From the IMG/VR virus record IMGVR_UViG_3300027785_002095: a DNA stretch of 64,000 nucleotides, one strand, 5' to 3'. Made by a program: the position numbers and the translations under genes. The notes beneath the pieces are model-generated. The model was not told where the DNA came from, did no database searches, and saw nothing but the letters and a program-made list of their open reading frames with translations. This document shows, one piece after another, positions 1 to 64,000 of this stretch. This DNA comes from a virus. Each line of letters starts with the position of its first letter. Positions within the stretch are counted from its first letter, which is position 1.

Positions 1-91
1 ATACAAGATCCAAAATTATACGACTTACCTCCTGAGAGTAGAGATTGGTATCTTAGAATGAAAAACTTAACAACATATTGAACGAACTATA

Positions 92-313
92 GTGGCTAAA
101 GAAGAAAGTTTTATGATGAAGGGCCGTATCACCGAGGCCCTACCAAATGCGTTATTTAAGGTGGGCCTAGAATCAGGAATTGAAGTACTTGGGTTCTTAT
201 CGGGAAAGATGAGAATGCACCGGATTACTATTATTCCCGGTGATGCAGTAGACATTGAAATGAGTCCTTACGATTTATCCAAGGGCCGTATCATGTTTAG
301 ACATAAAGGATAA
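92..313 (+). CDS. infA: translation initiation factor IF-1 (GTG start)
   Basis: 73 aa; MAKEESFMMKGRITEALPNALFKVGLESGIEVLGFLSGKMR...LSPYDLSKGRIMFR is colinear with E. coli IF-1 ([30 protein letters not shown]...TPYDLSKGRIVFR); S1-like OB fold. Confidence 0.85.
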   Translation: MAKEESFMMKGRITEALPNALFKVGLESGIEVLGFLSGKMRMHRITIIPGDAVDIEMSPYDLSKGRIMFRHKG

Positions 314-321
314 AACACAGT

Positions 322-855
322 ATGTGGATACTGAACTGGTTGCCCGATTTTGTATTTCACCTAATCTTAATTGCAGGTGTGCTGGCCATCTTAGCAGGCT
401 GGGCACTACGCATGGTTCCAGTAGTGGCAAAATATTCATTGCCAATTCAAGTTGCGGGCGTGTTGCTTACGGTACTGGGAGTATGGTATGAAGGTGGTAT
501 CGCCAAAGATGCAGAATGGAAGGCTCGTGTTGCTGAACTTGAAACTCAAGTAGCACAAGCAGAAGCAAAATCTGCAAAAGTAAACACCCAAATTGTTACC
601 AAGGTTGTTACAAAGACTCAAGTCATCCGACAAAAAGGCGATGATGTTGTTCGTTATATCGATCGTGAAATTACCAAATACGATGCAGAGTGTAAGATTC
701 CGCAAGTGGCTATTCGAGCACACGATGCAAGTGCATTGAACAAATCAATCGAAGAAGTAATATTAACACCTGCCAGCGTTATTAACACTACAGATCACAA
801 TGCACTGACTACACCTAAAGCGAAGAAATCATGGCGAGACTTTACTCCAAAATAA
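322..855 (+). CDS. membrane protein with two N-terminal TM segments and a coiled-coil periplasmic region; possible i-spanin
   Basis: hydrophobic segments FVFHLILIAGVLAILAGWAL and LPIQVAGVLLTVLGVWY followed by AEWKARVAELETQVAQAEAKSAKV coiled coil; 3' end overlaps a lipoprotein gene. Confidence 0.4.
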   Translation: MWILNWLPDFVFHLILIAGVLAILAGWALRMVPVVAKYSLPIQVAGVLLTVLGVWYEGGIAKDAEWKARVAELETQVAQAEAKSAKVNTQIVTKVVTKTQVIRQKGDDVVRYIDREITKYDAECKIPQVAIRAHDASALNKSIEEVILTPASVINTTDHNALTTPKAKKSWRDFTPK

Positions 856-1115
856 TCATATTATCATTGTTAAGCGTTATGCTTGTGGGCTGTAGCACCA
901 CTGTGCCCGTCAAGCGTACATTTCCCGATGTTCCTGCTGCCTTGCTAAAAGAGTGTGGCACACTCAATACCATCAACAAGCCCGAAGTAAAACTGTCAGA
1001 ATTGATAGATACGGTGGCCAAAAACTATGGTAAGTATCACGAATGTGCCGCAGTCAATGAGGCTTGGCAAGAGTGGTATTTGGAACAGAAAAAAGTTTTC
1101 GACGAACTCAAATAA
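831..1115 (+). CDS. small lipoprotein, possible o-spanin
   Basis: signal peptide with lipobox LSVMLVGC; overlaps the last 25 nt of the upstream membrane-protein gene out of frame (classic Rz/Rz1-like arrangement); contains Cys residues. Confidence 0.45.
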   Translation: MARLYSKIIILSLLSVMLVGCSTTVPVKRTFPDVPAALLKECGTLNTINKPEVKLSELIDTVAKNYGKYHECAAVNEAWQEWYLEQKKVFDELK

Positions 1116-1133
1116 CAGCGCAATGCTGTAAGC

Positions 1134-1934
1134 ATGGATTACTATAAAATACTAGGTGTGCCACGCGGCGCAACAGAAGATGAAATCAAAAAGGCTTATC
1201 GCAAACTTGCGATGACGCATCATCCCGATCGCGGCGGCGACGAAGAAGCATTTAAAAAAATTAAAGAAGCGTATGAAAAACTCACCAGTTCCGATTCTTA
1301 CGCACAATCGGATCAGCCCAGCGGGTTTCAAGACTTACATGAAATGTTTAACATGGGTCGGCGTGCTGGCGGCCGCAATTGGTCATTTGGTGAAGGATGG
1401 TCAGATGAACTTAGGAATCCCGATATCAGTATCAGTGTTCCGTGCTCGCTAGAAGAAGCGCACACTGGCTTTACTAAAGAAGTTGAATTTACGCTGCCGT
1501 CGGGTCAAACAAAAAGACTAAGTGTATCGTTTCCACCTGGCACGACCAAAGATATAAAAATACGGTACTCAGGCGAAGGTGGCACTTTGATGCCTAACAA
1601 CCCACCTGGTGACCTGTATGTCAGGGCCAGCATCGAATCTCATCCTGTTTGGCGTGTAGATGGTAATGACTTATTTGCTGTGTTAGAAATAACTGTTTGG
1701 CAAGCCATGTTAGGTACCACTGTGGAATTTGATGAAATTGGTGGCAGTCGTATGCAAATCACTATCCCTGCAGGAACACAATCTAGATCCCAACTACGGC
1801 TCAAAAGTAAAGGTATGAACATACGTGGATCAACTATCAGAGGCAATGCGTTTTTAGAAGTGGTGGTAAAAATTCCAACTCTTACCGAAGAAGATAAGAC
1901 CAAAACAATCATTGACTTACAAGATAAAATATAG
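1134..1934 (+). CDS. DnaJ-domain co-chaperone (J domain plus DnaJ C-terminal-like domain, no Zn finger)
   Basis: N-terminal [32 protein letters not shown] with HPD motif. Confidence 0.8.
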
Positions 1935-1946
1935 TAAAATAACAAC

Positions 1947-2441
1947 ATGTTAGAATTTGTACACGAAACCCATCCAATATTATCAACACAATTACCAACC
2001 GTTGATCCTGCAATCAATGTAGAACATTTAAGCAAAGAAATGTTTATGATCATGTGGCTCAATGGAGGCATTGGGCTTGCTGCACCTCAAGTAGGTATGG
2101 CTGTTCGCATGTTTGTTATGGGCCCACAAAAAGGTCCTAACTATGTTTGCATCAATCCAGAAATTGTTGAGATTTCCAAAGAACAAGAAACTGCCACAGA
2201 AGGATGTTTATCGTACCCTGCTCTCTGGTTAAATATCAAGAGACCAACATGGGTACATGCTCGTTATACAACACTCAGCGGCGAAACGGTAGAACAAAAG
2301 TTTGACGGATTGCTTGCAAGATGTTATATTCATGAGCTAGAACATTTAGATGGAATTACATTTACAAAGTATAGTTCGGTGTTAGGTTTAAAACTTGCGC
2401 GAGCTCGTCAGCAAAAGAAATTACGTAAAATTAAAGGGTAA
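1947..2441 (+). CDS. def: peptide deformylase
   Basis: three PDF motifs GIGLAAPQVG, EGCLS and HELEHLDG in order. Confidence 0.85.
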   Translation: MLEFVHETHPILSTQLPTVDPAINVEHLSKEMFMIMWLNGGIGLAAPQVGMAVRMFVMGPQKGPNYVCINPEIVEISKEQETATEGCLSYPALWLNIKRPTWVHARYTTLSGETVEQKFDGLLARCYIHELEHLDGITFTKYSSVLGLKLARARQQKKLRKIKG

Positions 2442-2442
2442 T

Positions 2443-4656
2443 ATGAGTCAAGAAAACGAAAACAACGGAAAGATCAATGAGGTTATTGCTCGTGCTTTCC
2501 AGGAAGCTCTAAACCGCGAACATGAATATGTAACGCTAGAACACATTTTGCGTGTTATGTTAGACGACGACGAAATTCGAGATGTACTAACAGAGCTGCA
2601 GATTAATGTACCTGATCTGCGTGATGAAATTGATGCATGGTTGCGTGAGCAAGAAGACATCCGTGTTGAAGGTGTCACAAAGCCACGCAAAACAGCAACA
2701 CTAGAACGTTGTTTTAATCGTGCGTACACACAGGCCATCTTCACTGGTCGAGGACACATGGAGCCAATTGACTTGCTGATCAGCATTGCCGCAGAGAAGA
2801 ACAGCTATGCCAATTTCTTCCTGGCCAAGAATGGTGTTACCAAAGAAGTTATCATTGCTTATGTTTCCAAATTAAAAGATGGTGGCAGCAAAGAAAGCAA
2901 AGTTGCCAAGAAGCGCGATGGTGAAAAAGTACTTTCTAAGTACACTACCAACTTAAACAAGGAAGCTGAAAAGTCTGCAATCGATCCGCTAATTGGTCGT
3001 GAGAAAGAAGTGTTCCGTCTTGCACAAACACTTACTCGTAAGAAGAAGAACAATGCTATCATGGTAGGCGAACCTGGCGTGGGTAAAACTGCTATTGTAG
3101 AAGGCCTTGCTGTTGCTATTGTGCGTAACGAAGTGCCAGCAGTGCTTAAAGGCAAAACCATTTACAGCTTAGAGCTTGGTAAACTAATGGCAGGTACTCG
3201 CTATCGCGGCGACTTTGAAGAACGCATGCAGCATGTGTTAGAAGCTCTTGAAGAACGTGATGACATTATCTTGTTCATCGACGAAATCCACATGATCATG
3301 GGCGCAGGCAATACTGGCAGTGGTAGCATGGACGTTGCTAACTTGTTAAAGCCAGCCTTGGAAAAGGGCAAGCTACGTTGTATTGGTAGTACAACTTACG
3401 AAGAGTTCCGTGCTCACTTTGAAAAAGATCGTGCGTTGTTGCGCCGCTTTACCAAAGTTGACATTAATGAACCCAGCGTAGAAGAAACTAAAATTATGTT
3501 ACGCCGTGTTGCTCCGGTGTACGCAAAACACCATAGTCTTGCCATTGGCGAAGAAGCAATTGATCTTGCTATTGACTTGTCAATGAAGTATATGTTGGAC
3601 AAGAAGCTGCCAGACAAAGCAATTGACATTATCGATGCAGCTATGGCTCGTATGCGAGTGTTAAATGCAGATAGTAAAGAAGTGACAAAAGACAACATTC
3701 GTCAAGAGATCAGCGATTTAACTCGTGTGCCAATCGAACAGTTAGGCGAGCAAAAAGGCATTGCTGTTACAGAACTTGAAAGCCGTATGCGTACAAACGT
3801 GTTTGGTCAAGACGATGCAATTGAACGCTTAATGAACATGGTGTATATTGCCAAGTCAGGTCTTAAGGAAGTAAACCGTCCAATGGCTAACTTCTTGTTT
3901 GTTGGTCCAACCGGTACAGGTAAAACAGAACTTGCTAACCAACTTGCAGAAGGACTGGGTATGGAAGTTGTTCGCTTTGATATGAGCGAATACCGAGAGT
4001 CGCACAAGATTGCATCGTTGATTGGTAGCCCTCCAGGTTACGTTGGTTACGGCGAAGGCAAAGCCGGTTCTGGTAAGTTGATTAACGAACTTGAACGTGT
4101 TCCTAACTGTGTGTTGCTGTTTGACGAAATTGAAAAAGCCCACCCGGACGTTATCCAGATTCTGCTGGGCTTGATGGACAATGGTATCATTACCGGTAGT
4201 GACAATAAACAAGCAAGTGGCCGCAATGCATTTATTATCTTAACTTCAAACTTAGGAGCAGTTGATAGTGAAAAGCAAGTGATTGGTTTTGGTGATGGAT
4301 TCAACACCAGCGCCAGCGACGAAGCAGTAAAACGCTTCTTTAGTCCAGAATTCCGAAACCGCTTAGATGCAGTTGTCAAGTTCAATCGCTTGCACAAAGA
4401 TGTTATTCGACGTGTTGCCAACAAGTTTATCAATCAAATCCGTGAACAGTTGACTGCACAGAATCAAACTATCACAATTGATGACTCTGCGCTGGACTAC
4501 TTGGCAGCAAATGGTTACAGTGAAACAATGGGTGCAAGACCAATGAAGCGATTGATTAACGAAGAAATTCGTTTACCAGTTGCCAAGCGTATCATCAAAG
4601 ATGGTATCAATGTTCACCATGTTAGTAGCGACGGTGAGAAGTTGGTTATCTCGTAA
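2443..4656 (+). CDS. clpA: ATP-dependent Clp protease ATP-binding subunit ClpA-like (double AAA+)
   Basis: ClpA N-domain (MSQENENNGKINEVIARAF...), Walker A GEPGVGKTAIVEGLA in D1 and GPTGTGKTELA in D2, no long ClpB middle domain; probable ATG at 2443 right after the def stop (track ORF begins at 2395). Confidence 0.85.
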   Translation: MSQENENNGKINEVIARAFQEALNREHEYVTLEHILRVMLDDDEIRDVLTELQINVPDLRDEIDAWLREQEDIRVEGVTKPRKTATLERCFNRAYTQAIFTGRGHMEPIDLLISIAAEKNSYANFFLAKNGVTKEVIIAYVSKLKDGGSKESKVAKKRDGEKVLSKYTTNLNKEAEKSAIDPLIGREKEVFRLAQTLTRKKKNNAIMVGEPGVGKTAIVEGLAVAIVRNEVPAVLKGKTIYSLELGKLMAGTRYRGDFEERMQHVLEALEERDDIILFIDEIHMIMGAGNTGSGSMDVANLLKPALEKGKLRCIGSTTYEEFRAHFEKDRALLRRFTKVDINEPSVEETKIMLRRVAPVYAKHHSLAIGEEAIDLAIDLSMKYMLDKKLPDKAIDIIDAAMARMRVLNADSKEVTKDNIRQEISDLTRVPIEQLGEQKGIAVTELESRMRTNVFGQDDAIERLMNMVYIAKSGLKEVNRPMANFLFVGPTGTGKTELANQLAEGLGMEVVRFDMSEYRESHKIASLIGSPPGYVGYGEGKAGSGKLINELERVPNCVLLFDEIEKAHPDVIQILLGLMDNGIITGSDNKQASGRNAFIILTSNLGAVDSEKQVIGFGDGFNTSASDEAVKRFFSPEFRNRLDAVVKFNRLHKDVIRRVANKFINQIREQLTAQNQTITIDDSALDYLAANGYSETMGARPMKRLINEEIRLPVAKRIIKDGINVHHVSSDGEKLVIS

Positions 4657-5306
4657 TGAAAGAACATAGCACTCAAAAGCTATTTTGGAAGAAGTGGCCG
4701 TTTAAAGCGATTATTAAAATCGCTGCGGGCCGCACCAGCTTTGGCGGTATGACACATGCTGGCATGCACTCTGGGTACTCATATACTCGTAGAAACAATG
4801 TTGAACGGGTGGAAGAGTTTGCAAGACTAAAAGAGTGGTTTAAAAATCATATCCCCGATGCTGGTATCCGCTGCGAAAGTAATTTAAGTGTATTCTTGTC
4901 CACTGCTGACGAACTTGCTGAAGTAATTGACGCTTTTGGAATCAAAGTAATTGAAATTTGGAAGCCAGAATCTGATGCTGCCAAAGAACTGTTAGTTGAA
5001 CATGAATATGATGTTGTACGTGACAGGCTCTGGTATGGCAAGTATCCTATCAGGGCAAGAATTCCCTACAGTGCAGAATTTAGAACTGCACACTTACAAT
5101 CGTTCCGCGAAGCAGTACTATCGCTTGGCAGCGAGTGTTGGCATGCAGCCGGCCACTTAAAAGACATTATTGTTAATTCTAAAGTAGACCGTTACGGATG
5201 GGGGCAACCACTACACTTGTATCTTGCCACAGCCGAAGATGCAGCCATGTTGCGATTACAATGCGGCGACTATATTGAACGATTTGAGCGTGTAAGAAAG
5301 CCTTAA
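4656..5306 (+). CDS. hypothetical protein
   Basis: 216-aa ORF, start overlaps clpA stop (ATGA); no recognisable motif. Confidence 0.5.
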   Translation: MKEHSTQKLFWKKWPFKAIIKIAAGRTSFGGMTHAGMHSGYSYTRRNNVERVEEFARLKEWFKNHIPDAGIRCESNLSVFLSTADELAEVIDAFGIKVIEIWKPESDAAKELLVEHEYDVVRDRLWYGKYPIRARIPYSAEFRTAHLQSFREAVLSLGSECWHAAGHLKDIIVNSKVDRYGWGQPLHLYLATAEDAAMLRLQCGDYIERFERVRKP

Positions 5307-5322
5307 AATCCAAAGCCCAATT

Positions 5323-5355
5323 AAAGCCTCCCAAGCTAAATACTTCGGAGGCTTT
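5323..5355 (+). promoter_or_regulatory. 9-bp perfect-stem hairpin AAAGCCTCC-N15-GGAGGCTTT whose 3' arm is the Shine-Dalgarno of the following small ORF
   Basis: inverted repeat read directly; GGAGGC lies 6 nt before the ATG at 5359. Confidence 0.4.
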
Positions 5356-5358
5356 AAA

Positions 5359-5523
5359 ATGGCAAAAATACACGAAGAATTAATCGTAATCAAACTAAGC
5401 AAACTGCACAAAGAATCCCAGAATGTTGGTACTCTTGCTAGCGAAGAAACAGTCGCTAACCTAGAAGCAATTGTACAGCAACTTGTTGGTGAAGATGTAG
5501 TTGTTGAAGTAATCAAGGAATAA
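5359..5523 (+). CDS. small hypothetical protein (54 aa)
   Basis: ATG preceded by GGAGG; MAKIHEELIVIKLSKLHKESQNVGTLASEETVANLEAIVQQLVGEDVVVEVIKE; below the ORF-track length cut-off. Confidence 0.35.
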   Translation: MAKIHEELIVIKLSKLHKESQNVGTLASEETVANLEAIVQQLVGEDVVVEVIKE

Positions 5524-5527
5524 TAGC

Positions 5528-5893
5528 ATGAGTATGCGTAACTCAAACATGTTGGTGGCTGACGGTCAATTAGATCAGACTGGGACAGCTACTCGTGCTG
5601 ACGGATATTACGGTTTTGCAGATGGCTTGCAAACTGTTGGTTTTTATTTAAAAAACTTTACTGGAAGACTCTATGTAGATGCTTCCATTAGCGATAACCC
5701 AGGAGATAACGATTGGTTTCCAATTGCGTTGGGTAATACAGATTTTGTTGATTTTGAAACTGCACAGACGGGCATTGAAACATTTAACATTGTTGGTAAT
5801 TTTGTGTATTTGCGAGCAAAGATTCGCAGAAGTTATTTAGGAAGACCAGTAAGCGATTTAGGCACTTGTGAACGAGTTGTACTAAGTCTTTAA
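5528..5893 (+). CDS. hypothetical protein, possibly structural
   Basis: 121-aa ORF tightly packed before the fibre genes. Confidence 0.45.
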   Translation: MSMRNSNMLVADGQLDQTGTATRADGYYGFADGLQTVGFYLKNFTGRLYVDASISDNPGDNDWFPIALGNTDFVDFETAQTGIETFNIVGNFVYLRAKIRRSYLGRPVSDLGTCERVVLSL

Positions 5894-5902
5894 GGAAATA
5901 AT

Positions 5903-7954
5903 ATGGGAATCAGAGCAAGTTCAGGCGGACAATTTAACAGTGGTGGCAGTGGATCTGGTGGTCCAGGTACTACACTGACTGTTGAGCAGGTACAGGACAT
6001 TTTGTCCGAAGCATTGTTGCCGGCAACTACAGTAGAAGGCTTATCACTTACATCAGTGTATGACGAAGTAACAGGTAAGATCACACTATCGCTAGGCACA
6101 CCACCAAGCGCACCAATCACAAACGTTGTTCCTGCCAGTATTGATGTTAAAAAACTTGGTGTGCCAGTTGGCGCTGCAAAGACCCTTAACTTTGCCGGTT
6201 CCGGTCTCGGTGCAGTAACCGTTGCTGATGGCGTAGTTACTATCAATGTGATTGGTGGTGATGGTACTGGTACTGGTAGCGGTGTTGGTATATCTGGTGC
6301 AGTTATTAACGCAAGTGGCAATTTGGTAATTGCGTTAACTGACGGATCTGTTATTGACACAGGCCGTGTTGTTGGTACAAATGGCGCACAAGGTGCCGCA
6401 GGCACAAATGGCGTTAGTGTTTCAACTGCTACTGTTAACCAATCTGGTCAACTTATTATTACAATGTCAACTGGTCAGCAAATCAATGCTGGTACTGTAG
6501 TTGGCGCACAAGGACCATTTGGTCCACAAGGTGCAGTAGGTCCGCAGGGCCAAGTTGGTGCTACAGGTGCAACTGGTGTAGCGGGTCCACAGGGTGTTCA
6601 AGGCCCAGCTGGTCGTAGTGTTGCCAGTAATGGAGCAACAATTGACTCCAATGGCAACTTACAAATTACACTGAGTGACGGTACAATTTTAAATGCAGGT
6701 CGTGCTGTTGGTGCGCAAGGCGCACAAGGTGTAGCAGGGCCAGTAGGTCCACAGGGCTTACAAGGATTAGCAGGGGCAACTGGCGCACAGGGTGCAGCTG
6801 GATCAAAAGGTGATACAGGCGCTGATAGTACTGTTCCTGGTCCAGCTGGTTTAACAGGTCCAGCAGGTGCAGTTGGTCCACAGGGACCAGCAGGAGCAGA
6901 TAGTACTGTTCAAGGCCCACAGGGTGTAGCTGGTCCACAAGGCATTCAGGGTGTAGCTGGTCCAATTGGCCCACAAGGTTTACCAGGTGTTGCAGGACCT
7001 GCAGGTACAAGTTACAGCATCAATGGCATTGCTGACGAAGTGCAAGTGTACGGTTTAAGTTCTACTACACAACCTGGTTACGATTTAGAAGTCGACGTTG
7101 CTAACCGTGCAAACAAATTAACAACTGCCCGCAATATTACTTTAAGTGGTAAAGTAACTGGCTTAACAAGTTTTGACGGCAGTGGTAATGTTAACATGAT
7201 AACTTCTTTAAGCGGTGTAACAACCAGCGATGTAGCAGAAGGCACAAACAAGTATTTCACTGATGCCAAGGCACGTGCCGCATTAAGTGCAAGTACAGGT
7301 CTTAGCTACAACAGTGCGACTGGTGTTATGGCATTAAACGCCAACAGTGATCAAATCACTGAAGGTTCCAACAACTTATACTTTACCAACAACAGATTTG
7401 ATAATCGTCTTGGTCAAAGTACATTGGCACAGTTTTCCGACGTTGCCAACACTAGCCCAACAACAGGTCAATCACTTGTATGGAACGGCAGTGCATGGGC
7501 TCCAAGCACTGTAAGCGGTGGTGGTTCTGGTGGTACAGGCGTAGGCGGTTCAGGTGTATTCAAAGCAACAGCACAAATTGAATATGATGCAAACGGTAAC
7601 CTTACCAACGTGAGTATTCTTAACGGTGGCATTAGTGCAGTTGTTACGACTGCTACAAGTACTACTGCCACAGTAACATTCACATTTACAGGCAGCACAT
7701 GCACACCACTTGGTATTCAAGTGTATGGTTATCAACGTGCTAACAACGTGTATGTTACTCGTGCGTTGGCCAGTGACTTCCCTACAAGAACTATTGCTGC
7801 TGGTGGAGCAAGCGGAGCCCCTGCTGCATTCAATGCGTTTGATGCAAGTACAAACACCATGACTATCAGCTTGACAAAGGCTGTTACAGGTGCTAATGCT
7901 GCAATTGGTCAGACAACACATTGCGTATTGCAATTCTTACTAAGCTCTATCTAA
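5903..7954 (+). CDS. tail fibre-like protein with collagen-like Gly-X-Y repeats
   Basis: aa ~155-370 hold runs such as GPQGAVGPQGQVGATGATGVAGPQGVQGPAG alternating with three beta-rich modules (ISGAVINASGNLVIALTDGSVIDTGRVV / VSTATVNQSGQLIITMSTGQQINAGTVV / SNGATIDSNGNLQITLSDGTILNAGRAV); EGTNKYFTDAKARAAL and EGSNNLYFTNNRFDNRLG motifs. Confidence 0.7.
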   Translation: MGIRASSGGQFNSGGSGSGGPGTTLTVEQVQDILSEALLPATTVEGLSLTSVYDEVTGKITLSLGTPPSAPITNVVPASIDVKKLGVPVGAAKTLNFAGSGLGAVTVADGVVTINVIGGDGTGTGSGVGISGAVINASGNLVIALTDGSVIDTGRVVGTNGAQGAAGTNGVSVSTATVNQSGQLIITMSTGQQINAGTVVGAQGPFGPQGAVGPQGQVGATGATGVAGPQGVQGPAGRSVASNGATIDSNGNLQITLSDGTILNAGRAVGAQGAQGVAGPVGPQGLQGLAGATGAQGAAGSKGDTGADSTVPGPAGLTGPAGAVGPQGPAGADSTVQGPQGVAGPQGIQGVAGPIGPQGLPGVAGPAGTSYSINGIADEVQVYGLSSTTQPGYDLEVDVANRANKLTTARNITLSGKVTGLTSFDGSGNVNMITSLSGVTTSDVAEGTNKYFTDAKARAALSASTGLSYNSATGVMALNANSDQITEGSNNLYFTNNRFDNRLGQSTLAQFSDVANTSPTTGQSLVWNGSAWAPSTVSGGGSGGTGVGGSGVFKATAQIEYDANGNLTNVSILNGGISAVVTTATSTTATVTFTFTGSTCTPLGIQVYGYQRANNVYVTRALASDFPTRTIAAGGASGAPAAFNAFDASTNTMTISLTKAVTGANAAIGQTTHCVLQFLLSSI

Positions 7955-9948
7955 GGACAACAATGACAATTCACGCATGGAAAACTAACTTTATCGGCTT
8001 AAACAAACCTGCAAAAGTAATGTCAGGAGTTGCTGATTCATTTGTTGGCGTAGACTTATGGCCGCATGCAAACGGAGTTGATGATCCGTATTGGTCGGGC
8101 GGCGCCAACCCACAATACTATCGCTGGAGAGTCACATTCACAGTTAATGAACGCTTACACGGTAGCCATTTAACTCGCACCCCGTTTCGCTTTGATGCGC
8201 AAGATATTGAAGTAGGTGACTTTGTTGGGGGCGCACAAGATGGCAAAGTTTGCCAAATCATGAGTGTTGAGTCCAAGACCAATAGTCAAGTGGTTGCTAT
8301 TGTAGAAGATAGATTGCGCTACAACACATTCCGCGACCCAGCAGGCTTTGGCCTGTTTACAGCACCGGGACAAGTTATCTTCTTCCAAATTAACGAACTT
8401 GGATATCCAATGTTGGATCCAGTTCCCGGTGAAGCAGCAGTTGACTTTGCCAGTAACGTGATGAGTCGTTTCCAGTATTTGAATCCGCTTATCAACTACT
8501 TGTTGGAAAAGCCAAACAACGGCTTTGAACAAGGTGATGCTATCTGTATTGAAGATGAACAGTTTGTACTAAGTGATGCCGATAACGTAAACAAGTTCAT
8601 TGGAACTGTCGTACATCCAGGGCCGGGCCCAAATCAATTTATTCTACGTCCTGCCAACGGAGTTATTGATTTTGTTCCTAACTTGCCAGGCTCAGTAGGC
8701 GACTACATTTATCCCAGCATGGATGGTTCGGGTGATTTAACAACCAATGACGCAAGCCGTCGACCTATCTACATGAAGGTGGCAGCAGCCATTACCAGTT
8801 CAACAACCGGTACCTCAGTAGATCCAACAGGCACAGATGGTGATGTTGTAGAATTTAATCGTGTGCAAATGACCCTAGGCAGCGGTGCAGGTACTTACAA
8901 CTTAGATGATGCAGTTGCCACGTTCAATGCCAATACAAATCTACATTACATAACTGCAATCAAAGTAGGTGCAGCCACTGTTGTGGAATCTGATGTTGCA
9001 GGCATTGGCAGTGCGTATGGCATTGTTGCTGGTTATAGTCCTTTTAGTGCCACTATCAATGGCGAGTTAGTGACATTTACCACAACAACAAGCGGTAGCG
9101 TTGCTTACGGCGATCCTGCAATTGCTGACGTAAATGACATGGTAATAGATATTAATCAAGCTGCTATTCCTGACATTGTTGCCAGCGTTGCCAATGGCAG
9201 TAACTTGCAATTAACAAACACTGCTGGCCAGGATATTGTTATTGTTAACGTAACGGCCGATGTTAATGGAAATAACTTTGCAGGTCCTGCATCAGTATCA
9301 AGTTTGCCATTGTTAACTGTAGCAAGCGGTACAACACATACACTAAGACTAGAACGCTTAGATGGTGGCCCAATTACAATTCGAGACATTCAGGGATCGT
9401 TCCTGAGTAGCGTAGGTGTAATGAGTGGACAAACTGGTCGCTATGCACTGGGCTTAAACATTGAACAAGGCCTGCGTTCAAGTACAACTACTGTGGTTCC
9501 AACAATAGGCGGCAGGGAAGCACTGTATGCATTAGTAGGCGATCAGGCCCATGTGCTGGATGATGGCAACGGCGAGTGGGCGTTGTTCTTGTTTGACGGC
9601 GCCGCCTGGATCAAGATTGGCGGAGAGCGCAGCGTTGCAGTTGATGCCAGAACAATAGAACAAGCAATCGCATTACCAGGGGCCACGACCACAATTGGTA
9701 CTGTCAGCGAAGATCGTCGAATCTTAAATGTAAGCGTAACAGTATTACAAGATTTAGTCAATGCACCAGACTTTGCTATCAATGTTGGTAGTAATACTGT
9801 TTGGCAATTTAGTCAACACGGTTCAAGTAAAACAGGAACATACACAGTTGATTCTGACTTGATGACTACAGTTCGTGAAGATGTAGTTGTCAACATACCA
9901 AGCAACACTGCTACTGGTAATATCAGAGTTGAGGTATCTTACATATAA
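7921..9948 (+). CDS. large tail/baseplate-associated structural protein (probable ATG at ~7963)
   Basis: 675-aa Thr/Ser/Gly/Val-rich ORF between two fibre genes; AAGGA before the Met at 7963. Confidence 0.5.
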   Translation: MRIAILTKLYLRTTMTIHAWKTNFIGLNKPAKVMSGVADSFVGVDLWPHANGVDDPYWSGGANPQYYRWRVTFTVNERLHGSHLTRTPFRFDAQDIEVGDFVGGAQDGKVCQIMSVESKTNSQVVAIVEDRLRYNTFRDPAGFGLFTAPGQVIFFQINELGYPMLDPVPGEAAVDFASNVMSRFQYLNPLINYLLEKPNNGFEQGDAICIEDEQFVLSDADNVNKFIGTVVHPGPGPNQFILRPANGVIDFVPNLPGSVGDYIYPSMDGSGDLTTNDASRRPIYMKVAAAITSSTTGTSVDPTGTDGDVVEFNRVQMTLGSGAGTYNLDDAVATFNANTNLHYITAIKVGAATVVESDVAGIGSAYGIVAGYSPFSATINGELVTFTTTTSGSVAYGDPAIADVNDMVIDINQAAIPDIVASVANGSNLQLTNTAGQDIVIVNVTADVNGNNFAGPASVSSLPLLTVASGTTHTLRLERLDGGPITIRDIQGSFLSSVGVMSGQTGRYALGLNIEQGLRSSTTTVVPTIGGREALYALVGDQAHVLDDGNGEWALFLFDGAAWIKIGGERSVAVDARTIEQAIALPGATTTIGTVSEDRRILNVSVTVLQDLVNAPDFAINVGSNTVWQFSQHGSSKTGTYTVDSDLMTTVREDVVVNIPSNTATGNIRVEVSYI

Positions 9949-10325
9949 TGAAAACATATAATAACACCGCAGGAACTACATCAAGTAATTTTGCATTAGG
10001 TCAAGGCACTGGTAACGAAGTTCGACAGTACTCACTGAGTCGTACTGATACTGGTATTGCAACAGATAGAACTGGCGCCCAGATAGCAATCGCTAGTGTG
10101 GAATTTTACGATGCCAAAGTACTTGTTAAAAGCACAGGTGGTATTGTTGCCAAGCAACTTCGCGGAACTATTAATGGAACAACAGTTACTAGAATTGAGG
10201 ATGTTTTTCAAGAAGACATTGCAGCAGATGTTACAGTAACATCCGACGGCACAACACTAAGCGTAAATTGTACAGGTACCGGAAACTTTACAATTTACAT
10301 AACACTAACAAGGGTAGCTGAATAA
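9948..10325 (+). CDS. hypothetical structural protein
   Basis: 125-aa T/G-rich ORF, start overlaps upstream stop. Confidence 0.4.
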   Translation: MKTYNNTAGTTSSNFALGQGTGNEVRQYSLSRTDTGIATDRTGAQIAIASVEFYDAKVLVKSTGGIVAKQLRGTINGTTVTRIEDVFQEDIAADVTVTSDGTTLSVNCTGTGNFTIYITLTRVAE

Positions 10326-11896
10326 TGGCACACGAATACGTTAAAATTTCCGAGCTAGAAGCAACGGCTAGCTTTGGTACTACAGATCAATTTGTAATTG
10401 TACAGGATGAAGAAACTGTAAAAATTGATGGAGCAGCCTTAATTGAGAGCCTGGCAACACTGACAAACTTAGCAACACGATCTTATGTTGATGCAGTAGT
10501 TGATTCTGCTCCAGGTACATTAGATACCCTAAGAGAATTAGCAGCGGCATTAAATGATGACTCTAATTTTGGTGCCAGTGTTACTGCATTGATCAATGAA
10601 AAATTGCCAGCTGGCAACTTTGGTTTAGAATTTTGGAATCAGCTTGCAACAGTAAACTCGTACCACATTCAAGAAGGTAGCAACTTATATTGGACACAAG
10701 ATAGATTTGATACAGCATTTGCGTCAAAGAACACATATCATTTAGTAGAAGGTAGCAATTTATACTTTACAGAACAGCGTGTTCTTGATGTTGTAACTCC
10801 TCTACTAGAACAGTTCTCTCCTGTTATCGGAGACAATCCGGTATTCAACTCAGTAACAACAACACAGTTAAATGTTCAAAATGTAACGTTTACCGGCACT
10901 GGTGCTGTAAACATTTTTAGTGGCAATGATTTAAACTTGTCGGCGGCTGGCAATGTTACTATCAACGGCCAGAATTTTGTTGCGTTCAGCGGCAATTATA
11001 ATGACCTATTAGACAAGCCAACAAATCCAACATACAACTCAGTTATTATTTCAGGTGCTATAACAAATCCAAGTCATGCAACAACCAAAGCGTATGTTGA
11101 TTGGAAATTAAGTTCTATGCCTACTCCATCATGGAATAGCTTAGTTAATATTAGTAACAACTTAGGTCCGACTCGAATCGCATTGGGTCGCAATGCAGGC
11201 GGATCCAGTGATGCTGATGGTTATGGTGGGTACGGCGGATATGGAGCATACGGTGGCTCCTCATTTGCTATTGCTATTGGTAATAGTTCAGGTAAAACAA
11301 ATCAGGGTGGCGCTGCAATTGGTATTGGAGTTGCAACTGGTTATACCAACCAAGGAGAAAGCGCAATTGCTATTGGCTTAACAGCTGGCAATGAGTACCA
11401 GGGCAGTGCTGCCGTTGCAATTGGCGCAAGCGCAGGTAATACTAACCAGGGCGTAAACTCAATAGCAATTGGCAGCTTGGCAGGCAAAACAAATCAACCA
11501 GCCGGATCTATTGTAATCAACGCAAGCGGAAACGAACTGAATGGTACTACCGCAGGTTTATTTGTTGATCCAATTAGATACGATGTAACAGCGCATGTTG
11601 CATATTACAATCCAGAGTCCAAAGAAGTAACATACGGTCCAGCACCAACAGGCGGTGGGGCTATGAGTCCAGATCCTGTATTCAATAGTGTAACAGCCAC
11701 AGACCTAAACGTTCAAAATGTAAACTTTACTGGCACTGGTGCAGTTACAATCAACAGCAACAATGATTTGAACTTTGCGGCTGCCGGTGATATTAAATTT
11801 AACGGTGAATTTGTAATCACTAAAACGCAACTGAAGTTGATAGTGGCATCGTCCATTGATTTTGCTGATTTTAAAGCTCGCATTGCGGCACTATAA
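10325..11896 (+). CDS. tail fibre-like protein with Gly-Tyr and SIAIG-type repeats
   Basis: two EGSNLYxT motifs (EGSNLYWTQDRFD, EGSNLYFTEQRV) shared with the 5903 ORF; DGYGGYGGYGAYGG; repeats IAIGNSSGKTNQG / IAIGLTAGNEYQG / VAIGASAGNTNQG / IAIGSLAGKTNQ; duplicated block NSVTTTQLNVQNVTFTGTGAVNI ... NSVTATDLNVQNVNFTGTGAVTI. Confidence 0.6.
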   Translation: MAHEYVKISELEATASFGTTDQFVIVQDEETVKIDGAALIESLATLTNLATRSYVDAVVDSAPGTLDTLRELAAALNDDSNFGASVTALINEKLPAGNFGLEFWNQLATVNSYHIQEGSNLYWTQDRFDTAFASKNTYHLVEGSNLYFTEQRVLDVVTPLLEQFSPVIGDNPVFNSVTTTQLNVQNVTFTGTGAVNIFSGNDLNLSAAGNVTINGQNFVAFSGNYNDLLDKPTNPTYNSVIISGAITNPSHATTKAYVDWKLSSMPTPSWNSLVNISNNLGPTRIALGRNAGGSSDADGYGGYGGYGAYGGSSFAIAIGNSSGKTNQGGAAIGIGVATGYTNQGESAIAIGLTAGNEYQGSAAVAIGASAGNTNQGVNSIAIGSLAGKTNQPAGSIVINASGNELNGTTAGLFVDPIRYDVTAHVAYYNPESKEVTYGPAPTGGGAMSPDPVFNSVTATDLNVQNVNFTGTGAVTINSNNDLNFAAAGDIKFNGEFVITKTQLKLIVASSIDFADFKARIAAL

Positions 11897-11906
11897 GGAA
11901 TAACAA

Positions 11907-13427
11907 ATGGAATATATTGTAACGGTTGCAGACCCAAAAGTATGGGACACACTTTGGAGTGAACTAACAGAAAACGGTCTTGGAGATAACTTTATTCCCG
12001 ATCATGCTGTGCCTGTACTTAATGAACGTCCGTTCAATGACTACTCGGCTCACTTTGATTTAACAGATGAAGAAGCTGTTGAACTTAGAAATGACCCGCG
12101 AGTTGCCGCAGTAGAACTACAAGCTGACCAGCAGCCGGGTGTTGAAAAACGCTTCTATGGTCAACGAGCCGGCAACTACGATCGCAATCCTTATTCAACA
12201 ACTGCCTCAATGAAGAACTGGGGCTTGATGCGTTGTACGCAACAGAATGATCCTTACGGCACAGAAACAAGCCTCAACACCAACTTTAACTACAACTTAG
12301 ATGGCGAAGGCGTTGACATCATTATGTTGGATTCTGGAGTTGAAGCTGATCATCCCGAGTTCGCAGTTAATGCTGATGGCTCTGGTGGTAGTCGTGTAGT
12401 TGATTTTGACTGGGCTAGCCTTGGTGTTCCTGGTGTACAATCTTCAGCATCGTACGGCGGCTACTTGGGAGATAGTGATGGGCATGGTTCAAACTGTGCA
12501 AGTATTGCCGCAGGCAACACATGTGGTTGGGCACACAGTTCTAAAATTTATTCTATTAGAATTTTTGCTGGCACTAGTATTCGCACTGGACAATACCTAA
12601 GCGCCATCAATTCTGACGTTGCATTTGACTTGGTACGTGCATTTCACTTAAAGAAACAGGCAGAAGGTAATACACGTCCAACCGTATGTTCAAACTCATG
12701 GGGATATTATTCAAATTATTCAGGGATGACTTCAACAACCTATCGCGGGCAAACATATTCTGCTAGCTCTTACAATTCATTGTATGGGCAAGTAGCAGCA
12801 GTACATGGCGCAAGAGTGTACTACGTTGATACCGCTGTTGAAAACTGTGGTGCTGCTGGTGTTATCCTTATTGGTGCAGCCGGCAATTATCGTCACAAGA
12901 TTGATGTGCCAGGGGGCCAAGATTATAATAACTACTGGACAGGTTACTGGGGGCAATCTTACTATCACAGAGGTTCAAGTCCAACTGCTACTCCTTGTAT
13001 GATTAACGTTGGTGCAACTGATACTATGTTAACTAACCCGCCTGTTGAACGCAAGGCTTATTTTAGCGAAACAGGGCCGCGAGTTGACGTGTATGCTCCG
13101 GGCACTATGATTATGGGTGCTTATGCTAATTCGCCATATCAGACTCAAGCAGTGGCTGATTCACGTAACCCAGAATATTATCTTAATAAGATTTCAGGTA
13201 CAAGTCAAGCAACGCCGCAAGTGACTGGTGTTGTTGCTTGCTTTTTACAACTACGACCAAATTCAACTGTAAACAATATTAAAAAGTTTATTGCCGAAAA
13301 CAGTAACAAAAACAAATTGGCCGAAGGTGCAGTAAGCTGGACAAACTTGTATAGCTTACAAGGTGGAGCCAATAATTATCTATACACACCGTTCACTAAT
13401 CCAAGTCGTGGCAGCATAACAAGTTAA
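11907..13427 (+). CDS. subtilisin-like serine peptidase (S8 family)
   Basis: catalytic triad contexts in order: Asp IIMLDSGVEADHPEF, His DGHGSNCASIAAG, Ser SGTSQATPQVTGVVA. Confidence 0.75.
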   Translation: MEYIVTVADPKVWDTLWSELTENGLGDNFIPDHAVPVLNERPFNDYSAHFDLTDEEAVELRNDPRVAAVELQADQQPGVEKRFYGQRAGNYDRNPYSTTASMKNWGLMRCTQQNDPYGTETSLNTNFNYNLDGEGVDIIMLDSGVEADHPEFAVNADGSGGSRVVDFDWASLGVPGVQSSASYGGYLGDSDGHGSNCASIAAGNTCGWAHSSKIYSIRIFAGTSIRTGQYLSAINSDVAFDLVRAFHLKKQAEGNTRPTVCSNSWGYYSNYSGMTSTTYRGQTYSASSYNSLYGQVAAVHGARVYYVDTAVENCGAAGVILIGAAGNYRHKIDVPGGQDYNNYWTGYWGQSYYHRGSSPTATPCMINVGATDTMLTNPPVERKAYFSETGPRVDVYAPGTMIMGAYANSPYQTQAVADSRNPEYYLNKISGTSQATPQVTGVVACFLQLRPNSTVNNIKKFIAENSNKNKLAEGAVSWTNLYSLQGGANNYLYTPFTNPSRGSITS

Positions 13428-13430
13428 AGT

Positions 13431-14297
13431 TTGTTTTTGGTAAGTACAATAATGACACCTTATCAAAAAAGATACGGGCGGCCTGTTCCCGACCCAGAAG
13501 CTGTACCAAACGAGTTTGTAAACAATATACTACGCAGGGGTTCTTGCCGTACATTCAATGGTGAGCCACTCAAACCAGGGACGTTAGAATTATTGGTTGC
13601 TGCGGCTCAAAGTGCGCCAACAAGCGGTATGCTTCAAACTTGGAGTGTCATTGCATTAACTACCCCCGAAGAAAAAGCAAGCATCTATAAAAAGACTTTC
13701 TTTTCGCCAAACAATATACAACTAATAGGTGGAATTGATAGTCATAATGTAAACGCAATTGCGTCGTCAGCAGTTGTTATGATCTGGCTTGCTGATCTGT
13801 CAAGACTTAAACTTATTCTCAATAGCATTGATGTCGATGAACGTATTCGTGAACAGCCCACATTTGCCGAGTATCATTTAAAGGCTATAGTTGATGCTAC
13901 AATAGCTGCTCAAACGTTTTGTTTGGCTGCAGAGAGCATGGGCATCGAAGGTACATACTGTGGAGCAATACGACAATTACCTATGGAATTCTTTAAGACT
14001 ACTTTTAATTTACCAAAGCATACTTTTCCAGTCTTTGGTACTATACATGGTTATCCTGAATCAAAACAGCCTCCACTTGTCAAGGCCCGGTTGCCCAGCG
14101 AAATAGTGTTGCACCGTGGTACCTACACAAAAATGAAGTCCACTGATGAATTACAAGAATATAACAAAGTACATGCTCGAAACATATCAAAAAATGTTTC
14201 AAGTTTTGAATCCAGAGTAGTTGAAAGATTGAAACCAACGTATAGTAAAGAATCAATTGGCACAGCATTGCGCTATATGGGATTTGACTTCAAATAA
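13431..14297 (+). CDS. nitroreductase-family flavoprotein
   Basis: NILRRGSCRTFNGEPL...AAQSAPTSGMLQTWSVIAL matches the nitroreductase N-terminal signature (R-x-S-x-R-x-F ... AP-S-x-x-N-x-Q-x-W); likely ATG at ~13452 (track start is TTG). Confidence 0.6.
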   Translation: MFLVSTIMTPYQKRYGRPVPDPEAVPNEFVNNILRRGSCRTFNGEPLKPGTLELLVAAAQSAPTSGMLQTWSVIALTTPEEKASIYKKTFFSPNNIQLIGGIDSHNVNAIASSAVVMIWLADLSRLKLILNSIDVDERIREQPTFAEYHLKAIVDATIAAQTFCLAAESMGIEGTYCGAIRQLPMEFFKTTFNLPKHTFPVFGTIHGYPESKQPPLVKARLPSEIVLHRGTYTKMKSTDELQEYNKVHARNISKNVSSFESRVVERLKPTYSKESIGTALRYMGFDFK

Positions 14298-14306
14298 GGA
14301 ATTAAA

Positions 14307-14672
14307 ATGGAAACGCAAGAACCAAAACACTTTATACGCTTCTGTGTAGAGCGAGAATTGACAGACGAAGAATTCGAAGACATGACTGAAATTGTTGACG
14401 AAGAAATTGGTGACTTGGTTGCATCAGACGAAGTATACGAACATCTGGGTGCAGACGATACCATTTGCTATATGTTTCGATTAGTACGTGACATGGACGT
14501 TACTGATGGAGATATCATCAGTTACGAAATTTCAAATGCCTGGTCAGAATCTCTACAGTGGGAATTGGAAGCAAGTCATTCTGATTTAGAATTAGATGTT
14601 GCAGATGATGCTACTCCTGAGCAAGTAGAAGAAGCTGCGGTCAATTACTTTCGCAATATCCTCAAAGGATAA
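14307..14672 (+). CDS. acidic hypothetical protein
   Basis: 121 aa, D/E-rich. Confidence 0.4.
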   Translation: METQEPKHFIRFCVERELTDEEFEDMTEIVDEEIGDLVASDEVYEHLGADDTICYMFRLVRDMDVTDGDIISYEISNAWSESLQWELEASHSDLELDVADDATPEQVEEAAVNYFRNILKG

Positions 14673-15130
14673 TGAAGTACACACCTGGATCACTTCGCCT
14701 GCTTGGTTATACTCGGCGGAGCAATCATTGGCAAGACTTTGTGACCAAAACCATGGCCACTTGGTACAAATTCAGCCCCGATCACTCCGTTAGCCACTTC
14801 GCTTGGGTTAATAATCCTCACCATCGCAACACACAAGGTACCACACATGGTGGCGCACTAATGACCTACATGGACTACTGCATGAGCGCACATGTATGGG
14901 ACTTGAGTGGCGGTAAAGCTGCATACACAATGGAACTGAACAACAGGTTCATTCGGCCTGCACGTATCACACGTTGGCTCTTTGGGGAAGTTAGACACGT
15001 TATGGTAGCTGATTCAATTGAGCTTGCTGGAACTGTACGAGCTAATGATCCAACTGGTGCGCTGATTCTGGAAAGTTTTGGGCGTTTTACTTTGCCAAAA
15101 CCGTTAAAAATCATTGACGACGACGAATAA
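14672..15130 (+). CDS. hot-dog fold thioesterase (PaaI/4HBT-like)
   Basis: HGGALMTYMDYCMSAHVW ... TMELNNRFIRPA ... ELAGTVRANDPTGALILESFGRF fits the thioesterase-superfamily HGG pattern. Confidence 0.55.
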   Translation: MKYTPGSLRLLGYTRRSNHWQDFVTKTMATWYKFSPDHSVSHFAWVNNPHHRNTQGTTHGGALMTYMDYCMSAHVWDLSGGKAAYTMELNNRFIRPARITRWLFGEVRHVMVADSIELAGTVRANDPTGALILESFGRFTLPKPLKIIDDDE

Positions 15131-15142
15131 CAGTGTTATAAT
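15114..15142 (+). promoter_or_regulatory. sigma70-type promoter TTGACG-N17-TATAAT
   Basis: read directly; overlaps the 3' end of the thioesterase gene; AAGGAC RBS and ATG at 15179 follow. Confidence 0.45.
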
Positions 15143-15178
15143 AGTCACATACGCTAACAACAGCAACTAAGGACTAAT

Positions 15179-15754
15179 ATGAAAATTAATTTACGCAAGG
15201 CCAGTGTGGTCCAGCAAACAATCACAGACGAGATCAAGCGTCTGGGAACAGAGAGCTACACTCTCAAAGTAAGTCTGTTTGAAACAGACATTGAAGCTCG
15301 TCTCAATGAGCAATTGGCCAAGGTTCGTGAGAACCATGCACATGCAGGTCGTTTGATGAGTGCGAACCGATTCTTGCGGGCCATTGTAGCCCGGAAGAAC
15401 GCAGAAGTTGGCATAACTGACTACTTGGCCGAAGAAGCCATGTTAGGTGCTGCCGAAGCACGTTTGAAGTCATTCAGCGAAGCTAATGTTCGCCAAGCAT
15501 TATCTAGCTTGGTTGCAGAAATTGAAAGCCGTCGGACTCCTGGTAGTGATCGTTCCAGCATTTACGGTCGTGAATACACAGTTGACGTAAACGTGGTTCC
15601 TGTGGAAGCAGTAGCAGAATCCAAAAAGGAATTGGAAACAATCCGACGCCGTCGACGCAAGATCAAGGACGAGATGGTATCCATCAATGTCCGTACAGAG
15701 TTTGAAGTACCTGAACAGGTAGCACTTGTGCTAACTGAGCTCGGGCTAGACTAA
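15179..15754 (+). CDS. hypothetical protein
   Basis: 191 aa, coiled-coil-like, good RBS. Confidence 0.5.
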   Translation: MKINLRKASVVQQTITDEIKRLGTESYTLKVSLFETDIEARLNEQLAKVRENHAHAGRLMSANRFLRAIVARKNAEVGITDYLAEEAMLGAAEARLKSFSEANVRQALSSLVAEIESRRTPGSDRSSIYGREYTVDVNVVPVEAVAESKKELETIRRRRRKIKDEMVSINVRTEFEVPEQVALVLTELGLD

Positions 15755-15839
15755 GACTGCCGCACTTAGTCCCGGGTAGGGAGCAGAAATACATCATCGA
15801 TTACTCGATGAAAACTACTGGCTTAGTCTGAAAAACTAA

Positions 15840-15960
15840 TCTACAACGTCTTGCTTAGGCATCAAAAAATTATATTGATATTTGATGTGATACCTAAGCA
15901 AAAGACTCATGTTTGATATTAGCTATTTGATATTTGCTGTTTGACTATTTCTGTTTCGTC
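15840..15960. repeat. iteron-like direct repeats TTTGATAT(T) flanked by inverted repeat TGCTTAGG...CCTAAGCA
   Basis: tattgatatttgatgtgata ... gtttgatattagctatttgatatttgctgtttgactatt: at least 5 TTGAT(A/G)T units spaced 8-15 nt; 8-bp inverted repeat encloses the first two. Confidence 0.35.
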
Positions 15961-15980
15961 CCGGCTTCGTGGCACTTTTT

Positions 15981-16139
15981 ATGAAGAAAATCTGGAGACT
16001 TTGGGCCAAGGCCCTAGGTGAAAAAGCAGGCAATACTGATAAAGAATCAGATCATATTGCTTGCTTTCGTACGATAATTGTGTTAACATACATTATTACA
16101 AACTGTTTTATTGTGGCTGGAGTGATCCGGCATTGGTAG
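15981..16139 (+). CDS. small tail-anchored membrane protein (52 aa)
   Basis: MKKIWRLWAKALGEKAGNTDKESDHIACFRTIIVLTYIITNCFIVAGVIRHW; ends 9 nt before uvdE ATG; no strong SD. Confidence 0.3.
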   Translation: MKKIWRLWAKALGEKAGNTDKESDHIACFRTIIVLTYIITNCFIVAGVIRHW

Positions 16140-16148
16140 GAGCCAATT

Positions 16149-17156
16149 ATGAGTCGTGTAGGTTTTTGTTGCAAATGGATCAATAATCCCTCAGAAGTAG
16201 CTGGACTAAAACCCTCAGCAGTGGATCGAGATCTTAACGGTCGCAGTACCACAATGCGTTGGTTGCGCGAACACAAAGCAGAAGCCGAACAACGACAGTG
16301 GGACATTATGAACCACAATGCTCGTGCAGCATTGCTCCTGGTAGAACGTGTGGCCAGTTTGCCGCCTAATCGACGCATGGTGCGATTGGGTTCAGAAATG
16401 CTACAAGGCTACACACATGACGACTGGATTCCTTTTTGGCAACAGGCCGATGTTCAAGCTCACTGCGAAAAAATCTTTGCTCCAGTTGGCGAAGCTGCTC
16501 GCCGTTTAGATGTGCGACTAAGTTTCCACCCTGGTCAGTTCTGTGTGCTGGCAAGTGAAAATCCTGGCATTGTGGATCGCAGTGTGCTGGAATTTGAATA
16601 TCATGCAGACCTGGCTCGTTGGATGGGCTATGGTAAGACATTTCAGGACTTTAAGATCAATGTACACATTTCAGGTAAACAAGGTCCAAGCGGTATCATT
16701 GCTGCACTACAACGACTTAGCCCAGAAGCCCGTAACTGCATCACAATCGAGAACGACGAAAACTGCTGGGGCATCGACAGCAGCCTTGAACTTGCCGAAC
16801 ATTGCGCCTTGGTACTTGACGTACACCATCACTGGATCCGTACTGGAGAGTACATTCAGCCCACCGACGATAGATGTTCGCGTGTGATTGATAGCTGGCG
16901 TGGTGTGCGCCCTGCTATGCACTACAGTGTCAGCAGGGAAGATTATCTAGTAGGACATGCCACAGATGTGTTGCCCGATATGGCTGCATTGTTGGCACAG
17001 GGTTATAAAAAACAAAAGCTCAGGGCTCACAGTGATTTCTATTGGAATTCAGCTGTAAACACCTGGGCTCTATCTTTTGCAAAAGATTTTGATATTCAAT
17101 GCGAATCTAAGGGTAAAAATCTTGCCTCATTAGATTTTAGCAAATTACTTGCTTAA
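16149..17156 (+). CDS. uvdE: UV damage endonuclease (UvdE/Uve1 family)
   Basis: MSRVGFCCKW..., RLSFHPGQFCVLAS, EFEYHADLARWMGY, INVHISGKQG, ITIENDENCW, LVLDVHHHW align by eye with Bacillus UvsE blocks (RLGYVCI, RLSMHPDQFTVLNS, INIHVGG, LTLENDDKSY, VFDIHHH). Confidence 0.75.
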   Translation: MSRVGFCCKWINNPSEVAGLKPSAVDRDLNGRSTTMRWLREHKAEAEQRQWDIMNHNARAALLLVERVASLPPNRRMVRLGSEMLQGYTHDDWIPFWQQADVQAHCEKIFAPVGEAARRLDVRLSFHPGQFCVLASENPGIVDRSVLEFEYHADLARWMGYGKTFQDFKINVHISGKQGPSGIIAALQRLSPEARNCITIENDENCWGIDSSLELAEHCALVLDVHHHWIRTGEYIQPTDDRCSRVIDSWRGVRPAMHYSVSREDYLVGHATDVLPDMAALLAQGYKKQKLRAHSDFYWNSAVNTWALSFAKDFDIQCESKGKNLASLDFSKLLA

Positions 17157-17429
17157 TTATTCGTTAGTCGACGTAACTACAATACCATTGGCTTTATTGT
17201 AAGCTATGATGCTTTCACGATGTGCAACAACAATTGGGTCAGCATAATAAGCTGCTTTAGTTGCGTCGTCTGCAAATGTAATTGAAGTTGTAGTAACATT
17301 ACCAACTAATGAATCTGTTACAGTAACACGATCACCATATGTTTCAAGTCTATGCTGAATAAATTCCTGGCTTGCTGCCATTGGGCCTGCTTGTCTGACG
17401 TCAGCCTGGCTGATTTGTAAAGTTATCAT
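17157..17429 (-). CDS. hypothetical protein (90 aa) on minus strand
   Basis: RBS AAGGAAAATAAAATG identical to that of the divergent + gene at 17675; convergent with uvdE. Confidence 0.5.
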   Translation of the reverse strand: MITLQISQADVRQAGPMAASQEFIQHRLETYGDRVTVTDSLVGNVTTTSITFADDATKAAYYADPIVVAHRESIIAYNKANGIVVTSTNE

Positions 17430-17564
17430 TTTATTTTCCTTTATAAGTGCTCTAGCACTGTATTGAGTTATTTATACTAACAGTTTCAATTTGGTGTAAA
17501 TTTGGCTGATTTAGTGAGCTGTCACTAAACGCCTTAAAAACCGTTAAAACGGGCTACAATGATG

Positions 17565-17614
17565 TTGCGGTGCAGCATAATTAATGTTATACTAGTGAAA
17601 ACACTGATAGTGTT
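17565..17614 (+). promoter_or_regulatory. promoter TTGCGG-N17-TATACT followed by perfect palindrome AAACACT-GAT-AGTGTTT
   Basis: read directly; palindrome sits 4 nt after the -10, operator-like. Confidence 0.4.
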
Positions 17615-17674
17615 TCTACTAGTGGTAGTGCTCATTAGAGGCTACTAAACATTTGCTTAATAAAGGAAAATAAA

Positions 17675-17896
17675 ATGTTCACAGAAATCACAAAAACTTT
17701 CGAATCAAACCAAAAATTGGCCAAAGAATTGGTTGCACAATTGACAGGTGCATCAACTGCATTTGCCAAGACAATCGTAGACGTTAACACACAGTTAGCC
17801 GAAACTTTCAAAGCACAAGCCGCAGAAGCTTACAAAAACTTAGAAGCATTCAAAGTTCCAGTAATGGATGCTTACACTAAGACAAGTAAGAAGTAA
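17675..17896 (+). CDS. hypothetical protein (73 aa)
   Basis: RBS AAAGGAAAATAAAATG. Confidence 0.5.
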   Translation: MFTEITKTFESNQKLAKELVAQLTGASTAFAKTIVDVNTQLAETFKAQAAEAYKNLEAFKVPVMDAYTKTSKK

Positions 17897-17901
17897 TCAC
17901 A

Positions 17902-18063
17902 ATGTGGGCAAAAATTAAATCAGTATTTGCTCACATGTTTCATCAGCCCTCCATGGGCTGGTGGGAAGAACAATATCTAAACGCAGCACAAAATGCTTGC
18001 GATTTAGAACATCGTCAACGTCAGCTCTTACAAGGACTGGCAAGAACACAGGGATTCCAATGA
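17902..18063 (+). CDS. small hypothetical ORF (53 aa)
   Basis: MWAKIKSVFAHMFHQ...; stop overlaps next start (ATGA). Confidence 0.25.
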   Translation: MWAKIKSVFAHMFHQPSMGWWEEQYLNAAQNACDLEHRQRQLLQGLARTQGFQ

Positions 18064-18182
18064 AATCATTTTTCAACACAATTTGCAGTCTATTAGAAAG
18101 CATGGGTCGTGCTAAAGCAGCAGCATATCTAAGTCGTAATGGGCAAGTTGAGCAAGCCAAAGCATTGATGCTGGCCAAATAA
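18060..18182 (+). CDS. small hypothetical ORF (40 aa)
   Basis: MKSFFNTICSLLESMGRAKAAAYLSRNGQVEQAKALMLAK; coupled between two + genes; the 170-aa antisense ORF here is rejected. Confidence 0.25.
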   Translation: MKSFFNTICSLLESMGRAKAAAYLSRNGQVEQAKALMLAK

Positions 18183-18183
18183 T

Positions 18184-18732
18184 ATGTCGGCTGTTCGCAG
18201 AGTGTTAGTAAGCGAATATCACAAATATCGTACACACTTAAAATCACTTGACGCAGACAGTAAGTATCTGCGTTTTGGTCATCATGTCCAAGATGAAGTG
18301 CTTGATCGATTATGCGATCAATTTGAAGCAGACGCAGATAAGAATATTTTATTCTGCGTAGAAAATGACAATTTAGATTTTGTAGCGGTGGGACATATTG
18401 CACTGCAAGATGAAATGGAATTGGCATTTAGTGTGCTTAAAGAGTATCAAGGACAAGGATTGGGAAATCAGTTATTCCGACGTGTTATACAATGGTGCAG
18501 AACACATAACCAACTCAAAGGCAACATGGTTTGTTTAAGCAGTAATAAGGTTGTGCGGCACTTGTGTGCCAAATACGGTATACACATGGTAAGCGATCAT
18601 GGCGAAACACTGGCTTCAATTGAACTAGATCATCCAGACATTACCACTTACTTTACCGAAGCCGCAGACTCAAATCTGGCAGTTATGGACTATATGGGCA
18701 AGCGGTTTGTGCATAGACTTAAACAAAAGTAA
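18184..18732 (+). CDS. GNAT-family N-acetyltransferase
   Basis: motif A-like LAFSVLKEYQGQGLGNQLFRRVIQW. Confidence 0.6.
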   Translation: MSAVRRVLVSEYHKYRTHLKSLDADSKYLRFGHHVQDEVLDRLCDQFEADADKNILFCVENDNLDFVAVGHIALQDEMELAFSVLKEYQGQGLGNQLFRRVIQWCRTHNQLKGNMVCLSSNKVVRHLCAKYGIHMVSDHGETLASIELDHPDITTYFTEAADSNLAVMDYMGKRFVHRLKQK

Positions 18733-18771
18733 TCTGAGCCTTCACTAAATATAGCGAGGGCTTTTTCTAAT

Positions 18772-19380
18772 ATGTTTATAAGTGACAAAGATGTTTGGAC
18801 CACATGCCCTGCAGATTACCTGTGGGTTTACGATAAATTAATACTGTCCCGCAAGTTAGGATATTTGGCAGCACCAGCAGGTATTGCAGTGCCTCAAGCC
18901 GATTGGTATATTATACGCCCTATAACCAATATTCGTTCAATGAGTCGCGGAGCTCAGAAACTATGGCTGACTCCCACAGACACTGATTCAGTGCCAGATG
19001 GTATGTTTTGGAGTGAAACATTTACAGGGCGGCATACCAGTGTAGACTTCCATTATGGCATACAACATCTGGCCGTAGAAGGATTTAGAGACGACCCTAA
19101 CAGGCTCAATCGTTTCAGCCGCTGGGAACGAATCGAAGAACACTATAAGTTTCCCAAAGTGTTAGGCGAGCTGTGGAAACTAACTCCGTGGGTCAATGTA
19201 GAATATGTTGACAACAAGATTATTGAAGTTCATCTCAGATGGAACGACGATTTTAGCAATCACAACGCAGATGTTATATACCCAGTGTGGAAGGAAGATG
19301 TCAGGCTGCAACCAATAAATACCACATGGTATGCCAGCGCCGACGGAGATCGTTTGGGATTCTGGATTGTGAATAAATAA
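18772..19380 (+). CDS. hypothetical protein
   Basis: 202 aa, Trp-rich, no assignable motif. Confidence 0.5.
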   Translation: MFISDKDVWTTCPADYLWVYDKLILSRKLGYLAAPAGIAVPQADWYIIRPITNIRSMSRGAQKLWLTPTDTDSVPDGMFWSETFTGRHTSVDFHYGIQHLAVEGFRDDPNRLNRFSRWERIEEHYKFPKVLGELWKLTPWVNVEYVDNKIIEVHLRWNDDFSNHNADVIYPVWKEDVRLQPINTTWYASADGDRLGFWIVNK

Positions 19381-19403
19381 ACAATGTAAAACCCGCCCAC
19401 AAT

Positions 19404-19841
19404 GTGGCGGCTAGATTCAACAAGAGAAACGATAGAATGACCAATAAACAATTAAATGAAGGCATGGGCAGTGTCAACGTAGAAGAACAATATGACGTTA
19501 GTCGTATCCAACAGTTGGCTGGACTTGCCAATGGTTCCACAGTGGCAGGTACTCCTGTTGCCGAAAGCATCAATGACGACATCAGCCCCGAAGAAGCACT
19601 TGACCTGGCTAAACAATTAGAAACACTTGTAAGGTCATTGGACGTTGCATTAGGAGACATTGAACACTTGATCCGTGCTCGACTTCCAAGAGAATTCCGC
19701 TCAATGGAACAGTACACATTTGCACACATCAAGGCTGCACTTGGCGGGCATGGATATGCTGAAAACCGTATGGCAAAAAGCCTTTATAGTTTAGTAGAAG
19801 ATCTAATAGACTACAGTGAAGGCAGCGAAGATACACTATGA
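19404..19841 (+). CDS. hypothetical protein
   Basis: 145 aa acidic. Confidence 0.5.
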   Translation: MAARFNKRNDRMTNKQLNEGMGSVNVEEQYDVSRIQQLAGLANGSTVAGTPVAESINDDISPEEALDLAKQLETLVRSLDVALGDIEHLIRARLPREFRSMEQYTFAHIKAALGGHGYAENRMAKSLYSLVEDLIDYSEGSEDTL

Positions 19842-20098
19842 AACAGCATCGTGTAACTGCCAGCATGTTTAACCCACAAGGGAACAATCCCGGGGTTCCT
19901 GATGCGTATGTTGATCCAGCAGTATTAAAGGCTGCTGGCGTTTACACAACAGTTGCACAACCTGTGGTAGCCAATAGCCCACAATTACCTAACTTGGGTC
20001 GTTACCAAGCAGATAATAACATCCGCCCCGGAACAGATGCTTGGTTTAAATTATGGTTCAGTAGACCAACACTGACTGGTGAGAAGCCCCATGAATGA
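19838..20098 (+). CDS. hypothetical protein
   Basis: 86 aa; ATGA overlap with upstream gene. Confidence 0.45.
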   Translation: MKQHRVTASMFNPQGNNPGVPDAYVDPAVLKAAGVYTTVAQPVVANSPQLPNLGRYQADNNIRPGTDAWFKLWFSRPTLTGEKPHE

Positions 20099-20207
20099 AC
20101 CTACAGTAGAACCATTGGAAGAACCTGTGCCTAGTCCAGATATCTATCTTGTATACCCTGCAGATGATGGTTATGATACTCCTAAAAATCCCTACAGCCA
20201 GCACTAA

Positions 20208-20360
20208 ATAATTTTATACTAAGAACCCACCTTAGGGCCGTTGTCGTAACGGTTAGCCCACCGGGCAGGCGTCCGAGTAGTTGCCGTAAGCAACCGGCGT
20301 AATTACACTGCTGAGCCTTAATAAAGTCAGCGCCGGATAAAGTAACCGGCTTTATATTTG
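20208..20360 (+). other. GC-rich structured intergenic element (three hairpins, last one terminator-like)
   Basis: GGGCCGTT-gtcgt-AACGGTTAGCCC; GTTGC-cgtaa-GCAAC; GCCGG-ataaagtaa-CCGGC followed by TTTATATTT; no tRNA cloverleaf or T-loop consensus. Confidence 0.3.
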
Positions 20361-20410
20361 AGAACATAATTTTAGGTTACACTCTTGATTTCAAGGACAT
20401 AAATATCAAT

Positions 20411-21262
20411 ATGAACATAAAAAATATACACGATGGTTGGTGCACTGAAATTACCACAACATACAACGAACTAATGGAAGAGTCTTCGGCTGTATGGCGT
20501 AATAGACTTGTTGACCGTGGACTGCTTATAGTTAAGGGATTGGGTCCCGATTTGACAGACAAACAGTTTCACGATGTTGCAAGTAAATTTGGTACGCTAT
20601 GGACTGTTGAGGATTATCGTGCAGGGTCGGGCAAGTTTGATGTTACACTAAACAAAGAAAATTTGGCAACTCCAACCAGTTATTTTAAAACAACAAATAA
20701 CCATTGGAAAGACACAGAAATGTTTTATCATGCGGACATGGCGCACATTGGAGAAAAGAGCTTTCCGGCCCGTTCATTGTACATGGTGCGCACCGCCAAT
20801 GACAACAGTGGGCAGACTGAGTGGCTTAACTTAGAAGCTGCTTACGATCAGTTTACCGAAGAAGAAAAAGCATATTACAGTGACGTAAAGATTTTTCAAC
20901 ACTTTATGTATTCTCCGGGTACACAACTTACCGAATTTCCTTTCTTAAAGACCAATCCGTATTCTGGCAGAGTTAGCCCTAGAATGAACTGCTATGGTAA
21001 AGGTAAGACTTGGATTCATCATGCCACCAAGGCCGGGGAAGAAGTTGTTTACTTCCGTGAGTTTATGGAAAAAATCTTTCGCTTATGTGAAAGCAAGCCC
21101 AATACACGATACAAGCATACATGGGAAAATGGCGACATGTTGATTTATGACAACTGGAACAGCGTACATCGTCGTGATCTTGTGACATTTCAACCTGGTG
21201 AACCAGATCGTCTACTAAAGCGATTGTCGTTTAACATATTTGACAGCATTGAAATAGCTTAA
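20411..21262 (+). CDS. Fe(II)/2-oxoglutarate dioxygenase, TauD/TfdA-like
   Basis: FYHADMAH (H-x-D), SGQTEWLN, IYDNWNSVHRRD resemble the TauD triad and 2OG-binding Arg region. Confidence 0.55.
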   Translation: MNIKNIHDGWCTEITTTYNELMEESSAVWRNRLVDRGLLIVKGLGPDLTDKQFHDVASKFGTLWTVEDYRAGSGKFDVTLNKENLATPTSYFKTTNNHWKDTEMFYHADMAHIGEKSFPARSLYMVRTANDNSGQTEWLNLEAAYDQFTEEEKAYYSDVKIFQHFMYSPGTQLTEFPFLKTNPYSGRVSPRMNCYGKGKTWIHHATKAGEEVVYFREFMEKIFRLCESKPNTRYKHTWENGDMLIYDNWNSVHRRDLVTFQPGEPDRLLKRLSFNIFDSIEIA

Positions 21263-21263
21263 C

Positions 21264-21290
21264 AAAACAGGTCCATTGGACCTGTTTTTA
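21264..21290 (+). terminator. intrinsic terminator AAAACAGGTCC-ATT-GGACCTGTTTT + T-run
   Basis: perfect 11-bp stem, 3-nt loop, TTTTTAT; directly after the dioxygenase stop. Confidence 0.65.
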
Positions 21291-21294
21291 TGAC

Positions 21295-21323
21295 TTGACA
21301 AACACTTTAAAAGGTGTTATACT
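21295..21323 (+). promoter_or_regulatory. promoter TTGACA-N17-TATACT with dyad AACAC/GTGTT in the spacer
   Basis: read directly; 31 nt upstream of the ATG at 21355. Confidence 0.5.
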
Positions 21324-21354
21324 ACACATATTAAATTAGCACTCAAGGATTACG

Positions 21355-21744
21355 ATGACTATGCATTTGGAAGGTCCATGGCTCAGTACCGTGGGCAAAC
21401 GTAAGGGCAAGAAAAAGTTTGCATCTGCTGAGATGGCACGAAAGGCCCGCGAGTTGGACGCAGATTGGAAAGAGCTACAAAAGCGTTGGGGTGTGGCTGC
21501 AGAAGATAAAAAGCGAACTCGTGCTCTTGCTGCCGAACCATACGTTACTCCAAAACAAGTTCATCGTGGCGCTGAACTGGCTCGTATTCCCAGTCGCGAC
21601 AGCGGACATGGCAATGCTACACTAAAGCCTGTTCCAGTTTATACTGGCGACAAAATGATTGGAATTGGACAACTTCATAAGTCAAACGCAGTTCCTGTGT
21701 TTAGAACTGAAGATGCAGAAGATATTGCCAGGATGCGTCGATAA
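21355..21744 (+). CDS. basic hypothetical protein
   Basis: 129 aa, K/R-rich N-terminus. Confidence 0.5.
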   Translation: MTMHLEGPWLSTVGKRKGKKKFASAEMARKARELDADWKELQKRWGVAAEDKKRTRALAAEPYVTPKQVHRGAELARIPSRDSGHGNATLKPVPVYTGDKMIGIGQLHKSNAVPVFRTEDAEDIARMRR

Positions 21745-21885
21745 TGCGTGACATGGTAATCAAGGAATGTCATCGTTTAGCGGCCGTATTAGGCGAAGAA
21801 CTTGACACAAATTGGAATAATATCAGTAATCGAGAGTTATTGATAATATACGGTGATTTACGAATTGATATCGAAACAGAGGAAT

Positions 21886-22191
21886 ATGATGACAAAGATT
21901 AAACTACTCGTTGCAGCCATAATGGTCGTGATATTAAGTGGATGTGCAACTCGAACAGGTACTGCTATTGTGGCAGGTACTGCTGGTATGGTCATTGGTA
22001 CAGCAATGTCACAACCAAGAACAGTTGTGGTGCGTGAAGTCCAAGAACAAGTTATTATTGTTAATGACGTGTGTAACCATTATTCATTATACAGTCAACG
22101 TGCCGCTTGTGAACGTGGTTCACGTCAACGTTATTATGAAGAACAGCGGCGTCGAGATAATGAAGCATATAGATCTGGTTATGGCAGGTAA
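21886..22191 (+). CDS. small lipoprotein
   Basis: MMTKIKLLVAAIMVVILSGC lipobox; GAGGAA RBS (track ORF starts upstream at a GTG). Confidence 0.55.
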   Translation: MMTKIKLLVAAIMVVILSGCATRTGTAIVAGTAGMVIGTAMSQPRTVVVREVQEQVIIVNDVCNHYSLYSQRAACERGSRQRYYEEQRRRDNEAYRSGYGR

Positions 22192-22240
22192 TAATATATA
22201 ATATATTAAAATAATATATAATATAATATAATAATATGGC
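22189..22240. repeat. AT-only low-complexity tract (TAATATA / AATATATAATAT units)
   Basis: about 50 nt without G or C between the lipoprotein stop and the next promoter. Confidence 0.5.
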
Positions 22241-22303
22241 CTAAATGTTGCTAAAATACAACGAAAATAGTCCAGAAATCTGGCTCAAACTCACTAAAAA
22301 CGG

Positions 22304-22332
22304 TTGACTTCTGGACCAGATTGCAGTATAAT
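22304..22332 (+). promoter_or_regulatory. promoter TTGACT-N17-TATAAT with palindrome TCTGGACCAGA in the spacer
   Basis: aligns over ~45 nt with the promoter at 30630; -10 ends 6 nt before the ATG at 22339 (leaderless transcript predicted). Confidence 0.5.
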
Positions 22333-22338
22333 AAACAC

Positions 22339-22671
22339 ATGAACTGCAAAAACACTCCAACACAACGCAAGCGCCGTACAGATCGTAACCATGCGATTTA
22401 CGAACTGTTTTGCGAAGTGACTGGCGAAAGCTACATTGGTATCACTGTGGTTGATGGTACTGCATTGGGTTCTGTGCGTGGACGTTTTAACCGTCACCTT
22501 AGCCGTGCTAATACTGAAAGCAAGAACTGGAACCTGTGTACTGCACTTCGTACACACGGACGCGAAGGGTTCACTCCTTACTTGCTGGAAGTAGTGCGTG
22601 GCAAGACAGCGGCTCACGCTCGTGAACGCGAATTGATTGCAGTTATGCAACCTGCTCTTAACACTCTTTAA
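22339..22671 (+). CDS. GIY-YIG nuclease-domain protein
   Basis: AIYELFCEVTGESYIGIT (GIY-x10-YIG), later RGRFNRHLS and RERE. Confidence 0.55.
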   Translation: MNCKNTPTQRKRRTDRNHAIYELFCEVTGESYIGITVVDGTALGSVRGRFNRHLSRANTESKNWNLCTALRTHGREGFTPYLLEVVRGKTAAHARERELIAVMQPALNTL

Positions 22672-22682
22672 AAGGAAACACC

Positions 22683-22898
22683 ATGTCTGATTATGCTATG
22701 TTCTCTGAAGCTGGTAACGCGGCAGTTGATGCAATCGTCCGTACTGCTCGAATCCTCAAATTGGATTGGCCCCAAGTTTATAATGAACTTGGCAGTTTGG
22801 CAGAACGTTTCCCCAAAGACTTTGGTGAAGCAACAGACACCGCAGTTCGTGAATCGGTTTACGATGCTTGTGGTTTCAAATCAGCTTTTTACATCTAA
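22683..22898 (+). CDS. hypothetical protein
   Basis: 71 aa, RBS GGAAACACCATG. Confidence 0.45.
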   Translation: MSDYAMFSEAGNAAVDAIVRTARILKLDWPQVYNELGSLAERFPKDFGEATDTAVRESVYDACGFKSAFYI

Positions 22899-22907
22899 GG
22901 AACTGAT

Positions 22908-23147
22908 ATGCTTGAACAAGTTACTAAAATTGAGTTTAACGGCAAGACATACAATCAGAAACACGGCAATGCTTTTGATCGTGGTTCAGCCGACAGCTAC
23001 TATGGTCGTCGACGTACCCCGCACCGTGGCGGCGTAGGTGGTGACAGTGGTCCTCGAATTGAACAGTTGTCTGAATTTGAAATCGAAGCATACAATGCTG
23101 GTTACGATTACAATGAGCACAGCGGTGACAAAAAGAATTGGGATTAA
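22908..23147 (+). CDS. hypothetical protein
   Basis: 79 aa. Confidence 0.45.
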   Translation: MLEQVTKIEFNGKTYNQKHGNAFDRGSADSYYGRRRTPHRGGVGGDSGPRIEQLSEFEIEAYNAGYDYNEHSGDKKNWD

Positions 23148-23188
23148 TAATCCCATTGACAGTTTAATTTTAACTTAAAGGAAATATC

Positions 23189-23335
23189 ATGTTTGAACGT
23201 ATGGAAATTCGTAAAGTGGCCAATGGCTTTGTACTGACAGTAGAGTCAGAAGAGGGTGAAAAGGACTATGTGTTTGACACCCAACGTAAACTGTTCAAGT
23301 TTATCAAAGATCTAATGGATGCTACCAAGGCATGA
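23189..23335 (+). CDS. small hypothetical protein (48 aa)
   Basis: AAAGGAAATATCATG; MFERMEIRKVANGFVLTVESEEGEKDYVFDTQRKLFKFIKDLMDATKA. Confidence 0.3.
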   Translation: MFERMEIRKVANGFVLTVESEEGEKDYVFDTQRKLFKFIKDLMDATKA

Positions 23336-23498
23336 TGTGATCCAGGAATATAAAGTAATCAATGCAACGCACGATGAGTTCCATCTACAAGTTGCATTAT
23401 TAATCAAAGCAGGATGGCAACCTTTGGGAGGAGTTGCCATCATTCGCGAGTATTTGACCCAGCCTACCACTTACTACTTTCAAGCATTCGTTCGATAA
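23319..23498 (+). CDS. small hypothetical protein (59 aa), DUF1737-like?
   Basis: ...EYKVINATHDEFHLQVALLIKAGWQPLGGVAII...; overlaps previous small ORF out of frame; family guess from memory only. Confidence 0.25.
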   Translation: MLPRHDVIQEYKVINATHDEFHLQVALLIKAGWQPLGGVAIIREYLTQPTTYYFQAFVR

Positions 23499-23814
23499 CT
23501 TGGACCTTTCCAAGTTAGCCAGTTTCCATTTGACAGATAGTTGTCCCAAGTACTATAATTAAAACAAGTGCAAGTTTTGTAGTACTTGAATGTTCCTGCT
23601 ACTTACTACTCATTTTTCGGACTAAGTTGTATAACATTTAACAATCTTTGTAAATTACATCGTAACTTCATTGGTTAATTTTACGTTATAATTGTTGTAA
23701 GCGTTAGCTGAAGTACTGCTAGCGTGACACGTACTTACAACTGAAGTTTAGTGTAATACAACAGCCGGAACAATTATGTAGAATACCACAGTAAGTATTA
23801 ACGGGAGACAAACT

Positions 23815-24504
23815 ATGAAACGAACAATTTATTTTGATACATTACAAACGCAATTAAGCGTAGACGCTAAAATTGCAATCAGCGACATTACCAGTAGTAC
23901 CATTGATGTAGTAGATTCTTGGCCAGGTCTTATGAGCCTGCTTTGTCAAGAACTCTGCCACAATGACAGTGTTGATCAGGATATTACTTTGGTGATATTC
24001 AACAAAGATTCACTTGCATTTCCCGGAACAACACTAAACGAAATAGTAGACGCAATTCGCACTATTTCTACCATATCCGGACCAAAGAAAGTAAGAATAG
24101 GAATTTTAATAAATGATAAATGTGAACAAAAGTTTGTTCAGCATTTAAAGAAAAGCAACATAAGCGGCATTGTACCAAATTTTAAAACGTTTGGGGATGC
24201 CGATTTCTTTGACGGCTTAAACACTTTATTGTCGGGTACTACACACTGGCCCGACGCATACATTGTTCAACGAATCAAATCATCTACTAGATCCACAGTG
24301 GAATACGGAATTCGGTTGACTGCACGACAACGTGAAATTATGACACTGGTAGCAAATCGAGGACTCAGCAATAAAAAGATTGCTCAAGTATTAAACATCA
24401 GTGAAAGTACTGTCAAGGTACATATCAGTTCTATTTTAAAAGCATACGGAGTCCGAAACAGAACTCAGCTGGCTCTGGCCGGTAACAAAGGGCTACACGC
24501 ATAA
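23815..24504 (+). CDS. LuxR-family transcriptional regulator (C-terminal HTH, atypical N-terminal domain)
   Basis: LTARQREIMTLVANRGLSNKKIAQVLNISESTVKVHISSILKAYGVRNRTQLA; N-domain lacks receiver Asp pocket. Confidence 0.7.
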   Translation: MKRTIYFDTLQTQLSVDAKIAISDITSSTIDVVDSWPGLMSLLCQELCHNDSVDQDITLVIFNKDSLAFPGTTLNEIVDAIRTISTISGPKKVRIGILINDKCEQKFVQHLKKSNISGIVPNFKTFGDADFFDGLNTLLSGTTHWPDAYIVQRIKSSTRSTVEYGIRLTARQREIMTLVANRGLSNKKIAQVLNISESTVKVHISSILKAYGVRNRTQLALAGNKGLHA

Positions 24505-24521
24505 TTTGCAACCTGGTTAAA

Positions 24522-24548
24522 ATATCCCCTTCATGGGGATATTTTTTT
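24522..24548 (+). terminator. intrinsic terminator ATATCCCC-ttcat-GGGGATAT + T6
   Basis: read directly after the LuxR stop. Confidence 0.75.
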
Positions 24549-24701
24549 GACTGTAGTACTGACGCACAGTATAGTACTTTTGCCTTTGAATAATCAGCAC
24601 CTGTGCCTTTAACTAATATTGTACTGTGGCAAAATTGATTTTGTTGCAGTCAGATCCTAGGCAAACATACAGCCTAGAATTTTACTTTAAAGGAAAATAA
24701 A

Positions 24702-25256
24702 ATGGCTGATATGCTAACAACTGATCCCTTCTTCGCTTTGACAAACCAGGTAGCTGGTGTACGTGAAAAGGTTTCTGATTCAATTTTTGAAAACTACAAA
24801 CTACAGGTCGCTCAAACAAACGACATCAACAACCGTGCTATGCAGGTTGCGCTACACGACTCCAGCGAACTAGCTAGCATCAAGCAAGAAGTTGCCAACA
24901 GCACACTTCAAACTATGTTGGCCGCAGCTCGCACAGACGCTGCAATTGGTGCAACAAGTGCTGCCGCACAACGCTTGACAATGGAGCAAGCAGAAGCTAC
25001 TCGTCGCTTAATCGTGGACTTGAACACACAAAACTTAAACACAGCATTGATCAACACAAACACAGCATTAACTGGTTTGGGCGTTCAATTTGGTGGCTTG
25101 GGTCTTGCTTATGGTGGCGCAGTAAGTGCTTACCAAAGTGCCAATCAAGTAAGCGCAGTAAACGCATTACAAAGCGCAATTTCTAGCCAAGGTCTAGTAA
25201 ACACTGGTACTATGACAGGTACTACACAAACTTCTACACCTACTAGCATCAATTAA
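24702..25256 (+). CDS. hypothetical protein (A/T/Q-rich)
   Basis: RBS AAAGGAAAATAAAATG; C-terminus SAISSQGLVNTGTMTGTTQTSTPTSIN recurs in the small ORF at 25546. Confidence 0.5.
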   Translation: MADMLTTDPFFALTNQVAGVREKVSDSIFENYKLQVAQTNDINNRAMQVALHDSSELASIKQEVANSTLQTMLAAARTDAAIGATSAAAQRLTMEQAEATRRLIVDLNTQNLNTALINTNTALTGLGVQFGGLGLAYGGAVSAYQSANQVSAVNALQSAISSQGLVNTGTMTGTTQTSTPTSIN

Positions 25257-25272
25257 TTAAGGAGATACTATT

Positions 25273-25491
25273 ATGTATAGATCCGGAATTATTGGGCTTG
25301 GTGGTTATGGCCGTCGTGGCTATTTGGCAGCAGGTATTGGTTATCCATACGGCGTGCTAGGTGGTTATGGCTTGGGCTATGGCTATGGTTACCCAGGCTA
25401 TGGTTATGGCCTAGGGTACGGAGGTTGTGGTTATGGCTTAGGCTGTGGCTACGGTGGCTACTACGGTGGCATCTCAGGCGGCTTGTTATAA
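25273..25491 (+). CDS. Gly/Tyr-rich low-complexity protein
   Basis: GYGRRGYLAAGIGYPYGVLGGYGLGYGYGYPGYGYGLGYGGCGYGLGCGYGGYYGG; RBS AAGGAG. Confidence 0.45.
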   Translation: MYRSGIIGLGGYGRRGYLAAGIGYPYGVLGGYGLGYGYGYPGYGYGLGYGGCGYGLGCGYGGYYGGISGGLL

Positions 25492-25501
25492 AATGAGCAC
25501 A

Positions 25502-25534
25502 GTGGGCCGACTCACAAGGTTGGCTCACTTTTTT
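25502..25534 (+). terminator. terminator-like hairpin GTGGGCC-N13-GGCTCAC + T6
   Basis: 7-bp stem with one G-U pair; T-run runs into the next SD. Confidence 0.45.
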
Positions 25535-25545
25535 AAGGAGTAAAA

Positions 25546-25719
25546 ATGTTTTCAGGTTATTATTATCCATTCTACAGAAGTTTTGCGTATCCGGGATTTA
25601 ACCCTTGGAGTTATAACGCCAACAACATCATTGGTAGCGCAGTGTCTAATCAAGGCTTTGTGAACACCGGCACCGCCGTGGGGGTAAATCAGATTTCCAC
25701 TCCAACAGTTATATGGTGA
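25546..25719 (+). CDS. small protein (57 aa) sharing a C-terminal motif with the 24702 ORF
   Basis: AAGGAG-N5-ATG; MFSGYYYPFYRSFAYPGFNPWSYNANNIIGSAVSNQGFVNTGTAVGVNQISTPTVIW. Confidence 0.35.
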   Translation: MFSGYYYPFYRSFAYPGFNPWSYNANNIIGSAVSNQGFVNTGTAVGVNQISTPTVIW

Positions 25720-25723
25720 TTAG

Positions 25724-26380
25724 ATGTACACAATAACACATACAAAATACGTTAATGGCCGGCTGGTAAAGCCCTTGGCAAGCGATCCGCTGCCAACAGT
25801 TGTCATTAATGAAAGAACTATGAACTTTCGCATGGACAATAGAACTCTATGGACACGTTATAGTTTAGGCATGATTAATTTTTCAGTTGCGCTATACAGC
25901 GGAATGGAAAGTGAAAATGTTTCGGAAAATTTAAAGCGGGCAGCATTTGCTTGCGGCAACTACTTTACACCATATTATGGTCTAAATGCTTCTAGAAAAA
26001 TTGGCAGCTTGTTAAGCGTCATTGTGTCCAATGGCGAGCGTGTGGCAGAATCACTAAAGACTGGCGCAGATATTGCTGCTTACGAAACTATATGGGACAA
26101 GCAAATCAATGAACTTGCAAATTACTTAAACGAGCTTAATCCCAATTATTGGCCCCGAGACACACTTGACGAAATGTTTATCAATTTGACAGCATTGTGG
26201 GTCGACAACTTCCGAGCCCGCTTGGCAAAAGATTTTGCCACTGATTCTGTTTCGCTTGACAACATTCTCAAAATTGCTGTGTCGGGCATACCAAATCATA
26301 TTCACAAAGGTTATACCAGCATTGCTGATCTGATCAGTCGCGGCATTATTGCACAGTCACCTTTAGAATTTTCGGTGTAA
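25724..26380 (+). CDS. hypothetical protein
   Basis: 218 aa. Confidence 0.5.
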   Translation: MYTITHTKYVNGRLVKPLASDPLPTVVINERTMNFRMDNRTLWTRYSLGMINFSVALYSGMESENVSENLKRAAFACGNYFTPYYGLNASRKIGSLLSVIVSNGERVAESLKTGADIAAYETIWDKQINELANYLNELNPNYWPRDTLDEMFINLTALWVDNFRARLAKDFATDSVSLDNILKIAVSGIPNHIHKGYTSIADLISRGIIAQSPLEFSV

Positions 26381-26383
26381 ATT

Positions 26384-26626
26384 ATGGCAATAATAAGCTC
26401 AAGTAAAGATGTAGAATTGACTGACTTAGAAGCGCATGTTGCGCTGTGTGCTCAGCGCCGTACTGCAACTGAGCTTAGAATAGATCATTTAGAAAGCAAA
26501 CTCAAATCCGCAGACGATCGAAGTGAACGTATTCGTAATATTATGCTGGGCGGGCTTATTTCCTTGGCGGCTGGTATCGCAGGCACAATATTTGCTGTGC
26601 TGTTTAAGCATGGGGTACTTCAATGA
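26384..26626 (+). CDS. small coiled-coil protein with C-terminal TM anchor
   Basis: MLGGLISLAAGIAGTIFAVLF at C-terminus. Confidence 0.45.
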   Translation: MAIISSSKDVELTDLEAHVALCAQRRTATELRIDHLESKLKSADDRSERIRNIMLGGLISLAAGIAGTIFAVLFKHGVLQ

Positions 26627-27147
26627 CAAATCAACAATTGGCCGAGCAACAGCGTCTTGGTGAAATATTGAAGTTGGCCCGAATGCAACTCAATGAAGAA
26701 TACATGAAGAGTCATTCAGCTGCTCATACTGCCTGGATCACTACAGCAAGAACTGCCTGGACTTCGGCTGGTACATTGATACCGTTTACTACAAAATTTG
26801 TTTACCCAACAGAAGAAGAAGTAGTTGCCCGTGGTGTTACAATTTATAACTCGCTAACGCAAAATACTGCGGTACCTAAACCTGAAGTATTAAGCAAACC
26901 AATGGATGTAGCCGTGGCTCCTCCTGCTGCAATTGAAATATTGCAAGCTGGGGGTGATATTGTACTTGCTGAAATTCCAGAAGAAGTAGTATGCGTAGAA
27001 GAGACTGCTGATCTAATAACAGATGTGGTAGCAAAAGAAGAAGTTGCCGCAGTCGAGCCAGTGGCCGAGCCAACTGTGACAGATTCGTTATTAGAAAACA
27101 AATTTAAAAGCCTATTCACCAAGTGGGGCGGCCGTGGAAATTATTAA
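26623..27147 (+). CDS. acidic hypothetical protein
   Basis: 174 aa. Confidence 0.45.
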   Translation: MTNQQLAEQQRLGEILKLARMQLNEEYMKSHSAAHTAWITTARTAWTSAGTLIPFTTKFVYPTEEEVVARGVTIYNSLTQNTAVPKPEVLSKPMDVAVAPPAAIEILQAGGDIVLAEIPEEVVCVEETADLITDVVAKEEVAAVEPVAEPTVTDSLLENKFKSLFTKWGGRGNY

Positions 27148-27159
27148 GGAAAACAAATT

Positions 27160-27594
27160 ATGATGTTTAACAATTTAGGCTTATACTCGTACTGGCAGTA
27201 CCGACGCCGTCGACCTGGACGAGTGGCAAGACGTGCTCCGGTCACACAAATCAGCAGCAGCATTGGCGGCTATGGCAATGATATTATCAATTTGGGCACT
27301 ATTACCAACGTGTCAATTGTACCTGTAACTGACGTTACTGTAACGCCGTACACACCGGGACCAACCGAATACTTTTTATGTGTTGATGTTGGCGGGCCAG
27401 CAACTGTTAGATTGCCAACCAGCGTGGTGGGCAAAGTATACGAAGTAAAAGATTGTGATGGCGACGCTGCCACTAACCCAATTACAATCACAGCAATAGG
27501 CAGTACCATAGATGGTGCGGCTTCTGCGACAATTAACGTTGACTACGGAAGCCTGAGCTTTGTGTTTAACGGATCAGAATGGAGTATCGATTAA
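27160..27594 (+). CDS. NPITIT-motif paralog 1
   Basis: C-terminal KDCDGDAATNPITITAIGSTIDGAASATINVDYGSLSFVFNGSEWSI shared with 28378 and 28788 ORFs. Confidence 0.5.
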   Translation: MMFNNLGLYSYWQYRRRRPGRVARRAPVTQISSSIGGYGNDIINLGTITNVSIVPVTDVTVTPYTPGPTEYFLCVDVGGPATVRLPTSVVGKVYEVKDCDGDAATNPITITAIGSTIDGAASATINVDYGSLSFVFNGSEWSID

Positions 27595-27830
27595 TGGCAA
27601 CCAAAAGAATGACAAGAATGGATGTTTATCCCGATGGTGACACAATTCCAAAAAATTTACCCGACAGTTACATGCCGGCTGCATACGGCGCACCAGCAGG
27701 ACAAAATTGCTTTACCTGCAGCCATTTTAGCTTGACAACTAATACACGCTTCTGCGAAAAGTGGGACGCACCTGTAAAACCCAAATGGTGGTGTGCAGCG
27801 TGGACAACTCTTTGGCCGACTAAACTATGA
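27594..27830 (+). CDS. HiPIP-like [4Fe-4S] protein, no signal peptide
   Basis: four Cys in C-x2-C-x12-C-x12-C; NCFTCSHF, FCEKWDAPVKPK, WWCAAWT parallel HiPIP CANCQF, GCQLFPGK, GWCASW; ATG overlaps upstream stop (TAATGG). Confidence 0.5.
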   Translation: MATKRMTRMDVYPDGDTIPKNLPDSYMPAAYGAPAGQNCFTCSHFSLTTNTRFCEKWDAPVKPKWWCAAWTTLWPTKL

Positions 27831-28378
27831 CATATAAATTACCTATTACTAATACTACCGAATGGGGAGTAATGAAGACCGGCACAGGTTTAACTGTGAC
27901 TGCTGGAGTAGTATCAGCAACCCTTGGCTTACTTAACTATGGCTTCTTCACTGACGGCACACAAATTAACCCAGTAGCAAGTGCTGTTAATCTAGTGACA
28001 TTTAACCTCACTGGGCCCGCAAACGGAATTAGCATTGTTGCAGGCACTCAACTCACTGTTGCCAATGCCGGCACATACAATACTGTGTTTACAATGAATG
28101 TGAACAAAACATCCGCTGGAGCAAGTACCATTACAATTTGGATGCGGCTGAATGGAGTTGACATTGTGGGTTCAACCCAAGATTTAATCTTAACTGGCGC
28201 ATTAGATACAATCTTTGTCACTGGTAATTTTACATTAGATATACCAGCTGGCGGAAATGTCGAACTATGCTGGAGCAGTGCAGACACTACTATGCAACTA
28301 CTAGCATTACCACCAAGAGTAGCGCCCATTAGACCTTCGGGCTCTAGCGCAAAAGTAACACTAACCAGGATCTCATAA
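27827..28378 (+). CDS. hypothetical beta-rich protein
   Basis: 183 aa, T/G/N-rich. Confidence 0.5.
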   Translation: MTYKLPITNTTEWGVMKTGTGLTVTAGVVSATLGLLNYGFFTDGTQINPVASAVNLVTFNLTGPANGISIVAGTQLTVANAGTYNTVFTMNVNKTSAGASTITIWMRLNGVDIVGSTQDLILTGALDTIFVTGNFTLDIPAGGNVELCWSSADTTMQLLALPPRVAPIRPSGSSAKVTLTRIS

Positions 28379-28746
28379 TGTCATTGAATCTATCAACAAA
28401 AATTGTCACCACAACCCCATATGCTGTTCTGAATACAGATCAAGTAATTTTTATCAATATAACATCTGGCGCTGCTTCGGTGGTACTACCATCAACTGGT
28501 AACGCCAATGGTGAAGACTGCTGCGGCGATGAAAGCAACGACAAAAAATACGAGGCTGGTAAGTCAACAGTACTAAAGCGTTCATTTTATATTAAAGATT
28601 TCAGCGGCACTGCTGCAACCAATCCAATCACCATTACATCAACAGGAGGAAAGACCATTGACGGCGGCTCCTTTGCATTGATCAATGGAGGATATGCCCA
28701 TATACAGGTAGTATATGATGGCACAAATTGGAAGATTATAAGTTAA
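28378..28746 (+). CDS. NPITIT-motif paralog 2
   Basis: KDFSGTAATNPITITSTGGKTIDGGSFALINGGYAHIQVVYDGTNWKII. Confidence 0.5.
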   Translation: MSLNLSTKIVTTTPYAVLNTDQVIFINITSGAASVVLPSTGNANGEDCCGDESNDKKYEAGKSTVLKRSFYIKDFSGTAATNPITITSTGGKTIDGGSFALINGGYAHIQVVYDGTNWKIIS

Positions 28747-28787
28747 TCTCCAAGTAAACTTAGTTAACAATATAAGGAAAAACTAAA

Positions 28788-29186
28788 ATGTCATATACAA
28801 ATAACCCCCGCTCTCTTATTGCAGGAACAGGTATCACAGTATCACCTACAACAGGAACAGGCGCAAACTCAGTAACTATCACTGCAAACGGACTTGCATT
28901 AGAGCCAGTACGTATTGCGCTAGTATCGCCGGATACTGTACTAGCAACCGACTCTATTGTAAGTTATCAACTTACAGTACCTGGCGCAGTTGCAGTAGCA
29001 TTGCCAGCTGGTATCACAGGCACTGTATACTATCTCAAAGATGGCACAGGTGACGCTGCTGTCAACCCTATTACTATTACTCCTAACTTGCTTGAAACGA
29101 TCGACGATGCTGCCACTGCAACTATCAACACCAACTACGGTGCATTGACATTGGTGTACACTGGCGCCAAGTGGGAAATCATCTAA
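28788..29186 (+). CDS. NPITIT-motif paralog 3
   Basis: KDGTGDAAVNPITITPNLLETIDDAATATINTNYGALTLVYTGAKWEII. Confidence 0.5.
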   Translation: MSYTNNPRSLIAGTGITVSPTTGTGANSVTITANGLALEPVRIALVSPDTVLATDSIVSYQLTVPGAVAVALPAGITGTVYYLKDGTGDAAVNPITITPNLLETIDDAATATINTNYGALTLVYTGAKWEII

Positions 29187-29238
29187 GGATTTACAATGAC
29201 GGAACACGATGTAACGTCAATGAATAAGGAAAAATAAA

Positions 29239-29886
29239 ATGTATAAGAAAATTACACATACAATCGTCGAAGAGCACTTCGACCACCCAATGGGCGTTGG
29301 AATTGCAGCCAACGTTGGTATGCCAAAGAGCATGCGTCACTCACTTGCTGAAATTATGCCAGCTGGACAATTTAAAACATTTGTTGACAATTACTTCATT
29401 AAATCTGAAGACGCCCTGATTGATTTGGCAAACGCAACATTTGACGAATCGCTTGACTTTCAAGCTGCATTAGCAAAAGCAATGGAGTACGAAGGACTTG
29501 GAGACATGCTTGAAAAGTATTATGATGTTGAATTTAAAGAACGTTTCAACCAACAGTTAAACAATGCAATCTTACAACTTCTGTTCTATTGGAGAAACAC
29601 TATTCGAAAATTTGATAATAAAGATACCTTGAATAGAATTAAAACTTCTGGATGGGCAGCAGGAATGTTGCTAAACCAATACAATAATTATTGGGACAGA
29701 GACATTGGAAGAACATTGTTTGATGATTTCTTCCAGGAACTTATAAATTTAGGCAATGCCAAATTTGCCAAGAATAAAGCAAATGAAACAGCAGCAATGG
29801 ATCGATTATCGGCTGCGGGATCAAAGTTGTCAAATTATATATCAACTGGTGCTATCCAAAATCATCCAGAGTTTTTTACTCCGTAA
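29239..29886 (+). CDS. hypothetical protein
   Basis: 215 aa; RBS AAGGAAAAATAAAATG. Confidence 0.5.
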   Translation: MYKKITHTIVEEHFDHPMGVGIAANVGMPKSMRHSLAEIMPAGQFKTFVDNYFIKSEDALIDLANATFDESLDFQAALAKAMEYEGLGDMLEKYYDVEFKERFNQQLNNAILQLLFYWRNTIRKFDNKDTLNRIKTSGWAAGMLLNQYNNYWDRDIGRTLFDDFFQELINLGNAKFAKNKANETAAMDRLSAAGSKLSNYISTGAIQNHPEFFTP

Positions 29887-30560
29887 TGCCGGGACAGCTA
29901 GTTGATCTAAGAGAGTGGGCCAGTCCTGTTGAAGAACAATGGCAACTGGGTAGTTGCACTGCACAAGCAGTAGTTGGTGCGTATGAACTATTGACTAAGA
30001 TGCACTACCCAGACCAAGCAGTTGACCTAAGCAGATTGTTTTTGTACTACAACGCTCGAAAGCTTTCTGGCGACATAAACGAGGACATTGGTGCTTATAT
30101 TTCAACTGCAATTGAAGCAGTCAAGATTTACGGGTTGTGCCGCGAAGATTTGTGGCCTTACGACACTGATAAATTTCGAGTAGAACCCAACTGGAAAAGT
30201 TATTTTGATGCTAGGCGTCGCACAATATCTAATGTGTACGAAATAACTTCACACGATCAGATTATCAACATGCTGGATAAACAATATCCTGTGGTGGTCG
30301 GTGTTGCTGTTTATTCTGGATTTAATCGAATAAGCAATCAATCAACAACGCTGAAACTGCCGCCATCTGCTGAAGAGTCCATGGGCAGTCATGCCATGTG
30401 CATAGTTGGCTATGACAATGTGCAACAAGCATTTTTATTACGAAATAGTTTCGGTGACGACTGGGGCGAAGGTGGCCATATGTGGGTTCCGTATGCGTAT
30501 GCAGACGCAAATTTCTCGGATATGTGGACCTTTGATATACTTTTAAAAAGTAGCATTTAG
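29886..30560 (+). CDS. papain-like cysteine peptidase (C1 family)
   Basis: QLGSCTAQAVVGAYE (catalytic Cys context), GSHAMCIVGYDN (His), NSFGDDWGEGGHMWVPY (Asn/Trp) in canonical order. Confidence 0.7.
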   Translation: MPGQLVDLREWASPVEEQWQLGSCTAQAVVGAYELLTKMHYPDQAVDLSRLFLYYNARKLSGDINEDIGAYISTAIEAVKIYGLCREDLWPYDTDKFRVEPNWKSYFDARRRTISNVYEITSHDQIINMLDKQYPVVVGVAVYSGFNRISNQSTTLKLPPSAEESMGSHAMCIVGYDNVQQAFLLRNSFGDDWGEGGHMWVPYAYADANFSDMWTFDILLKSSI

Positions 30561-30571
30561 TATTACCTTTT

Positions 30572-30596
30572 TGTTGTAAAAATACAACACTTTTTT
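30572..30596 (+). terminator. intrinsic terminator TGTTGTA-aaaa-TACAACA + T6
   Basis: read directly. Confidence 0.6.
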
Positions 30597-30629
30597 ACCA
30601 CTTTTTTGAAGATTTTTGCCAGAAAAAGG

Positions 30630-30658
30630 TTGACGTCCTGGTCCAGATGCGCTATAAT
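30630..30658 (+). promoter_or_regulatory. promoter TTGACG-N17-TATAAT with palindrome CTGGTCCAG in the spacer
   Basis: near-identical to promoter at 22304 (aaaa-gGTTGAC-tcCTGGwCCAGAt-gc-TATAATAAACACAT); CAGGAG RBS and ATG 30691 follow. Confidence 0.5.
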
Positions 30659-30690
30659 AAACACATAGACAGCAACAAACAGGAGTTTAA

Positions 30691-30978
30691 ATGAGCAAAC
30701 AAGATCATACTGTGTACATTTATAAAGCAGACAAGCGCACCAAAGCAGGCGAGCGACTTGTTAGCACTACTGTTTGGCGCAATCGTGATGCGGCTGAAAT
30801 GAAGCGTGAAGTTCGCGAACTGCAATACGAACTGTGGCCCGTTAGCAAAGGCTTCCGCATCGAATTCTTCCCTACAATGAAAACTGTAAAGAATTTGATG
30901 ACTGGCAAAGACATTCAAATTGATCGTGACACTCCTTGGAGTTGCAACCCAGCTTCCGAATCTTACTGGAGCATGTGA
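30691..30978 (+). CDS. hypothetical protein
   Basis: 95 aa. Confidence 0.5.
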   Translation: MSKQDHTVYIYKADKRTKAGERLVSTTVWRNRDAAEMKREVRELQYELWPVSKGFRIEFFPTMKTVKNLMTGKDIQIDRDTPWSCNPASESYWSM

Positions 30979-31213
30979 TATGATGAATCAGAACATACAA
31001 AAACTTATCAACGATTACCAAACAATCTTGGATCGAGATCCAATGGATCAGATGGAAGACACCCAGTCTATTCTGCTTAAATTTACTCAAGCTCTTGCAG
31101 TAGAGCTAGGTGAGATTGTAGTAGCAAGTCCTTACAATGAAGGCGTTCACATGTACTTTGATGAAAAGATTGCTCGTTACGAAATTAAAAATGCTGTGGG
31201 AATTGAACAATGA
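30977..31213 (+). CDS. hypothetical protein
   Basis: likely starts at MMNQNIQKL (ATGTGATATG overlap); track ORF begins at 30920. Confidence 0.4.
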   Translation, partial: DMMNQNIQKLINDYQTILDRDPMDQMEDTQSILLKFTQALAVELGEIVVASPYNEGVHMYFDEKIARYEIKNAVGIEQ

Positions 31214-31386
31214 TACGAATAATTTTCTTTTGGTTGGTCCTTTTTGCCTTGTTCTTTTTTGGCATAAAATTTCTTAGAAGTTTGTCCGGAAGCGAGGCTT
31301 GGGCATTGACAAAGCTAGCATCTTATGCTATACTATGTTCACTGCTAACAACAGCATTTTTGGTTCTTATTGTAATTCTTTTTTAA
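31210..31386 (+). CDS. small two-TM membrane protein (58 aa), holin-like
   Basis: MIRIIFFWLVLFALFFFGIKFLRSLSGSEAWALTKLASYAILCSLLTTAFLVLIVILF; ATGA overlap with upstream stop. Confidence 0.35.
   Translation: MIRIIFFWLVLFALFFFGIKFLRSLSGSEAWALTKLASYAILCSLLTTAFLVLIVILF
31306..31334 (+). promoter_or_regulatory. promoter TTGACA-N17-TATACT (dyad AGCAT/ATGCT in spacer) inside the small membrane ORF
   Basis: read directly; 61 nt upstream of the band-7 gene ATG. Confidence 0.45.
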
Positions 31387-31395
31387 AGGTGTATC

Positions 31396-32190
31396 ATGAA
31401 ACGTATTTTGACTCTCTCTATTTTGGCTGCGGCAGTTCTTGCTACTGGTTGTACTCGTATTGAAACTGGTGAAGTTGGAGTCCGAGTCGGCTTTGACAAA
31501 CAGGTCCAAAGCGGCGAATTGCTGCCTGGTTCTTTCAACCAAAGTATTGTTGGCAGCATCCTTACATTCCCAATCAAGGACGTTAACGTGACCTTGGACA
31601 ATATGACTCCGGTGGCTGCTGACAACAGCACAATGAAAGACTTTGATGCTGTGGTTGTTTACAACATCAATCCTGCACAAGTGGCCGAACTGTACAGCAC
31701 CAAGAACAAGAGCTTCCACGCCGAGTTCAAAGGCGACACTTATGTGATGTACAACTACATTGTTCAAAATGCTCGTAACGCTATCTACAAAGCCGCCCGT
31801 AAGTACGAAGCCTTGGACATGGCAGACAAGCGTAATGACATGGAAAAGTTCATTCAAGAAGAAATTGTGCGAAACATGACTGAAGAAAAGTTGGACGGTG
31901 CAATTACAATCAGCCAAGTTATGATTCGTAATGTTGTGCCTAGCGACACAGTAGTCGAAAGTGCCAACGCATTGGTTCGTAGTAAAAACGAACTCAAGCA
32001 GAAAGAAGTTGAAGTTAAGACTGCTGAAGCTGAATCGCGTCGAATGGCAGCACTGGCCAACAACTCAGGTGCAAGTATTGCATTCATGCAAGCCCAGGCC
32101 ATGTTGAACGTTAGTGAAGGTATCAAGAACGGCAAGGTTCAAACCATTGTTGTGCCCTCTAACTTCAACGCATTGATGATGCCCAAGTAA
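31396..32190 (+). CDS. SPFH/band-7 (prohibitin/HflK-like) lipoprotein
   Basis: lipobox LATGC then SPFH-like core and C-terminal coiled coil. Confidence 0.6.
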   Translation: MKRILTLSILAAAVLATGCTRIETGEVGVRVGFDKQVQSGELLPGSFNQSIVGSILTFPIKDVNVTLDNMTPVAADNSTMKDFDAVVVYNINPAQVAELYSTKNKSFHAEFKGDTYVMYNYIVQNARNAIYKAARKYEALDMADKRNDMEKFIQEEIVRNMTEEKLDGAITISQVMIRNVVPSDTVVESANALVRSKNELKQKEVEVKTAEAESRRMAALANNSGASIAFMQAQAMLNVSEGIKNGKVQTIVVPSNFNALMMPK

Positions 32191-32344
32191 TGAGCAATCT
32201 TTGGTTCAACATCAGATTCGGTGTGCGCCATTTTCAGTTCTCGAGGGACTGGGAAATAACATTTCGTGTTAATCCTTACTTCCTTGAGAACCCTCCTGCT
32301 AAATGGTTTGAGATTTATTGTTTATTTGGAAAGCAAATCTGATT

Positions 32345-32608
32345 ATGAAACAGCGCGGATTTACCCTTATTGAAGTGATGGTTGTATGTGTAATGGTTGC
32401 AATTGTAATCATGATTGCTATTCCAGCAATAGTCGGTACATCCAGCACTAATAATATTAGCTATGGGGTCAATGGCATGACTGAAAGCAGATGCATTGAA
32501 GGTTACAAGTTCATCATTGATCAAAAAGGTAATTCCCGCCAAATCTTAGATGAGTTTGGCAAGGGTGTTCGTTGTGAACGAGCAAGTGTGCCCGGAGGTA
32601 TGCAATGA
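32345..32608 (+). CDS. type IV pilin/pseudopilin-like protein (prepilin N-methylation motif)
   Basis: MKQRGFTLIEVMVVCVMVAIVIMIAIPAI: short basic leader, G-FTLIE cleavage/methylation signature, hydrophobic helix. Confidence 0.55.
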   Translation: MKQRGFTLIEVMVVCVMVAIVIMIAIPAIVGTSSTNNISYGVNGMTESRCIEGYKFIIDQKGNSRQILDEFGKGVRCERASVPGGMQ

Positions 32609-32871
32609 CTATAGTCAAGAAGCCTATCAAAAGTGTAAAGCCCACAGAACTGCATCATGACTTAATGGGGCGCGAGTTCAAAGAAGGTCAGTATGTTGCA
32701 GTAAGCGACAATGGACTTTATATTGCTCAAGTAAAACGTTTTACTCCCAAGATGGTTGAGGTTGAAAAAGTTGGCTCAAAGTATCGAAGCACCCGACTAA
32801 AGTATGCAAGCGATATGGTTATCTTAGACGGGCCCGATGTGTTTATGTGGGTACTGACCAATGGACTTTAA
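32605..32871 (+). CDS. hypothetical protein
   Basis: 88 aa, ATGA overlap. Confidence 0.45.
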   Translation: MTIVKKPIKSVKPTELHHDLMGREFKEGQYVAVSDNGLYIAQVKRFTPKMVEVEKVGSKYRSTRLKYASDMVILDGPDVFMWVLTNGL

Positions 32872-33112
32872 GGCCAAAACTAAAGAAGAAGCGTATGATT
32901 TTTTAGTAAGAGCAGGCATTATTCGTCCCAATGAACGCACTTTAGAAGGACGAGAGAAAGAAGAGATGATGCTTATCTTGACTCTTCTTACTCCCACACA
33001 CTCAACTAACAATCAACGATTTATCACTGAGCACTACCAGTACGGCGAACTAGAATACTCAGTTACTTTTTTCGACGAAAAAGAATACGATATCATTGAA
33101 ATCAAAACATAA
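32861..33112 (+). CDS. hypothetical protein
   Basis: 83 aa. Confidence 0.4.
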   Translation: MDFKAKTKEEAYDFLVRAGIIRPNERTLEGREKEEMMLILTLLTPTHSTNNQRFITEHYQYGELEYSVTFFDEKEYDIIEIKT

Positions 33113-33144
33113 CTCATAATTACATATAGTTTTAAGGAAACCAC

Positions 33145-33345
33145 ATGGCAGATATTATTGACGACGCACAAGAAGCAATGGAAGCGCAAGAAGAAATGCG
33201 CAAAGCATTAGCAAAAGAGTTTGTACCAATTCGCACTGGCTTTTGCCTCGAGTGTGAAGAACCAACAGAGTTCACGTTCTGTTGCGTAGATTGTAGGGAC
33301 TCCCACGAAAAGCGTGAGAAGATGAAATCCATCAACGGAAAGTAA
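33145..33345 (+). CDS. DksA/TraR-type C4 zinc-finger protein
   Basis: C-x2-C-x17-C-x2-C (CLECEEPTEFTFCCVDC). Confidence 0.55.
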   Translation: MADIIDDAQEAMEAQEEMRKALAKEFVPIRTGFCLECEEPTEFTFCCVDCRDSHEKREKMKSINGK

Positions 33346-33381
33346 GCCAAGGACGTAGTTACCGTATCAGGTAAATATCTG

Positions 33382-34593
33382 ATGCGTTTACGTGAACTAT
33401 TATCTGAAGTCAAAATTGACAACCAACAAGGTGCTGGAGCAGTTCCTTATAACCAAGATGTAGACTACTTTGGTCTGCGTGTTATGATGAAGCCCAGCAC
33501 ATTCCTACGACTGGCTGCTCCGCTTGGACAAGAGCACAGTGCTGAACTAGAAAAATACATTGCCGACGGTGGTGCCATTGGTGCTCCATTCTTAGAAATT
33601 AAAATCCCGCAGGAATGGGATGACGGCGACTATTCCAAGACTGCACAAGTTGCAGGGCACGAAGGTCGCAATCGTATGACAGCCGTTAAAAAGCTAGAAG
33701 GCGATGCTCCTATTGAAGTACACATTTTCCCTCGCGGTGGCTATCGTGCCCGTGACATTACTCCTGAATTTCGTGCGGCATTGGTACGTGGACTACAAGC
33801 TGAAAAAGCAACCAACATTGTTGCTGGGCCACTATTTGAGGAAGGCTTAGAAGAAGGCTGGAAAGATACAGTTGCTAACTTAGCCATTGCAGGTGGCATT
33901 GCCGCAGGCGGCATGGGTGGCATGATGGCCAAGCAGTCGGCACAGGATTACTTCAAAGAGCCAACTGCTGTAGTAGCACAGGCGCCAGCAGTTAAAAAAG
34001 CAGAAGCACCAAAAACGTTTGCACAAGCTAAAGCAAGCCCGGCGGCTCCGGCCGCATTAAAAGCAGAACCAAAGAAAATTGATGTCAAGACAATTACTAG
34101 CAATCCGCTCGAAGGGGTACTATTAAAAGTTGCCAAAGCATCTGGACTCCAAGGTTCCGAGCTTGCTGCATTTATGGCGCAATGCGCTCACGAAACACTA
34201 GACTTTAAACGTCTAACAGAATTTGGCGGTAGCTTAGACTTCCGCAAATATGATCCAAAATACGCCCCAAAGAAGGCCAAAGCACTGGGTAATAAACAAG
34301 TCGGGGACGGCGCAAAGTATAAAGGTCGTGGATTTATTCAAATCACAGGACGTTGGAATTACAAGCAAGCTGGCGAAGAATTAGGCTTACCATTGGAAAA
34401 GCATCCCGAGTTAGCAGAAGATCCTGCTACAGCGGCTAAAATTGCTGTTTGGTTTTGGAAGCATCGTGTACAACCAAACGTAGATAACTTTAAAGATACT
34501 ACTAGTGTTACAAAACAAGTCAACCCGGGTATGCGTGGTTTAGAACAGCGCAAAGATAACTTTGCTGATTACATGCAAGTTGCAATGCGATAG
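33382..34593 (+). CDS. GH19 lysozyme/chitinase-like domain fused to an N-terminal domain carrying the MRLRELLSE leader
   Basis: C-terminal FMAQCAHETLDF...YKGRGFIQITGRWNYKQAG...AAKIAVWFWKHRV (GH19 signatures) after an A/P/K-rich linker. Confidence 0.7.
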   Translation: MRLRELLSEVKIDNQQGAGAVPYNQDVDYFGLRVMMKPSTFLRLAAPLGQEHSAELEKYIADGGAIGAPFLEIKIPQEWDDGDYSKTAQVAGHEGRNRMTAVKKLEGDAPIEVHIFPRGGYRARDITPEFRAALVRGLQAEKATNIVAGPLFEEGLEEGWKDTVANLAIAGGIAAGGMGGMMAKQSAQDYFKEPTAVVAQAPAVKKAEAPKTFAQAKASPAAPAALKAEPKKIDVKTITSNPLEGVLLKVAKASGLQGSELAAFMAQCAHETLDFKRLTEFGGSLDFRKYDPKYAPKKAKALGNKQVGDGAKYKGRGFIQITGRWNYKQAGEELGLPLEKHPELAEDPATAAKIAVWFWKHRVQPNVDNFKDTTSVTKQVNPGMRGLEQRKDNFADYMQVAMR

Positions 34594-34684
34594 GCGGTCG
34601 TTTTGAACTGCTACAAGTTCAGCAAAAAAACTAAATATAATACACGGTTTTAGATGATTCTGAGCCATCAATAAAGGAAAAGAA

Positions 34685-34876
34685 ATGTTATCATTTTTAA
34701 AGAAGCTATTTGGGTTTGGTACTACACCAGCAGTCGAGGCTCCGTATAAAGTCGAAGTGCAAGTTGTAGCCGAAACAGTTACTGAAGTTGCGCCAGTTGT
34801 AGTTGAAAAGAAGCCACGTGCCAAAAAGCCGGCTGCTCCTAAAGCACCACGTGCTAAGAAGGCTCCTAAGGCATAA
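34685..34876 (+). CDS. small basic K/A/P-rich protein (histone H1-like tail)
   Basis: C-terminus KKPRAKKPAAPKAPRAKKAPKA. Confidence 0.45.
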   Translation: MLSFLKKLFGFGTTPAVEAPYKVEVQVVAETVTEVAPVVVEKKPRAKKPAAPKAPRAKKAPKA

Positions 34877-34878
34877 TA

Positions 34879-35694
34879 ATGTTTTTAACCGATATCACTC
34901 CACGAGTCACTGTATATGAATCCCTGCGTCAAGTAAACGGACGTTGGGCCCGTGTCAATACGGAAACAAATACAGTCGTGGAGTTTTATCATGGTGACAA
35001 TACCATTATCGTCGAAGGCGGTAATGTTTTCAAGAGTGCAGAAGGCGAAGAACTAACACAGCGCATCAATCAAGCTGATGTAGAACCAACTATCCGCTTT
35101 CTTGAAAAGATTACAGGAATCCCGCATTTTGAACATGCGCTAGGTACTACTGGCAAGACTCCCACAAGCGGCGACTTGGATATTGGTATGCCAGCAGGCG
35201 TTACCAAAGAAGAATTGGTTGCCAAGCTAAGCCAATGGACATCACAACACGGTGAAGATTCAAAAGCATTCATTCGAAAGTCTGGCATCAGTGTACATTT
35301 TAAAACACCAATTGGTGGCAGTCCTGAACGTGGTTATGTACAAACTGACTTTATGTTTGTGCCCAATTTGGAGTTTGCAAAGTTTGCAATGGCTGCTGAT
35401 CCGCACAGCAAGTACCGCGGCGCCCACAAACAAATTCTACTAAGTAGCATTGCTAAAGTACTAGGCTTCACTTGGAATCCAACTACTGGCTTAATTGATC
35501 GTGCGACTAAGAAGTTAGTTGACAACGGTGACGATCCAGATCATATTGCCAAGTTATTGTTTGGAGCAGGTGCGGATCGTACCAGTTTAACCAGTGTAGA
35601 AGCTGTACTTGCAGCACTAGAAAATAATCCCGAACGCGAAGCGTTGTTAGCAGATGCCAGAGAAACACTAGGTCGCGATGGAGTTGAGATTTAA
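34879..35694 (+). CDS. hypothetical protein
   Basis: 271 aa. Confidence 0.5.
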   Translation: MFLTDITPRVTVYESLRQVNGRWARVNTETNTVVEFYHGDNTIIVEGGNVFKSAEGEELTQRINQADVEPTIRFLEKITGIPHFEHALGTTGKTPTSGDLDIGMPAGVTKEELVAKLSQWTSQHGEDSKAFIRKSGISVHFKTPIGGSPERGYVQTDFMFVPNLEFAKFAMAADPHSKYRGAHKQILLSSIAKVLGFTWNPTTGLIDRATKKLVDNGDDPDHIAKLLFGAGADRTSLTSVEAVLAALENNPEREALLADARETLGRDGVEI

Positions 35695-35695
35695 A

Positions 35696-37201
35696 ATGTT
35701 ATTACGTCATATATTTGAAACTAGAATTGAAGTGTTAATTGAGGGTCGTGGTTTAGCGGCTCGAGTTCCTGGTGAGCAATTTAAGAATCCGCAAGGCGAT
35801 GTAATTACATTCCAAAGTTTGGACTTCTTTCCGGAGCGCGGCCAATTTGCTTCTGCTGAAGAAATGCAAGCAGAGATTGCTGCACAAGGTAAGGGTAAAA
35901 ATATTCATTGGAGCAACAATACCAATTCTGGTATGTTGGCCTTTGCCATTGCTACATTCACTGACGAGAACAAGAAAGCGTATTACCTAGGACGCTATTA
36001 CAGAACAATCAGTCCTAATCGTGTACAAAACGATTGGCAACATAAAGACATTCCCGGCGGCTTTAAGTACCAAAGCAAAGCAGGACAAAAAGAAAATACA
36101 GGCTATAAGCCCAGCGAAGTATTAACACAGTTCAAAGACAACACAGTTGATTCTATCTCTAGACAAATTATTACCAAGTTTGGCCAAGGAAGCGATGAAG
36201 TTGTTGCTTTGAACGCATTTTTAAAAGCCAGCAAATTTCCTATTACATTCCCCAAGGGAAACATAAACATGACAGCGTTTCGCGACTACTTCTGCGAAAT
36301 GCTACAGCCAATGGCATTGCTAATGGACAAGCCAATCAAAGGTAATGCCGGGGAAGCTGCTGACATCTTCTTTGGCAGCGGGGGCTACAAAGGTAGCACT
36401 ATCAGTTTCAATAATAGCGTAACAGGTGGCTTATATGACAGCTTGTTGGTTAGCCCCGAAGGTAAGCAAATTAAGTTGTCAAGCAAGGGTGCAAGCGGTG
36501 CAAGTGCAAGTGTTGTTAACTTGCTAAAGAGTATTAACGAATTAAAGGTTGCTCCCAAAGGCGCAGTATTGCTTGAAAAGCACAAAGTAGTCGTTGAGAT
36601 TCTAAAGGACATTGATGCTAAAGGCCACTTTGGTGCTCCGTTAAAACTAGCAGTAGACTACAAAATGATCAGTCCCGATGATGCTACATTTGCAATGACA
36701 TTAAAGAAGTATGGTCCCGATGATCAAATTGATTGGGCCGGCCACACTGCATTAGAAACATTGTACAATGGACGCAAGGCACGTGATATGCGTGTTATTA
36801 TTCCAATGGAACACATGATCAGTGCTATTGCTTATAAAGTTGCTGCTCACGTTAATGCCAATACAAACTTTGGCAATGCTGCGTCTGACATTTTAAACCA
36901 CAGTGCATTGGTGCAGATGTACACAAATACATCCGAAACCAAGGACACAATCAGCATTGACAACTTCAATGCGGTATACCCAAGCGAAACTGTTACAGGC
37001 GTTTTACTTGATGCTAGTAAAGCATATATGAGTACGCAGGGTAAGGGCAACTTTACCTTCAAGATTCTCAAGAATGGTGCCAAAGAAGCCGATATAGCAG
37101 ATGACGGTGATGCTACTGTTGCAGTACCGCAGCCTAAGAAAATTGTGCCTAAGGACAAGTCTGCAATGACTGTTACTAGCACCAATCGAGAGTTGAAGTA
37201 A
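35696..37201 (+). CDS. hypothetical protein with MLLRHIFETR leader
   Basis: ATG 1 nt after upstream stop (track ORF begins at 35678). Confidence 0.5.
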   Translation: MLLRHIFETRIEVLIEGRGLAARVPGEQFKNPQGDVITFQSLDFFPERGQFASAEEMQAEIAAQGKGKNIHWSNNTNSGMLAFAIATFTDENKKAYYLGRYYRTISPNRVQNDWQHKDIPGGFKYQSKAGQKENTGYKPSEVLTQFKDNTVDSISRQIITKFGQGSDEVVALNAFLKASKFPITFPKGNINMTAFRDYFCEMLQPMALLMDKPIKGNAGEAADIFFGSGGYKGSTISFNNSVTGGLYDSLLVSPEGKQIKLSSKGASGASASVVNLLKSINELKVAPKGAVLLEKHKVVVEILKDIDAKGHFGAPLKLAVDYKMISPDDATFAMTLKKYGPDDQIDWAGHTALETLYNGRKARDMRVIIPMEHMISAIAYKVAAHVNANTNFGNAASDILNHSALVQMYTNTSETKDTISIDNFNAVYPSETVTGVLLDASKAYMSTQGKGNFTFKILKNGAKEADIADDGDATVAVPQPKKIVPKDKSAMTVTSTNRELK

Positions 37202-37264
37202 CCAAAATCAGTGAATTCCATAAATAGTAGTTGAGTATGACTCTACTTTTGTATATGGACATTC

Positions 37265-37750
37265 ATGAAAAAACTTCTATTACTACTATTAATCCCAATT
37301 TGTGGCTATGCTGCCGAGTTGCAACATGGATTCAATAGCCCGTCGTTTTCCGGAATTGGTTACAGTACTCACATATTAACTATTAAACAGTTAGAAGACC
37401 AAGGCAAGCAAAATAACAAAAATGTAGCAGATTCATTGAAGGCGCAGGCCGAGCGTGATGCTGCTACAAATCCACAGGCACAGTTCGTTGCCAATCTACA
37501 AGCCCGCATATACTCGCAATTAGCAAAACAATTAACTGATAGCTTATTTGGAACAGCTGGTACTCCAGCTTGCACCAGTGCAACTGCTGGCGCAGTGTGC
37601 GGAGAGATTCCTGATATTGCTGGCAATAACATTACTTGGAAACTTGGCGTAGGTGCAGACACTGGTATGATTGTAATCACTATCCAGAATCTAACCGATA
37701 GTTCTCAGGTTACTATTATGAAGGTACCAAGCGGTACGTTTGCATTTTAA
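37265..37750 (+). CDS. csgF: CsgF-like curli assembly protein
   Basis: signal peptide MKKLLLLLLIPICGYA; mature AELQHGFNSPSFSGIGYS vs E. coli CsgF GTMTFQFRNPNFGGNP; QARIYSQLAKQLTDSLFG vs QAIQSQILGGLLSNI. Confidence 0.6.
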   Translation: MKKLLLLLLIPICGYAAELQHGFNSPSFSGIGYSTHILTIKQLEDQGKQNNKNVADSLKAQAERDAATNPQAQFVANLQARIYSQLAKQLTDSLFGTAGTPACTSATAGAVCGEIPDIAGNNITWKLGVGADTGMIVITIQNLTDSSQVTIMKVPSGTFAF

Positions 37751-38573
37751 TATGATCAAACTTATAGTATCCTTATTAGCAGTGCTTTTAGTAAGCGGGT
37801 GTGCGTCAACATCTATTATTAAAGGAAAACTAACCAATGAACAATTTGATGCTCCTGTGGTAGAACAGAACATATATCTAAAACAACAAAGCGGCGACTT
37901 AGCAGGACCAGCTGGTGGTCCATTAACTGTTGCAGTATATGGCTTCAAAGACCTAACAGGGCAACGTAAAAGTTTAACTAACATTGCAAGTTTAAGTTCG
38001 GCTGTGACACAAGGAGCAGAGAACTTTTTAATTAAGTCGTTGCAGGACGTTGGCAGTGATAAAAAATGGTTCATTGTTGTTGAACGTGTTGGCTTAGAAA
38101 ATTTAATTAAAGAGCGTCAGATGATTCGCCAGATGCGTGAGCAGTATCAGGGTAAAGATGCAAAGTTGTTACCACCAATGATTTTCGCTGGAATCATTAT
38201 GGAAGGCGGTATAATTGGTTATGATTCAAATACACTAACAGGCGGCAATGGATTTCGATTACTGGGCATTGGCGCATCAACTCAATACCAAAGTGATACT
38301 GTTACAATAGTTCTTAGAACAGTGAGTGTAAGTACCGGCGAAGTGTTAACGTCGGTTACAATTACAAAAACAGTATTAAGCTATATGGACAAACTGGGAG
38401 TATTAAAGTTTGTCAACGTAGGAACCGAGGCAGTCGAAGCAGAAGTCGGAACCAGTGTAAATGAAAGTATCAATAAAGCAGTGTCTGTTGCTATTCAAGC
38501 CGCTGTTGTAGATACTATTAAAGAAGGCGCTCGTAAAGGGCATTGGGGATTCGCAAAAGAATCAATAAAGTAA
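37740..38573 (+). CDS. csgG: CsgG curli secretion channel lipoprotein
   Basis: lipobox LLVSGC; LTVAVYGFKDLTGQRK, KWFIVVERVGLENLIKERQMIRQMREQ, IIMEGGIIGYDSNTLTGGNGFRLLGIGASTQYQSDTVTIVLRTVSVSTGEVLTSVTITKTVLSY are colinear with E. coli CsgG. Confidence 0.85.
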   Translation: MHFNMIKLIVSLLAVLLVSGCASTSIIKGKLTNEQFDAPVVEQNIYLKQQSGDLAGPAGGPLTVAVYGFKDLTGQRKSLTNIASLSSAVTQGAENFLIKSLQDVGSDKKWFIVVERVGLENLIKERQMIRQMREQYQGKDAKLLPPMIFAGIIMEGGIIGYDSNTLTGGNGFRLLGIGASTQYQSDTVTIVLRTVSVSTGEVLTSVTITKTVLSYMDKLGVLKFVNVGTEAVEAEVGTSVNESINKAVSVAIQAAVVDTIKEGARKGHWGFAKESIK

Positions 38574-38678
38574 GATCTTGTGCATAGATCTTGCTTGTAT
38601 GTTATATACTCTGGCGATTCAGAGTCTAAGGGCATAGCCCAGAGGAGCGTGAAATTTAACATTTCGCGAACTTATATT

Positions 38679-39422
38679 ATGTTTGAAAGAATTAAACTAC
38701 ACAGATACATTGCAGTATGTGCCGTTGCTTTTTATGGCAGCATGGCACTGGCACAAGTAACAACGCCCACTGGCGCAAATAGTGTTTACATTGAGCAAAT
38801 TGGTAACAGCAACAATATTTTAATTGAGCAAGTTGGCAATGCAAACAACATTGGCGGAACAGCAAATGCTACACCCAGCAGTTCCAACTATGGCACAATC
38901 ACTGGCAACACCAACACACTTACATTACGTCAAACTGGCGACGGCAATTTGAGTCAGTACAATATCAAAGGCACAGACAACATTTATTCATTGGTTATGA
39001 CCGGCAGTGGAAACAAGACAAAGTTAGATGCTGGCGATGCTAATACAAACAATCTGCGCAATTCAATAACCGAAACCATCATTGGTGATACTAACACTGT
39101 TACACAAACATTAGTGGGTAATGATATTACAAGTACATTGGCAATTACAGGAAATACAAACATTGTTAATAAAGAGATAAAGAGCAGCAATGCATCAAGT
39201 ACTGTGACAATTATGGGTGGAAACAATACACTTGACATTCAACAAGTGGACATTTCAGGCGCACGTGGACATTTGTTAACTCAAACAGTTGCTGGAGACT
39301 TTAATACTATTACTACTCAACAGCAAGGTACAATCGACACCACTGTTAATATTTCCACTGCTGGCAATTCAAATCAAATTGTTGTTAGAACAAGTAGCTC
39401 GGCTATCGTCAATCCTCGTTAA
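38679..39422 (+). CDS. secreted curlin-repeat protein (CsgA/CsgB-like)
   Basis: signal peptide MFERIKLHRYIAVCAVAFYGSMALAQV; about 9 imperfect repeats N-x-x-x-I-x-Q-x-G-N (NSVYIEQIGNSNN, ILIEQVGNANN, NTLTLRQTGDGN, NIYSLVMTGSGN, NTVTQTLVGNDI, NTLDIQQVDISG...); track ORF starts upstream at 38580. Confidence 0.6.
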   Translation: MFERIKLHRYIAVCAVAFYGSMALAQVTTPTGANSVYIEQIGNSNNILIEQVGNANNIGGTANATPSSSNYGTITGNTNTLTLRQTGDGNLSQYNIKGTDNIYSLVMTGSGNKTKLDAGDANTNNLRNSITETIIGDTNTVTQTLVGNDITSTLAITGNTNIVNKEIKSSNASSTVTIMGGNNTLDIQQVDISGARGHLLTQTVAGDFNTITTQQQGTIDTTVNISTAGNSNQIVVRTSSSAIVNPR

Positions 39423-39427
39423 GTATT

Positions 39428-40534
39428 ATGAAGCTACTGCTAATTGCATTGTTGCTTATTAGTCACAGTCCACTTCATGCAGGGCCTGCTATTGGTGCAG
39501 TGTCAGAAAATAAAGGAACCAGCTGTGAAATCGAGCGCGGCTCATCTAAATTATCTGGACTTAAAGGTGCCGCAGTTGAAAGCATGGACACATATCGCAC
39601 TGGCGGGTGTGTTAGCGATATTGTATTCAAAGATGATACCAAGGTTAAGATAACAGAAAATAGTCGCTTGGTAATCGACGACTTTGTGTACGATCCAAAG
39701 AAGGGTGATGCGGGCAAGTTGGTAATGCGAGTAGGCATGGGCACTGTTCGTTATGCGTCGGGACAAATTGCCAAACAAAATCCACAACAAGTTTCCATTA
39801 AGACGCCCACTGCAAATATTGCAGTTCGCGGCACAGACTTTACAATGACAGTTGACGAGACTGGTCGTAGCCTTGTGGTGCTGCTACCAAGTTGCAAAGA
39901 TCAAATTGATGTTAAGACATATGAGCTTGAGGAGAATCGTTGTAGAGTTGGCGAGATACTTGTTTCAACTGGGGCAGGCGATGTACTATTGTCACATCCG
40001 TTCCAGGCCACATACGTTATAAGCAATTCTGTAGCGCCATCTACTGCATTTATTATGCAGACTGTTGAAAGTAAACTAAACAATAATTTAATACTTGCAC
40101 AGCCCAAAGAAGTTGGCCGAGTACTTCGTGACGTGTCGGGTAAGACTAAACGTGACGAAGAATTGGAAGCATTAGAAACAGAGGCTGCCCGTCGATTAGC
40201 ACAGGCAGTATCAGACAAGCGAGAAGATCTTGAACACGCACGAATTTTAATATTAGAAGATATGGCAGTAAAAGCTGGTTGCAATTCAGCAACTAGCGTG
40301 TGTGTCAGTTGGGATAATCCGTCTGAATCAGCAATACAAAATCGTGGCAAAGGTATAGCATTCCGTAATACTGAAAATACGCACTATGCCGAAGTTAAAA
40401 CACAAGGCTATGCATCAAACACCACGGTTGCAATTAGCCACAACGATGTTGCAGCTTCAACTATCATTGGTGACGGCAGTGTTGGCGGGAATGTGATTAG
40501 TATACTTCAAAACGTTGGAGTAGCAAAGAGATAA
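39428..40534 (+). CDS. secreted protein with FecR-like beta-sandwich block
   Basis: signal peptide MKLLLIALLLISHSPLHA; QVSIKTPTANIAVRGTDFTMTVDETG. Confidence 0.5.
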   Translation: MKLLLIALLLISHSPLHAGPAIGAVSENKGTSCEIERGSSKLSGLKGAAVESMDTYRTGGCVSDIVFKDDTKVKITENSRLVIDDFVYDPKKGDAGKLVMRVGMGTVRYASGQIAKQNPQQVSIKTPTANIAVRGTDFTMTVDETGRSLVVLLPSCKDQIDVKTYELEENRCRVGEILVSTGAGDVLLSHPFQATYVISNSVAPSTAFIMQTVESKLNNNLILAQPKEVGRVLRDVSGKTKRDEELEALETEAARRLAQAVSDKREDLEHARILILEDMAVKAGCNSATSVCVSWDNPSESAIQNRGKGIAFRNTENTHYAEVKTQGYASNTTVAISHNDVAASTIIGDGSVGGNVISILQNVGVAKR

Positions 40535-40697
40535 TGGGCGAGCTACATCTGTTACACATGTATCAGGCCTGGCAGCAAGGCAATGATAACTATGCACGTG
40601 ATTGGCAAAGATTTGTCAGTCTGGCCGCAGTATGGAACAATACATCGTCGGACAACCTGCTATGTGAATTGAAAAAGTACAATTGGTTCAAAACATG
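40533..40697 (+). CDS. small coupled ORF (54 aa)
   Basis: TAATGG overlap with upstream stop and ATGA overlap with the downstream start. Confidence 0.25.
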
Positions 40698-41627
40698 AAA
40701 CTTTTATTTTGTTGGATACTGATGTTTGTTACATCATTGAGCACCGCAGCTACAGTGTCACAGGCAATGAATGTAAGCAGCCAGGGCAGCGACTACATAT
40801 TTGTTTATCGTGGTAATAACCCAACCGAATTTGATGCGCTGATAGCATATAATCCAGTTGGATGGACTGCTACATGTAGCTCAGGGCAGGCATGCACAGG
40901 ACAAACAGCTACAATTATTAGTTGGGCAAGACCGGATCCAGATTACTTGTTTTTATACACAAAGAACAGCGACGGCACTGCATATATTCCCTCTTCTGGT
41001 GCATATTATTCATTCTCAAGTCCACCTGCTGCATGTTGCAGTGCTGGATCACCATCTGTCTTTGTGCCAAACAGCTATAATACAACTCGACTACAAACAT
41101 ATAATAGTAGGCCCATTGACCAGCGTAATGCGCAGATATACATTGAACAAATTGGATCAAATAATATCACTACAATTGAGCAGACCGGGACTAAAGATAA
41201 CCATGCAGAGTACGCCAGCAATGGTAATAACAATACTGTAAACATTTTACAAACAGGCGATGCTACTACCTCAAACTACACAGATCTTGGAATAATTGGC
41301 AATGCCAATACAGTGTCAATTACGCAACAAAGCACGGGCGGAATCAAAGGTGCGTTTGTAAAAATAAATGACAACAACAATAGCTTATTATTATCACAAA
41401 AAGATAGCGGTAGCCATTATGCAGAAGTAACACTAAGCGGCAGCAACAAGAATGTAGATATTTTACAGCAAGGTTCTGCAGGCCATGTGGCAAGTGTAGG
41501 CCTAACTGGAAATCCAACTGATTTAAGTTTAACACAATCTGGCTCAACACAGCACTTCTACAGCATACAATTCAATTGTGCCACAGCAGGTGGTTGCGCT
41601 AAGATTACAGTCCAACAAGGACAGTAA
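40683..41627 (+). CDS. secreted curlin-repeat protein 2
   Basis: signal peptide MKLLFCWILMFVTSLSTAATVSQA; repeats NAQIYIEQIGSNN, ITTIEQTGTKDN, NTVNILQTGDAT, NTVSITQQSTGG, VDILQQGSAG, LSLTQSGSTQ; likely ATG at ~40695. Confidence 0.6.
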   Translation: MVQNMKLLFCWILMFVTSLSTAATVSQAMNVSSQGSDYIFVYRGNNPTEFDALIAYNPVGWTATCSSGQACTGQTATIISWARPDPDYLFLYTKNSDGTAYIPSSGAYYSFSSPPAACCSAGSPSVFVPNSYNTTRLQTYNSRPIDQRNAQIYIEQIGSNNITTIEQTGTKDNHAEYASNGNNNTVNILQTGDATTSNYTDLGIIGNANTVSITQQSTGGIKGAFVKINDNNNSLLLSQKDSGSHYAEVTLSGSNKNVDILQQGSAGHVASVGLTGNPTDLSLTQSGSTQHFYSIQFNCATAGGCAKITVQQGQ

Positions 41628-41643
41628 GCTAAATATCTATACT

Positions 41644-43638
41644 ATGAAACTACGAGATTCCAACCCACAAAATAATAGATTAGCTGAACAACAGCTAGAC
41701 GAAATCAACATGAGCCCGTCAAGTCTAAAGCAATTGGCCAGCAAGATCAATGCTCGAGCAGGTATGGAATTTGAAATGATTGTACCTGGTGCTCAAAGTG
41801 ATGATGATGATGACGACTGGGAAGCTGATTACGATAACGATGAACGTACACGTAGCTTTTCAGACATTGAAGAATTCTTCAATGATGGCGACTACAACAG
41901 CCGTGATCAAGTTCAACGCTTGATTGAAAAATTACAAGAACGCTATTACGAGTGGGAAAGCGAAAAGATTGACGAAGACTGGAGCAAAGACGGGGAAGAT
42001 TACTTACGTGATTGGATCAACAATAACGAGTGGGTAGAAGAAGATAAAATCCGCGAACATTTAGAATCACAAGGGTTAGATGAAGAAGCTGTGGATGCTG
42101 CAATGGCTGCTGGTAATAGTGCGCCGCGTTACACCAAATTGGATGCACAACAGGCTGCTCGTGAAGCAGACGAAAATTACAATCACTACATGGAAGCAAA
42201 GAGTGCTACTGATGATGAATTTGAAGAATTAGTCACAACTGAATGGGAAAGCAACGGCAGCATGTACGACTCTGCGTTAGACGAGTACCGTGAAGAAAAT
42301 CAAGGTACCGCAGATGAAGGTGACTTCTTAGAAGATGCCAGGTACCGCTACATGAGTGATATTTCGGGAGAGTTTGATATACAATGGCCATACTACACTA
42401 ACTCCGGGGCCAGTGGCGAAGTCAACGCAGAATCTGTTGCTGAAGATTTTGCCAAAGCAATTGGACGAGAAGTCAAATCCAGCGGCTCTTATCACTCGGG
42501 CAGTGTGGCTCGTCCTGATGCCAGTAACTCGCACTATGTTGTTGAGCCTGACGGTAGCTTAACCGCAGACGACAGCGCAGATGGCGGTTTAGAGTTTGTT
42601 AGCCCAGCATTGCCTATCGCCGAATTGTTGTCTGATCTAGACAAAGTTGCCAAGTGGGCTGGCATGTATGGCGCTTACACCAACAAGTCAACTGGCTTGC
42701 ACATTAACGTCAGCGTTGAAGGTTGGTCCGGCGACATGGGCAAGTTAGATTATGTCAAATTAGCATTGCTGATGGGTGACAATTACATTTTAGAAAAGTT
42801 TGGTCGTGCTGGTAATACCTATTGCAAAAGTGCAATGAACGAAGTTAAAAATCGTGTGAGTCAACGCCCCGAAGATGCAGAAGTATTGCTGGGGAAAATG
42901 AAGACAGGTTTAGATTCACTTGCAAGCAAAGCAATTCACTCGGGTGCTACTCAAAAGTTCACCAGTATTAACACAAAGGACGGCTACATTGAGTTTCGTA
43001 GTCCCGGTGGTGATTGGTTAGGAGAATATGCAAGCGACCCAGGTACAATCACAAACACCCTGCTACGTTTCGTTGTAGCACTAGATGCTGCTGTAGATCC
43101 AGAAAAGTACAAACAAGAATATTTGAAAAAGTTGTATGCAATTCTACAACCTAAAACTCATAATGATACCATGGCTTACTTTGCACAGTATGCCGCGGGA
43201 CAAATGCCCAAGGCAGCACTAAAGAGTTTCATTCGTCAAGCACAGTTAGAGCGTCAAGGTAAAAAACCTGAGGTGCCGCAGCAAGAACCAAATTGGTATA
43301 TCAAGAATCGTGACACCAATGAGATTGTTAAGAACTACTATGCTGCCAGTTCTGAAGAAGCGTTTAAATACCTAGAAGACTTTAAAGCACAGAACCCAGG
43401 TGATTACATGTACGGTAAGATTTCTGCTCCTGCAGCAACTGCAACGACGGGTGCGCCAACTGGCAGTGGCGAGTGGACTGGACAATGGCTAATTAAAGAC
43501 GGCAGTGATAGAGTGCTACATACTTTTGGCGGTATTGGCAATAGTCAAAGTGATGCAAACCGTATTGCAATTCAATGGCTAACTAGAAACGGATATGGAC
43601 ACGGCACCGAAGTATCAGTTGTTCCAGAGATGAGATAA
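41644..43638 (+). CDS. large acidic protein (DDDDDDWEADYDNDE) with MKLRDS N-terminus
   Basis: track ORF 41578..43638; probable start at MKLRDSNPQNN. Confidence 0.5.
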   Translation: MKLRDSNPQNNRLAEQQLDEINMSPSSLKQLASKINARAGMEFEMIVPGAQSDDDDDDWEADYDNDERTRSFSDIEEFFNDGDYNSRDQVQRLIEKLQERYYEWESEKIDEDWSKDGEDYLRDWINNNEWVEEDKIREHLESQGLDEEAVDAAMAAGNSAPRYTKLDAQQAAREADENYNHYMEAKSATDDEFEELVTTEWESNGSMYDSALDEYREENQGTADEGDFLEDARYRYMSDISGEFDIQWPYYTNSGASGEVNAESVAEDFAKAIGREVKSSGSYHSGSVARPDASNSHYVVEPDGSLTADDSADGGLEFVSPALPIAELLSDLDKVAKWAGMYGAYTNKSTGLHINVSVEGWSGDMGKLDYVKLALLMGDNYILEKFGRAGNTYCKSAMNEVKNRVSQRPEDAEVLLGKMKTGLDSLASKAIHSGATQKFTSINTKDGYIEFRSPGGDWLGEYASDPGTITNTLLRFVVALDAAVDPEKYKQEYLKKLYAILQPKTHNDTMAYFAQYAAGQMPKAALKSFIRQAQLERQGKKPEVPQQEPNWYIKNRDTNEIVKNYYAASSEEAFKYLEDFKAQNPGDYMYGKISAPAATATTGAPTGSGEWTGQWLIKDGSDRVLHTFGGIGNSQSDANRIAIQWLTRNGYGHGTEVSVVPEMR

Positions 43639-43658
43639 CATTACGTAAGTGGTAAGCT

Positions 43659-44444
43659 ATGCTAATACGTGAATTACTTGAGGCTGACATTAAATTGGGC
43701 AGCAATAATAATGCAGCTCGAGCATGGATTGATAAAGTCTATGCCAAGTACCCGCACACTATGCAAAACAATCACGTTATGGTATGGGGTTCAGGTGACG
43801 ACCAGCAGTTTGCTATGTTTGAACTTGTTCCAAGTTTTAGTAAGCGCGGCGCAGTTGAAGTCAAATGGTTCCAAGCATATCCATTGCGTCAAGGTGTTGG
43901 CTCTAAAGCAATGAAAGAATTGCAAACGATGGCCCGTGAAGATGGTATTGCACTTACGCTATTCCCGTGGGACAAGGGACAAGTTAGCCAAGCCAAGCTA
44001 ACAAAGTTCTATCGAGGACAAGGCTTTAAGCCAACTGTTAAAGGTGGCAAAGCAATGGCATGGGAAACAAGTGTGGCAGAAAGCTCTGGTGTTATGTTTT
44101 CAAAAATAATGGGACACGAAACAAGCGCAGAGGCTGCACAACAAATTCAACAACATGGATTTAAGAAATCACATACTGGTATATTCTTCAATGTAGGAGA
44201 TCAGAATTACTCAGGTGGCGGTTATGGTGGCACAGTAGTAATGGCAAAAGTTTCGGGACCTGCTGATGACATTCTAAATTTAGATGATGACAATGACTTG
44301 CCGGACGAGTTAGATGAGTTTGCGGACGGTGAGGAAATTGCTAACTACGCCCGTAGCGAAGGATATTGGGCCTGGACCGATGGTGTGCAATTTGCTGTAC
44401 TTGACCCAAGTCATATACAAGTTGTTAAGCAAGGTGTGGCGTAA
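43659..44444 (+). CDS. GNAT-like protein with MLIRELLEA leader
   Basis: VKWFQAYPLRQGVGSKAMKELQTMAREDGI resembles GNAT motif A. Confidence 0.5.
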   Translation: MLIRELLEADIKLGSNNNAARAWIDKVYAKYPHTMQNNHVMVWGSGDDQQFAMFELVPSFSKRGAVEVKWFQAYPLRQGVGSKAMKELQTMAREDGIALTLFPWDKGQVSQAKLTKFYRGQGFKPTVKGGKAMAWETSVAESSGVMFSKIMGHETSAEAAQQIQQHGFKKSHTGIFFNVGDQNYSGGGYGGTVVMAKVSGPADDILNLDDDNDLPDELDEFADGEEIANYARSEGYWAWTDGVQFAVLDPSHIQVVKQGVA

Positions 44445-45115
44445 ACTGTAAGTTGCCAATAACGTCATCTTTGAAGATTGGTCCTACTACAGCAGTCGTA
44501 AGTACTGCACAATAATCATGTGTAACAAAAGGTTAGCAGGCCAGTAAATATTCTGCCGGGTAAGCATCTAAGTGTGTGCCGATGCCCAATTCTGTGAGTA
44601 CACCACGGACTCGTATTCACTACCCGTCTTCGTACGGATGCCTTAAAACGGTGCCCCATTGTGGTTTCACGTTTGAATACTAGTATACAGGTTGAGTGCA
44701 GCGCAAGTTGACTTAGTTCCAATGCATCCATAACAACATATGACACCGAAGTTGTTTTAAAAATCGTAATAGGTCGGGTAAGGTACAGAGCCCAGAGATG
44801 CGGAAACCAAAACACCTATTGTCTCAGTGTGGCTGATCGTCTAAGCAAACATCTCATCCGGCATCCTTTACAGGGTGTCGTATGGCCACCCAATCTAGCA
44901 AAACTATTCATCTTAGTTCAAATTTTTCGTGTTAACCAAAACACAATACACAAATAATTAACCCGCAAAATTATGGAACTATTATACTTGCACCGTAAAA
45001 TTTTATGATGCCGCAAAAATATGGTTAACAGATGAACGTACACTATATAGGACTCTAAGGGTAACTACGAGTCGTTCTGGTCCAGACTTATTTGACTTGA
45101 CTTTCAGTCAAAAAT
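44445..45115. other. 670-bp non-coding island: mixed-GC structured core plus AT-rich promoter region with CCGCAAAA(T)TATGG direct repeat
   Basis: only a 99-aa antisense ORF; several short hairpins; CCGCAAAATTATGG and CCGCAAAAATATGG 46 nt apart; CTGGTCCAG palindrome and TTGACT-N17-TAAATT before the ATG at 45131. Confidence 0.35.
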
Positions 45116-47167
45116 GTGTTAAATTATAGTATGAAAAACTTTATTCCCGGTCCATTGAGTATTGCTTGGGTAGCAGTTACGGCTGTTATACTTGTGGCAT
45201 TAAAAATCTCTAACCCTGTGCCTGTTGAAAGCATTCAACTCAAAGGCTTTGATGCACTACTGTCAGTTGACACTCCTGTTGATTCTGATAGTGTTGTTAT
45301 AGTCGACATCGGCGAAGCCAGTATAGAACGCCAGGGACAGTGGCCGTGGCCTCGGCGAGACCTAGCTCGAGCAATTGAACAAATACAAGAACTGGGTGCT
45401 GCCGCAATTGTTGTTCCTGTTATTATGAGTGAAGCAGACCGTTTTGGCAGCGATCGAGATCTAGTTAAAGTACTTGGCCGCACCAACAGTGTTATTGCCC
45501 AAGCACCTACTACGCAAAACAAACGTCCTGACGCAGTTCGTCGTGGTGTTGCTGTTATAGGTGGTAATCCGTTAGAATGGGTGTACTCTTGGCCTGGCGC
45601 ACTAAGTCCTTACCGGCCATTGGCTAATGCAGCCGCTGGAGTAGGTACAACTGTTGTTGCTCCTGAAGTAGATGGTGTTGTTCGACGCATGCCACTTATT
45701 GTGGGCGTAGGCGAAGAAATTTATCCCAGCTTGCCATTAGAAGCACTTCGTGTTGTTACTGGACAACAAAGTTATCAAGTTAAAATGAGTTCAGCAGGAA
45801 TTGAAAAAGTTCGTATTGCTGGACAACCTGTTATCACCACAGACGAACGTGCCAGAATCTGGTTGCGTTGGAACAAGAACTTCACACGCTATGAACTATC
45901 TGAATTGGCCAATAAAAACGTAAATCTGCAGGGTAAAGTGGTAGTGTTAGGCTTGTCAGTAGAAGGCCTAGGTGGTATTATTGCTACACCGCGTGGTGAA
46001 GCCTGGGCACACGATATTCAAGCACAAACTGTACAAACATTGCTTGACGGTGATAGCCCTGTACGCCCTGCATTTGCCAATGCAATCGAATTGATAACAA
46101 TTGTGCTTATAGCGTTTCTACTAATTTTCGCGATGCCTAGATTGCCTTTTTGGGCAGTGGGCACAGCACTATTTGCAACCATTGGCAGTGTTGTGTGGGG
46201 TAGCTTTTTTGCGTGGAGCAACTATAGTCAACTATGGGACATTTACTCTTTAACGTTTGCAGCCATTGTACTGTATGGGCATGCACTATTTGCACGTTTC
46301 GTACAAGAGTTCAAGCAAAAGCAACAAATCAAGAAACAGTTTGGTACATACCTAAGCCCTGCACTGGTTGCTAAACTACAGAAGAATCCAGAGCTGTTAC
46401 AGCTAGGTGGCGACGAGCGCGAGTTAAGTATTATGTTCACTGACGTTCGTGGCTTTACTACAATCTCAGAACACTATGGTCGGGATGTACAAGGACTTAC
46501 CAAGATTATGAATCGTTACATGACTGCAATGACTCGCAAGATCATTGACAATAACGGCACATTAGACAAGTACATTGGTGATGCACAGATGGCATTTTGG
46601 AACGCACCAGTTGACGAAGCACGTCACGCACATATGGCTGTTAAGACAGCATTAGAAATGATGGAGAGTTTAGATGAATTTAATCGTGAAGTTACAGCAG
46701 AAGGTATACCAGCTTTTGGTATGGGTCTTGGGATTAATAGCGCAGTTGTTGTGGTCGGTAACATGGGATCTGATCAGCGTTTTGACTATACTTGTCTGGG
46801 CGATGGCGTCAATCTTGCGTCCCGCCTTGAGGGACAAAGTAAGCCTTATGGCGTTAGAATTGTACTGGGACAGCGAACTGCTGAATTGGTTCAGGACCAA
46901 TACCCGACGATAGAATTAGATTGCATTGCAGTTAAAGGTAAAACAGTTGGAGTAAGAATCTTTACATTAGGCACTACCAATATTACCCTGCATGACACAT
47001 ATTTGCAAGCATACTACCGTGGCGATTGGACTCGTGCTATTCGTCAATGTGAAAAGTTAATTGGTTTAGATAACGAACTAAAGCAGTATTACGAAAATAT
47101 GCTGGAACGTATGCGTGAAGGCTTGCCAGCTAATTGGGACGGCACATATAGAGCAACAAGTAAGTAA
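45116..47167 (+). CDS. CHASE2-sensor class III adenylate/guanylate cyclase
   Basis: N-terminal TM + extracytoplasmic CHASE2-like region (GQWPWPR), later TMs, cyclase core FTDVRGFTT...DKYIGDAQMAFWNAP...GINSAVVVVGNMGS...YTCLGDGVNLASRLEG. Confidence 0.75.
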   Translation: MLNYSMKNFIPGPLSIAWVAVTAVILVALKISNPVPVESIQLKGFDALLSVDTPVDSDSVVIVDIGEASIERQGQWPWPRRDLARAIEQIQELGAAAIVVPVIMSEADRFGSDRDLVKVLGRTNSVIAQAPTTQNKRPDAVRRGVAVIGGNPLEWVYSWPGALSPYRPLANAAAGVGTTVVAPEVDGVVRRMPLIVGVGEEIYPSLPLEALRVVTGQQSYQVKMSSAGIEKVRIAGQPVITTDERARIWLRWNKNFTRYELSELANKNVNLQGKVVVLGLSVEGLGGIIATPRGEAWAHDIQAQTVQTLLDGDSPVRPAFANAIELITIVLIAFLLIFAMPRLPFWAVGTALFATIGSVVWGSFFAWSNYSQLWDIYSLTFAAIVLYGHALFARFVQEFKQKQQIKKQFGTYLSPALVAKLQKNPELLQLGGDERELSIMFTDVRGFTTISEHYGRDVQGLTKIMNRYMTAMTRKIIDNNGTLDKYIGDAQMAFWNAPVDEARHAHMAVKTALEMMESLDEFNREVTAEGIPAFGMGLGINSAVVVVGNMGSDQRFDYTCLGDGVNLASRLEGQSKPYGVRIVLGQRTAELVQDQYPTIELDCIAVKGKTVGVRIFTLGTTNITLHDTYLQAYYRGDWTRAIRQCEKLIGLDNELKQYYENMLERMREGLPANWDGTYRATSK

Positions 47168-47171
47168 ATAC

Positions 47172-47879
47172 ATGATGATGCAATCCAATTACTTCTTTCC
47201 TTTAAACTTAAAAATTGATTCAGATGAAAAGCTCGACTTTACAAATACTGTATTACATGACCTTATTGAACAGTTTACAACATCTAATTCAGATCTAACT
47301 CACATTGGATCTAATTTAGCAATGCAATTTGCTCGCACCATTGACAATGTTAACGCAGTACTACATCCAATTGGGCTTATGGTTTACAAACCCACTATGT
47401 TTATGAGCAGCGGTAACATTATTGGCAAAAATATTCACTGTGATGGCATGATCGATCATGCAGGCAATATTGGAATGTTAGAAGCAAGAATTAACTTATA
47501 TGAAATGTCATTGGGACAAAATTCTATCGAATGGTGGGATCAGTTACCTAATACTATTCCAGTTGACGACGGAAATGCGCCTTGGTGGAAAACCCCCAGA
47601 CTGCTTAAAAATCAGGCAAGCGCACACCCGTTTGTTATTTGTTTGCCACCATTTAGACGCGACTTACGAAGCGGAAAAATAACTTGGGATCAAATTCCAA
47701 CTCCAAATTTTAGCATTGCTATATCAAGTCCAAGTGCTGTGGTACGTACCAATCTGCCACACCACATTATTCAACAAGACGGGGTGCGTGTTACATTAAG
47801 TTTGAGTATTGCATTCCAATCTGGTGAATTAAACGGTGTATGGCAACATATTCAAAACAATATCAATCAACTACAATGA
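47172..47879 (+). CDS. 2OG-Fe(II) oxygenase-like protein, tandem paralog 1
   Basis: IHCDGMIDH (H-x-D), HHIIQ, RVTLSLS (R-x-S); track ORF starts at 47115. Confidence 0.4.
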   Translation: MMMQSNYFFPLNLKIDSDEKLDFTNTVLHDLIEQFTTSNSDLTHIGSNLAMQFARTIDNVNAVLHPIGLMVYKPTMFMSSGNIIGKNIHCDGMIDHAGNIGMLEARINLYEMSLGQNSIEWWDQLPNTIPVDDGNAPWWKTPRLLKNQASAHPFVICLPPFRRDLRSGKITWDQIPTPNFSIAISSPSAVVRTNLPHHIIQQDGVRVTLSLSIAFQSGELNGVWQHIQNNINQLQ

Positions 47880-48586
47880 CACAACAATTAGACTTTGACT
47901 TTTCACAAAAGCCGGCCCGCGATCCAGGTTACTTTTTTCCATTGACTCTACGTTTAGATCCTGTAGAGAAGGCGAACTTTATTAAAACAGCATTAGTACC
48001 GCACAGAGACAAAATAGAAGGTGCAGGATACGGATTATCGAATGTTGGCAACGCCGATCAGAGTTTCCCTGTTACTATTGCCAACACAAATGAGTTCTTA
48101 AAACCGCTTGGACTTAAAACAAGACGAATGACATTATTTTTAAGTGCCAAGAGTCAGACCAGTTGGGTAATACATTGCGATGGAGTCCGCGCACCTTCGG
48201 GTCCTGCTATGCTTGAAGCACGATTGAGTTATTACGAGCTGGCTGAAGAACCCGGAGCAATACGTTGGTGGAACTATTTGCCAAATAAAGGCATTGCTAT
48301 TTTTCCGGCAAACGAACAATTGGGTACACAAGAGAGAATCAGTTGCTTTGCCGATTGTGCTGAACAACTCAAAGACGATAAACTAAATTGGGCAGATATA
48401 CCGGCCCCAGATTTCAGTGTAGTATCGTCTGCGCCAAGTGCAATTTTACGCACCAATCGATTCCATCATGTAATACAAGGTCCGGGATTGAGAGTAACAG
48501 TTAGTTGTCAATTAGTATTTCCCGACGGCAGTCCAGAAGGTGTATGGGAACACATACAAAACAATATTCATAAATTAGGAGTTTAA
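47876..48586 (+). CDS. 2OG-Fe(II) oxygenase-like protein, tandem paralog 2
   Basis: YFFPLTLRLD/ HCDGV/ MLEARLSYYEL/ LRTNRFHHVIQGPGLRVTVS/ VWEHIQNNI parallel the upstream paralog; ATGA overlap at MTQQLDF. Confidence 0.4.
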   Translation: MTQQLDFDFSQKPARDPGYFFPLTLRLDPVEKANFIKTALVPHRDKIEGAGYGLSNVGNADQSFPVTIANTNEFLKPLGLKTRRMTLFLSAKSQTSWVIHCDGVRAPSGPAMLEARLSYYELAEEPGAIRWWNYLPNKGIAIFPANEQLGTQERISCFADCAEQLKDDKLNWADIPAPDFSVVSSAPSAILRTNRFHHVIQGPGLRVTVSCQLVFPDGSPEGVWEHIQNNIHKLGV

Positions 48587-48587
48587 C

Positions 48588-48971
48588 GTGTTATATTTTG
48601 CATATGGTATGAATACCAACAACAATGCTATGTCTAAGACAAGCAAAAGATTAGGACCAGCAGTACTATTAGACTACAAGTGGGAAATGTTACAGTTTGC
48701 CAATGTATTTGAAACGCCAGGTGTTACAGCAATTGGCATATTATGGGAAATTGATGAAAATGAATTGCAAGACCTAGACATACGAGAAGGGTATCCAACA
48801 TTTTACAATCGCGTTATGTCGTCAGTAGAATACAATGGAGAACTAACACAGGCCTGGGTATATTATATGACACCGCACTATAGAACAAAGCTGACTGGTT
48901 GTAAGCCAAGTCAGCATTATTACGATTCAGTGGTTGAAGGGTACGCCCAAAACGGGATAGTTATTTCTTAA
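48588..48971 (+). CDS. gamma-glutamyl cyclotransferase-like (AIG2/GGCT fold)
   Basis: N-terminal LYFAYGMNTN resembles YxxYGSNM. Confidence 0.45.
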   Translation: MLYFAYGMNTNNNAMSKTSKRLGPAVLLDYKWEMLQFANVFETPGVTAIGILWEIDENELQDLDIREGYPTFYNRVMSSVEYNGELTQAWVYYMTPHYRTKLTGCKPSQHYYDSVVEGYAQNGIVIS

Positions 48972-49293
48972 CTGGCTTAGTATCAATGTTAACAGCGTCG
49001 CGGAACTTTTCATCAGCTTCGCGATCTACTTTTTGCTGTTCTACTACACGTTCACCATCAATAATCTTGCCGCGTAAGTGTAGTACAACATCAACCTTTT
49101 GATTTAATCGTATTAAATCGTTGTCTAACATACGCACACGATCAATCAGCGCAATAAGCGTATTACTAGCAGCACTTAGCACTGGCTTAATGTCCTGTGT
49201 TGCCCATTGCCATACGTAGAATATCAAGTATCCCATGCCGCCAGCAGCCACAATTGGGAAGCCGTATTTGTTAATTAAGTTCGCTAAATCCAT
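48961..49293 (-). CDS. BhlA/UviB-like holin-type membrane protein
   Basis: hydrophobic YGFPIVAAGGMGYLIFYVWQW then coiled-coil LIALIDRVRMLDNDLIRLNQKVDVVL; paralog of the 49695..49976 gene. Confidence 0.45.
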   Translation of the reverse strand: MDLANLINKYGFPIVAAGGMGYLIFYVWQWATQDIKPVLSAASNTLIALIDRVRMLDNDLIRLNQKVDVVLHLRGKIIDGERVVEQQKVDREADEKFRDAVNIDTKPVKK

Positions 49294-49504
49294 AATTTCT
49301 GTGCCCTGTTAATAAATCCTCATCTTCATAAACTGGCAAGCATACATGCCCCCAAGTCAATAAAAATACCGAGTGTGCTTCACCTTCGGGAATCCAAAAG
49401 CGTGTGCGATTCAGATGTGCTTCAAATTTAACTTTGTGTTCTTTAATCCAACGAATCACATTTATAAACTCTGGGTTCTGAGTCATTACACAATACTGTA
49501 TCAT
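49271..49504 (-). CDS. hypothetical protein (77 aa)
   Basis: translationally coupled within the minus-strand cassette. Confidence 0.4.
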   Translation of the reverse strand: MIQYCVMTQNPEFINVIRWIKEHKVKFEAHLNRTRFWIPEGEAHSVFLLTWGHVCLPVYEDEDLLTGHRNYGFSELN

Positions 49505-49695
49505 TTTTTAATATCTTCGCCAATGTCGCGGACCAGACTAGTAAGAGAATCTACTTTAACCAGCATCGCACAGCCATTTACATTGACAACTTTAAAGTAG
49601 TCGCCAGCCCGCCAGCCTAATCGATCAATGTTTAATTCTTTGTCTAGAATAATTCTGTCTGGGTACAAATCCCAGTCGTATTCATAGTGCTTCAT
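49501..49695 (-). CDS. AbrB/MazE-like swapped-hairpin domain protein
   Basis: RIILDKELNIDRLGWRAGDYFKVVNVNGCAMLVKVD. Confidence 0.35.
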   Translation of the reverse strand: MKHYEYDWDLYPDRIILDKELNIDRLGWRAGDYFKVVNVNGCAMLVKVDSLTSLVRDIGEDIKK

Positions 49696-49976
49696 TAATC
49701 GCGTCTCGCATCGTTTTTACCGTCTGCTCGCGCAATACGTGATACATCGGGCTTTAAACCTAATGCATTGCTAACAATGGTGTCGATTCGGATAACATCA
49801 TGGTTCATTGTTTTGACACGATTGTCTAATGCTTCAATGATATTCTTTAAGCCACTGACACTGGAAGTAACACCAGCTAGAATGAACTTCAGTGTCAAAA
49901 ACACAAAGTATCCAGCGGCAATAGCGGCTGCAATTGGGAAGCCTACTTCTGCTACTAACTTGAAAAACTCACCCAT
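49695..49976 (-). CDS. BhlA/UviB-like holin-type membrane protein
   Basis: VGFPIAAAIAAGYFVFLT then IIEALDNRVKTMNHDVIRIDTIVSNAL. Confidence 0.45.
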   Translation of the reverse strand: MGEFFKLVAEVGFPIAAAIAAGYFVFLTLKFILAGVTSSVSGLKNIIEALDNRVKTMNHDVIRIDTIVSNALGLKPDVSRIARADGKNDARRD

Positions 49977-50019
49977 CTTGGCAATCCTTTATCTATGCTG
50001 CTATTTATTAAAATAGATC

Positions 50020-50038
50020 AAAAACAGGACCTGTTTTT
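50020..50038. promoter_or_regulatory. perfect palindrome AAAAACAGG-A-CCTGTTTTT in the divergent region
   Basis: read directly; 50 nt upstream of ATG 50089; could act as bidirectional terminator or operator. Confidence 0.35.
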
Positions 50039-50088
50039 GAAACGGTAAATAGAGCGAAGGTTATTGTGCAAAAACAATAAATATATCT

Positions 50089-51396
50089 ATGAAACTACGT
50101 GAATTAATAATGATGGAGGATGGTGACGCCAGTGTAGCAACCACGTCTAGCGACATCGCTACTGTGGCTTATCCTCTATTTGTACGTGGTCGAAGCAATA
50201 AAGAAAAACGCAAGAACGCACGTGCCGCTGTAGGACAAAAGTACGTTCCGGGTCCTAATGGAATTGGTACTGGTGTATTTGAAGGCACCTTAAACGAATT
50301 TGCTCCTGGTGCCGGAGATGACGGCGGGGGCGAGGATCCATACAAGTATCCTAAGCCAGAGCATTTTAGTCGTAGTATAGATTTCTTTGGTCGATTCGAA
50401 GCAGATCATTTTGATCGTGAAGACATGGATGACGCCAAGGGCGAGTTCAAAGGCTATTGGGATAAAGATCAAATTGCCTATTTCAAATTTGATAACCCCA
50501 AGCGCACAGGCAGCGATGACCCGGGTATGGGCTGGTATTATGAGCCCGAATCAACTGGTAGTGCTAGTGCTACAGCCGCACCTGCTGTTGACACGTCTGC
50601 ACAACGCAAGCAGCAAGAACTAGGCATGATTCGTGCGTTTTTAAAATCTGGCAATCGACCAAATCCAGACAGTCAAATTGGTCGATTGATGAAAAAACAT
50701 GGAATGGCAGAAGCACATGTATTAGATAATCAAAATGTCATCTATCGTTTAGATCGTGAAAACCCAATGAGCGATACTGAAGTAGCAGTGTTGGGTGGTG
50801 CTGGCCGTTATAGCTTAAAAGCTCTACGTGACAAAGCTCGTCGCGAAGCCGCAGAGTTAGCACAAGATCTAAGTGTAGAACACGGTGGCGCATTCCGTCG
50901 CAGTGCCGACAACATTAAACAACTAACAAACACAATAAATACTATCGTGGCAGCATACAATGAGCTAGCAAGATTAAGACGCAAAGGCGGACGCGGCAGT
51001 CGAGGCATCACTGATGAAGATGCTAATTTTATTAGAGAATGTATTCGTGTCGTAGAGCAAGCCACACAGAATTATCGCTTGATGGAAGGTTTAGTAAAAG
51101 AACCAGACCCTAAGGGATACGCTAAAAATACATTGACTAACCCCAAGTACACAGTTGTAGTAAATACACCTGGAGACTTAGATTGGTACAAAATTGGCAC
51201 GTATTGGAATAATAAAGTAGTTGATCCGCATGAATTTGGGCAAGACGACAGTGACACTGTGCTGGTTGCACAGGGTGCAGAAGAATATAAAGAAATGTTA
51301 GACAAAATTAAACGAATGGGTCTGACATACAAGATAATTGGCGGCACGAGTGATCAGCCAGAAATTCACGAAAAGAATAAAAAGGGATACAAATGA
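50089..51396 (+). CDS. hypothetical protein with MKLRELIMME leader
   Basis: 435 aa, charged. Confidence 0.5.
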   Translation: MKLRELIMMEDGDASVATTSSDIATVAYPLFVRGRSNKEKRKNARAAVGQKYVPGPNGIGTGVFEGTLNEFAPGAGDDGGGEDPYKYPKPEHFSRSIDFFGRFEADHFDREDMDDAKGEFKGYWDKDQIAYFKFDNPKRTGSDDPGMGWYYEPESTGSASATAAPAVDTSAQRKQQELGMIRAFLKSGNRPNPDSQIGRLMKKHGMAEAHVLDNQNVIYRLDRENPMSDTEVAVLGGAGRYSLKALRDKARREAAELAQDLSVEHGGAFRRSADNIKQLTNTINTIVAAYNELARLRRKGGRGSRGITDEDANFIRECIRVVEQATQNYRLMEGLVKEPDPKGYAKNTLTNPKYTVVVNTPGDLDWYKIGTYWNNKVVDPHEFGQDDSDTVLVAQGAEEYKEMLDKIKRMGLTYKIIGGTSDQPEIHEKNKKGYK

Positions 51397-54300
51397 TTCG
51401 CATTAGATTAATCAATGAAGGTAAAGTTGTTAAACAAATTACCAGCCGCTTACACGAAGGAGTAGTACTTGAGCAAATTAAAAAGTACAATAGTCCTTAC
51501 GATACTGTTCAGATTATCGAAGGCGAACTAAGCGAAGATGCCAAAAGCATGTTGCAACATGTTGCCAAGAAAATTGTTCCGGCTGCATTGGCAGCAGGTA
51601 TGGCAATGAGTGGCGCGGGCTCTGCGCAAGCACAAGGCGGCGCCAACCCCAACTATCCAGGTTTAAATCATTCAGTTGGCCAGCACATGACAGATATTTT
51701 TAGTCCCAACTACAAAGAAAAGATGCGTCAACGTGAATATGGACGCAGTACAGAGCGTCAAGTTTGGAACGCCGAACAAGATCAATTACGCAAGCAACGA
51801 ATAGCAGATGCTCGTGCTCGTGCTGACGCTGGTCGTACCACAACTGGTGCTCAACATGTAGTGTATGATCAAAGCCGTATCAGTCAAGATGGCAAGTCAT
51901 ACATTATCTATGGCATGGACAACAAGGTTCGTCGTATTCCTGTGGCTGGAACCGAATTCATGGCAGCTGATAGCCAACGCCTGCCACACTATATCAGCAG
52001 CACTGGCAGCGTATTTTATGTACGTCACCCGCACGTTAAAGATGGCATTAGAGAGTCAGCTGGTACTAATCTACCACGTGCAACAATGACACGGGACAAA
52101 ACTACAGGTAATGCTTCTATTCAATTTGATGGTAAAACGTTTACTCCGTCGGCACCTTTCACTAAAGTACCAGCGGGAGTTACAGGTACACGAATACAAG
52201 TGCCAGCTGCCGCATTTGGTATTAGAAGCATGGGTGATGTTGCTGCCTTAATAAGTGCTGATGGTACAGTATATGCCGAGCAGCCAATAAAAATTGTTAC
52301 GTCAGGCATGAGCACAAAATCAGTAAAAGAATCTGCCGAGAACAAAGCAGAACATGATAAAGGTTATAGTGATGCTTCCCAAGGTAAATCTAAGAACCCA
52401 TATAACCCAGGTAGCCCAGCGGCTGCTGCTTACAATGCAGGACAACAATCATACAAGCGACATTTTAGCGAAGGTTATACAGTAACTCGCGGAATCGACA
52501 AAGAACGCTATCAAGAGCGCCCGGGCTTAGAAGGCCCATTCAGTACCAAGAGCGGTAAAGTTGTTTACTACGATAAAAAAGAAGGCAAGTATTATGATCC
52601 CGAAACTGACTTTTACATTGGCCACGAAGACTATGCCAAGATGGATGAAAGCGATCCAAATGCTACAGTTGGTACTATTCCAAGTTCTGGCACAGTTGGT
52701 ACTTCTGGTGGCATGAGTCAACGCACACAGTTTGCGCCAACAGGCAAAACAACTAACGCTAAGTTTAACAAGAGCGGCCAAATTGAATTAGACACTGATC
52801 CAGAAGCAGACGGTAGTGTTAACTTAGATGCCGATGCAGTAAAACAATTACAGCAAGCCGGAGTACAAATTAAAGAAGAAGACGGGCACAGTCCAGTGGC
52901 TTATGCTATCACTCGACGCATTATGACTCAGCGTGTGGACTTGCTTAAAGATTACGGGCCAGTATTGGTAGGTCAAGCCATTGACGAAGTTGCGGACTTT
53001 GTTGGTGACGTAGAAGAAATTGGTAGTAGCGATGTATCAGGTTGGGTAAAGCATGTTGAACAAATGTTGCAAAGCAATCCACCAGAAGCGTTCAATGAAG
53101 CCTGGTGGAACGGTTGGGACTCTGGTGACGCAAATTCCTGGGCAGACAATTACAAAACTGCGTACCCAGAAAAGATCAAGGCCATTGTTCAGGGCGGCGG
53201 CATTGGCCAGCAACGCACAAATAACGATGTTGCTACTGCACAACGAATCTTACTACAATACTGGAAAGAGCAAGGTGAAAATCTTACTCAAGCTCACATT
53301 GAAAAAGCAAAAGAACAAATTAAAGCTGATGTTGCTAAAGCGCAAGGATTAACTGAAGGTAGCGATACATTAGAAGGTATCCTAAGCAAGTACAGTGCAG
53401 ACTATGCCAAGTTTAAAGCTGGCGGCGACATTGATGAAAATCAAGACTTCTTTGATGCACTGTATGCTCACTATGCTGATTCAGGCGAAATGCCTTACGG
53501 TATACAAAAAGCTCGCGACGGTGACCCTTATGAGTGGATTACACAACGTTTAGATCAAGAAGCAGGAATGCAGCCAGTGATAGAAAATTTAGCCGAAGGT
53601 GCAGAACAAATGACTCCTAACTGGGCCAAGTATGTACTAGACCAAATTTACAACAGCAACGGTGCAGTTACTTTAACTGACCTGTTTGACGAAGGAATTC
53701 CGGGACTGCATGACATGTTTGTGGCCACTGCGCAGGAACATGGTCTTGACCCAGAAGAAGATTTTGAAGATGTTCAACATGAATTAACTGTGGAATTAGA
53801 AGATATTATCAAAGGCGGCCACGGCTTAGACGAAGCAGAAGAAGATGAAGCTACTCCCGGCGATCAAGCAGCCGCTGATCAAAATATCATAATGAAAATA
53901 CGCAAAGCCAGTGATAACAACAGACCAACTCGTATTGAATTGGCCGACGGTTCAGTATCAGTAATTGCGCCAAACATTGCAAAACAACTACTGGCCAAGT
54001 TTGACAAGATGAAACCAGACAGCAAAGCATTGTTGCAAAAGACATTGAATACTGAAGAAGGTTTCACAGAGATTTTAAATTACTTTGGTGGCGGTGTTCG
54101 CGAACAAGCAGCAAGTCGTGCGGCCCGCATCATGCAATCAGCAATGGTTGAAGCTGGTGTATTAGATGATGTGCGAGCAAGAATGGATGCAAGACGTAAT
54201 CCGCCTGCAAAGCCAGCAGCTACACCTACTACTCCGCTGCCTACTACACCGCGCCCTCCAGTTCCACCATATGAAGCACCTGTGGCGCAGGCTGAAGTTA

Positions 54301-55874
54301 AAGCAGGCGACATAATTGGTTATAGATTCCCCGGCTCAAAAATGATGCCTATCAAAGCCAAGGTACTAAAGCTAATGAGTGATGGCACTGCAATGGTCAG
54401 CGTCTCAAGCAAACGCATGATTCAAGACAACAATGGCAGTCCTGTTATTAGCATTGGCCCTTTAAAATCTCTTGAGATTCAAAATCCATACCAGGAACTA
54501 TCAACAAAGCCAGCAGCTTCCAATTCTCAAGTAGCTGTTATGAAAGAAGATACCGAAGATTGGTTGCCAGCATACAAAGCATTGGCCAAAAACAACGGAG
54601 CTCCAGAATCTTTAAAATTTAGCGATGCATACCGTAATATTATTTGGAAGAAGCAGGTAGCATTGGTTGCAAAAGCCAATAACATCAGAGACAGAAACAG
54701 TTTGCAAAAATTAGCACAAGACTATTCGTCTGAACCAGACAGTGACGAACGTGCGCAGTATTTGGCTTACGAAATTGAAAAGTTAGTGTCACAGGCACCA
54801 AGTATGGCTGAAATGCGTAAAGTATTAGCACAACAACCTGACACAATTCATCAGCAAAACATAACTGCTATTCAAAATAAATTGGATTTAGAAAATGTTC
54901 CAATGCAACATGAATTGTCGATTCAGGCATTGTTAAACAAAGTTGAATTAGATCAAGCGGACCAGAAAGAGTTGTTGGAACTTGATATGGAAGCACGTTT
55001 AGCTATTGTTAAAATGAAGCAAGATTTAGAACTTGATGCCAAAGAACGTTTAGTTGCAATTGAGCGTGAAATTGAAGATCGTAAAGAACGTGAAGATATT
55101 CGCAAGCACGATTTAGAAATGGCACAAGCTGGTTACAAGCACGAACTTGCTGTTATTGATGCTACAGCCGAAGGTGAATATAAGAAAGCCAAACTAGAAG
55201 CCGACTATCAACTTCATATTAAACAGCTGGACAACATTGACAACGCTGAAGAACGAAAAAGCAGACTTGAGTTACTCAATGCTGAAAAAGCAAAACAGTT
55301 AGCAGTCATTGATTCCGAGACAAAAGCCAGAGTCGAAGTAATGCAAAAAGAAGTTGATGTTGAACAGCAGTCAAGCGACATTAAAATTCAAAGTGCATTT
55401 ATGATGGCGTTTAAAAACATATGGGCTGATTCACTAAGTGCTGCACAAAGTGCAGCCGGACAAGCATGGGATGTAGGTATTGCCAACGTTAAGAAAGCAT
55501 TGGCAATGATGTCTAAACCAATTATGCCAACTGCCCAAAAAGAAAGTCGTTATGATCGTCGCGATGCTGGTCAACGTGATTATGATTCAAGCGTAGCAAA
55601 TATGGGCAAGCGTCAATCTTATGCTTATCAACAAGACGGTGGTGCCAATGACGAAGGTTGGGACAAGCCAGAACGTTCTTACCAAGCTCCGCAGGAAACA
55701 TACTATGTTCGTTTCAAGGATTCGGGTAAAGTATACAAGCAAAAAGGTGTTCCGAAGAGCTTTGCAAACAAAGCGGCTGCAAATGCCTATGCGATTGCAA
55801 TGATTAAAAACAATCCTGCTCAGCAGGGCAACATTCTGTTATCAGTATCTGGCGAAGACAAGCCTACTGCATAA
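51393..55874 (+). CDS. very large (1493 aa) virion-associated/ejection-type protein candidate
   Basis: hydrophobic AALAAGMAMSGAGSAQAQGG segment, long acidic and coiled-coil C-terminal half; no catalytic motif recognised. Confidence 0.5.
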   Translation: MIRIRLINEGKVVKQITSRLHEGVVLEQIKKYNSPYDTVQIIEGELSEDAKSMLQHVAKKIVPAALAAGMAMSGAGSAQAQGGANPNYPGLNHSVGQHMTDIFSPNYKEKMRQREYGRSTERQVWNAEQDQLRKQRIADARARADAGRTTTGAQHVVYDQSRISQDGKSYIIYGMDNKVRRIPVAGTEFMAADSQRLPHYISSTGSVFYVRHPHVKDGIRESAGTNLPRATMTRDKTTGNASIQFDGKTFTPSAPFTKVPAGVTGTRIQVPAAAFGIRSMGDVAALISADGTVYAEQPIKIVTSGMSTKSVKESAENKAEHDKGYSDASQGKSKNPYNPGSPAAAAYNAGQQSYKRHFSEGYTVTRGIDKERYQERPGLEGPFSTKSGKVVYYDKKEGKYYDPETDFYIGHEDYAKMDESDPNATVGTIPSSGTVGTSGGMSQRTQFAPTGKTTNAKFNKSGQIELDTDPEADGSVNLDADAVKQLQQAGVQIKEEDGHSPVAYAITRRIMTQRVDLLKDYGPVLVGQAIDEVADFVGDVEEIGSSDVSGWVKHVEQMLQSNPPEAFNEAWWNGWDSGDANSWADNYKTAYPEKIKAIVQGGGIGQQRTNNDVATAQRILLQYWKEQGENLTQAHIEKAKEQIKADVAKAQGLTEGSDTLEGILSKYSADYAKFKAGGDIDENQDFFDALYAHYADSGEMPYGIQKARDGDPYEWITQRLDQEAGMQPVIENLAEGAEQMTPNWAKYVLDQIYNSNGAVTLTDLFDEGIPGLHDMFVATAQEHGLDPEEDFEDVQHELTVELEDIIKGGHGLDEAEEDEATPGDQAAADQNIIMKIRKASDNNRPTRIELADGSVSVIAPNIAKQLLAKFDKMKPDSKALLQKTLNTEEGFTEILNYFGGGVREQAASRAARIMQSAMVEAGVLDDVRARMDARRNPPAKPAATPTTPLPTTPRPPVPPYEAPVAQAEVKAGDIIGYRFPGSKMMPIKAKVLKLMSDGTAMVSVSSKRMIQDNNGSPVISIGPLKSLEIQNPYQELSTKPAASNSQVAVMKEDTEDWLPAYKALAKNNGAPESLKFSDAYRNIIWKKQVALVAKANNIRDRNSLQKLAQDYSSEPDSDERAQYLAYEIEKLVSQAPSMAEMRKVLAQQPDTIHQQNITAIQNKLDLENVPMQHELSIQALLNKVELDQADQKELLELDMEARLAIVKMKQDLELDAKERLVAIEREIEDRKEREDIRKHDLEMAQAGYKHELAVIDATAEGEYKKAKLEADYQLHIKQLDNIDNAEERKSRLELLNAEKAKQLAVIDSETKARVEVMQKEVDVEQQSSDIKIQSAFMMAFKNIWADSLSAAQSAAGQAWDVGIANVKKALAMMSKPIMPTAQKESRYDRRDAGQRDYDSSVANMGKRQSYAYQQDGGANDEGWDKPERSYQAPQETYYVRFKDSGKVYKQKGVPKSFANKAAANAYAIAMIKNNPAQQGNILLSVSGEDKPTA

Positions 55875-55890
55875 ACTATATTATGCAACG

Positions 55891-55915
55891 AAATTGCCGC
55901 AAATTGCGGCAATTT
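55891..55915 (+). terminator. 12-bp perfect inverted repeat AAATTGCCGCAA-A-TTGCGGCAATTT + TTTCTTT
   Basis: read directly after the 1493-aa gene. Confidence 0.55.
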
Positions 55916-55945
55916 CTTTGACTTAAACTACTGGTAAGTATATCT

Positions 55946-57436
55946 ATGGATGTTATACTTTTAAACAGCGGCCCAGCAGATTTTGGCAAAATCTCGCCTT
56001 ATAGAACATTGGGCGCATATAAAATTGCACACTATGCAAGAACAGCTGGTTACGATACTCAAATAATAGATCATCTAATGTTTCTAAGCGAAGAACAGCT
56101 TCGCGCTTGCTTGTTAAAGTATGTTACAAATGAAACTTTAGTTATTGGAATTAGCACTACATTCATGCAAGATCCAAGTCGGCCTCGCAATGTACAAATG
56201 TTACCAGCACACTTGATTACAGTGCTAAATGAAATATCCGAGCAGTTTCCCAATGTTAAATTAATTTTTGGTGGCTACGCAACCAATCTTGTTACATTAG
56301 CAACTGGTGTAGAATACGTTAAACGACCCTACGCTGTTATACAGCAATATGGGGAAGATACGTTTGTTGACGTATTGAATCATTTAAAAGGAATTGGTAA
56401 AGAACCAAATTGGACTATCGCAGGCGTTGCACCCACTGGCCCATATAAAACAATAATCAAACAATACGCAGCGCCGCTCACCGTTAGATTTAACATTGAG
56501 ACTGATGCCTTTAAGTTTACAGAACATGATGCTATTATGCCCAATGAAACACTACCAATTGAAATTAGTAGAGGTTGTATTTTTAAATGCAAGTTTTGTA
56601 ATCACTTGTTATTGGGAAGAGGTAAACTTGACTATCTCAGAGATTTTGAGTTAGTACGGCAGGAGATGGTACATAATTATGAAAAGTGGGGCACTACTAA
56701 TTACTATGTAATTTGTGATACATTTAACGATACCGAATACAAAATGAGGGAATGGCACAAAATGGTCACATCGTTACCTTTTAAGATCAATTGGACTTCC
56801 TATTTGCGAGCCGACTTATTACATAGGTTTCCTGATGTGCCGTACATGTTGGCAGAAACAGGACTGTTTTCATGCTTTCATGGGATTGAAACGTTGGGAG
56901 AGCATGCGTCCAATGTCATTGGAAAAGGCTGGAGTGGAAAAGGGGCTCGCGAATTCCTCCCTAAACTATATCACGATATTTGGAATAAGCAAGTATTTCA
57001 AACTTTGAGTTTCATTGTTGGACTGCCCGGAGATACTGCGGATAGCATTGTAGACACTGCAAATTGGTTTAATGACAATGACTTGTACAATATATCATGG
57101 CACACATTAGGTTTAAGTGCAAGCGGAGTCAAAAATGCAAGTGAATTTGAACGCAATGCAAAGGATTATGGCTACACTTTTACAGGCAAATTCTCCTGGA
57201 AAAATGATCTTTGGACCAACCTAACTGCTGGTGAATTTGCCAGCACAACTCTATCAGCAATGACTGATCCATATAATGCAAAGCATGGTAGTTGGAAAAT
57301 TATGCAGTTGCGCCAAATTGGCTATACCCACGAAGACTTTCTTAAAGAAAATAATAATTTGTGGACTACTGCTGAACAATACAATCGAGGACGATCACTG
57401 ATTGATCAATATGTAATCAAATTACTGGCACAGTAA
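55946..57436 (+). CDS. B12-binding-domain radical SAM enzyme (class B)
   Basis: N-terminal B12-binding-like VILLNSGPADFGKISPYRTLGAYKIAHYARTAGYDTQIIDH; C-x3-C-x2-C in EISRGCIFKCKFCNH. Confidence 0.6.
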   Translation: MDVILLNSGPADFGKISPYRTLGAYKIAHYARTAGYDTQIIDHLMFLSEEQLRACLLKYVTNETLVIGISTTFMQDPSRPRNVQMLPAHLITVLNEISEQFPNVKLIFGGYATNLVTLATGVEYVKRPYAVIQQYGEDTFVDVLNHLKGIGKEPNWTIAGVAPTGPYKTIIKQYAAPLTVRFNIETDAFKFTEHDAIMPNETLPIEISRGCIFKCKFCNHLLLGRGKLDYLRDFELVRQEMVHNYEKWGTTNYYVICDTFNDTEYKMREWHKMVTSLPFKINWTSYLRADLLHRFPDVPYMLAETGLFSCFHGIETLGEHASNVIGKGWSGKGAREFLPKLYHDIWNKQVFQTLSFIVGLPGDTADSIVDTANWFNDNDLYNISWHTLGLSASGVKNASEFERNAKDYGYTFTGKFSWKNDLWTNLTAGEFASTTLSAMTDPYNAKHGSWKIMQLRQIGYTHEDFLKENNNLWTTAEQYNRGRSLIDQYVIKLLAQ

Positions 57437-57465
57437 TAAATACATTTAATAAGGAATCATAATTT

Positions 57466-59151
57466 ATGAAATTCACAGATTTAGGCGACACGGGCGCACA
57501 ACTCAATATCAAAGTTGAAGCAGCACCTGCAGGTGTTAAATTAGCAGCCGGTGCAGCAATGGGCGCACTCAGTGGCGCTGGTGGACACATTCTCGGAGCA
57601 GTATTTGGTCCCATTGGTAGTATTGCAATGGCGGCTGCAATGGCACATCAGGGCGCAACGCTGGGCATGAAAATGGCCGACGGCATTTGGGACTTCTTTA
57701 GCGATAAGCTGGGCGGTGATGATAATGCTGAAGAGTTTGCAATGGCACACTTGACTGCGTCTGCTAAAGGTTTGCCAACATTTGATTATCGTGGTAAAAC
57801 TTACAACGTTAAAGTACCACAACAGCAGGCTCGTGCTGCCGCAGTTGAAGTTCGTAAAGTAACTGAAAGTTTGACAGAGCGTAGACAGCAAGGTCTAGTA
57901 GAATTTGCTCCAGCAGGCAGCGGTGATAGCGGCGACGATGGCTTCGATGAACGCATGCTAAAGCAGTTGGCAGCACAGTGGTGGAACGGTGATGAAGATC
58001 CAAAAGCAGAAAAAACATTGTTGGCTGCAGGTTGGGAAATTGGACAAGATGAAGGCTATGACAACGGCGGCGTATTTGTGGTGCAAGCAGGCGACGAGCA
58101 TGGTAAGAGCTATATTAGCTGGCCAGCAGAAGAATTACAGCAAGGTGTAGCGGAGGACCAAGGTCAAAATCAACAATGGTCCAACAAAGACATGGAGAAG
58201 TTGCGGGTTGCTACCCGAGACTTTGATGATATACTATCTGCTAATGGACCCGACGCATTCAAACAAGAGCTTATTAAGAAACGAATTAAAACAAAACCCA
58301 TGCCAGGCCCTAAAGGCCAATTGCCCGAGCAAGGCGTTGTTGAAGGCTCCAATGATGGCAGAGATAAATTCTACTATCAACGCAACAACATCTGGAGAGT
58401 CATGGACGGTGATGACCTAGTGCAAGAATACACACCAGACCGTTATGAAGTTGTTGGTGCTAAAAAGCTATTGGCCCGTTTTGACGATGAAGGTTATGAT
58501 GTTGACCGTGTAATTAGCCCAATGGGAACTATCACATACCTGTATGGCAAACCTGAAGAAGACATAGACGAGGGTGTAGCAGAAACTTTACCATTGAATG
58601 ATGCGCTAAAGCTATTACGTCAGTATGGTGCTGAAAATTTAAAAACAACCAGCAACGAATTGCATTTTTACAAAAACGGTCGAGCATTCAGTGTCGACTT
58701 GGTTATGAATCCCGACGCAACTCGCAGTGCAAGTTTAAGCAGTTTAAATGCAGCAACTCGTGGCTTAAAGGGACAAGGTGTGTCGGAAGATGATATTGAG
58801 GAAGCCAGTTTAGCATCCATGCGTGACTTCTTTAATCAACCTGACGATTCAATTGCTGTCAATCGCGGTCCTGCTGTAGCTGGTAGAAATCCAGCAGGCA
58901 TTCCAAATGAGATTCAAACATTAGTAAACAAAATGTATCATGCTGGAAAGATAAGTCCGAAAGAACTTGAAATCCTTAGAGACTTCCAGCGTAAAACTAA
59001 AATCAACGTTGGCATTCGAGAAGCTGATAAAAATCCATATGCGATCGGCATGAGCCAAGCTATGAAAAGTACAGGTGATAAACCACCATTAAAGAAAAGC
59101 ACAATCAACAAGGCACATGAGATTGCTCGCGCAGTCAAAAAAGGCGAATAA
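57466..59151 (+). CDS. hypothetical protein (561 aa) with Gly/Ala-rich hydrophobic N-terminus
   Basis: GAAMGALSGAGGHILGAVFGPIGSIAMAAAMAH. Confidence 0.5.
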   Translation: MKFTDLGDTGAQLNIKVEAAPAGVKLAAGAAMGALSGAGGHILGAVFGPIGSIAMAAAMAHQGATLGMKMADGIWDFFSDKLGGDDNAEEFAMAHLTASAKGLPTFDYRGKTYNVKVPQQQARAAAVEVRKVTESLTERRQQGLVEFAPAGSGDSGDDGFDERMLKQLAAQWWNGDEDPKAEKTLLAAGWEIGQDEGYDNGGVFVVQAGDEHGKSYISWPAEELQQGVAEDQGQNQQWSNKDMEKLRVATRDFDDILSANGPDAFKQELIKKRIKTKPMPGPKGQLPEQGVVEGSNDGRDKFYYQRNNIWRVMDGDDLVQEYTPDRYEVVGAKKLLARFDDEGYDVDRVISPMGTITYLYGKPEEDIDEGVAETLPLNDALKLLRQYGAENLKTTSNELHFYKNGRAFSVDLVMNPDATRSASLSSLNAATRGLKGQGVSEDDIEEASLASMRDFFNQPDDSIAVNRGPAVAGRNPAGIPNEIQTLVNKMYHAGKISPKELEILRDFQRKTKINVGIREADKNPYAIGMSQAMKSTGDKPPLKKSTINKAHEIARAVKKGE

Positions 59152-59163
59152 CAGGAGATTAGT

Positions 59164-59796
59164 ATGATTGAATTGAATATTGATATTTTAGTTGAATGTT
59201 TACCAGAAGCTAAACGCAGCAACTTGGAAAAGTTTGTAGAAGGTTTAAATGAAACATTTGAACACTTTGAAATTGACACGCCAGAACGCATGGCCATGTT
59301 TATTGCACAAACTGCACACGAGTCCGGCAACTTTGCAGCCACACAAGAAAACTTGAACTACAGTGCCAAAGGTTTGAACGGTACATTTAAAAAGTATTTC
59401 CCTACTGAAGATTCAGCAGTACCTTATGCACGTAAGCCAGAAAAGATTGCTAATAAGGTATATGGTGGCCGTATGGGCAACGGAGCCGAAAGTTCCGGTG
59501 ATGGTTACAAGTATCGCGGCCGCGGTGTTATTCAATTAACTGGCAAGGACAACTATACTGCATGCGGTAAAGCATTAGAGATGGACTTATTAACTGATCC
59601 AGATTCGGTAGCAGAAAACCCAGTTGCAGTATTAAGTGCAGGTTGGTTCTGGAACACACGTCGATTAAACGAGTGGGCTGACAAAGGTGACATCACCACA
59701 GTTACTAAACGAATCAACGGTGGTACAATTGGTCTTGCTGATCGTAAAAAACATTACGAGCACATTTTGGAAGTACTTCACGCATTAGAAGACTAA
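59164..59796 (+). CDS. GH19 lysozyme/endolysin
   Basis: FIAQTAHESGNF...YKYRGRGVIQLTGKDNYTACG...AVLSAGWFWNTRRL. Confidence 0.7.
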   Translation: MIELNIDILVECLPEAKRSNLEKFVEGLNETFEHFEIDTPERMAMFIAQTAHESGNFAATQENLNYSAKGLNGTFKKYFPTEDSAVPYARKPEKIANKVYGGRMGNGAESSGDGYKYRGRGVIQLTGKDNYTACGKALEMDLLTDPDSVAENPVAVLSAGWFWNTRRLNEWADKGDITTVTKRINGGTIGLADRKKHYEHILEVLHALED

Positions 59797-59811
59797 GTAA
59801 TATTAACACGG

Positions 59812-59855
59812 CCCCAACCTCTGCGGATTAATTACCCAAGCACGTTGGGGTTTTT
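59812..59855 (+). terminator. terminator-like hairpin (CCCAA-gcacg-TTGGG inner; CCCCAAC...GTTGGGG outer) + T5
   Basis: read directly after the lysozyme stop; GGCCGCAAATTC follows. Confidence 0.5.
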
Positions 59856-59897
59856 CTTGGCCGCAAATTCTTTAACAGCGCATATAATAAATAAAGT

Positions 59898-61172
59898 ATG
59901 AGCGAAATGATTTGGTACTGCGATCACAAGAATGACAATCCGTTTGAATTGCACAGCTACCTACAACAGTTTATTACCAATGACACTGACAACATAGATC
60001 ATTTTACTGTTCAGCCTGCAATTGATTTGACCATACTTCCTGAATTTGCGTCAGACGTAGTAGTTAAAACATTTCCTGACTATAAAAACAATTCTAATGG
60101 CGTTGTTGTAATTGGACTCCACGGAGGATGGGACAAGATAAAACTTGAACTGATTACTGAATGGTTTAAGTCAGATCATAATAGACTTCGGGCCTGGCGC
60201 GATAGTACTTGTCGTATTGTACTTGATTACAGTATGGAAGGCTTTGGAGAAGAAGCGTTTGGGGACTTATACACCTGGAGTTGCAAACATAAATTAGAAG
60301 ATAGATTAATATATGTGTCAGGCGATTTGAACATACAAGATAACTACCAAGTATGGTGTAGTCGACATCGAATTCATCCAGCAATGCTTGCTGCATATTA
60401 TGGATACTTTGCAGTGTGGGCAAGTAGACAACTCAGGGCCACTGCACAGACTACTGCCCGTAAGCGTTATATGAGTTTAAATCGTAGGCCCCACTATCAT
60501 CGTATTATGATGATGACTATACTTGAACGCAGAGATTTAATTGAGCACGGTACAATCAGTATGCCGCGTGACTTTGTGGAGCCTGACATAGGATGGGCTA
60601 AAGATCAATGGGACTTACGTAGATTATGGGACGAGTTGAAAGATTTACAAATAGGATTCTTAGATCGTTACGAAGATGCATTTCAGACGTTGTATAAACG
60701 TCTACCTCTAATAGCCGACAGAACAGACTTTGAAACCAATCATGCACTGGACTTTAATACAGACTTATACAGCGAACATCCTGTAAATCTTGTCACAGAA
60801 ACACTGTGCTTCACTACCAGCGCATTTGCATCAGAGAAGATTTGGAAGCCAATGGCTGCTGGCCAAATATTTTTGGTACTAAGTGGGCCACATTACTTAC
60901 GGGGTTTACGACGACTTGGGTTTCGTACATTTGCTCCATACATTAACGAAGAATACGATGAAGAGCTTGAGCCTATTGCTCGTGCTAATCTGGTAGCTCG
61001 TGAATTGAAACGACTGATAAGTATCACTGACGAGGAATTTGGTGCAGTAGTGGCTCAATGTCAAATAGTACTTAAATATAATCAACAATTGGTTATTGAT
61101 CAGGCTAAGATAAAAGCAACAGTTGCTCGTGACTTAGTACGCACATTAGAAGGTAAACGTGGACCCAATTAA
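59898..61172 (+). CDS. hypothetical protein (possible glycosyltransferase-like)
   Basis: 424 aa; TATAAT ends 9 nt before ATG; function is a guess from gene context. Confidence 0.4.
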   Translation: MSEMIWYCDHKNDNPFELHSYLQQFITNDTDNIDHFTVQPAIDLTILPEFASDVVVKTFPDYKNNSNGVVVIGLHGGWDKIKLELITEWFKSDHNRLRAWRDSTCRIVLDYSMEGFGEEAFGDLYTWSCKHKLEDRLIYVSGDLNIQDNYQVWCSRHRIHPAMLAAYYGYFAVWASRQLRATAQTTARKRYMSLNRRPHYHRIMMMTILERRDLIEHGTISMPRDFVEPDIGWAKDQWDLRRLWDELKDLQIGFLDRYEDAFQTLYKRLPLIADRTDFETNHALDFNTDLYSEHPVNLVTETLCFTTSAFASEKIWKPMAAGQIFLVLSGPHYLRGLRRLGFRTFAPYINEEYDEELEPIARANLVARELKRLISITDEEFGAVVAQCQIVLKYNQQLVIDQAKIKATVARDLVRTLEGKRGPN

Positions 61173-62622
61173 AATTCATTTGAACAAGATAAAGCAACAA
61201 TTAGACACTGTTAGCAGTAGCTATTGCGTTGCCAAATGGCAGCAAGTTACAATCCATCTTGCAACAGGACAGACACATTCGTGCCACCATCCAGCCACAC
61301 ATCATATTCCAGTAGAGGAAATTACTGCAAATCCAAGTGCGCTGCACAATACCAAGTTCAAAAAAGAACAGCGTAAAAAGATGCTGGAAGGTGAACGTCC
61401 AAGTGAATGCGACTACTGCTGGAAAGCTGAAGATAGTCCCGGACATCACTTTTCCGATCGTGTTCTCAAAAGTGCTGACTTAGTTTGGGGGCAACCATTT
61501 TTAAAGTCGTCGTCACAGATGCCCTGGGACGCAGATGTTACCCCTGCTTATGTAGAAGTTTCATTTAGTAACGTATGCAACTTTGGTTGTGCATATTGCA
61601 GTCCAGACATTAGTTCTACAATCATGCAAGAGGCCAAACGCTATGGCCCAGTGTTACTTGATGGTGGGCGTGTTGATCGTGACATTATTAAGTTAGAGCA
61701 ACAAGGCCGCATGCCTATCCCCAACAGGGAACATAATCCTTACATTGAAGCATTTTGGAAATGGTGGCCTACACTATATCCCAAGCTAAAAGTATTCCGT
61801 ATTACTGGCGGGGAGCCGCTGCTGGCCAAAGACACCTTTAAGGTATTAGACTGGATTATTGCCAACCCCAATCCCGAACTCGATCTTGCCATCAACAGCA
61901 ATTTGGGTGTAGATGAAAAACTACTAAACGAGTTTTTAGAAAAAGCCAACTACATCCAAGAAAACAATTTGGTAAAGAGTTTAAAGATCTTTACTTCATG
62001 TGACACCTGGGGCAAGCAAGCCGAATACATTCGTACTGGCCTAAATTACAAACAATGGTATCGTACATTGTGGGACATTACACTACGTTATCCTGCGCTG
62101 AGCATTACAGTAATGGTGACGTTTAACTTGTTGAGTATTCCACGCTTTGAATCATTCCTACGTGATATGTTGGCACTGCGGCAAGCCCCAAGTGTTAGTA
62201 TCAATAATTCGGGCATGCGTGGGGTTGGATTAGACTTCCCGTATCTACGTCATCCACGTTACCTAAGTTCGTTACTGGCAGATCCTTATATGCTGGTATT
62301 ACTTGATCGTTGTATTCAGTTTATGCGACACAATACTGCAACATATCAACATGTTGATTACCATGATGGATTTTATCCACACGAAGTTGACAATTTACAA
62401 CGTGTGTATAATATTGCTTCAGCCGAATGGCAAGACAGCACGGCCAATAAGGTAAGTAGACGTGACTTTTATTTGTATATTACAGAACACGATCGTCGTA
62501 ACGGAACTGACTTTAAAACAGTATTTTCAGAAATTGGATATTTCTACGACCAGTGCAAGCGAGAATACGAAGAGTCGCAAGCTGCACGAGAAGCAGCAAA
62601 TAAAGACAAAGAAGAAACATGA
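61159..62622 (+). CDS. radical SAM domain protein
   Basis: VSFSNVCNFGCAYCSP and RITGGEPLL. Confidence 0.6.
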   Translation: MDPIKIHLNKIKQQLDTVSSSYCVAKWQQVTIHLATGQTHSCHHPATHHIPVEEITANPSALHNTKFKKEQRKKMLEGERPSECDYCWKAEDSPGHHFSDRVLKSADLVWGQPFLKSSSQMPWDADVTPAYVEVSFSNVCNFGCAYCSPDISSTIMQEAKRYGPVLLDGGRVDRDIIKLEQQGRMPIPNREHNPYIEAFWKWWPTLYPKLKVFRITGGEPLLAKDTFKVLDWIIANPNPELDLAINSNLGVDEKLLNEFLEKANYIQENNLVKSLKIFTSCDTWGKQAEYIRTGLNYKQWYRTLWDITLRYPALSITVMVTFNLLSIPRFESFLRDMLALRQAPSVSINNSGMRGVGLDFPYLRHPRYLSSLLADPYMLVLLDRCIQFMRHNTATYQHVDYHDGFYPHEVDNLQRVYNIASAEWQDSTANKVSRRDFYLYITEHDRRNGTDFKTVFSEIGYFYDQCKREYEESQAAREAANKDKEET

Positions 62623-64000
62623 AACGTGTAGCAATGATTGGATTAGGTAAGCTAGGCTTACCATGTGCCGAAGTAATGGCTGAACATTACGATGTGTGCG
62701 GATATGATATCAACACTGTAGACCCAACACTGACTGTAGCCATCAAAGGTTCCGTTGAAGAAGCTGTTAAAGGTGCTGACATTATTTTTGTTGCAGTACC
62801 TACTCCACACAATCCACAATACGGCGGAGAGACTCCGATCAGCAACATGACGCCATGTGACTTTGATTACACACCTGTTATCAAAGTTTTTCAACAAATC
62901 AATCCGCATGTGACACAAGATCAACTAGTTGTTTTAATCTCAACAGTGTTGCCCGGTACTGTACGTGATCAACTAATTGGTTACCTAACTAACGCACGTT
63001 TCATTTACAACCCATATCTTATTGCTATGGGATCTGTTAAGTGGGACATGGTTAATCCAGAGTGTCTTATCATTGGTACAGAAGATGGTAGTACAACAGG
63101 CGATGCACAAGAGCTAATTGAATTTTACAAGCCGCTAATGCAGAACGAACCCCGTGTTAACGTAGGCACATGGGACGAAGCCGAAGCTATTAAGATTTTT
63201 TACAACACATTCATCTCAGCCAAGATTGGTCTTGTCAACATGATTCAGGACGTAGCAGAAAAGAATGGCAACATCAACGTAGATGTGGTAACAGATGCGC
63301 TTAAAGCTGCCACACAGCGTATTACTGGGCCACGCTATTTGACAGCCGGCTTAGGTGACGCAGGTGCTTGCCATCCACGCGATAACATTGCTCTACGCTG
63401 GTTAAGCGGCAAGTTGGATTTAGGTTATGATATGTTCCATGCTATCATGAGTGCTCGCGACAGTCAAGCGCAGGCGATGGCAGGTAAATTAGTAAAACTT
63501 GCACAAGAAAACAACCTCCCGGTTGTGATTCACGGTAAAGCATACAAGCCATATGTTCCTTATACAATTGGCAGTTATAGTTTGTTGGTAGGGCACTTTG
63601 TTGAACATGCTGGTGTAGAGTTGTATTACGTAGATCCTCTCACTGGCGATGATACAGTTCCTGCTGGTCCAGCAGTTGTGCTAATGGCACACAATCCTGC
63701 TATCACGTATGCTGGGACCGGAGTTGAAGTAAAGGCAGATGAATTTTACTATGACATTGCCCCCGGTAGTATTCTTGTTGATCCGTGGCGCACAATTAAA
63801 GAGTTTCCAGGTTGCAAGGTAGTACACTATGGCAATCCCAAATTTAGTTTGCCAACTATCAATGGACGTATTTTAAATCCTGTAAACAAGTGCAACATCT
63901 TTGTTGAGTTGTATTCGCAGTTTAAATTTAGTTCTGACTTGGCCAAACCAATGACATATTTTGCATTGGCACCTGTAGAAGCAGTTAACAAAGATTTGGT
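62619..64000 (+). CDS. UDP-glucose/GDP-mannose 6-dehydrogenase family (runs off window end)
   Basis: MKRVAMIGLGKLGLP Rossmann start; active-site GLGDAGACHPRD (GGxCxxKD-like); ATGA overlap with the upstream stop; absent from ORF track because no stop in window. Confidence 0.65.
   Translation, partial: MKRVAMIGLGKLGLPCAEVMAEHYDVCGYDINTVDPTLTVAIKGSVEEAVKGADIIFVAVPTPHNPQYGGETPISNMTPCDFDYTPVIKVFQQINPHVTQDQLVVLISTVLPGTVRDQLIGYLTNARFIYNPYLIAMGSVKWDMVNPECLIIGTEDGSTTGDAQELIEFYKPLMQNEPRVNVGTWDEAEAIKIFYNTFISAKIGLVNMIQDVAEKNGNINVDVVTDALKAATQRITGPRYLTAGLGDAGACHPRDNIALRWLSGKLDLGYDMFHAIMSARDSQAQAMAGKLVKLAQENNLPVVIHGKAYKPYVPYTIGSYSLLVGHFVEHAGVELYYVDPLTGDDTVPAGPAVVLMAHNPAITYAGTGVEVKADEFYYDIAPGSILVDPWRTIKEFPGCKVVHYGNPKFSLPTINGRILNPVNKCNIFVELYSQFKFSSDLAKPMTYFALAPVEAVNKDL

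Follow-up and report, generated by a model that had tools for sequence, protein, structure and literature searches.

The stretch of viral DNA analysed here (the window, 64,000 nt) carries two related promoters, P1 and P2, each with a palindrome CTGGWCCAG between its -35 and -10 hexamers. P1 stands immediately before an open reading frame (ORF) with a GIY-YIG nuclease domain and P2 before a small gene, whilst a third non-coding copy of the palindrome lies ahead of a cyclase promoter. The features are as follows.

22247–22262, + strand: distal dyad box of P1, GTTGCTAAAATACAAC, with 1 mismatch to GTTGYAAAAWWACAAC, 57 bp before the -35
22263–22303, + strand: phased G+C-block/A-tract units of P1, ending in AAAAACGG (from comparison of relatives)
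22304–22309, + strand: P1 -35 hexamer TTGACT, with CGG directly before it
22310–22320, no strand assigned: P1 spacer palindrome TCTGGACCAGA, core GGACC, the sub-lineage form of a class-wide GGNCC block
22327–22332, + strand: P1 -10 hexamer TATAAT (consensus scoring)
22339–22671, + strand: GIY-YIG nuclease-domain ORF, 110 aa (Pfam GIY-YIG, E = 6e-6)
30573–30588, + strand: distal dyad box of P2, GTTGTAAAAATACAAC, with 0 mismatches to GTTGYAAAAWWACAAC, 57 bp before the -35
30589–30629, + strand: phased T- and A-tracts of P2, ending in GAAAAAGG (read directly)
30630–30635, + strand: P2 -35 hexamer TTGACG (consensus scoring)
30638–30647, no strand assigned: P2 spacer palindrome CTGGTCCAGA, also given as CTGGTCCAG(A) (read directly)
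30653–30658, + strand: P2 -10 hexamer TATAAT, with the predicted start at A30665
30691–30978, + strand: first gene of the P2 unit, 95 aa, without a family match in profile searches
45076–45086, no strand assigned: stand-alone TCTGGTCCAGA, 10 nt upstream of the cyclase promoter -35
45097–45133, + strand: cyclase promoter TTGACT-17-(TGt)TAAATT, then 5 nt and the ATG at 45131, a second candidate leaderless start

Read directly, P1 (22304–22332) is TTGACT-17-TATAAT and P2 (30630–30658) is TTGACG-17-TATAAT. Each matches the sigma70 consensus at 11/12 positions, with TTGACA-like and TATAAT-like hexamers lying within the 16–18 bp separation of sigma70-type promoters, and AAACACAT follows directly 3' of both. 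This agrees with an earlier note on this DNA, which had described two related promoters with a 17-nt spacer bearing CTGGWCCAG. Its almost base-for-base alignment of the two needs some qualification: they are near-identical, but the palindrome of P2 lies 1 nt farther from the -35 than that of P1 and the remainder of the spacer is 1 nt shorter, so that one indel pair is required. Because of this register shift, a fixed-register search with the whole 38-nt promoter, allowing 3 mismatches, returned no match. The duplicated unit, previously put at 45 nt, is in fact a repeat of ~110 bp. It extends upstream to a GTTGY-A-rich-ACAAC box, located exactly 57 bp before the -35 in both P1 and P2 and followed by phased A/T tracts. 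The two promoters are thereby supported as related.

CTGGWCCAG occurs five times in the 64-kb window against 0.32 expected, a number reached by 0/100 shuffles. Two copies (at 6837, in a collagen-like tail fibre, and at 63664, in an ORF open to the window end) are coding and represent Gly-Pro codons. The other three fall in the ~7% of the window without ORFs, where ~0.02 would be expected. A recurrence of the palindrome had been reported near ~45074, and it is indeed present as TCTGGTCCAGA at 45076–45086. Its flanks are not homologous to those of P1 and P2 (homology was rejected by eye, with 4/15 matching positions upstream) and orthologous sites keep GGTCC only. The adjacent cyclase promoter precedes a CHASE2-cyclase ORF ending at 47167, and the same geometry is found in relatives L082–L086.

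The further inverted repeats that had been proposed did not hold up. The TCTGG/CCAGA repeat placed at 22263–22275 is really CCAGAAATCTGG at 22272–22283, which spans two of the phased A-tract units; relatives do not preserve it in inverted-repeat form. The repeat before the curlin gene consists of CTCTGG (38609–38614) and CCAGAG (38639–38644) separated by N24, not N26; it folds differently, was rejected as a hairpin or terminator and is a chance match. A scan for TCTGG-N(0-30)-CCAGA found 4 matches against 0.96 expected, two of which are the palindromes themselves, and therefore the other two are at chance level. Nor was TATAATAAACACAT enriched when 3 mismatches were allowed (19 vs 14.7).

All three non-coding sites share GGWCC as an invariant core, which might represent a restriction-modification or methyltransferase target (an AvaII-type site). 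However, there are 60 GGWCC in the 64 kb, mostly in Gly-Pro codons and neither avoided nor confined to promoters, and the frequency of the site in coding sequence led us to reject this reading. The class-wide element, moreover, is GGNCC rather than GGWCC (see below). Chance recurrence of the 9-mer is excluded by the shuffles and by its recurrence in relatives, and we regard both of these readings as extremely improbable.

Hundreds of related cassettes were found in contigs of uncultured jumbo phages, and none in isolate phages. At least 120 stretches in IMG/VR contain AAACGGTTGAC-N18-TATAATA, and the region of the window has 69 syntenic relatives (75–88% nucleotide identity). The IMG/VR contigs of the sub-lineage include some of 285–349 kb. 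In metagenome and IMG/VR scans of related phages, 12 or more different genes were preceded by the same palindrome-bearing promoter, and the core promoter is identical at 27/29 positions before unrelated genes (L005-type; L221, L224, L237). Genes are replaced between the cassettes. At the P2 locus we observed three gene-content states between cassette promoters (an MTEFE gene, an MDMIEATK gene, or none), with the P2 orthologue of relatives separated from the 30691 gene by an additional gene and another promoter, whilst L001 and L003 lack 5–7.5 kb adjoining P2. Neither megablast/blastn of the region and cassette nor tblastn of the GIY-YIG and 95-aa proteins, both against 50,697 phage records, gave a DNA match to isolate phages or a close protein relative, respectively. 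The best protein relatives are in the jumbo phages Atu_ph07 and PA5oct (a ClpA-like ATPase is ~42% identical).

A position-weight profile was built from a census of 70–74 cassettes, for which ascertainment was partly pattern-based, orthologues of one promoter were enriched (35/73) and the hexamers of the 70 class I cassettes were invariant by construction. Within the spacer GG and CC are conserved and the intervening base is free (0.51/0.65, 0.15 and 0.57/0.80 bits). GGNCC was present in 41/64 distinct spacers of the window's lineage, compared to 3.4 in shuffled spacers (no more than 10 in any of 2000 shuffles), was the top gapped 4-mer in these spacers by a wide margin, and occurred in 24/37 once the GIY-YIG orthologues were excluded. 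The block slides by 1–2 nt among cassettes, and the spacers are the fastest-evolving stretch between the hexamers.

The block also belongs to a wider rhythm. G+C content peaks at -64, -53.5, -43, -33, -21.5, -11, -2, +11 and +20.5 relative to the -35, with a periodogram maximum at 10.5 bp, and GGNCC is one beat of this alternation with A-tracts; the signal is weaker without the GIY-YIG orthologues (amplitude 0.056 vs 0.105). Among the phased units of P1 is TCTGGCTCAAA (22279–22289), 31 bp upstream of the spacer box. The distal box keeps to a similar register: its distances to the -35 in relatives are 18, 28, 39/40, 49/50, 59/60, 70 and 80/81, and are quantised at ~10.3 bp (Rayleigh R = 0.76, n = 68).

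We consider it reasonably probable that P1 and P2 are copies of a modular promoter cassette, borne by a large uncultured jumbo-phage clade before many small genes, in which GGNCC is selected for its place in the architecture. From 5' to 3', the cassette has the dyad box TGTTGY-(A-rich)-ACAACA and then a variable number of ~10.5-bp units (G+C block plus A-tract), which hold the box on the same helical phase as the promoter. AAAACGG-TTGAC (containing the -35), the 17-nt spacer and TATAAT come next. The start region that follows is conserved and reads AnAyAC-A-T(A/G), and the short leader after it, likewise conserved, contains AGGAG. Both hexamers would presumably be read by the host sigma70-type RNA polymerase, and the phased A-tracts may serve as UP-element-like, curved upstream DNA. 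GGNCC, 3–5 nt after the -35, would be an in-phase G+C beat selected as an element of promoter architecture; the 9–11-bp palindrome (T)CTGGWCCAG(A) would be the form of this block in the window's sub-lineage, spread by copying and recombination. The timing of these units is probably early, their transcription start points are predicted from promoter geometry, and the block may act through DNA shape alone or also through protein docking. At P2, the cassette would give a leader of ~26 nt with a Shine-Dalgarno (SD) sequence, which lies at 30681–30685 in the conserved leader ACATAGACAGCAACAAACAGGAG. The cassette-architecture view has to contend with the weighting of the census to orthologues of one promoter, with the weaker periodicity once the GIY-YIG set is left out, and with the stand-alone copy at 45076–45086, outside any cassette.

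The cassettes have clearly been copied and recombined, and given the rapid evolution of their spacers, they could instead descend by duplication from one ancestral promoter, with the palindrome or GGNCC as an inherited remnant without a function of its own. Neutral decay, however, would not hold GG and CC while freeing the middle base and the flanks, would not keep the block yet let it slide, and would not set it in phase with the 10.5-bp rhythm. Sister lineages also have different, lineage-specific spacers which are equally uniform across non-orthologous promoters with differing flanks. We therefore think a functionless remnant improbable.

Also against the cassette-architecture view, the exact 10–11-mer, in which the central base alone is free, precedes at least 12 different genes. 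DNA shape alone does not require such an exact recurrence, which fits recognition by a symmetric protein. The earlier note had taken the palindrome for a shared operator through which one regulator controls a subset of transcription units. Under this reading a dimeric protein of the phage (less likely of the host) would bind (T)CTGGWCCAG(A) and block polymerase, jointly switching the units that bear the palindrome off or on, its regulon being the sub-lineage cassette class; we consider this possible but doubtful. The palindrome is dyad-symmetric, varies only at its central base (A/T), as expected for a dyad site, and is non-random in its non-coding occurrence. It overlaps polymerase contacts between the -35 and -10, a location typical of repressors, and recurs before different genes. 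Moreover, the window and the L007 lineage both apparently gained it at P2, with orthologues that lack it. The subset part of the proposal fared less well, as the palindrome marks both window members of one cassette class, most of whose lineage members have GGNCC only (the 41/64 above).

Comparison of orthologues tells against an operator, as the arms of the palindrome are not conserved. P2 orthologues read ATTTGGSCCNGGACCTG in place of the full palindrome; those of L001, L003, L004, L010, L043 and L049 lack it, and L007 and L226 have ATCTGGACCAGA. Where the window has the palindrome, the same promoters of close relatives read TCTGGWCCAAG or TTTGGACCTAC, with the hexamers still at consensus; the spacer box of L044 and L056, instead of being palindromic, repeats the upstream unit TCTGGCTCAAA in direct orientation. 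Orthologues of P2, of the 45076–45086 site and of P1 (for P1, those outside the closest sub-clade, plus L040 and L042 inside it) keep at most GGNCC. L040 and L042 share 98.9% identity over 7.9 kb. Neither retains the perfect palindrome, and the four positions at which they differ inside the box are their sole changes in 330 nt of intergenic DNA; this last point speaks for an operator, in that it could reflect selection on the site. Hypervariability of the box was rejected on this comparison alone as not significant, the surrounding 1.4-kb patch being 6% divergent with other clusters of changes. From these alignments, the full palindrome is a sub-lineage variant of the class-wide GGNCC block, lost or altered in close relatives.

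The dimensions of the palindrome and the search for a partner also count against an operator. Its half-sites are only 4–5 bp with centres ~6 bp apart, and sites for helix-turn-helix (HTH) dimers are usually wider-spaced. The P22 Arc operator in Pant, and lacO and tetO in engineered promoters, do sit between -35 and -10, and the dyad of P1 and P2 resembles them in lying where a bound protein would exclude polymerase. Those operators, however, measure 17–21 bp, their half-sites are spaced by roughly one helical turn, and each is conserved along with its known repressor. The dyad here is 9–11 bp, orthologues do not conserve it, and the searches for a protein partner turned up none. Amongst the regulators previously put forward, profile searches confirmed only a LuxR/GerE-type HTH protein (23815–24504) and a DksA-like zinc finger (33145–33345), and gave no match for the 'AbrB-like' ORF; no DNA-binding domain was detected in thirty further ORFs, and profile searches of the window ORFs yielded no cognate regulator. 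The LuxR/GerE-type protein is the only clear DNA-binding protein nearby. Its flanking promoters carry TAGTACT boxes, and its homologues occur in many related loci but are absent within 10 kb in several GGNCC-bearing ones, a distribution that speaks neither for nor against it as the partner. None of the candidates is tied to the motif by any evidence gathered. The promoter-plus-palindrome pattern was found in no bacterial genome. All nine matches in the genome-contig scan were to one Bathyarchaeia coding gene (LTTGPEMFIIGH), which was rejected as a host operator and considered a chance match, and an Rfam scan of that locus was empty.

More speculatively, and at rather low probability, each lineage may have its own spacer code (TCTGGWCCAGA here; CAAWAWTNCCCAWTTTG and TTYGTTCTNAAAYGATG elsewhere), read by a co-evolving, lineage-specific phage protein that, with a factor on the helically phased distal box (TGTTGY-N-ACAACA), would license, or later shut off, the host's sigma70 polymerase at all early cassettes. 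This would amount to a spacer-reading layer of control not described for sigma70 promoters. Should the palindrome prove to be a protein site, it would identify the switch that times these genes.

At P1, 6 nt separate the -10 from the ATG of the GIY-YIG ORF. The ATG coincides with the predicted transcription start, which suggests that the GIY-YIG mRNA is leaderless. The layout of -10 hexamer, 6 nt and ATG is kept in 65/65 distinct upstream regions of GIY-YIG orthologues, a set collected by protein similarity and thus independent of the hexamer-based census. This invariant distance gives indirect support for the predicted start ~7 nt after the -10. TTGAC is kept in 64/65 (the exception, L041, has TCGAC); a regular expression recovered the hexamers in 63/65, and the remaining two share the layout. 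There is no other in-frame start ahead of the conserved RKRRTDR segment, an in-frame TTG at 22321 not being conserved. In other cassettes the sequence homologous to codons 1–5 is untranslated leader; the cassette leader would thus have become coding sequence at P1 (ATA to ATG at +1), yielding the leaderless mRNA. Leaderless mRNAs are known from phages and bacteria, for example lambda cI from PRM. As for cI, the P1 ATG is at the predicted +1 without an SD; unlike cI, the predicted leaderless start would have evolved from a cassette leader and is fixed in 65 orthologues. If the cassette reading is right, P1 would be a conserved case of a leaderless nuclease gene built from the promoter's own leader.

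T4 early promoters and T5 P25/PN25 are strong promoters with A-tract/UP-like upstream sequence and conservation beyond the hexamers. We know of no GGNCC spacer block or distal dyad box in them; the P1/P2 cassette shares their consensus hexamers, A-rich phased upstream region and conserved start region. A literature search on jumbo-phage early promoters and leaderless genes turned up nothing that matched the motif.

The closest known kind is the PeSL (promoter-early stem-loop) cassette. PeSLs are mobile regulatory cassettes of the T4-type phages phi1/RB49, PST and nt-1 (Arbiol et al. 2010, PMC2839356; Comeau et al. 2014, PMC4122927), and in phi1 and RB49 their dyad, a G-run/C-run, lies most often between -35 and -10 (PMC2839356). 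For PeSLs and the P1/P2 cassette alike there are many short intergenic copies of a near-consensus sigma70 promoter with A/T-rich upstream sequence, a G/C dyad, an SD and a start codon. Both stand mostly before small genes of unknown function in variable regions, vary in sequence signature between phage lineages, and are places at which closely related genomes differ by indels and exchanged genes, the P2 locus being the example here.

This placement of the PeSL dyad would suit a stem-loop that ends or attenuates upstream transcripts, making P1 and P2 composite terminator-promoters, and the distal box of P2 can form a possible 7-bp A/U-rich hairpin (-5.7 kcal/mol) followed by CUUUUUU. That hairpin is not distinctive (z-score -0.85), however, and the P1 box pairs over 4 bp only before an A-run, likewise in most P1 orthologues. 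What is conserved in the box is its primary sequence rather than its pairing. The spacer palindrome is itself absent from the minimum-free-energy folds (z-scores +0.2 and +1.2), and a 4-bp stem with a 1–3-nt loop cannot terminate transcription. We accordingly find a terminator very unlikely.

In comparison to PeSLs, then, P1 and P2 differ in a spacer dyad too short to fold or terminate, in a distal dyad box phased by 10.5-bp G+C/A-tract units, which the consulted passages on PeSLs do not describe, and in residing in an uncultured jumbo-phage clade rather than a T4-type myovirus. The signature could be used to annotate probable early transcription units in metagenomic phages, and the cassettes are compact promoters, probably very strong ones, for which nature supplies a series of spacer variants. 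If the modular-cassette reading is right, mobile promoter cassettes, known only from T4-type phages, extend to a large and widespread clade of uncultured jumbo phages, with the addition of a selected short G+C spacer dyad unable to form a terminator and of a distal dyad box whose helical register is set by 10.5-bp units of curved DNA.

Direct reading of the promoters of the GIY-YIG gene (P1) and of the gene at 30691 (P2) confirmed that they are related and that each carries the palindrome CTGGWCCAG in a 17-nt spacer, as the earlier note had described. Of the sigma70-type matches on the plus strand between 20 and 40 kb they are two of the best, with AAACACAT following each. The recurrence of the palindrome before the promoter of the CHASE2-cyclase gene was likewise borne out.

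22304-22332, + strand: P1, TTGACT-17-TATAAT
22310-22320: P1 spacer palindrome, TCTGGACCAGA
30630-30658, + strand: P2, TTGACG-17-TATAAT
30638-30647: P2 spacer palindrome, CTGGTCCAGA
45076-45086: third palindrome copy, TCTGGTCCAGA

A search of the window for the whole promoter in a fixed register fails, because P2 has the palindrome 1 nt further away from its -35 and, in compensation, a shorter remainder of the spacer. The enrichment of CTGGWCCAG is statistically sound (5 copies in the window against 0.32 expected): three copies fall in the ~7% of the window not covered by ORFs, and those at 6837 and 63664 are Gly-Pro codons (a collagen-like tail-fibre gene; an ORF open to the window end). GGWCC is common in the window, with 60 sites that are mainly GGT-CCA codons; a restriction-modification target, or chance, is scarcely credible as the origin of the palindrome. 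The TCTGG/CCAGA repeats once proposed as additional sites fared less well. TCTGG-N(0-30)-CCAGA has 4 matches in the window against 0.96 expected, but two of the four are the palindromes themselves; CCAGAAATCTGG, thought to lie at 22263-22275, is at 22272-22283, and at 38609-38644 CTCTGG pairs with a nearer CAGAG, which is a different fold. Folding also ruled out a hairpin role for the palindrome, and as it cannot act as a hairpin, a terminator or attenuator stem-loop is very improbable.

The window is gene-dense, almost wholly plus-stranded and from a large phage, with genes identified for tail fibres, a ClpA-like ATPase, an endolysin, the CHASE2-cyclase, a papain-like protease, a LuxR/GerE-type HTH protein and a DksA-like zinc finger. 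None of 50,697 phage records gave a DNA match; the ClpA-like ATPase shares ~42% identity with its counterparts in the jumbo phages Atu_ph07, Phosso and PA5oct. The ORF at 38679-39422 has a signal peptide and curlin-like-looking repeats such as IEQIGNSNNILIEQVGNANN, matched no Pfam or PHROG model at E <= 0.01, and probably starts at ATG 38679 rather than at the listed GTG 38580. Nearer IMG/VR relatives are syntenic with positions 10-37 kb of the window at 75-88% nucleotide identity, and the GIY-YIG protein is encoded at 69 IMG/VR loci (65-97% identity, contigs up to 285 kb).

P1 orthologues were sampled through this protein, independently of the palindrome. The hexamers and the 17-nt spacer length are kept in all of them and the spacer sequence is variable: TCTGGWCCAGA occurs only in the closest sub-clade, others read AAAGTGGTCCAGAG, AGTGGACCTAAA, TCTGGCTCAAAG, CAGGCCCAATTT and similar, and a more distant clade has CTTGTTCTGAATTGATG. 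GGNCC was found in 41 of 64 distinct lineage spacers, starting mostly 4 nt after the hexamer, against 3.4 in composition-preserving shuffles (maximum 10 in 2000). It is far ahead of all other gapped 4-mers (next 17), and with GIY-YIG orthologues excluded it is present in 24/37. In a census of cassettes (GG-TTGAC-N18-TATAAT sites in the window and related loci), the information profile gave 0.51/0.65 bits for GG, 0.15 for N and 0.57/0.80 for CC, with weak flanks. This profile is best read as selection on a gapped dyad, not uniform decay, which argues against a functionless remnant of cassette duplication, an explanation we consider improbable.

The unit duplicated at P1 and P2 is a cassette of ~110 bp that begins with a distal dyad box; the two boxes are the sole good matches to it within the window.

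22247-22262: distal dyad box of P1, GTTGY-A-rich-ACAAC
30573-30588: distal dyad box of P2, GTTGY-A-rich-ACAAC

In both, the box is exactly 57 bp from the -35, with phased A- or T-tracts between box and promoter and a conserved start region and leader downstream. Across the census class, A-tract centres lie near -5, -16, -28 and -38 relative to the -35, AAAACGG precedes TTGAC, and TATAAT is followed by AnAyAC-A-T(A/G)aACAGCAAAAAGGAG. Box-to-(-35) distances cluster at 18/19, 28, 39/40, 49/50, 59/60, 70 and 80/81 bp (Rayleigh R = 0.76, period 10.3 bp, n = 68, p ~1e-17; p ~3e-4 on the 29 distinct distance values alone). Such quantised distances indicate that the box is held on one helix face relative to the promoter via gain or loss of whole ~10.5-bp units. 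Averaged over 73 cassettes, G+C content has peaks at -64, -53.5, -43, -33, -21.5, -11, -2, +11 and +20.5 relative to the -35, with a periodogram maximum at 10.5 bp, and the peak at +11 is the GGNCC block; this makes the spacer block one beat of a G+C-block/A-tract rhythm spanning the distal box to the -10. Upstream units look like the spacer block (GGCCCAAAA, GGCTCAAAA). In P1, the unit TCTGGCTCAAA (22279-22289) precedes TCTGGACCAGA by exactly 31 bp, and in two related loci (L044, L056) the spacer is TCTGGCTCAAAG, hence a direct repeat of that unit. Ahead of the P1 cassette, after the preceding ORF, comes a 48-nt A/T-only tract (22190-22237; period-5 ATATA, period-20 repeat).

Beside the cassette anatomy and comparative patterns observed here, we infer timing, start sites and mode of action. 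We lean towards the spacer block serving the architecture of a promoter cassette that is curved, very strong and probably early, with the palindrome a sub-lineage form of the block that would have spread through cassette copying.

P2 orthologues read ATTTGGSCCNGGACCTG or ATTTGGCCCTGATGCRC, the palindrome at that locus being confined to the window, L007 and L226; in L244 a near-identical spacer precedes a different gene. Orthologues of the 45077 site retain GGTCC only (GGACCGGGTCC, GATCCTGGTCC, GATCCAGGTCC, TTGTGGTCCAAC). Loci L040 and L042 share 98.9% identity across 7.9 kb, and the four changes between their boxes (TCTGGTCCAAA vs TTTGGACCTAC) are the sole differences across 330 nt of intergenic DNA. 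Scanning with TTGAC-N2-3-CTGGWCCAGA-N5-6-TATAAT recovered cassettes of this clade in 13 IMG/VR and ~19 metagenome stretches, several with identical core promoters; TCTGGWCCAAG or unrelated spacers occupy the neighbouring cassettes on these contigs. Beyond the clade, matches were limited to a single Bathyarchaeia coding gene and three or four contexts of no relation, about as many as chance predicts. The Bathyarchaeia matches (L088-L096, L218, L219, L229-L235, L239, L242, L245, L247-L249, L252) are a chance look-alike in conserved coding sequence (..LTTGPEMFIIGHALGVV..), misleading for pattern-only scans.

The palindrome nonetheless appears to be a preferred form, standing before at least 12 different genes in the clade, as a protein operator common to the sub-lineage cassette class would; its absence from P2 and 45077-site orthologues and the differing L040/L042 boxes make such an operator the less likely reading. 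The earlier proposal of a shared private operator for one regulator is supported in part, and a cassette family resembling promoter-early stem-loops (PeSLs), with a lineage-specific spacer dyad, describes the sites better. No regulator was matched to the motif; nearby, the one clear DNA-binding protein is that of LuxR/GerE type, and the promoters flanking its gene bear TAGTACT boxes. Of the two promoters in these flanks (23530-23815, 24547-24700), the one at 23530 is a perfect TTGACA-18-TATAAT and leads into a ~255-nt leader with more GTACT repeats; the one at 24547 is TTGACT-17-TATAGT. Each promoter has two boxes, with 15 in the window against 7.25 expected, and the set may represent autoregulatory operators of the LuxR-type protein.

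Elsewhere in the wider promoter family, lineages show uniform spacers particular to them (CAAWAWTNCCCAWTTTG, AATAAATGGWTTTGGGT, TTYGTTCTNAAAYGATG), and a AAACGGTTGAC-N18-TATAATA scan returned at least 120 stretches, with contigs up to 349 kb among the matches listed. In sister lineages, near-invariant spacers recur in many non-orthologous promoters with differing flanks, namely TTYGTTCTNAAAYGATG, and CAAWAWTNCCCAWTTTG with a CAAAAT/ATTTTG dyad (L066-L070, L073, e.g. L066 10341-11440; L123, L143, L159, L166, L187, L195, L200). Another window promoter, at 31306-31334 within a small ORF or at its end, is TTGACA-17-TATACT with TG before the -10; its spacer contains TAGCAT-CTT-ATGCTA in the window only, and relatives retain AAGNTNG...CTATGC.

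The GIY-YIG ATG (22339) lies 6 nt after TATAAT, at the expected transcription-start position, without an SD. This arrangement of -10 hexamer, 6 nt and ATG was found in 65/65 distinct orthologue upstream regions (2 by eye). In its first codons (ATGAACAGCAAAAAC) the gene is homologous to what is untranslated leader in other cassettes (ATAGACAGCAAAAAGGAG); RKRRTDR further downstream is kept through synonymous changes, and conservation does not extend to an in-frame TTG at 22321. The GIY-YIG mRNA is thus a predicted candidate leaderless message. At the CHASE2-adenylate/guanylate cyclase gene (45097-45133, ORF to 47167), TTGACT-17-TGtTAAATT, with an extended -10, is followed after 5 nt by ATG 45131, again without an SD; the GTG listed at 45116 falls within the promoter, and ATG 45131 is the apparent start. 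Five relatives (L082-L086) keep this layout, and the gene is a second candidate for a leaderless mRNA.

Between the orthologues of P2 and of the 30691 gene, relatives have one of two unrelated small genes and then another promoter from this family. The gene starts MTEFESKCYG in L001, L003, L004, L007, L043 and L049, and MDMIEATK in L010 (window 30630-30700 corresponds to L001 3525-3900 and L010 10487-10900). The window has neither gene and a single promoter, and L001 and L003 are missing 5-7.5 kb beside P2. At this locus, promoter cassettes bound a segment in which genes have been replaced or lost.

In the published accounts, PeSLs, mobile regulatory cassettes of T4-type phages, finish with an SD and start codon, precede ORFans in hyperplastic regions, vary in sequence from one phage pair to another and bring about modular shuffling (PMC2839356, PMC4122927). 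A PeSL-type stem-loop able to terminate was sought in the present cassettes and not found. The promoter at 21295-21323 (TTGACA-17-TATACT, before a 129-aa gene, phrog_27048) has a longer, imperfect spacer dyad, AACACT-N6-GGTGTT, closer to the PeSL stem-loop type; relatives read AGCACT/AGCACC-A6-GGTGCT, with one apparently compensatory change. Terminator-like hairpins at 21264-21288 (AAAACAGGTCC-ATT-GGACCTGTTTT) and 50018-50040 (TCAAAAACAGGTCCTGTTTTTGA, CAGGWCCTG) are built on one core, and CAGGACCTG also adjoins the -10 in the L001 P2 orthologue. Mini-circles aside, the present cassettes share all the PeSL features listed in those accounts but phage type and terminating stem-loop, and they add a phased distal box and a 10.5-bp rhythm. 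With this balance of likeness and difference, they may be described as working like PeSLs while not being members of the PeSL family.

What the first reader, a model, noticed from the sequence alone, without database searches (positions are those of the whole stretch)
27594..27830. HiPIP-like iron-sulfur protein gene lacking a signal peptide
The 78-aa product has exactly four cysteines, spaced C-x2-C-x12-C-x12-C. The flanking motifs NCFTCSHF, FCEKWDAPVKPK and WWCAAWT mirror the HiPIP motifs CANCQF, GCQLFPGK and GWCASW, and a Tyr lies in the N-terminal part.

Cellular HiPIPs are periplasmic and Tat-exported; this copy has no leader. It is translationally coupled (TAATGG) inside a run of structural-looking paralogs.

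A HiPIP in this context would be a redox auxiliary gene with an unusual cytoplasmic location.
Basis: partly seen in the sequence, partly recalled or inferred. Interest (0 to 1): 0.6.

Follow-up and report, generated by a model that had tools for sequence, protein, structure and literature searches.

The report
Leaderless HiPIP-like iron-sulfur module in phage
This small gene from an uncultured large freshwater phage encodes a four-cysteine protein with the fold of bacterial high-potential iron-sulfur proteins, and it belongs to a large, unstudied phage family whose members are repeatedly fused to particle-building proteins and to the iron-storage protein Dps, which points to a built-in metal-cluster module and not a free periplasmic electron carrier.

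Summary
Window 27594-27830 (+) is a real, strongly constrained 78-aa gene (dN/dS 0.05-0.14) with exactly four Cys. The spacing is C-x2-C-x11-C-x12-C, not x12/x12. It has no hydrophobic leader and is translationally coupled on both sides.

On its own it misses the Pfam HiPIP threshold (13.7 bits against 22). It does belong to a family of at least 168 clusters, 153 of 154 domains with all four Cys, and that family is demonstrably HiPIP-related:
- The family profile finds only HiPIPs in the PDB (13 top hits, best E 9.7e-5).
- hhalign gives 95.8% probability.

The "redox auxiliary gene" reading is not supported. The domain carries a family-specific N-terminal extension (YPDGxxIPxxLPxxY). It occurs fused to phage portals, protease/scaffold-capsid proteins, tail spikes, Dps and homologues of this gene's own neighbours.

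Best reading: a cytoplasmically assembled, probably oxygen-tolerant [4Fe-4S] module of virion-associated proteins. Metal identity and virion location are inferred, not shown. I found no published description, only automatic "HiPIP profile" names on some phage proteins. I rate it a new variant of a known kind.

The parts
27594..27830 (+). HiPIP-like gene, 78 aa, leaderless
   Evidence: ORF and translation. Orthologues at 69-82% identity. dN/dS 0.05-0.14. AF2 pLDDT 89 with a HiPIP fold.
27627..27671 (+). Family-specific N-terminal extension YPDGDTIPKNLPDSY (residues 12-26). Tyr26 is invariant; Tyr12, Leu22 and Pro23 are at least 90% conserved.
   Evidence: Alignment A2. This part does not align by sequence with cellular HiPIPs: PDB matches start at profile position 26-31.
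27696..27806 (+). Cluster-binding core (residues 35-71). Cys codons lie at 27708-27710, 27717-27719, 27753-27755 and 27792-27794. Aromatic residues Phe45, Trp57, Trp65/Trp66 and Trp70 flank them.
   Evidence: All four Cys align to the ligand Cys of solved HiPIPs. hhalign gives 95.8% probability over residues 35-70.
27160..27594 (+). Upstream, translationally coupled gene (144 aa) with a gp9/gp10- and tailspike-like C-terminal domain. It is a conserved partner of the HiPIP-like gene.
   Evidence: phrog_20556 baseplate protein E 1.6e-6. The paralogue profile hits PDB tailspike chains at E 0.0045. P0042 fuses a HiPIP-like domain to a homologue of this gene. The same gene order is kept in the distant locus L017.
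27827..28378 (+). Downstream, translationally coupled gene (183 aa). It shows a weak BclA C-terminal (C1q-like fibre tip) resemblance.
   Evidence: PF18573 E 0.0056, below the cut-off. The ATGA overlap is visible.
28378..28746 (+). Paralogue of 27160-27594 (122 aa)
   Evidence: Alignment A4. phrog_20556 E 9e-6.
28788..29186 (+). Paralogue of 27160-27594 (132 aa)
   Evidence: Alignment A4. phrog_20556 E 3.2e-6.
25724..26380 (+). 218-aa gene of unknown function in the same operon, linked to the HiPIP-like domain through a fusion protein found elsewhere
   Evidence: P0030 is a HiPIP-like domain plus a homologue of this gene (tblastn E 2.7e-34).
29239..29886 (+). 215-aa gene whose N-terminal motif MYKKITHTIVEEHFDHP recurs next to HiPIP-like domains in relatives
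29886..30560 (+). Papain-family (C1) peptidase gene, the last gene of the tightly packed run
   Evidence: PF00112 E 6.6e-15. Conserved at this position in L001-L008.

Best explanation
The gene encodes a stand-alone copy of a phage-specific, leaderless HiPIP-fold domain. Four invariant cysteines sit inside a cage of conserved aromatic residues, as in cellular HiPIPs, and most likely ligate a buried [4Fe-4S] cluster inserted by the host machinery in the cytoplasm. The protein is not exported to act as a diffusible periplasmic electron carrier. It is made together with the neighbouring fibre/baseplate-like proteins and works as a compact metal-cluster module of an assembled, probably virion-associated, complex. 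In that role it would stabilise or dock the assembly, and possibly report or exploit redox or iron status.

Shown: the gene is real and constrained, it is homologous to HiPIPs, the predicted fold is HiPIP, it has no leader, and the fusion and synteny pattern is as described.

Inferred: the metal is Fe-S, the protein is present in the particle, and its role is structural or sensing.
For: **Homology to HiPIP**
- The family profile finds 13 HiPIP chains as the top PDB hits (best E 9.7e-5), with all four Cys and the flanking aromatics aligned.
- 56 of 112 members hit PF01355 at E<=1 (best 1.2e-6).
- 19 of 92 full-length proteins hit it at E<=1e-3.
- hhalign gives 95.8% probability.

**Fold**
- The AF2 model has pLDDT 89.
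- The Foldseek top 9 are all HiPIPs, probability 0.60-0.98 and at least 0.90 for seven of the nine.

**Constraint**
- 153 of 154 domains keep four Cys.
- dN/dS is 0.05-0.14.

**Assembly context**
- Fusion partners are portal (the C-terminus in P0040), protease/scaffold plus major head protein (P0061), tail spike (P0058), XkdF-type protease and capsid families.
- The cultured Pontimonas phage phiPsal1 has the domain in its annotated prohead protease.
- Fusions involve this gene's own neighbours (P0030, P0039, P0042).
- The gene is coupled on both sides.
- Synteny with the gp10-like gene is kept at 55% identity.

**Iron link**
- P0100 is a complete Dps plus a HiPIP-like domain.
- P0049 lies 7 nt upstream of a Dps gene.

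**Viral origin**
- Four related contigs are in IMG/VR.
- No relative was found in 185,579 species genomes.
Against: - No metal or spectroscopic data exist, and a Zn(Cys)4 site cannot be excluded by sequence.
- The window protein alone is below the Pfam threshold.
- Foldseek E-values are weak (0.07 or more) because the domain is small.
- Virion location is inferred from fusions in other phages. Those partners lie both inside the head (portal C-terminus, protease/scaffold) and outside it (tail spike), so no single structural position explains them all.
- No head, portal or terminase gene was recognised in this window.
- The neighbours' fibre/baseplate assignments rest on weak hits.
- Several 'head maturation protease' PHROG hits are caused by the HiPIP-like part of that profile itself.
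- The Dps link fits a redox or iron role better than a purely structural one.
Confidence: 0.55

Rival explanations
1. It is a soluble cytoplasmic redox carrier, an auxiliary metabolic gene. It would shuttle single electrons between host or phage enzymes during infection, and the HiPIP-like domains elsewhere are simply electron-transfer modules attached to enzymes.
For: - The HiPIP fold and ligand set are established.
- The phage genome carries redox and iron-dependent enzymes: TauD dioxygenase, a nitroreductase and two radical-SAM proteins.
- Dps fusion and adjacency suggest electron or iron traffic.
- The iron-oxidation HiPIP PioC is among the structural matches.
Against: - The gene is not next to any of those enzymes. 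It lies inside a coupled run of fibre/baseplate-like genes.
- Most recognisable fusion partners are structural proteins, not enzymes.
- From general knowledge of the family, HiPIP potentials are far too positive to reduce radical-SAM clusters.
- No known HiPIP partner occurs in 64 kb.
Confidence: 0.2
2. It is a structural zinc-binding (Cys4) mini-domain that only resembles HiPIP in shape. The four Cys would hold Zn, as in zinc ribbons used widely in phage proteins.
For: - Several BFVD matches are annotated as zinc-ribbon, TFIIS or rubredoxin-like proteins.
- Small Cys4 domains are often Zn sites.
- AlphaFold does not model cofactors.
Against: - The motif is CxxC...C...C, not two CxxC knuckles.
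- The aromatic residues that bury the cubane in HiPIPs (the F after CxxC, the F/W three residues after the third Cys, and W-C-x-x-W) are conserved across the family.
- The recurrent Dps association points to iron.
Confidence: 0.15
3. It is a virion-delivered effector. The domain would be packaged, through portal or scaffold fusions or as a small internal protein, and ejected into the host envelope. There it would act as a HiPIP in the periplasm without needing Tat export.
For: - Fusions to the portal C-terminus and to protease/scaffold regions would place the domain inside the head.
- Cellular HiPIPs act in the periplasm (general knowledge).
Against: - There is no direct evidence.
- Tail-spike and gp10-like fusions would not be ejected.
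- A covalently attached portal domain cannot leave the particle.
Confidence: 0.05
4. It is a chance ORF or a mis-called gene.
For: None beyond its small size.
Against: - 168 representative clusters match.
- dN/dS is 0.05-0.14.
- Synteny is conserved.
- The structure model is confident.
Confidence: 0.01

Closest known systems
Cellular high-potential iron-sulfur proteins (Pfam PF01355; e.g. Allochromatium vinosum, Rhodoferax fermentans 1HLQ, Rhodocyclus tenuis 1ISU, PioC 6XYV)
   Same: - The Cys pattern is C-x2-C-x(n)-C-x(12-14)-C.
- The aromatic residues next to the ligands match.
- The size is about 55-85 residues.
- The relationship is detectable at profile level.
   Different: - There is no Tat leader and no export.
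- A conserved N-terminal extension, YPDGxxIPxxLPxxY, replaces the HiPIP N-terminal segment.
- The protein is encoded by phages.
- It is often a domain inside large structural proteins.
- No photosynthetic, respiratory or iron-oxidation partner is nearby.
- The window protein scores below the Pfam cut-off.
HiPIP-like small subunits of glycyl-radical enzymes (benzylsuccinate synthase beta/gamma, 4-hydroxyphenylacetate decarboxylase gamma; Pfam PF18524)
   Different: Sequence similarity is much weaker: only 3 of 112 members touch PF18524 at E<=1. No glycyl-radical enzyme is nearby, and the biological setting is different.
Lambda gpL-type tail-tip proteins with a [4Fe-4S] cluster (general knowledge; cluster noted in siphophage tail structures, PMC10721106)
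   Same: They are the precedent for an iron-sulfur cluster carried as part of a phage particle protein, with a presumed structural or assembly role.
   Different: The fold and family are unrelated. No similarity to gpL was detected in the Pfam or PHROG scans. gpL is confined to the tail tip, whereas this domain moves between head, tail and Dps proteins.

Membership tests
HiPIP (PF01355) | Four Cys ligands in the order C-x2-C ... C ... C | tested here: met
   Cys39, 42, 54 and 67. They are invariant in 112 relatives and align to the HiPIP ligand Cys.
HiPIP (PF01355) | Score above the curated Pfam gathering threshold | tested here: not met
   The window protein scores 13.7 bits against a cut-off of 22, E 0.077. 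At family level 56 of 112 members hit at E<=1, best 1.2e-6. One relative has a precomputed PF01355 hit.
HiPIP (PF01355) | HiPIP fold | tested here: met
HiPIP (PF01355) | Aromatic cage around the cluster (Cv Phe48, Phe66, Trp76, Trp80 equivalents) | tested here: met
   The consensus CxNCxfY / CxkW / YWCxxW aligns to CANCQF / CQLF / GWCASW. The equivalence of Tyr26 to HiPIP Tyr19 was not verified.
HiPIP (PF01355) | Tat signal peptide and periplasmic location | tested here: not met
   There is no RR motif and no hydrophobic segment. In relatives the domain is internal or C-terminal in cytoplasmically assembled phage proteins.
HiPIP (PF01355) | [4Fe-4S]3+/2+ couple at high potential | not testable with these tools
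   This needs UV-vis, EPR and a redox titration.
HiPIP (PF01355) | Genomic or functional link to a reaction centre, bc1 complex, terminal oxidase or iron oxidase | tested here: not met
   None appears among the Pfam or PHROG hits of the 64-kb window.
HiPIP-like glycyl-radical enzyme subunit (PF18524) | Profile match and a neighbouring glycyl-radical enzyme | tested here: not met
   3 of 112 members hit at E<=1, best 0.014. No glycyl-radical enzyme is in the window.
Zinc ribbon / Cys4 zinc finger | Two CxxC knuckles on beta-hairpins | tested here: not met
Phage virion protein (structural) | Presence in purified particles | not testable with these tools
   This is inferred only from fusions and operon context.

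The most novel reading that the evidence does not exclude
Many uncultured aquatic phages build oxygen-stable HiPIP-type [4Fe-4S] clusters into their particles (portal, scaffold/capsid, fibres) and into phage Dps. The clusters would serve as redox or iron sensors that gate assembly, stability or infection. Alternatively they would be an iron cargo, making virions an overlooked pool of protein-bound iron in line with the 'Ferrojan horse' idea.
Probability: 0.2. Interest if true: 0.8.

Novelty: new variant of a known kind. Interest (0 to 1): 0.6.

Why it matters
- HiPIPs are textbook periplasmic electron carriers of phototrophs and iron oxidisers. A large, leaderless, phage-borne branch embedded in portal, capsid-maturation, fibre and Dps proteins would widen what this fold is used for.
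- It would add a second, much more widespread case of iron-sulfur clusters in phage particles, after lambda gpL.
- It would give iron biogeochemists a concrete protein to test for virion-bound iron.
- It is directly testable, because one cultured phage (Pontimonas phage phiPsal1) carries the domain.

Tried and rejected
**Searches that gave little or nothing**
- The single-sequence Pfam, PHROG and NCBIfam scans of the window protein gave only a sub-threshold HiPIP hit.
- The first AF2 run, with 10 close homologues, was poor (pLDDT 64.6) and was not used.
- tblastn of three family members against 50,697 phage records found only phiPsal1.
- Megablast of 12 kb around the gene, and tblastn of two neighbouring proteins, found nothing in cultured phages.
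- A scan of 185,579 species genomes found no relative of the close subfamily. The wider alignment was too diverse for that tool.
- The word-indexed search with the family alignment added little.
- Context look-ups for P0053 and P0067 hit contigs too short to be informative.
- Literature searches for HiPIP with phage, viral, portal or prohead protease terms, and for phage S-SRM01, found no description of phage HiPIP-like domains.

**Ideas tested and dropped**
- A second HiPIP-like domain in the window was suggested by P0047 but does not exist.
- Promoter and terminator scans were not above the shuffled background.

**Could not be done**
- I could not read the model coordinates, so the Cys S-gamma geometry was not measured.

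Full report
**The observation**

Window 27594-27830 (+) encodes a 78-aa protein: MATKRMTRMDVYPDGDTIPKNLPDSYMPAAYGAPAGQNCFTCSHFSLTTNTRFCEKWDAPVKPKWWCAAWTTLWPTKL. Its only cysteines are at 39, 42, 54 and 67.

The start ATG (27594-27596) overlaps the TAA of the upstream gene. A GGAG lies 9 nt upstream. The TGA (27828-27830) overlaps the ATG of the next gene. Public gene calls on identical metagenome contigs use the same 78-aa product.

The N-terminus has no twin-arginine motif and no hydrophobic segment.

The gene is under strong purifying selection. Against five orthologues from other contigs, dN/dS is 0.05-0.14, with synonymous sites near saturation.

**Relationship to HiPIP**

On its own the protein scores only 13.7 bits (E 0.077) against Pfam HIPIP, below the cut-off of 22. 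That match covers the Cys-containing two thirds of the model.

Nine close homologues (69-82% identity) keep all four Cys. A profile of these, run against 1.84 billion representative proteins, found 168 clusters at E<=1e-3.

They share the signature YPDGxxIPxxLPxxYxxA...GQxCxNCxfY...CxkWxAxVRxxYWCxxW. Of 154 domains, 153 keep C-x2-C-x(7-26)-C-x(11-14)-C.

A 112-sequence alignment (A2) gave these results:
- Searched against all PDB sequences, its 13 best hits are all HiPIPs (best 1HLQ, E 9.7e-5). The four Cys are aligned, and so are the aromatic residues that flank the ligands in HiPIPs.
- 56 of the 112 members hit PF01355 at E<=1, best 1.2e-6.
- A profile-profile comparison with four HiPIP cores gave 95.8% probability.

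With this alignment, AlphaFold2 produced a confident model (pLDDT 89, pTM 0.75):
- Foldseek against the PDB puts HiPIPs in the top nine places (probability 0.60-0.98, at least 0.90 for seven of them; TM 0.35-0.59).
- The other four are the HiPIP-like [4Fe-4S] small subunits of glycyl-radical enzymes.

The homology and fold claims are therefore well supported at family level. Cluster binding itself remains an inference.

**The family and its partners**

The N-terminal 25 profile positions, with invariant Tyr26 and near-invariant Tyr12, Leu22 and Pro23, do not align to cellular HiPIPs by sequence. They define a separate branch.

About a third of the representatives are stand-alone proteins of 54-110 aa. 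The rest are fusions in which the domain is N-terminal, internal or C-terminal.

Recognisable partners are:
- **Portal proteins.** P0040 has portal residues 19-418 and the domain at 450-515.
- **A protease/scaffold plus major-head-protein fusion** (P0061).
- **A tail-spike-like protein** (P0058).
- **An XkdF-type protease, a capsid family, DUF5824 and DUF6321**.

One caution applies here. The phrog_80 'head maturation protease' profile contains the HiPIP-like region itself, so some of those hits are circular.

The only cultured phage found with the domain is Pontimonas phage phiPsal1. There it lies near the N-terminus of the annotated 484-aa prohead protease, between the portal and the major capsid gene.

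BFVD structure matches repeat the same partner list. They also show that a few phage proteins already carry the automatic name 'High potential iron-sulfur proteins family profile domain-containing protein', among them one from Synechococcus phage S-SRM01. The paper describing that phage does not mention it. I found no paper on phage HiPIP-like domains.

A second recurrent partner is Dps:
- P0100 is a complete Dps (E 1e-14 to solved Dps proteins) with a C-terminal HiPIP-like domain.
- The stand-alone P0049 lies 7 nt upstream of a Dps gene.

**The local context**

The window is read almost entirely on the + strand. It encodes, among others:
- DnaJ and a ClpB-like ATPase
- a collagen-repeat tail fibre
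- a subtilase, a nitroreductase, UvdE and TauD
- a LuxR-type regulator and a Band-7 protein
- a GH19 lysozyme/chitinase
- CsgF/CsgG and a curlin-repeat protein
- FecR and a CHASE2 cyclase
- radical-SAM proteins

Related contigs carry GIY-YIG and NUMOD3 genes, reach 295 kb, and four of them are in IMG/VR. The close subfamily is absent from 185,579 species genomes. A large uncultured freshwater phage is the most likely source.

The gene lies in a tightly packed run, 24702-30560, in which it is coupled to both neighbours. Three genes (27160-27594, 28378-28746, 28788-29186) are paralogues with a gp9/gp10- and tailspike-like domain:
- phrog_20556 hits at E 2e-6 to 9e-6
- PDB tailspike chains at E 0.0045

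Fusion proteins from other contigs tie the HiPIP-like domain to this operon:
- P0030 joins it to a homologue of 25724-26380 (E 2.7e-34).
- P0042 joins it to a homologue of the upstream gene.
- P0039 joins it to the N-terminal motif of 29239-29886.

A relative only 55% identical keeps the same gene order. There is only one such domain in the window.

**Interpretation**

Taken together, this is a HiPIP-fold, very probably [4Fe-4S]-binding, module that phages make in the cytoplasm. They attach it, covalently or as a coupled small subunit, to oligomeric assemblies, mostly particle proteins.

I rate the fold and homology at about 0.9, Fe-S over Zn at about 0.75, and the virion-module reading of this particular gene at about 0.55.

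The HiPIP architecture buries its cluster among aromatic residues and is unusually oxygen-tolerant (general knowledge). That would suit a protein which must survive outside cells. This point is inference.

A redox or iron-handling role cannot be excluded, and the Dps link hints at one.

**Novelty and score**

The fold is known, and databases already tag some phage proteins with a HiPIP profile. The following appear undescribed: the size of the leaderless phage branch, its own N-terminal extension, and its systematic association with portal, capsid-maturation, fibre and Dps proteins.

I classify it as a new variant of a known kind, interest 0.6.

Noticed in passing
window 37265-38573 and 40683-41627: This phage-like genome encodes CsgF-like and CsgG curli secretion components (PF03783 E 3e-48) and a protein with a curlin repeat. 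A curli-type secretion system in a virus is unusual.
   Followed up: partly
window 24702-25719: The operon opens with three small genes.
- One is a 184-aa protein rich in Ala, Thr, Gln and Asn.
- One is a 72-aa Gly/Tyr-rich protein (GYGYG repeats, 25273-25491).
- One is a 57-aa protein that shares the C-terminal motif QG[LF]VNTGT...STPT with the first.

A 12-bp G+C-rich hairpin followed by a T-run lies at 25501-25529, right after the Gly/Tyr gene. These may be abundant fibre or amyloid-like components.
   Followed up: no
window 29239-29290; relatives P0033, P0034, P0037-P0039, P0089, P0128, P0152, P0172: The short motif MYK[KR]ITHxIxEEHFxHP recurs immediately before or after HiPIP-like domains in nine relatives. 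In the window it is at the N-terminus of the 215-aa gene, which precedes a papain-like peptidase gene. It may be a docking or processing peptide.
   Followed up: partly
L019 4580-5335; protein P0100: HiPIP-like domains are linked to Dps mini-ferritins in two ways: by fusion (P0100) and by adjacency 7 nt apart (L019).
   Followed up: yes
window 50089-51396: This 435-aa protein is 46% identical to P0047. In P0047 a HiPIP-like domain replaces the variable central segment. This is an example of the domain being shuffled into otherwise conserved phage proteins.
   Followed up: yes
window 1134-4656: A complete DnaJ gene (J domain plus C-terminal domain) and a ClpB/ClpA-like double AAA+ gene lie side by side. 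Together they would form a virus-encoded chaperone/disaggregase pair.
   Followed up: no
window 11907-14297 and 55946-62622: A subtilase next to a nitroreductase-family protein, and two radical-SAM proteins further on. Combined with the small Gly/Cys/Tyr-rich ORFs, this could indicate peptide-modification chemistry.
   Followed up: no
window 23815-24504, 39428-40534, 45116-47167: Signalling genes uncommon in phages are present: a LuxR/GerE-type regulator directly upstream of the operon (duplicated in relatives L001 and L008), a FecR-domain protein, and a CHASE2-adenylate/guanylate cyclase.
   Followed up: no
L008 15005-17834 and 1-292: A related contig carries TctABC tripartite tricarboxylate transporter genes and a DctP-type solute-binding gene in the same region. 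This shows variable metabolic cargo between relatives.
   Followed up: no

Follow-up and report, generated by a model that had tools for sequence, protein, structure and literature searches.

Candidate T4-like capsid-targeting leaders on unrelated late proteins of an uncultured freshwater jumbo phage

Leader-bearing genes in the window

The DNA analysed here (the window, 64,000 nucleotides) belongs to an uncultured freshwater jumbo myophage that is kin to the Arenbergviridae (PA5oct and Paride) and, at a greater distance, to further jumbo phages whose heads are of the T4 type. Its clamp loader is 57% identical to the PA5oct/Paride counterpart, and the gene order is syntenic. Table 1 lists the features considered, with genes named by their start positions.

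Three proteins, those of 33382, 43659 and 50089, begin M-(K/R/L)-(L/I)-R-E-L-(L/I). When the 64-kb window is read in all six frames, the core [LI]RE[LI][LI] turns up exactly three times, each time as codons 3-7 of one of these long ORFs (403, 261 and 435 aa, respectively). A relaxed leader pattern matches exactly four ORF starts, the same three and 35696, all in proteins of at least 261 aa; it also has three matches in Melnitz (141 kb) and seven in Paride (287 kb), mostly at small ORFs. Judged by these counts, the strict similarity lies far beyond chance and the relaxed pattern alone does not, and 35696 is a looser fourth bearer of the leader. The sequence-only reading had named five N-termini, these four and a weaker case at 41644, all of which were found at the positions given; its description of the first four as near-identical holds for the three with the strict core and only loosely for 35696. 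That the tagged proteins are otherwise unrelated was borne out by all-against-all BLASTP (best E no better than 0.3). Over the first 8-16 residues of tagged proteins the consensus is M-(K/R)-x-x-(E/D/Q)-(L/I/F)-(L/I/V)-x-E.

Late-promoter-like TAAATA boxes lie upstream of 33382, 41644 and 50089, and no upstream TAAATA box was found for 43659 and 35696. Genes 20411, 47172, 55946 and 59898 have the same promoter-proximal start without the leader peptide. A general start-context bias was looked for and not seen, the leader being present on only 4-7 of approximately 70 genes. Between orthologues the leaders differ by synonymous changes only, which argues for selection on the peptide; from one family to the next the codons change freely and the residues are kept.

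The ParB/Srx-like N-domain of 33382 is in most relatives a stand-alone gene of approximately 155 aa. The Pfam match in Table 1 agrees with the GH19 lysozyme fusion proposed earlier for this gene, and the anchored muramidase is predicted to be a cell-wall-opening ejection protein. A separate stand-alone GH19 gene at 59164 probably encodes the endolysin. The label GNAT-like, from the same proposal, is tentative for 43659, with a weak Pfam match in an orthologue (Acetyltransf_1, E = 0.0017). A very acidic, DNA-mimic-like protein had also been listed among the cargo; that of 50089 is not very acidic (pI 6.25), the acidic protein being that of 41644 (pI 4.5), and the DNA-mimic idea found no support. 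Orthologues of 51393 start MIRI(R/Q)L(I/V)(N/H)E↓G and MITLKILHE↓G, and a leader is here indistinguishable from a conserved N-terminus because the next residues are also conserved.

Table 1. Features of the window considered in the text. Arrows (↓) mark predicted cuts or the corresponding boundaries.
Feature	Position	Strand	Remarks
TAAATA box of 33382	33372..33377	+	4 nt upstream of ATG; T4 late-promoter-like; kept in orthologues
Leader MRLRELLSE, residues 1-9	33382..33408	+	Predicted propeptide, cut after E9 (L-S-E↓V)
Predicted cargo gene 1, 403 aa	33382..34593	+	Leader, ParB/Srx-like domain, junction, hydrophobic G/A-rich segment, A/P/K linker, GH19 muramidase
ParB/Srx-like N-domain, residues 10-154	33409..33843	+	Invariant GHEGRNR
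Internal junction GLEE↓GWKD	33844..33855	+	Predicted second cleavage site of 33382
Hydrophobic Gly/Ala-rich segment GWKDTVANLAIAGGIAAGGMGGMMA	33856..33930	+	Membrane-anchor-like, as read from sequence
GH19 domain (chitinase class I / lysozyme-like), residues 259-365	34156..34476	+	Pfam PF00182, E = 8.5e-13; PHROG endolysin families
Long predicted propeptide of 34879	34879-35016	+	Ends I-V-E46
Probable cargo gene 2, 271 aa	34879..35694	+	Conserved domain from GGNVF, after I-V-E46
Leader MLLRHIFETRIEVLIE, residues 1-16	35696..35743	+	Predicted cut after E16 (L-I-E↓GRGL)
Predicted cargo gene 3, 501 aa	35696..37201	+	Very large conserved family, >1200 proteins
TAAATA box of 41644	41630-41635	+	Promoter-like
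Start MKLRDSNPQNNRLAE of 41644	41644-41688	+	Orthologues: MKLRD(V/S)xPQ..(V/L)L(A/D/V)E↓Q
Candidate cargo gene, 664 aa	41644..43638	+	Acidic; orthologues keep leader-like start
Leader MLIRELLE, residues 1-8	43659..43682	+	Predicted cut L-L-E↓AD
Predicted cargo gene 4, 261 aa	43659..44444	+	Weakly GNAT-like: Pfam match in orthologue L159; PDB 6iuf, E = 0.0019
TAAATA box of 50089	50078..50083	+	5 nt upstream of ATG
Leader MKLRELIMME, residues 1-10	50089..50118	+	Orthologues: MKLRELI(M/V/I)(M/V)E, MRFRQIITTE, MKLSELHTIIE
Predicted cargo gene 5, 435 aa	50089..51396	+	Two conserved internal junctions
Junction LNE↓FAPG of 50089	50290-50298	+	Relatives: (L/I)-x-E↓FAP
Junction MAE↓AHVL of 50089	50704-50712	+	Relatives: x-x-E↓AH(V/T)L
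Candidate cargo gene, 1493 aa	51393..55874	+	Start MIRIRLINE↓G (51393-51419)
ClpA/B-like ATPase	2395-4656		Other-protease candidate; ClpP in relatives
S8 subtilase	11907-13427		Other-protease candidate
Papain-like peptidase	29886-30560		Other-protease candidate

Leader boundaries and junctions in homologues and relatives

The motif (L/I/V)-x-E is short and frequent by chance; the argument stands on its position and not on its presence. Among 69 homologues of the 33382 N-domain, the leader varies from 5 to 17 residues and always ends directly before the conserved domain, with Glu at P1 in 63 and, in 61 of those 63, I/L/V/F at P3; T4-like 10-mers such as MISFRQYLSE and MKTFVEYISE are included. 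The 35696 family is approximately 60% identical over its >1200 members, and 120/120 homologues have Glu at P1 and L/I/V/F/M at P3 before a conserved G(V/R)GL, behind leaders of 10-17 residues. A cut-like site after E8 of 35696 was rejected, the conserved position being after E16. Orthologue sequences place the true start of this gene at 35696 and not at the upstream ATG at 35678, since a stop codon immediately precedes this Met in two of them. The leaders of 33382 and 35696 are modelled as disordered (pLDDT <50 over residues 1-6 and 1-17, respectively).

The leaders are modular, in that the same domain is found behind leaders that differ in length and sequence and always end (L/I/V/F)-x-E directly before it. 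Relatives carry the same modules as polyproteins whose junctions retain (L/I/V)-x-E; that of relative L170 has 1577 aa, with junctions PMNE↓VTIDN, EVIE↓SD and ELFE↓PS. The GWKD-anchor-GH19 module always comes after (L/I/V)-x-E, the boundary reading (L/I/V)-x-E↓GW(K/R)(D/E), whether a ParB-like domain, another domain (L181) or a leader alone (L022/L024) lies upstream. The boundary in the 34879 family behaves likewise, reading MLLREVIAVRKVINE↓GGNVF in L170 and MILLE↓GGNAF in L166/L167; this gene has a weak homologue in Paride. The 43659 domain follows MLIRDLIE↓N in L159, and internal PVDE↓AD and EVIE↓SD in L160 and L170. The modules of 50089 sit in relatives within proteins of 777-1391 aa. P3 of the 50089 leader is Met and not L/I/V, and Thr in some orthologues, which counts against a cut site there. 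In all families the conserved Glu might mark where each folded domain begins rather than a cut site.

Similar tags occur on head-module and other proteins of related phages. Clusters of tagged genes are present on other jumbo contigs (L022/L024 and L180: MLTFKQYLNE, MISFRQYLSE, MKTFSQYIVE, MQRFSNYLTE). Paride_0461, in the gp67/68 slot, starts MKINDIITE, and 13 metagenomic orthologues start MKARDLLVE; gp21-like proteases of related phages themselves begin MRQNQILSE or MSTGRELLIE. Paride_0069 (MKIKEIILE) adjoins clpP, and one relative has a Zeta-toxin domain.

A gp21-family protease within a head module of T4 order is present in the nearest cultured relatives, Paride/PA5oct and the Ralstonia phage RsoM2USA. 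The Paride module runs portal, gp21-like protease (PF03420, 43% identical to Melnitz gp21), scaffold and MCP; in RsoM2USA the genes for portal, protease, scaffold and MCP have the tagged N-domain gene (MQTFKQFLSE) next to them. Since no prohead protease, head gene or scaffold was found in the window or on contigs tied to the lineage, we infer a gp21-type protease in the window phage by analogy with relatives that are 40-57% identical in core genes.

Interpretation of the shared leader

In T4, capsid-targeting (CTS) propeptides of 10-19 residues direct their proteins into the core and are then cleaved off by gp21 (PMC9026906; PMC5694885), which cuts after Glu in I/L-x-E (PMC12991175). We consider it probable that the leaders described here are T4 CTS-like tags on unrelated late proteins, which would be loaded into the prohead, cleaved by a gp21-type protease and ejected. 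From sequence and analogy, the same tag on unrelated enzymes most likely marks capsid loading and host injection. The comparison with T4 capsid targeting, drawn in the sequence-only reading, survives all the computational tests applied, namely peptide-level conservation of the leaders, the boundaries in 69 and 120 homologues, the junction motifs, the leaders of head proteins and the check for a general start-context bias.

How the proteins would be packaged, cleaved and ejected, and what the cargo might do, can be pictured by analogy with T4 as follows. The tagged set would comprise 33382, 35696, 43659 and 50089, and probably also 34879, 41644 and 51393, all late-gene products with short amphipathic tags in their first 8-16 residues. 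The tag would bind the scaffolding core and the protein thus be built into the prohead, where a gp21-family prohead protease (Peptidase S77) would cut after the Glu of (L/I/V)-x-E, and also between modules, as at GLEE↓GWKD in 33382 and at LNE↓FAPG and MAE↓AHVL in 50089. Mature enzymes would be freed inside the head and ejected along with the DNA; the predicted cargo includes the ParB/Srx-like domain, the anchored GH19 muramidase, the conserved 500-aa protein and the weakly GNAT-like protein.

The proteins might be targeted and cut and yet be assembly or core components, like T4 gp67, gp68 and gp22, that are degraded or kept in the head. Scaffold-like proteins and the core protein in the gp67 slot do bear this tag, and the 35696 family is very strongly conserved, as for an essential structural part. 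However, the enzymatic or effector-type domains (GH19, ParB/Srx-like, GNAT-like and, in a relative, Zeta-toxin) suit a role after ejection, and the gene complement varies among near relatives, and we regard this alternative as unlikely.

It is distinctly unlikely that the shared 5' ends were left behind by cassette exchange, the promoter plus leader being a recombination handle and the peptide having no present function. Genes behind the leaders do differ among near relatives (window, L160, L181), modules are shuffled, and T-even phages have hyperplastic internal-protein loci with a conserved CTS (PMC9026906). A pure handle, however, predicts conservation of the DNA, whereas the conservation seen is of the peptide with synonymous drift, and Glu at P1 with a hydrophobic P3 is kept across >180 diverged sequences with leaders of differing length. 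Exchange and tagging are also not exclusive, as the T4 CTS has both roles.

The tag could also be a cytoplasmic degron or maturation signal read by another protease or unfoldase, for which the window and its relatives encode Clp, S8 and papain-like candidates and to which the position of Paride_0069 beside clpP would be suited. This is very improbable: the motif fits the known gp21 specificity (I/L-x-E) and is carried by head-module proteins, by gp21-like proteases themselves and by T4 head proteins, and a degron requires neither a Glu set exactly in front of every domain nor copies at junctions.

That the shared start is a nucleotide or translation-initiation feature (a leaderless late mRNA signal or start-context bias) is scarcely credible, for although one octamer, TACGTGAA, is common to 33382, 43659 and 50089 at codons 3-5 and only 4-8 nt separate the TAAATA boxes from the ATG, so that the mRNAs may be leaderless, two leader genes have no box, four other genes have such a start without the peptide, residues are kept where codons vary, and the motif recurs at internal junctions remote from start codons.

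Comparison with known systems

The capsid-targeting reading has its closest counterpart in T4, where IPI-III and Alt likewise bear a short N-terminal propeptide on unrelated proteins, ending (L/I)-x-E and removed by gp21. T4 starts of this type are MKTYQEFIAE (IPII/IPIII), MAKINELLRE (gp24), MNEPQLLIE (gp21) and MLKEQLIAE (gp22); the first resembles MRASEFIVE, MKTFVEYISE and MISFRQYLSE of relatives, and that of gp24 resembles MRLRELLSE of the window. In both systems the tagged genes are clustered and variable in complement, and the T4 cargo Alt is a large enzyme too. In contrast to T4, the phage described here lies outside the Straboviridae and is an uncultured jumbo phage; most leaders have 8-9 residues, and one family 13-17; the predicted cargo consists mostly of large enzymes or of proteins built from several modules, with additional junction sites inside them; and relatives have true polyproteins of up to 1577 aa.

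T7 gp16 and the P22 ejection proteins are internal virion proteins with a peptidoglycan-degrading domain that are ejected and help the DNA to cross the cell wall. The role predicted for the GH19 module with its anchor would match theirs as a functional likeness only; they have a lytic transglycosylase fold where the window has GH19, and are not known to carry a CTS-type leader or to undergo proteolytic maturation.

The polyvalent proteins of phages and conjugative elements (Iyer et al. 2017, PMC5512222) likewise combine ParB-like, peptidoglycan hydrolase, acetyltransferase and Zeta-toxin kinase domains, in one phage polypeptide, and predicted delivery with the DNA and rampant domain shuffling are features in common with the window system. 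In the window most of the domains are encoded by genes of their own, every one bearing an address tag, and release is predicted to be by the prohead protease at (L/I/V)-x-E and not by the in-built metallopeptidase domains that have been discussed for polyvalent proteins. In phiKZ-like giants (phiKZ, 201phi2-1, SPN3US) a gp21-related protease cuts after Glu and strips N-terminal propeptides from inner-head ejection proteins, one of which, once matured, starts with a transmembrane segment (PMC5694885). Those proteases need a small P3, (S/A/G)-x-E, and act on propeptides mostly of >100 residues, whereas here a hydrophobic P3 goes with leaders about as long as those of T4.

The N-terminal leader and its boundary

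The N-termini quoted in the sequence-only reading were all found in the window, and the proteins that carry them are, as it had described them, otherwise unrelated, with no similarity beyond their leaders. The pattern [LI]RE[LI][LI] occurs three times in the six frames, always at codons 3-7 of a long ORF (33382, 43659 and 50089, genes being named here by their start positions), and a relaxed leader pattern adds only 35696; the background of the relaxed pattern in the phages Melnitz and Paride is approximately one match per 40-50 kb, on small ORFs. The four leaders are 8-16 residues long and end at the predicted cut sites (↓) LSE↓V, LLE↓A and LIE↓G and, for 50089, MME↓D, where the residue two before the glutamate (P3) is Met in the window and V/I in the orthologues. 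The leader of 35696, MLLRHIFETRIEVLIE↓GRGL, begins at 35696 and not at 35678, the start used in public gene calls. Two further genes are plausible but weaker members: orthologues of 41644 preserve MKLRD...(V/L)L(A/D/V)E↓Q, and those of 51393 preserve M-I-x-x-x-L-(I/V)-x-E↓G.

Within the homologue families the leader varies around a fixed boundary. The ParB/Srx-like N-domain of 33382 has 86 homologues, most of them stand-alone proteins of approximately 155 aa. Counts were taken from the 69 homologues that have the anchor (V/Y)x(I/V)DN; a glutamate (P1) stands three positions before the anchor in 63 of the 69, and P3 is I/L/V/F in 61 of those 63. From Met to Glu these leaders span 5, 6, 8, 9, 10 or 12-17 residues, most often 9 (for example MRAKEFLKE↓V, MKPSEIVDE↓Y and MKINE↓V), and among them are the T4-like 10-mers MISFRQYLSE↓V, MKTFVEYISE↓V and MLSFKQYINE↓V; gp385 of Ralstonia phage RsoM2USA begins MQTFKQFLSE↓D. 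The 35696 family comprises more than 1200 proteins, and all 120 of the members listed have Glu before an invariant G(V/R)GL and L/I/V/F/M at P3, behind leaders of 10-17 residues (typically MRDILNLLDxxxITE↓G). AlphaFold models of 33382 and 35696 are confident except at residues 1-6 and 1-17, respectively, where pLDDT falls below 50.

The source phage and the head genes of its relatives

The 64-kb window has a GC content of approximately 42%, carries nearly all of its genes on the + strand and is clearly phage-derived. Megablast of the region against cultured phages gave no match, and the window has no close cultured counterpart. Proteins identical to those of the window are found on freshwater metagenome contigs, and through these the region can be followed on the left as far as a clamp loader and PhoH and on the right as far as a family-B DNA polymerase. 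Identity of the clamp loader is 57% with its counterpart in the Pseudomonas jumbo phages PA5oct/Paride (Arenbergviridae) and 41-46% with the counterparts in Phosso, Atu_ph07 and XacN1. Since the order of clamp loader, PhoH, Clp-like ATPase, tail fibres and DNA polymerase is that of Paride, and since the window shares synteny with the 286,107-bp metagenomic contig JACCDH011050423.1 of assembly GCA_013558355.1, the source is taken to be an uncultured jumbo phage of about 286 kb.

The table collects the features of the window and of its relatives. The curli-type secretion module and an accompanying CHASE2 adenylate/guanylate cyclase lie in the middle of the cargo island; two phages with no other relationship to that of the window, Methylophilales phage Melnitz and pelagiphage HTVC008M, have counterparts of both at 31-47% identity. 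The two radical-SAM genes flank genes for unknown proteins of 561 and 424 aa and a GH19 gene; further downstream the same contig encodes a UDP-glucose dehydrogenase and sugar-nucleotide enzymes. Searches for Rfam families and tRNAs gave no match, either in the stretch that lacks + strand ORFs or anywhere else in the window.

Features of the window and of related loci, with their coordinates
Feature	Coordinates	Remarks
IF-1, DnaJ, peptide deformylase, 753-aa ClpA/B-like double-AAA ATPase	92-4656	consecutive; relatives also encode ClpP near this row
S8 subtilase (S8 peptidase)	11907-13427	close to tail-fibre genes
Collagen-like tail fibres
UvdE endonuclease
Three small paralogues (144, 122, 132 aa)	27160-29186	common C-terminal motif DGDAATNPITITA..TIDG; adjoin a 183-aa protein; tail-fibre-rich region
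Papain-like C1 peptidase	29886-30560	close to tail-fibre genes; conserved in the 286-kb relative
Curli-type secretion module	37265-47167	CsgF, CsgG, two curlin-repeat proteins, FecR-domain protein; span includes the CHASE2 cyclase
Stretch without + strand ORF	44445-45115	~670 nt, between gene 43659 and the cyclase gene
Adjacent paralogous gene pair (254, 248 aa)	47115-48586	followed by the 127-aa protein
127-aa protein	48588-48971
Radical-SAM protein	55946-57436
Stand-alone GH19 gene (210 aa)	59164-59796	~40% identical to the GH19 part of 33382
Radical-SAM protein	61159-62622
TAAATA/TAAGTA box	20400-20405
TAAATA/TAAGTA box	33372-33377
TAAATA/TAAGTA box	41630-41635
TAAATA/TAAGTA box	47161-47166
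TAAATA/TAAGTA box	50078-50083
TAAATA/TAAGTA box	55935-55940
TAAATA/TAAGTA box	59888-59893
Paride_0070	OR805295.1 51637-52308	1637-2308 in the Paride stretch L034
L170 polyprotein	2127-6857 of L170	single 1577-aa ORF
L180 tagged genes	7373-13483 of L180	four neighbouring genes; ENA ERZ23499379 scaffold_5, 255 kb

The Paride head module is arranged in T4 order, with portal, 0461, 0463, protease 0464, scaffold and MCP. Paride_0464 belongs to PF03420 (Peptidase S77), is 43% identical to Melnitz gp21 and is the real gp21-type protease of this phage; Paride_0070, although annotated 'head maturation protease', is ClpP (Pfam CLP_protease, E = 8e-60). Leaders recur on head proteins and on the proteases. 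Paride_0461, in the gp67/68 slot, begins MKINDIITE↓G, 13 metagenomic head modules have orthologues of it with the start MKARDLLVE↓FYDP, and gp21-like proteases of related contigs begin MRQNQILSE, MNNMILTE, MSTGRELLIE or MANKLYE. In RsoM2USA the tagged N-domain gene directly adjoins portal (378), protease (379), scaffold (382) and MCP (383), and the scaffold has ELLSE and ELTE sites. Part of these observations would be explained if the tagged proteins were core components, not ejected effectors.

The prohead protease gene that the sequence-only reading had proposed to look for is present in the closest cultured relatives, Paride and RsoM2USA, and absent from the window and its linked contigs, and the same holds for a gp22-like scaffold. 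Searches with the Melnitz and Paride head proteins (phmmer/tblastn) against all fetched loci gave none in the window or its flanks, a search with the Paride protease returned 40 contigs of which none was common to the cargo-bearing contigs, and among the best 120 of more than 8000 PF03420 proteins none could be placed on a contig of the window's lineage. A tag read by the phage's Clp or by other peptidases would likewise account for part of the data.

Module junctions and predicted cargo

The (L/I/V)-x-E site that ends the leaders also marks internal junctions. The polyprotein of the relative L170, which opens with the T4-like leader MKSLNEYLNE, unites at least five modules, each of which has a gene of its own in the window: the junction is PMNE↓VTIDN for the N-domain, EVIE↓SD for the 43659 domain and ELFE↓PS for a further module, the last being a site that serves elsewhere as a leader (MLIRELFE↓PN in L013). 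In L160, the nearest relative, the 43659 domain stands behind a different module at the junction PVDE↓AD. The module made up of GWKD, a Gly/Ala-rich hydrophobic segment and GH19 is always placed behind (L/I/V)-x-E, whatever its upstream part: in the window this is the ParB-like domain (GLEE↓GWKD), in L181 a different domain (DIEE↓GWRD) and in L022/L024 the leader alone (MRASEFIVEYKEVDE↓GWKD). The two conserved modules of 50089 lie behind LNE↓FAPG and MAE↓AHVL, and relatives carry them, after sites of this kind, within proteins of 777-1391 aa. In the probable member 34879 the conserved domain begins GGNVF directly after IVE46, and in its relatives it stands behind MLLREVIAVRKVINE↓ or merely MILLE↓. 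The same domain is found behind different leaders, and different domains behind the same leader. A pure recombination handle would explain part of this.

Functional assignments of the cargo are weak. 33382 joins its ParB/Srx-like domain to GH19; its leader, anchor and fusion speak for a virion-borne enzyme, and the stand-alone GH19 gene is probably the true endolysin. 43659 is weakly GNAT-like, and the suggestion that 50089 is a very acidic DNA mimic was not borne out, its pI being 6.25. Relatives add a Zeta-toxin kinase module, and larger multi-domain examples occur there (L170; L166, with Zeta_toxin); L164 and L173 adjoin terL. PDB sequence searches with the four cargo proteins gave nothing useful. 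An H-Y-E ADP-ribosyltransferase assignment for the first module of L160/L170/L181 (YVYHAS...GPGVYFA...DEIIVP) found no support in Pfam or PDB searches.

Start context, interpretation and comparison with T4

Fourteen orthologues of 33382 (82-89% identity) retain MRLRELL(S/A)E with only synonymous differences, and across the families the leader codons are unrelated while the residue pattern is retained. Judged from these sequences, selection on the leader acts at the level of the peptide and not of the DNA.

The T4 late promoter is TATAAATA. Several window genes have a TAAATA/TAAGTA box 1-8 nt upstream of their ATG and no Shine-Dalgarno sequence in the gap, so that these late mRNAs would have little or no leader; in T4 and Paride an ordinary leader of approximately 25 nt with a ribosome-binding site comes after the same box. 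Such T4-late-promoter-like boxes stand upstream of 33382, 41644 and 50089, and the same boxes precede the gp67-slot gene in L126-L147. A start-context signal could explain this part of the data, but 20411, 47172, 55946 and 59898 have the box and lack the peptide motif, and 43659 and 35696 have the leader and no box, so that the motif is no by-product of promoter or start context and the general start-context bias named at the outset as a refutation is not borne out.

None of the four alternatives accounts at once for the conserved position of the motif and for its occurrence on head proteins and proteases. The capsid-targeting reading is supported by the fixed (L/I/V)-x-E boundary, by the module junctions and by the tag on head proteins and proteases. 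We consider it probable, from sequence comparison, that the leader is a T4-type capsid-targeting and processing tag in an uncultured Arenbergviridae-like jumbo phage with a plastic set of enzyme cargo. There is an even chance, in our estimate, of the broader reading that leader and internal (L/I/V)-x-E junctions make up a combinatorial effector delivery system, processed by the prohead protease and widespread in uncultured T4-related jumbo phages, 'widespread' because one cargo family alone has more than 1200 members. In such a system enzyme modules would be exchanged freely, candidates being ParB/Srx-like, anchored muramidase, acetyltransferase-like, nucleotidyltransferase-like, Zeta-toxin kinase and possibly nuclease modules, and each would be encoded by a gene with a tag of its own or as part of a polyprotein that is cut up within the capsid.

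The proteins that a virion injects are the first means by which a phage counters host defences, and they are very hard to spot from sequence. Provided that the tag functions as it does in T4, they could be identified across a large, abundant group of jumbo phages that are uncultured by the simple criterion of a short N-terminal leader, or a module junction, that ends in (L/I/V)-x-E in a phage possessing a gp21-family protease. Under the broader reading the tag would let the injected proteome of never-cultured phages be predicted from sequence. A tag that functions as in T4 would further show that this way of targeting and processing is far older than the T-even phages and in much wider use, and that 'polyvalent' effector proteins can be matured by the capsid protease; it would also supply natural address tags with which foreign proteins could be loaded into the capsids of other large phages.

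T4 already provides the principle; what is new, as far as the literature found shows, is the lineage, the cargo and the placing of the same site at module junctions, with polyproteins in relatives. T4 internal proteins and Alt carry propeptides of 10-19 residues, which direct them to the scaffolding core and which gp21 cleaves off, and in the IPIII capsid-targeting sequence (CTS) residues 4 and 7 serve mainly for targeting and 8 and 10 for processing, Asp at position 10 blocking cutting and leaving targeting intact (PMC9026906; PMC5694885). gp21 prefers I/L-x-E (PMC12991175). According to the account in PMC9026906, which cites Mullaney & Black 1996, the T4 leader was shown experimentally to suffice for prohead targeting of a foreign protein. 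In the T4 genome IPII/IPIII begin MKTYQEFIAE, gp24 MAKINELLRE↓S, gp21 MNEPQLLIE↓T and gp22 MLKEQLIAE↓A. A different jumbo phage, L180, encodes proteins of 150-519 aa whose leaders are almost identical to the CTS of T4 internal proteins (IPs): MLTFKQYLNE, MISFRQYLSE, MKTFSQYIVE and MQRFSNYLTE.

The cargo-type domain mix is that of the polyvalent proteins of Iyer et al. 2017 (PMC5512222), in which disparate domains are joined in one phage polypeptide near late/packaging genes, as they are here. With T4-type CTS proteins the window shares a short N-terminal leader, here a predicted propeptide, on otherwise unrelated proteins of one phage, which ends, family-wide, in an (I/L)-x-E-type site right before the predicted mature domain, and its MRLRELLSE and MKLRELIMME closely match the description of the T4 propeptide.
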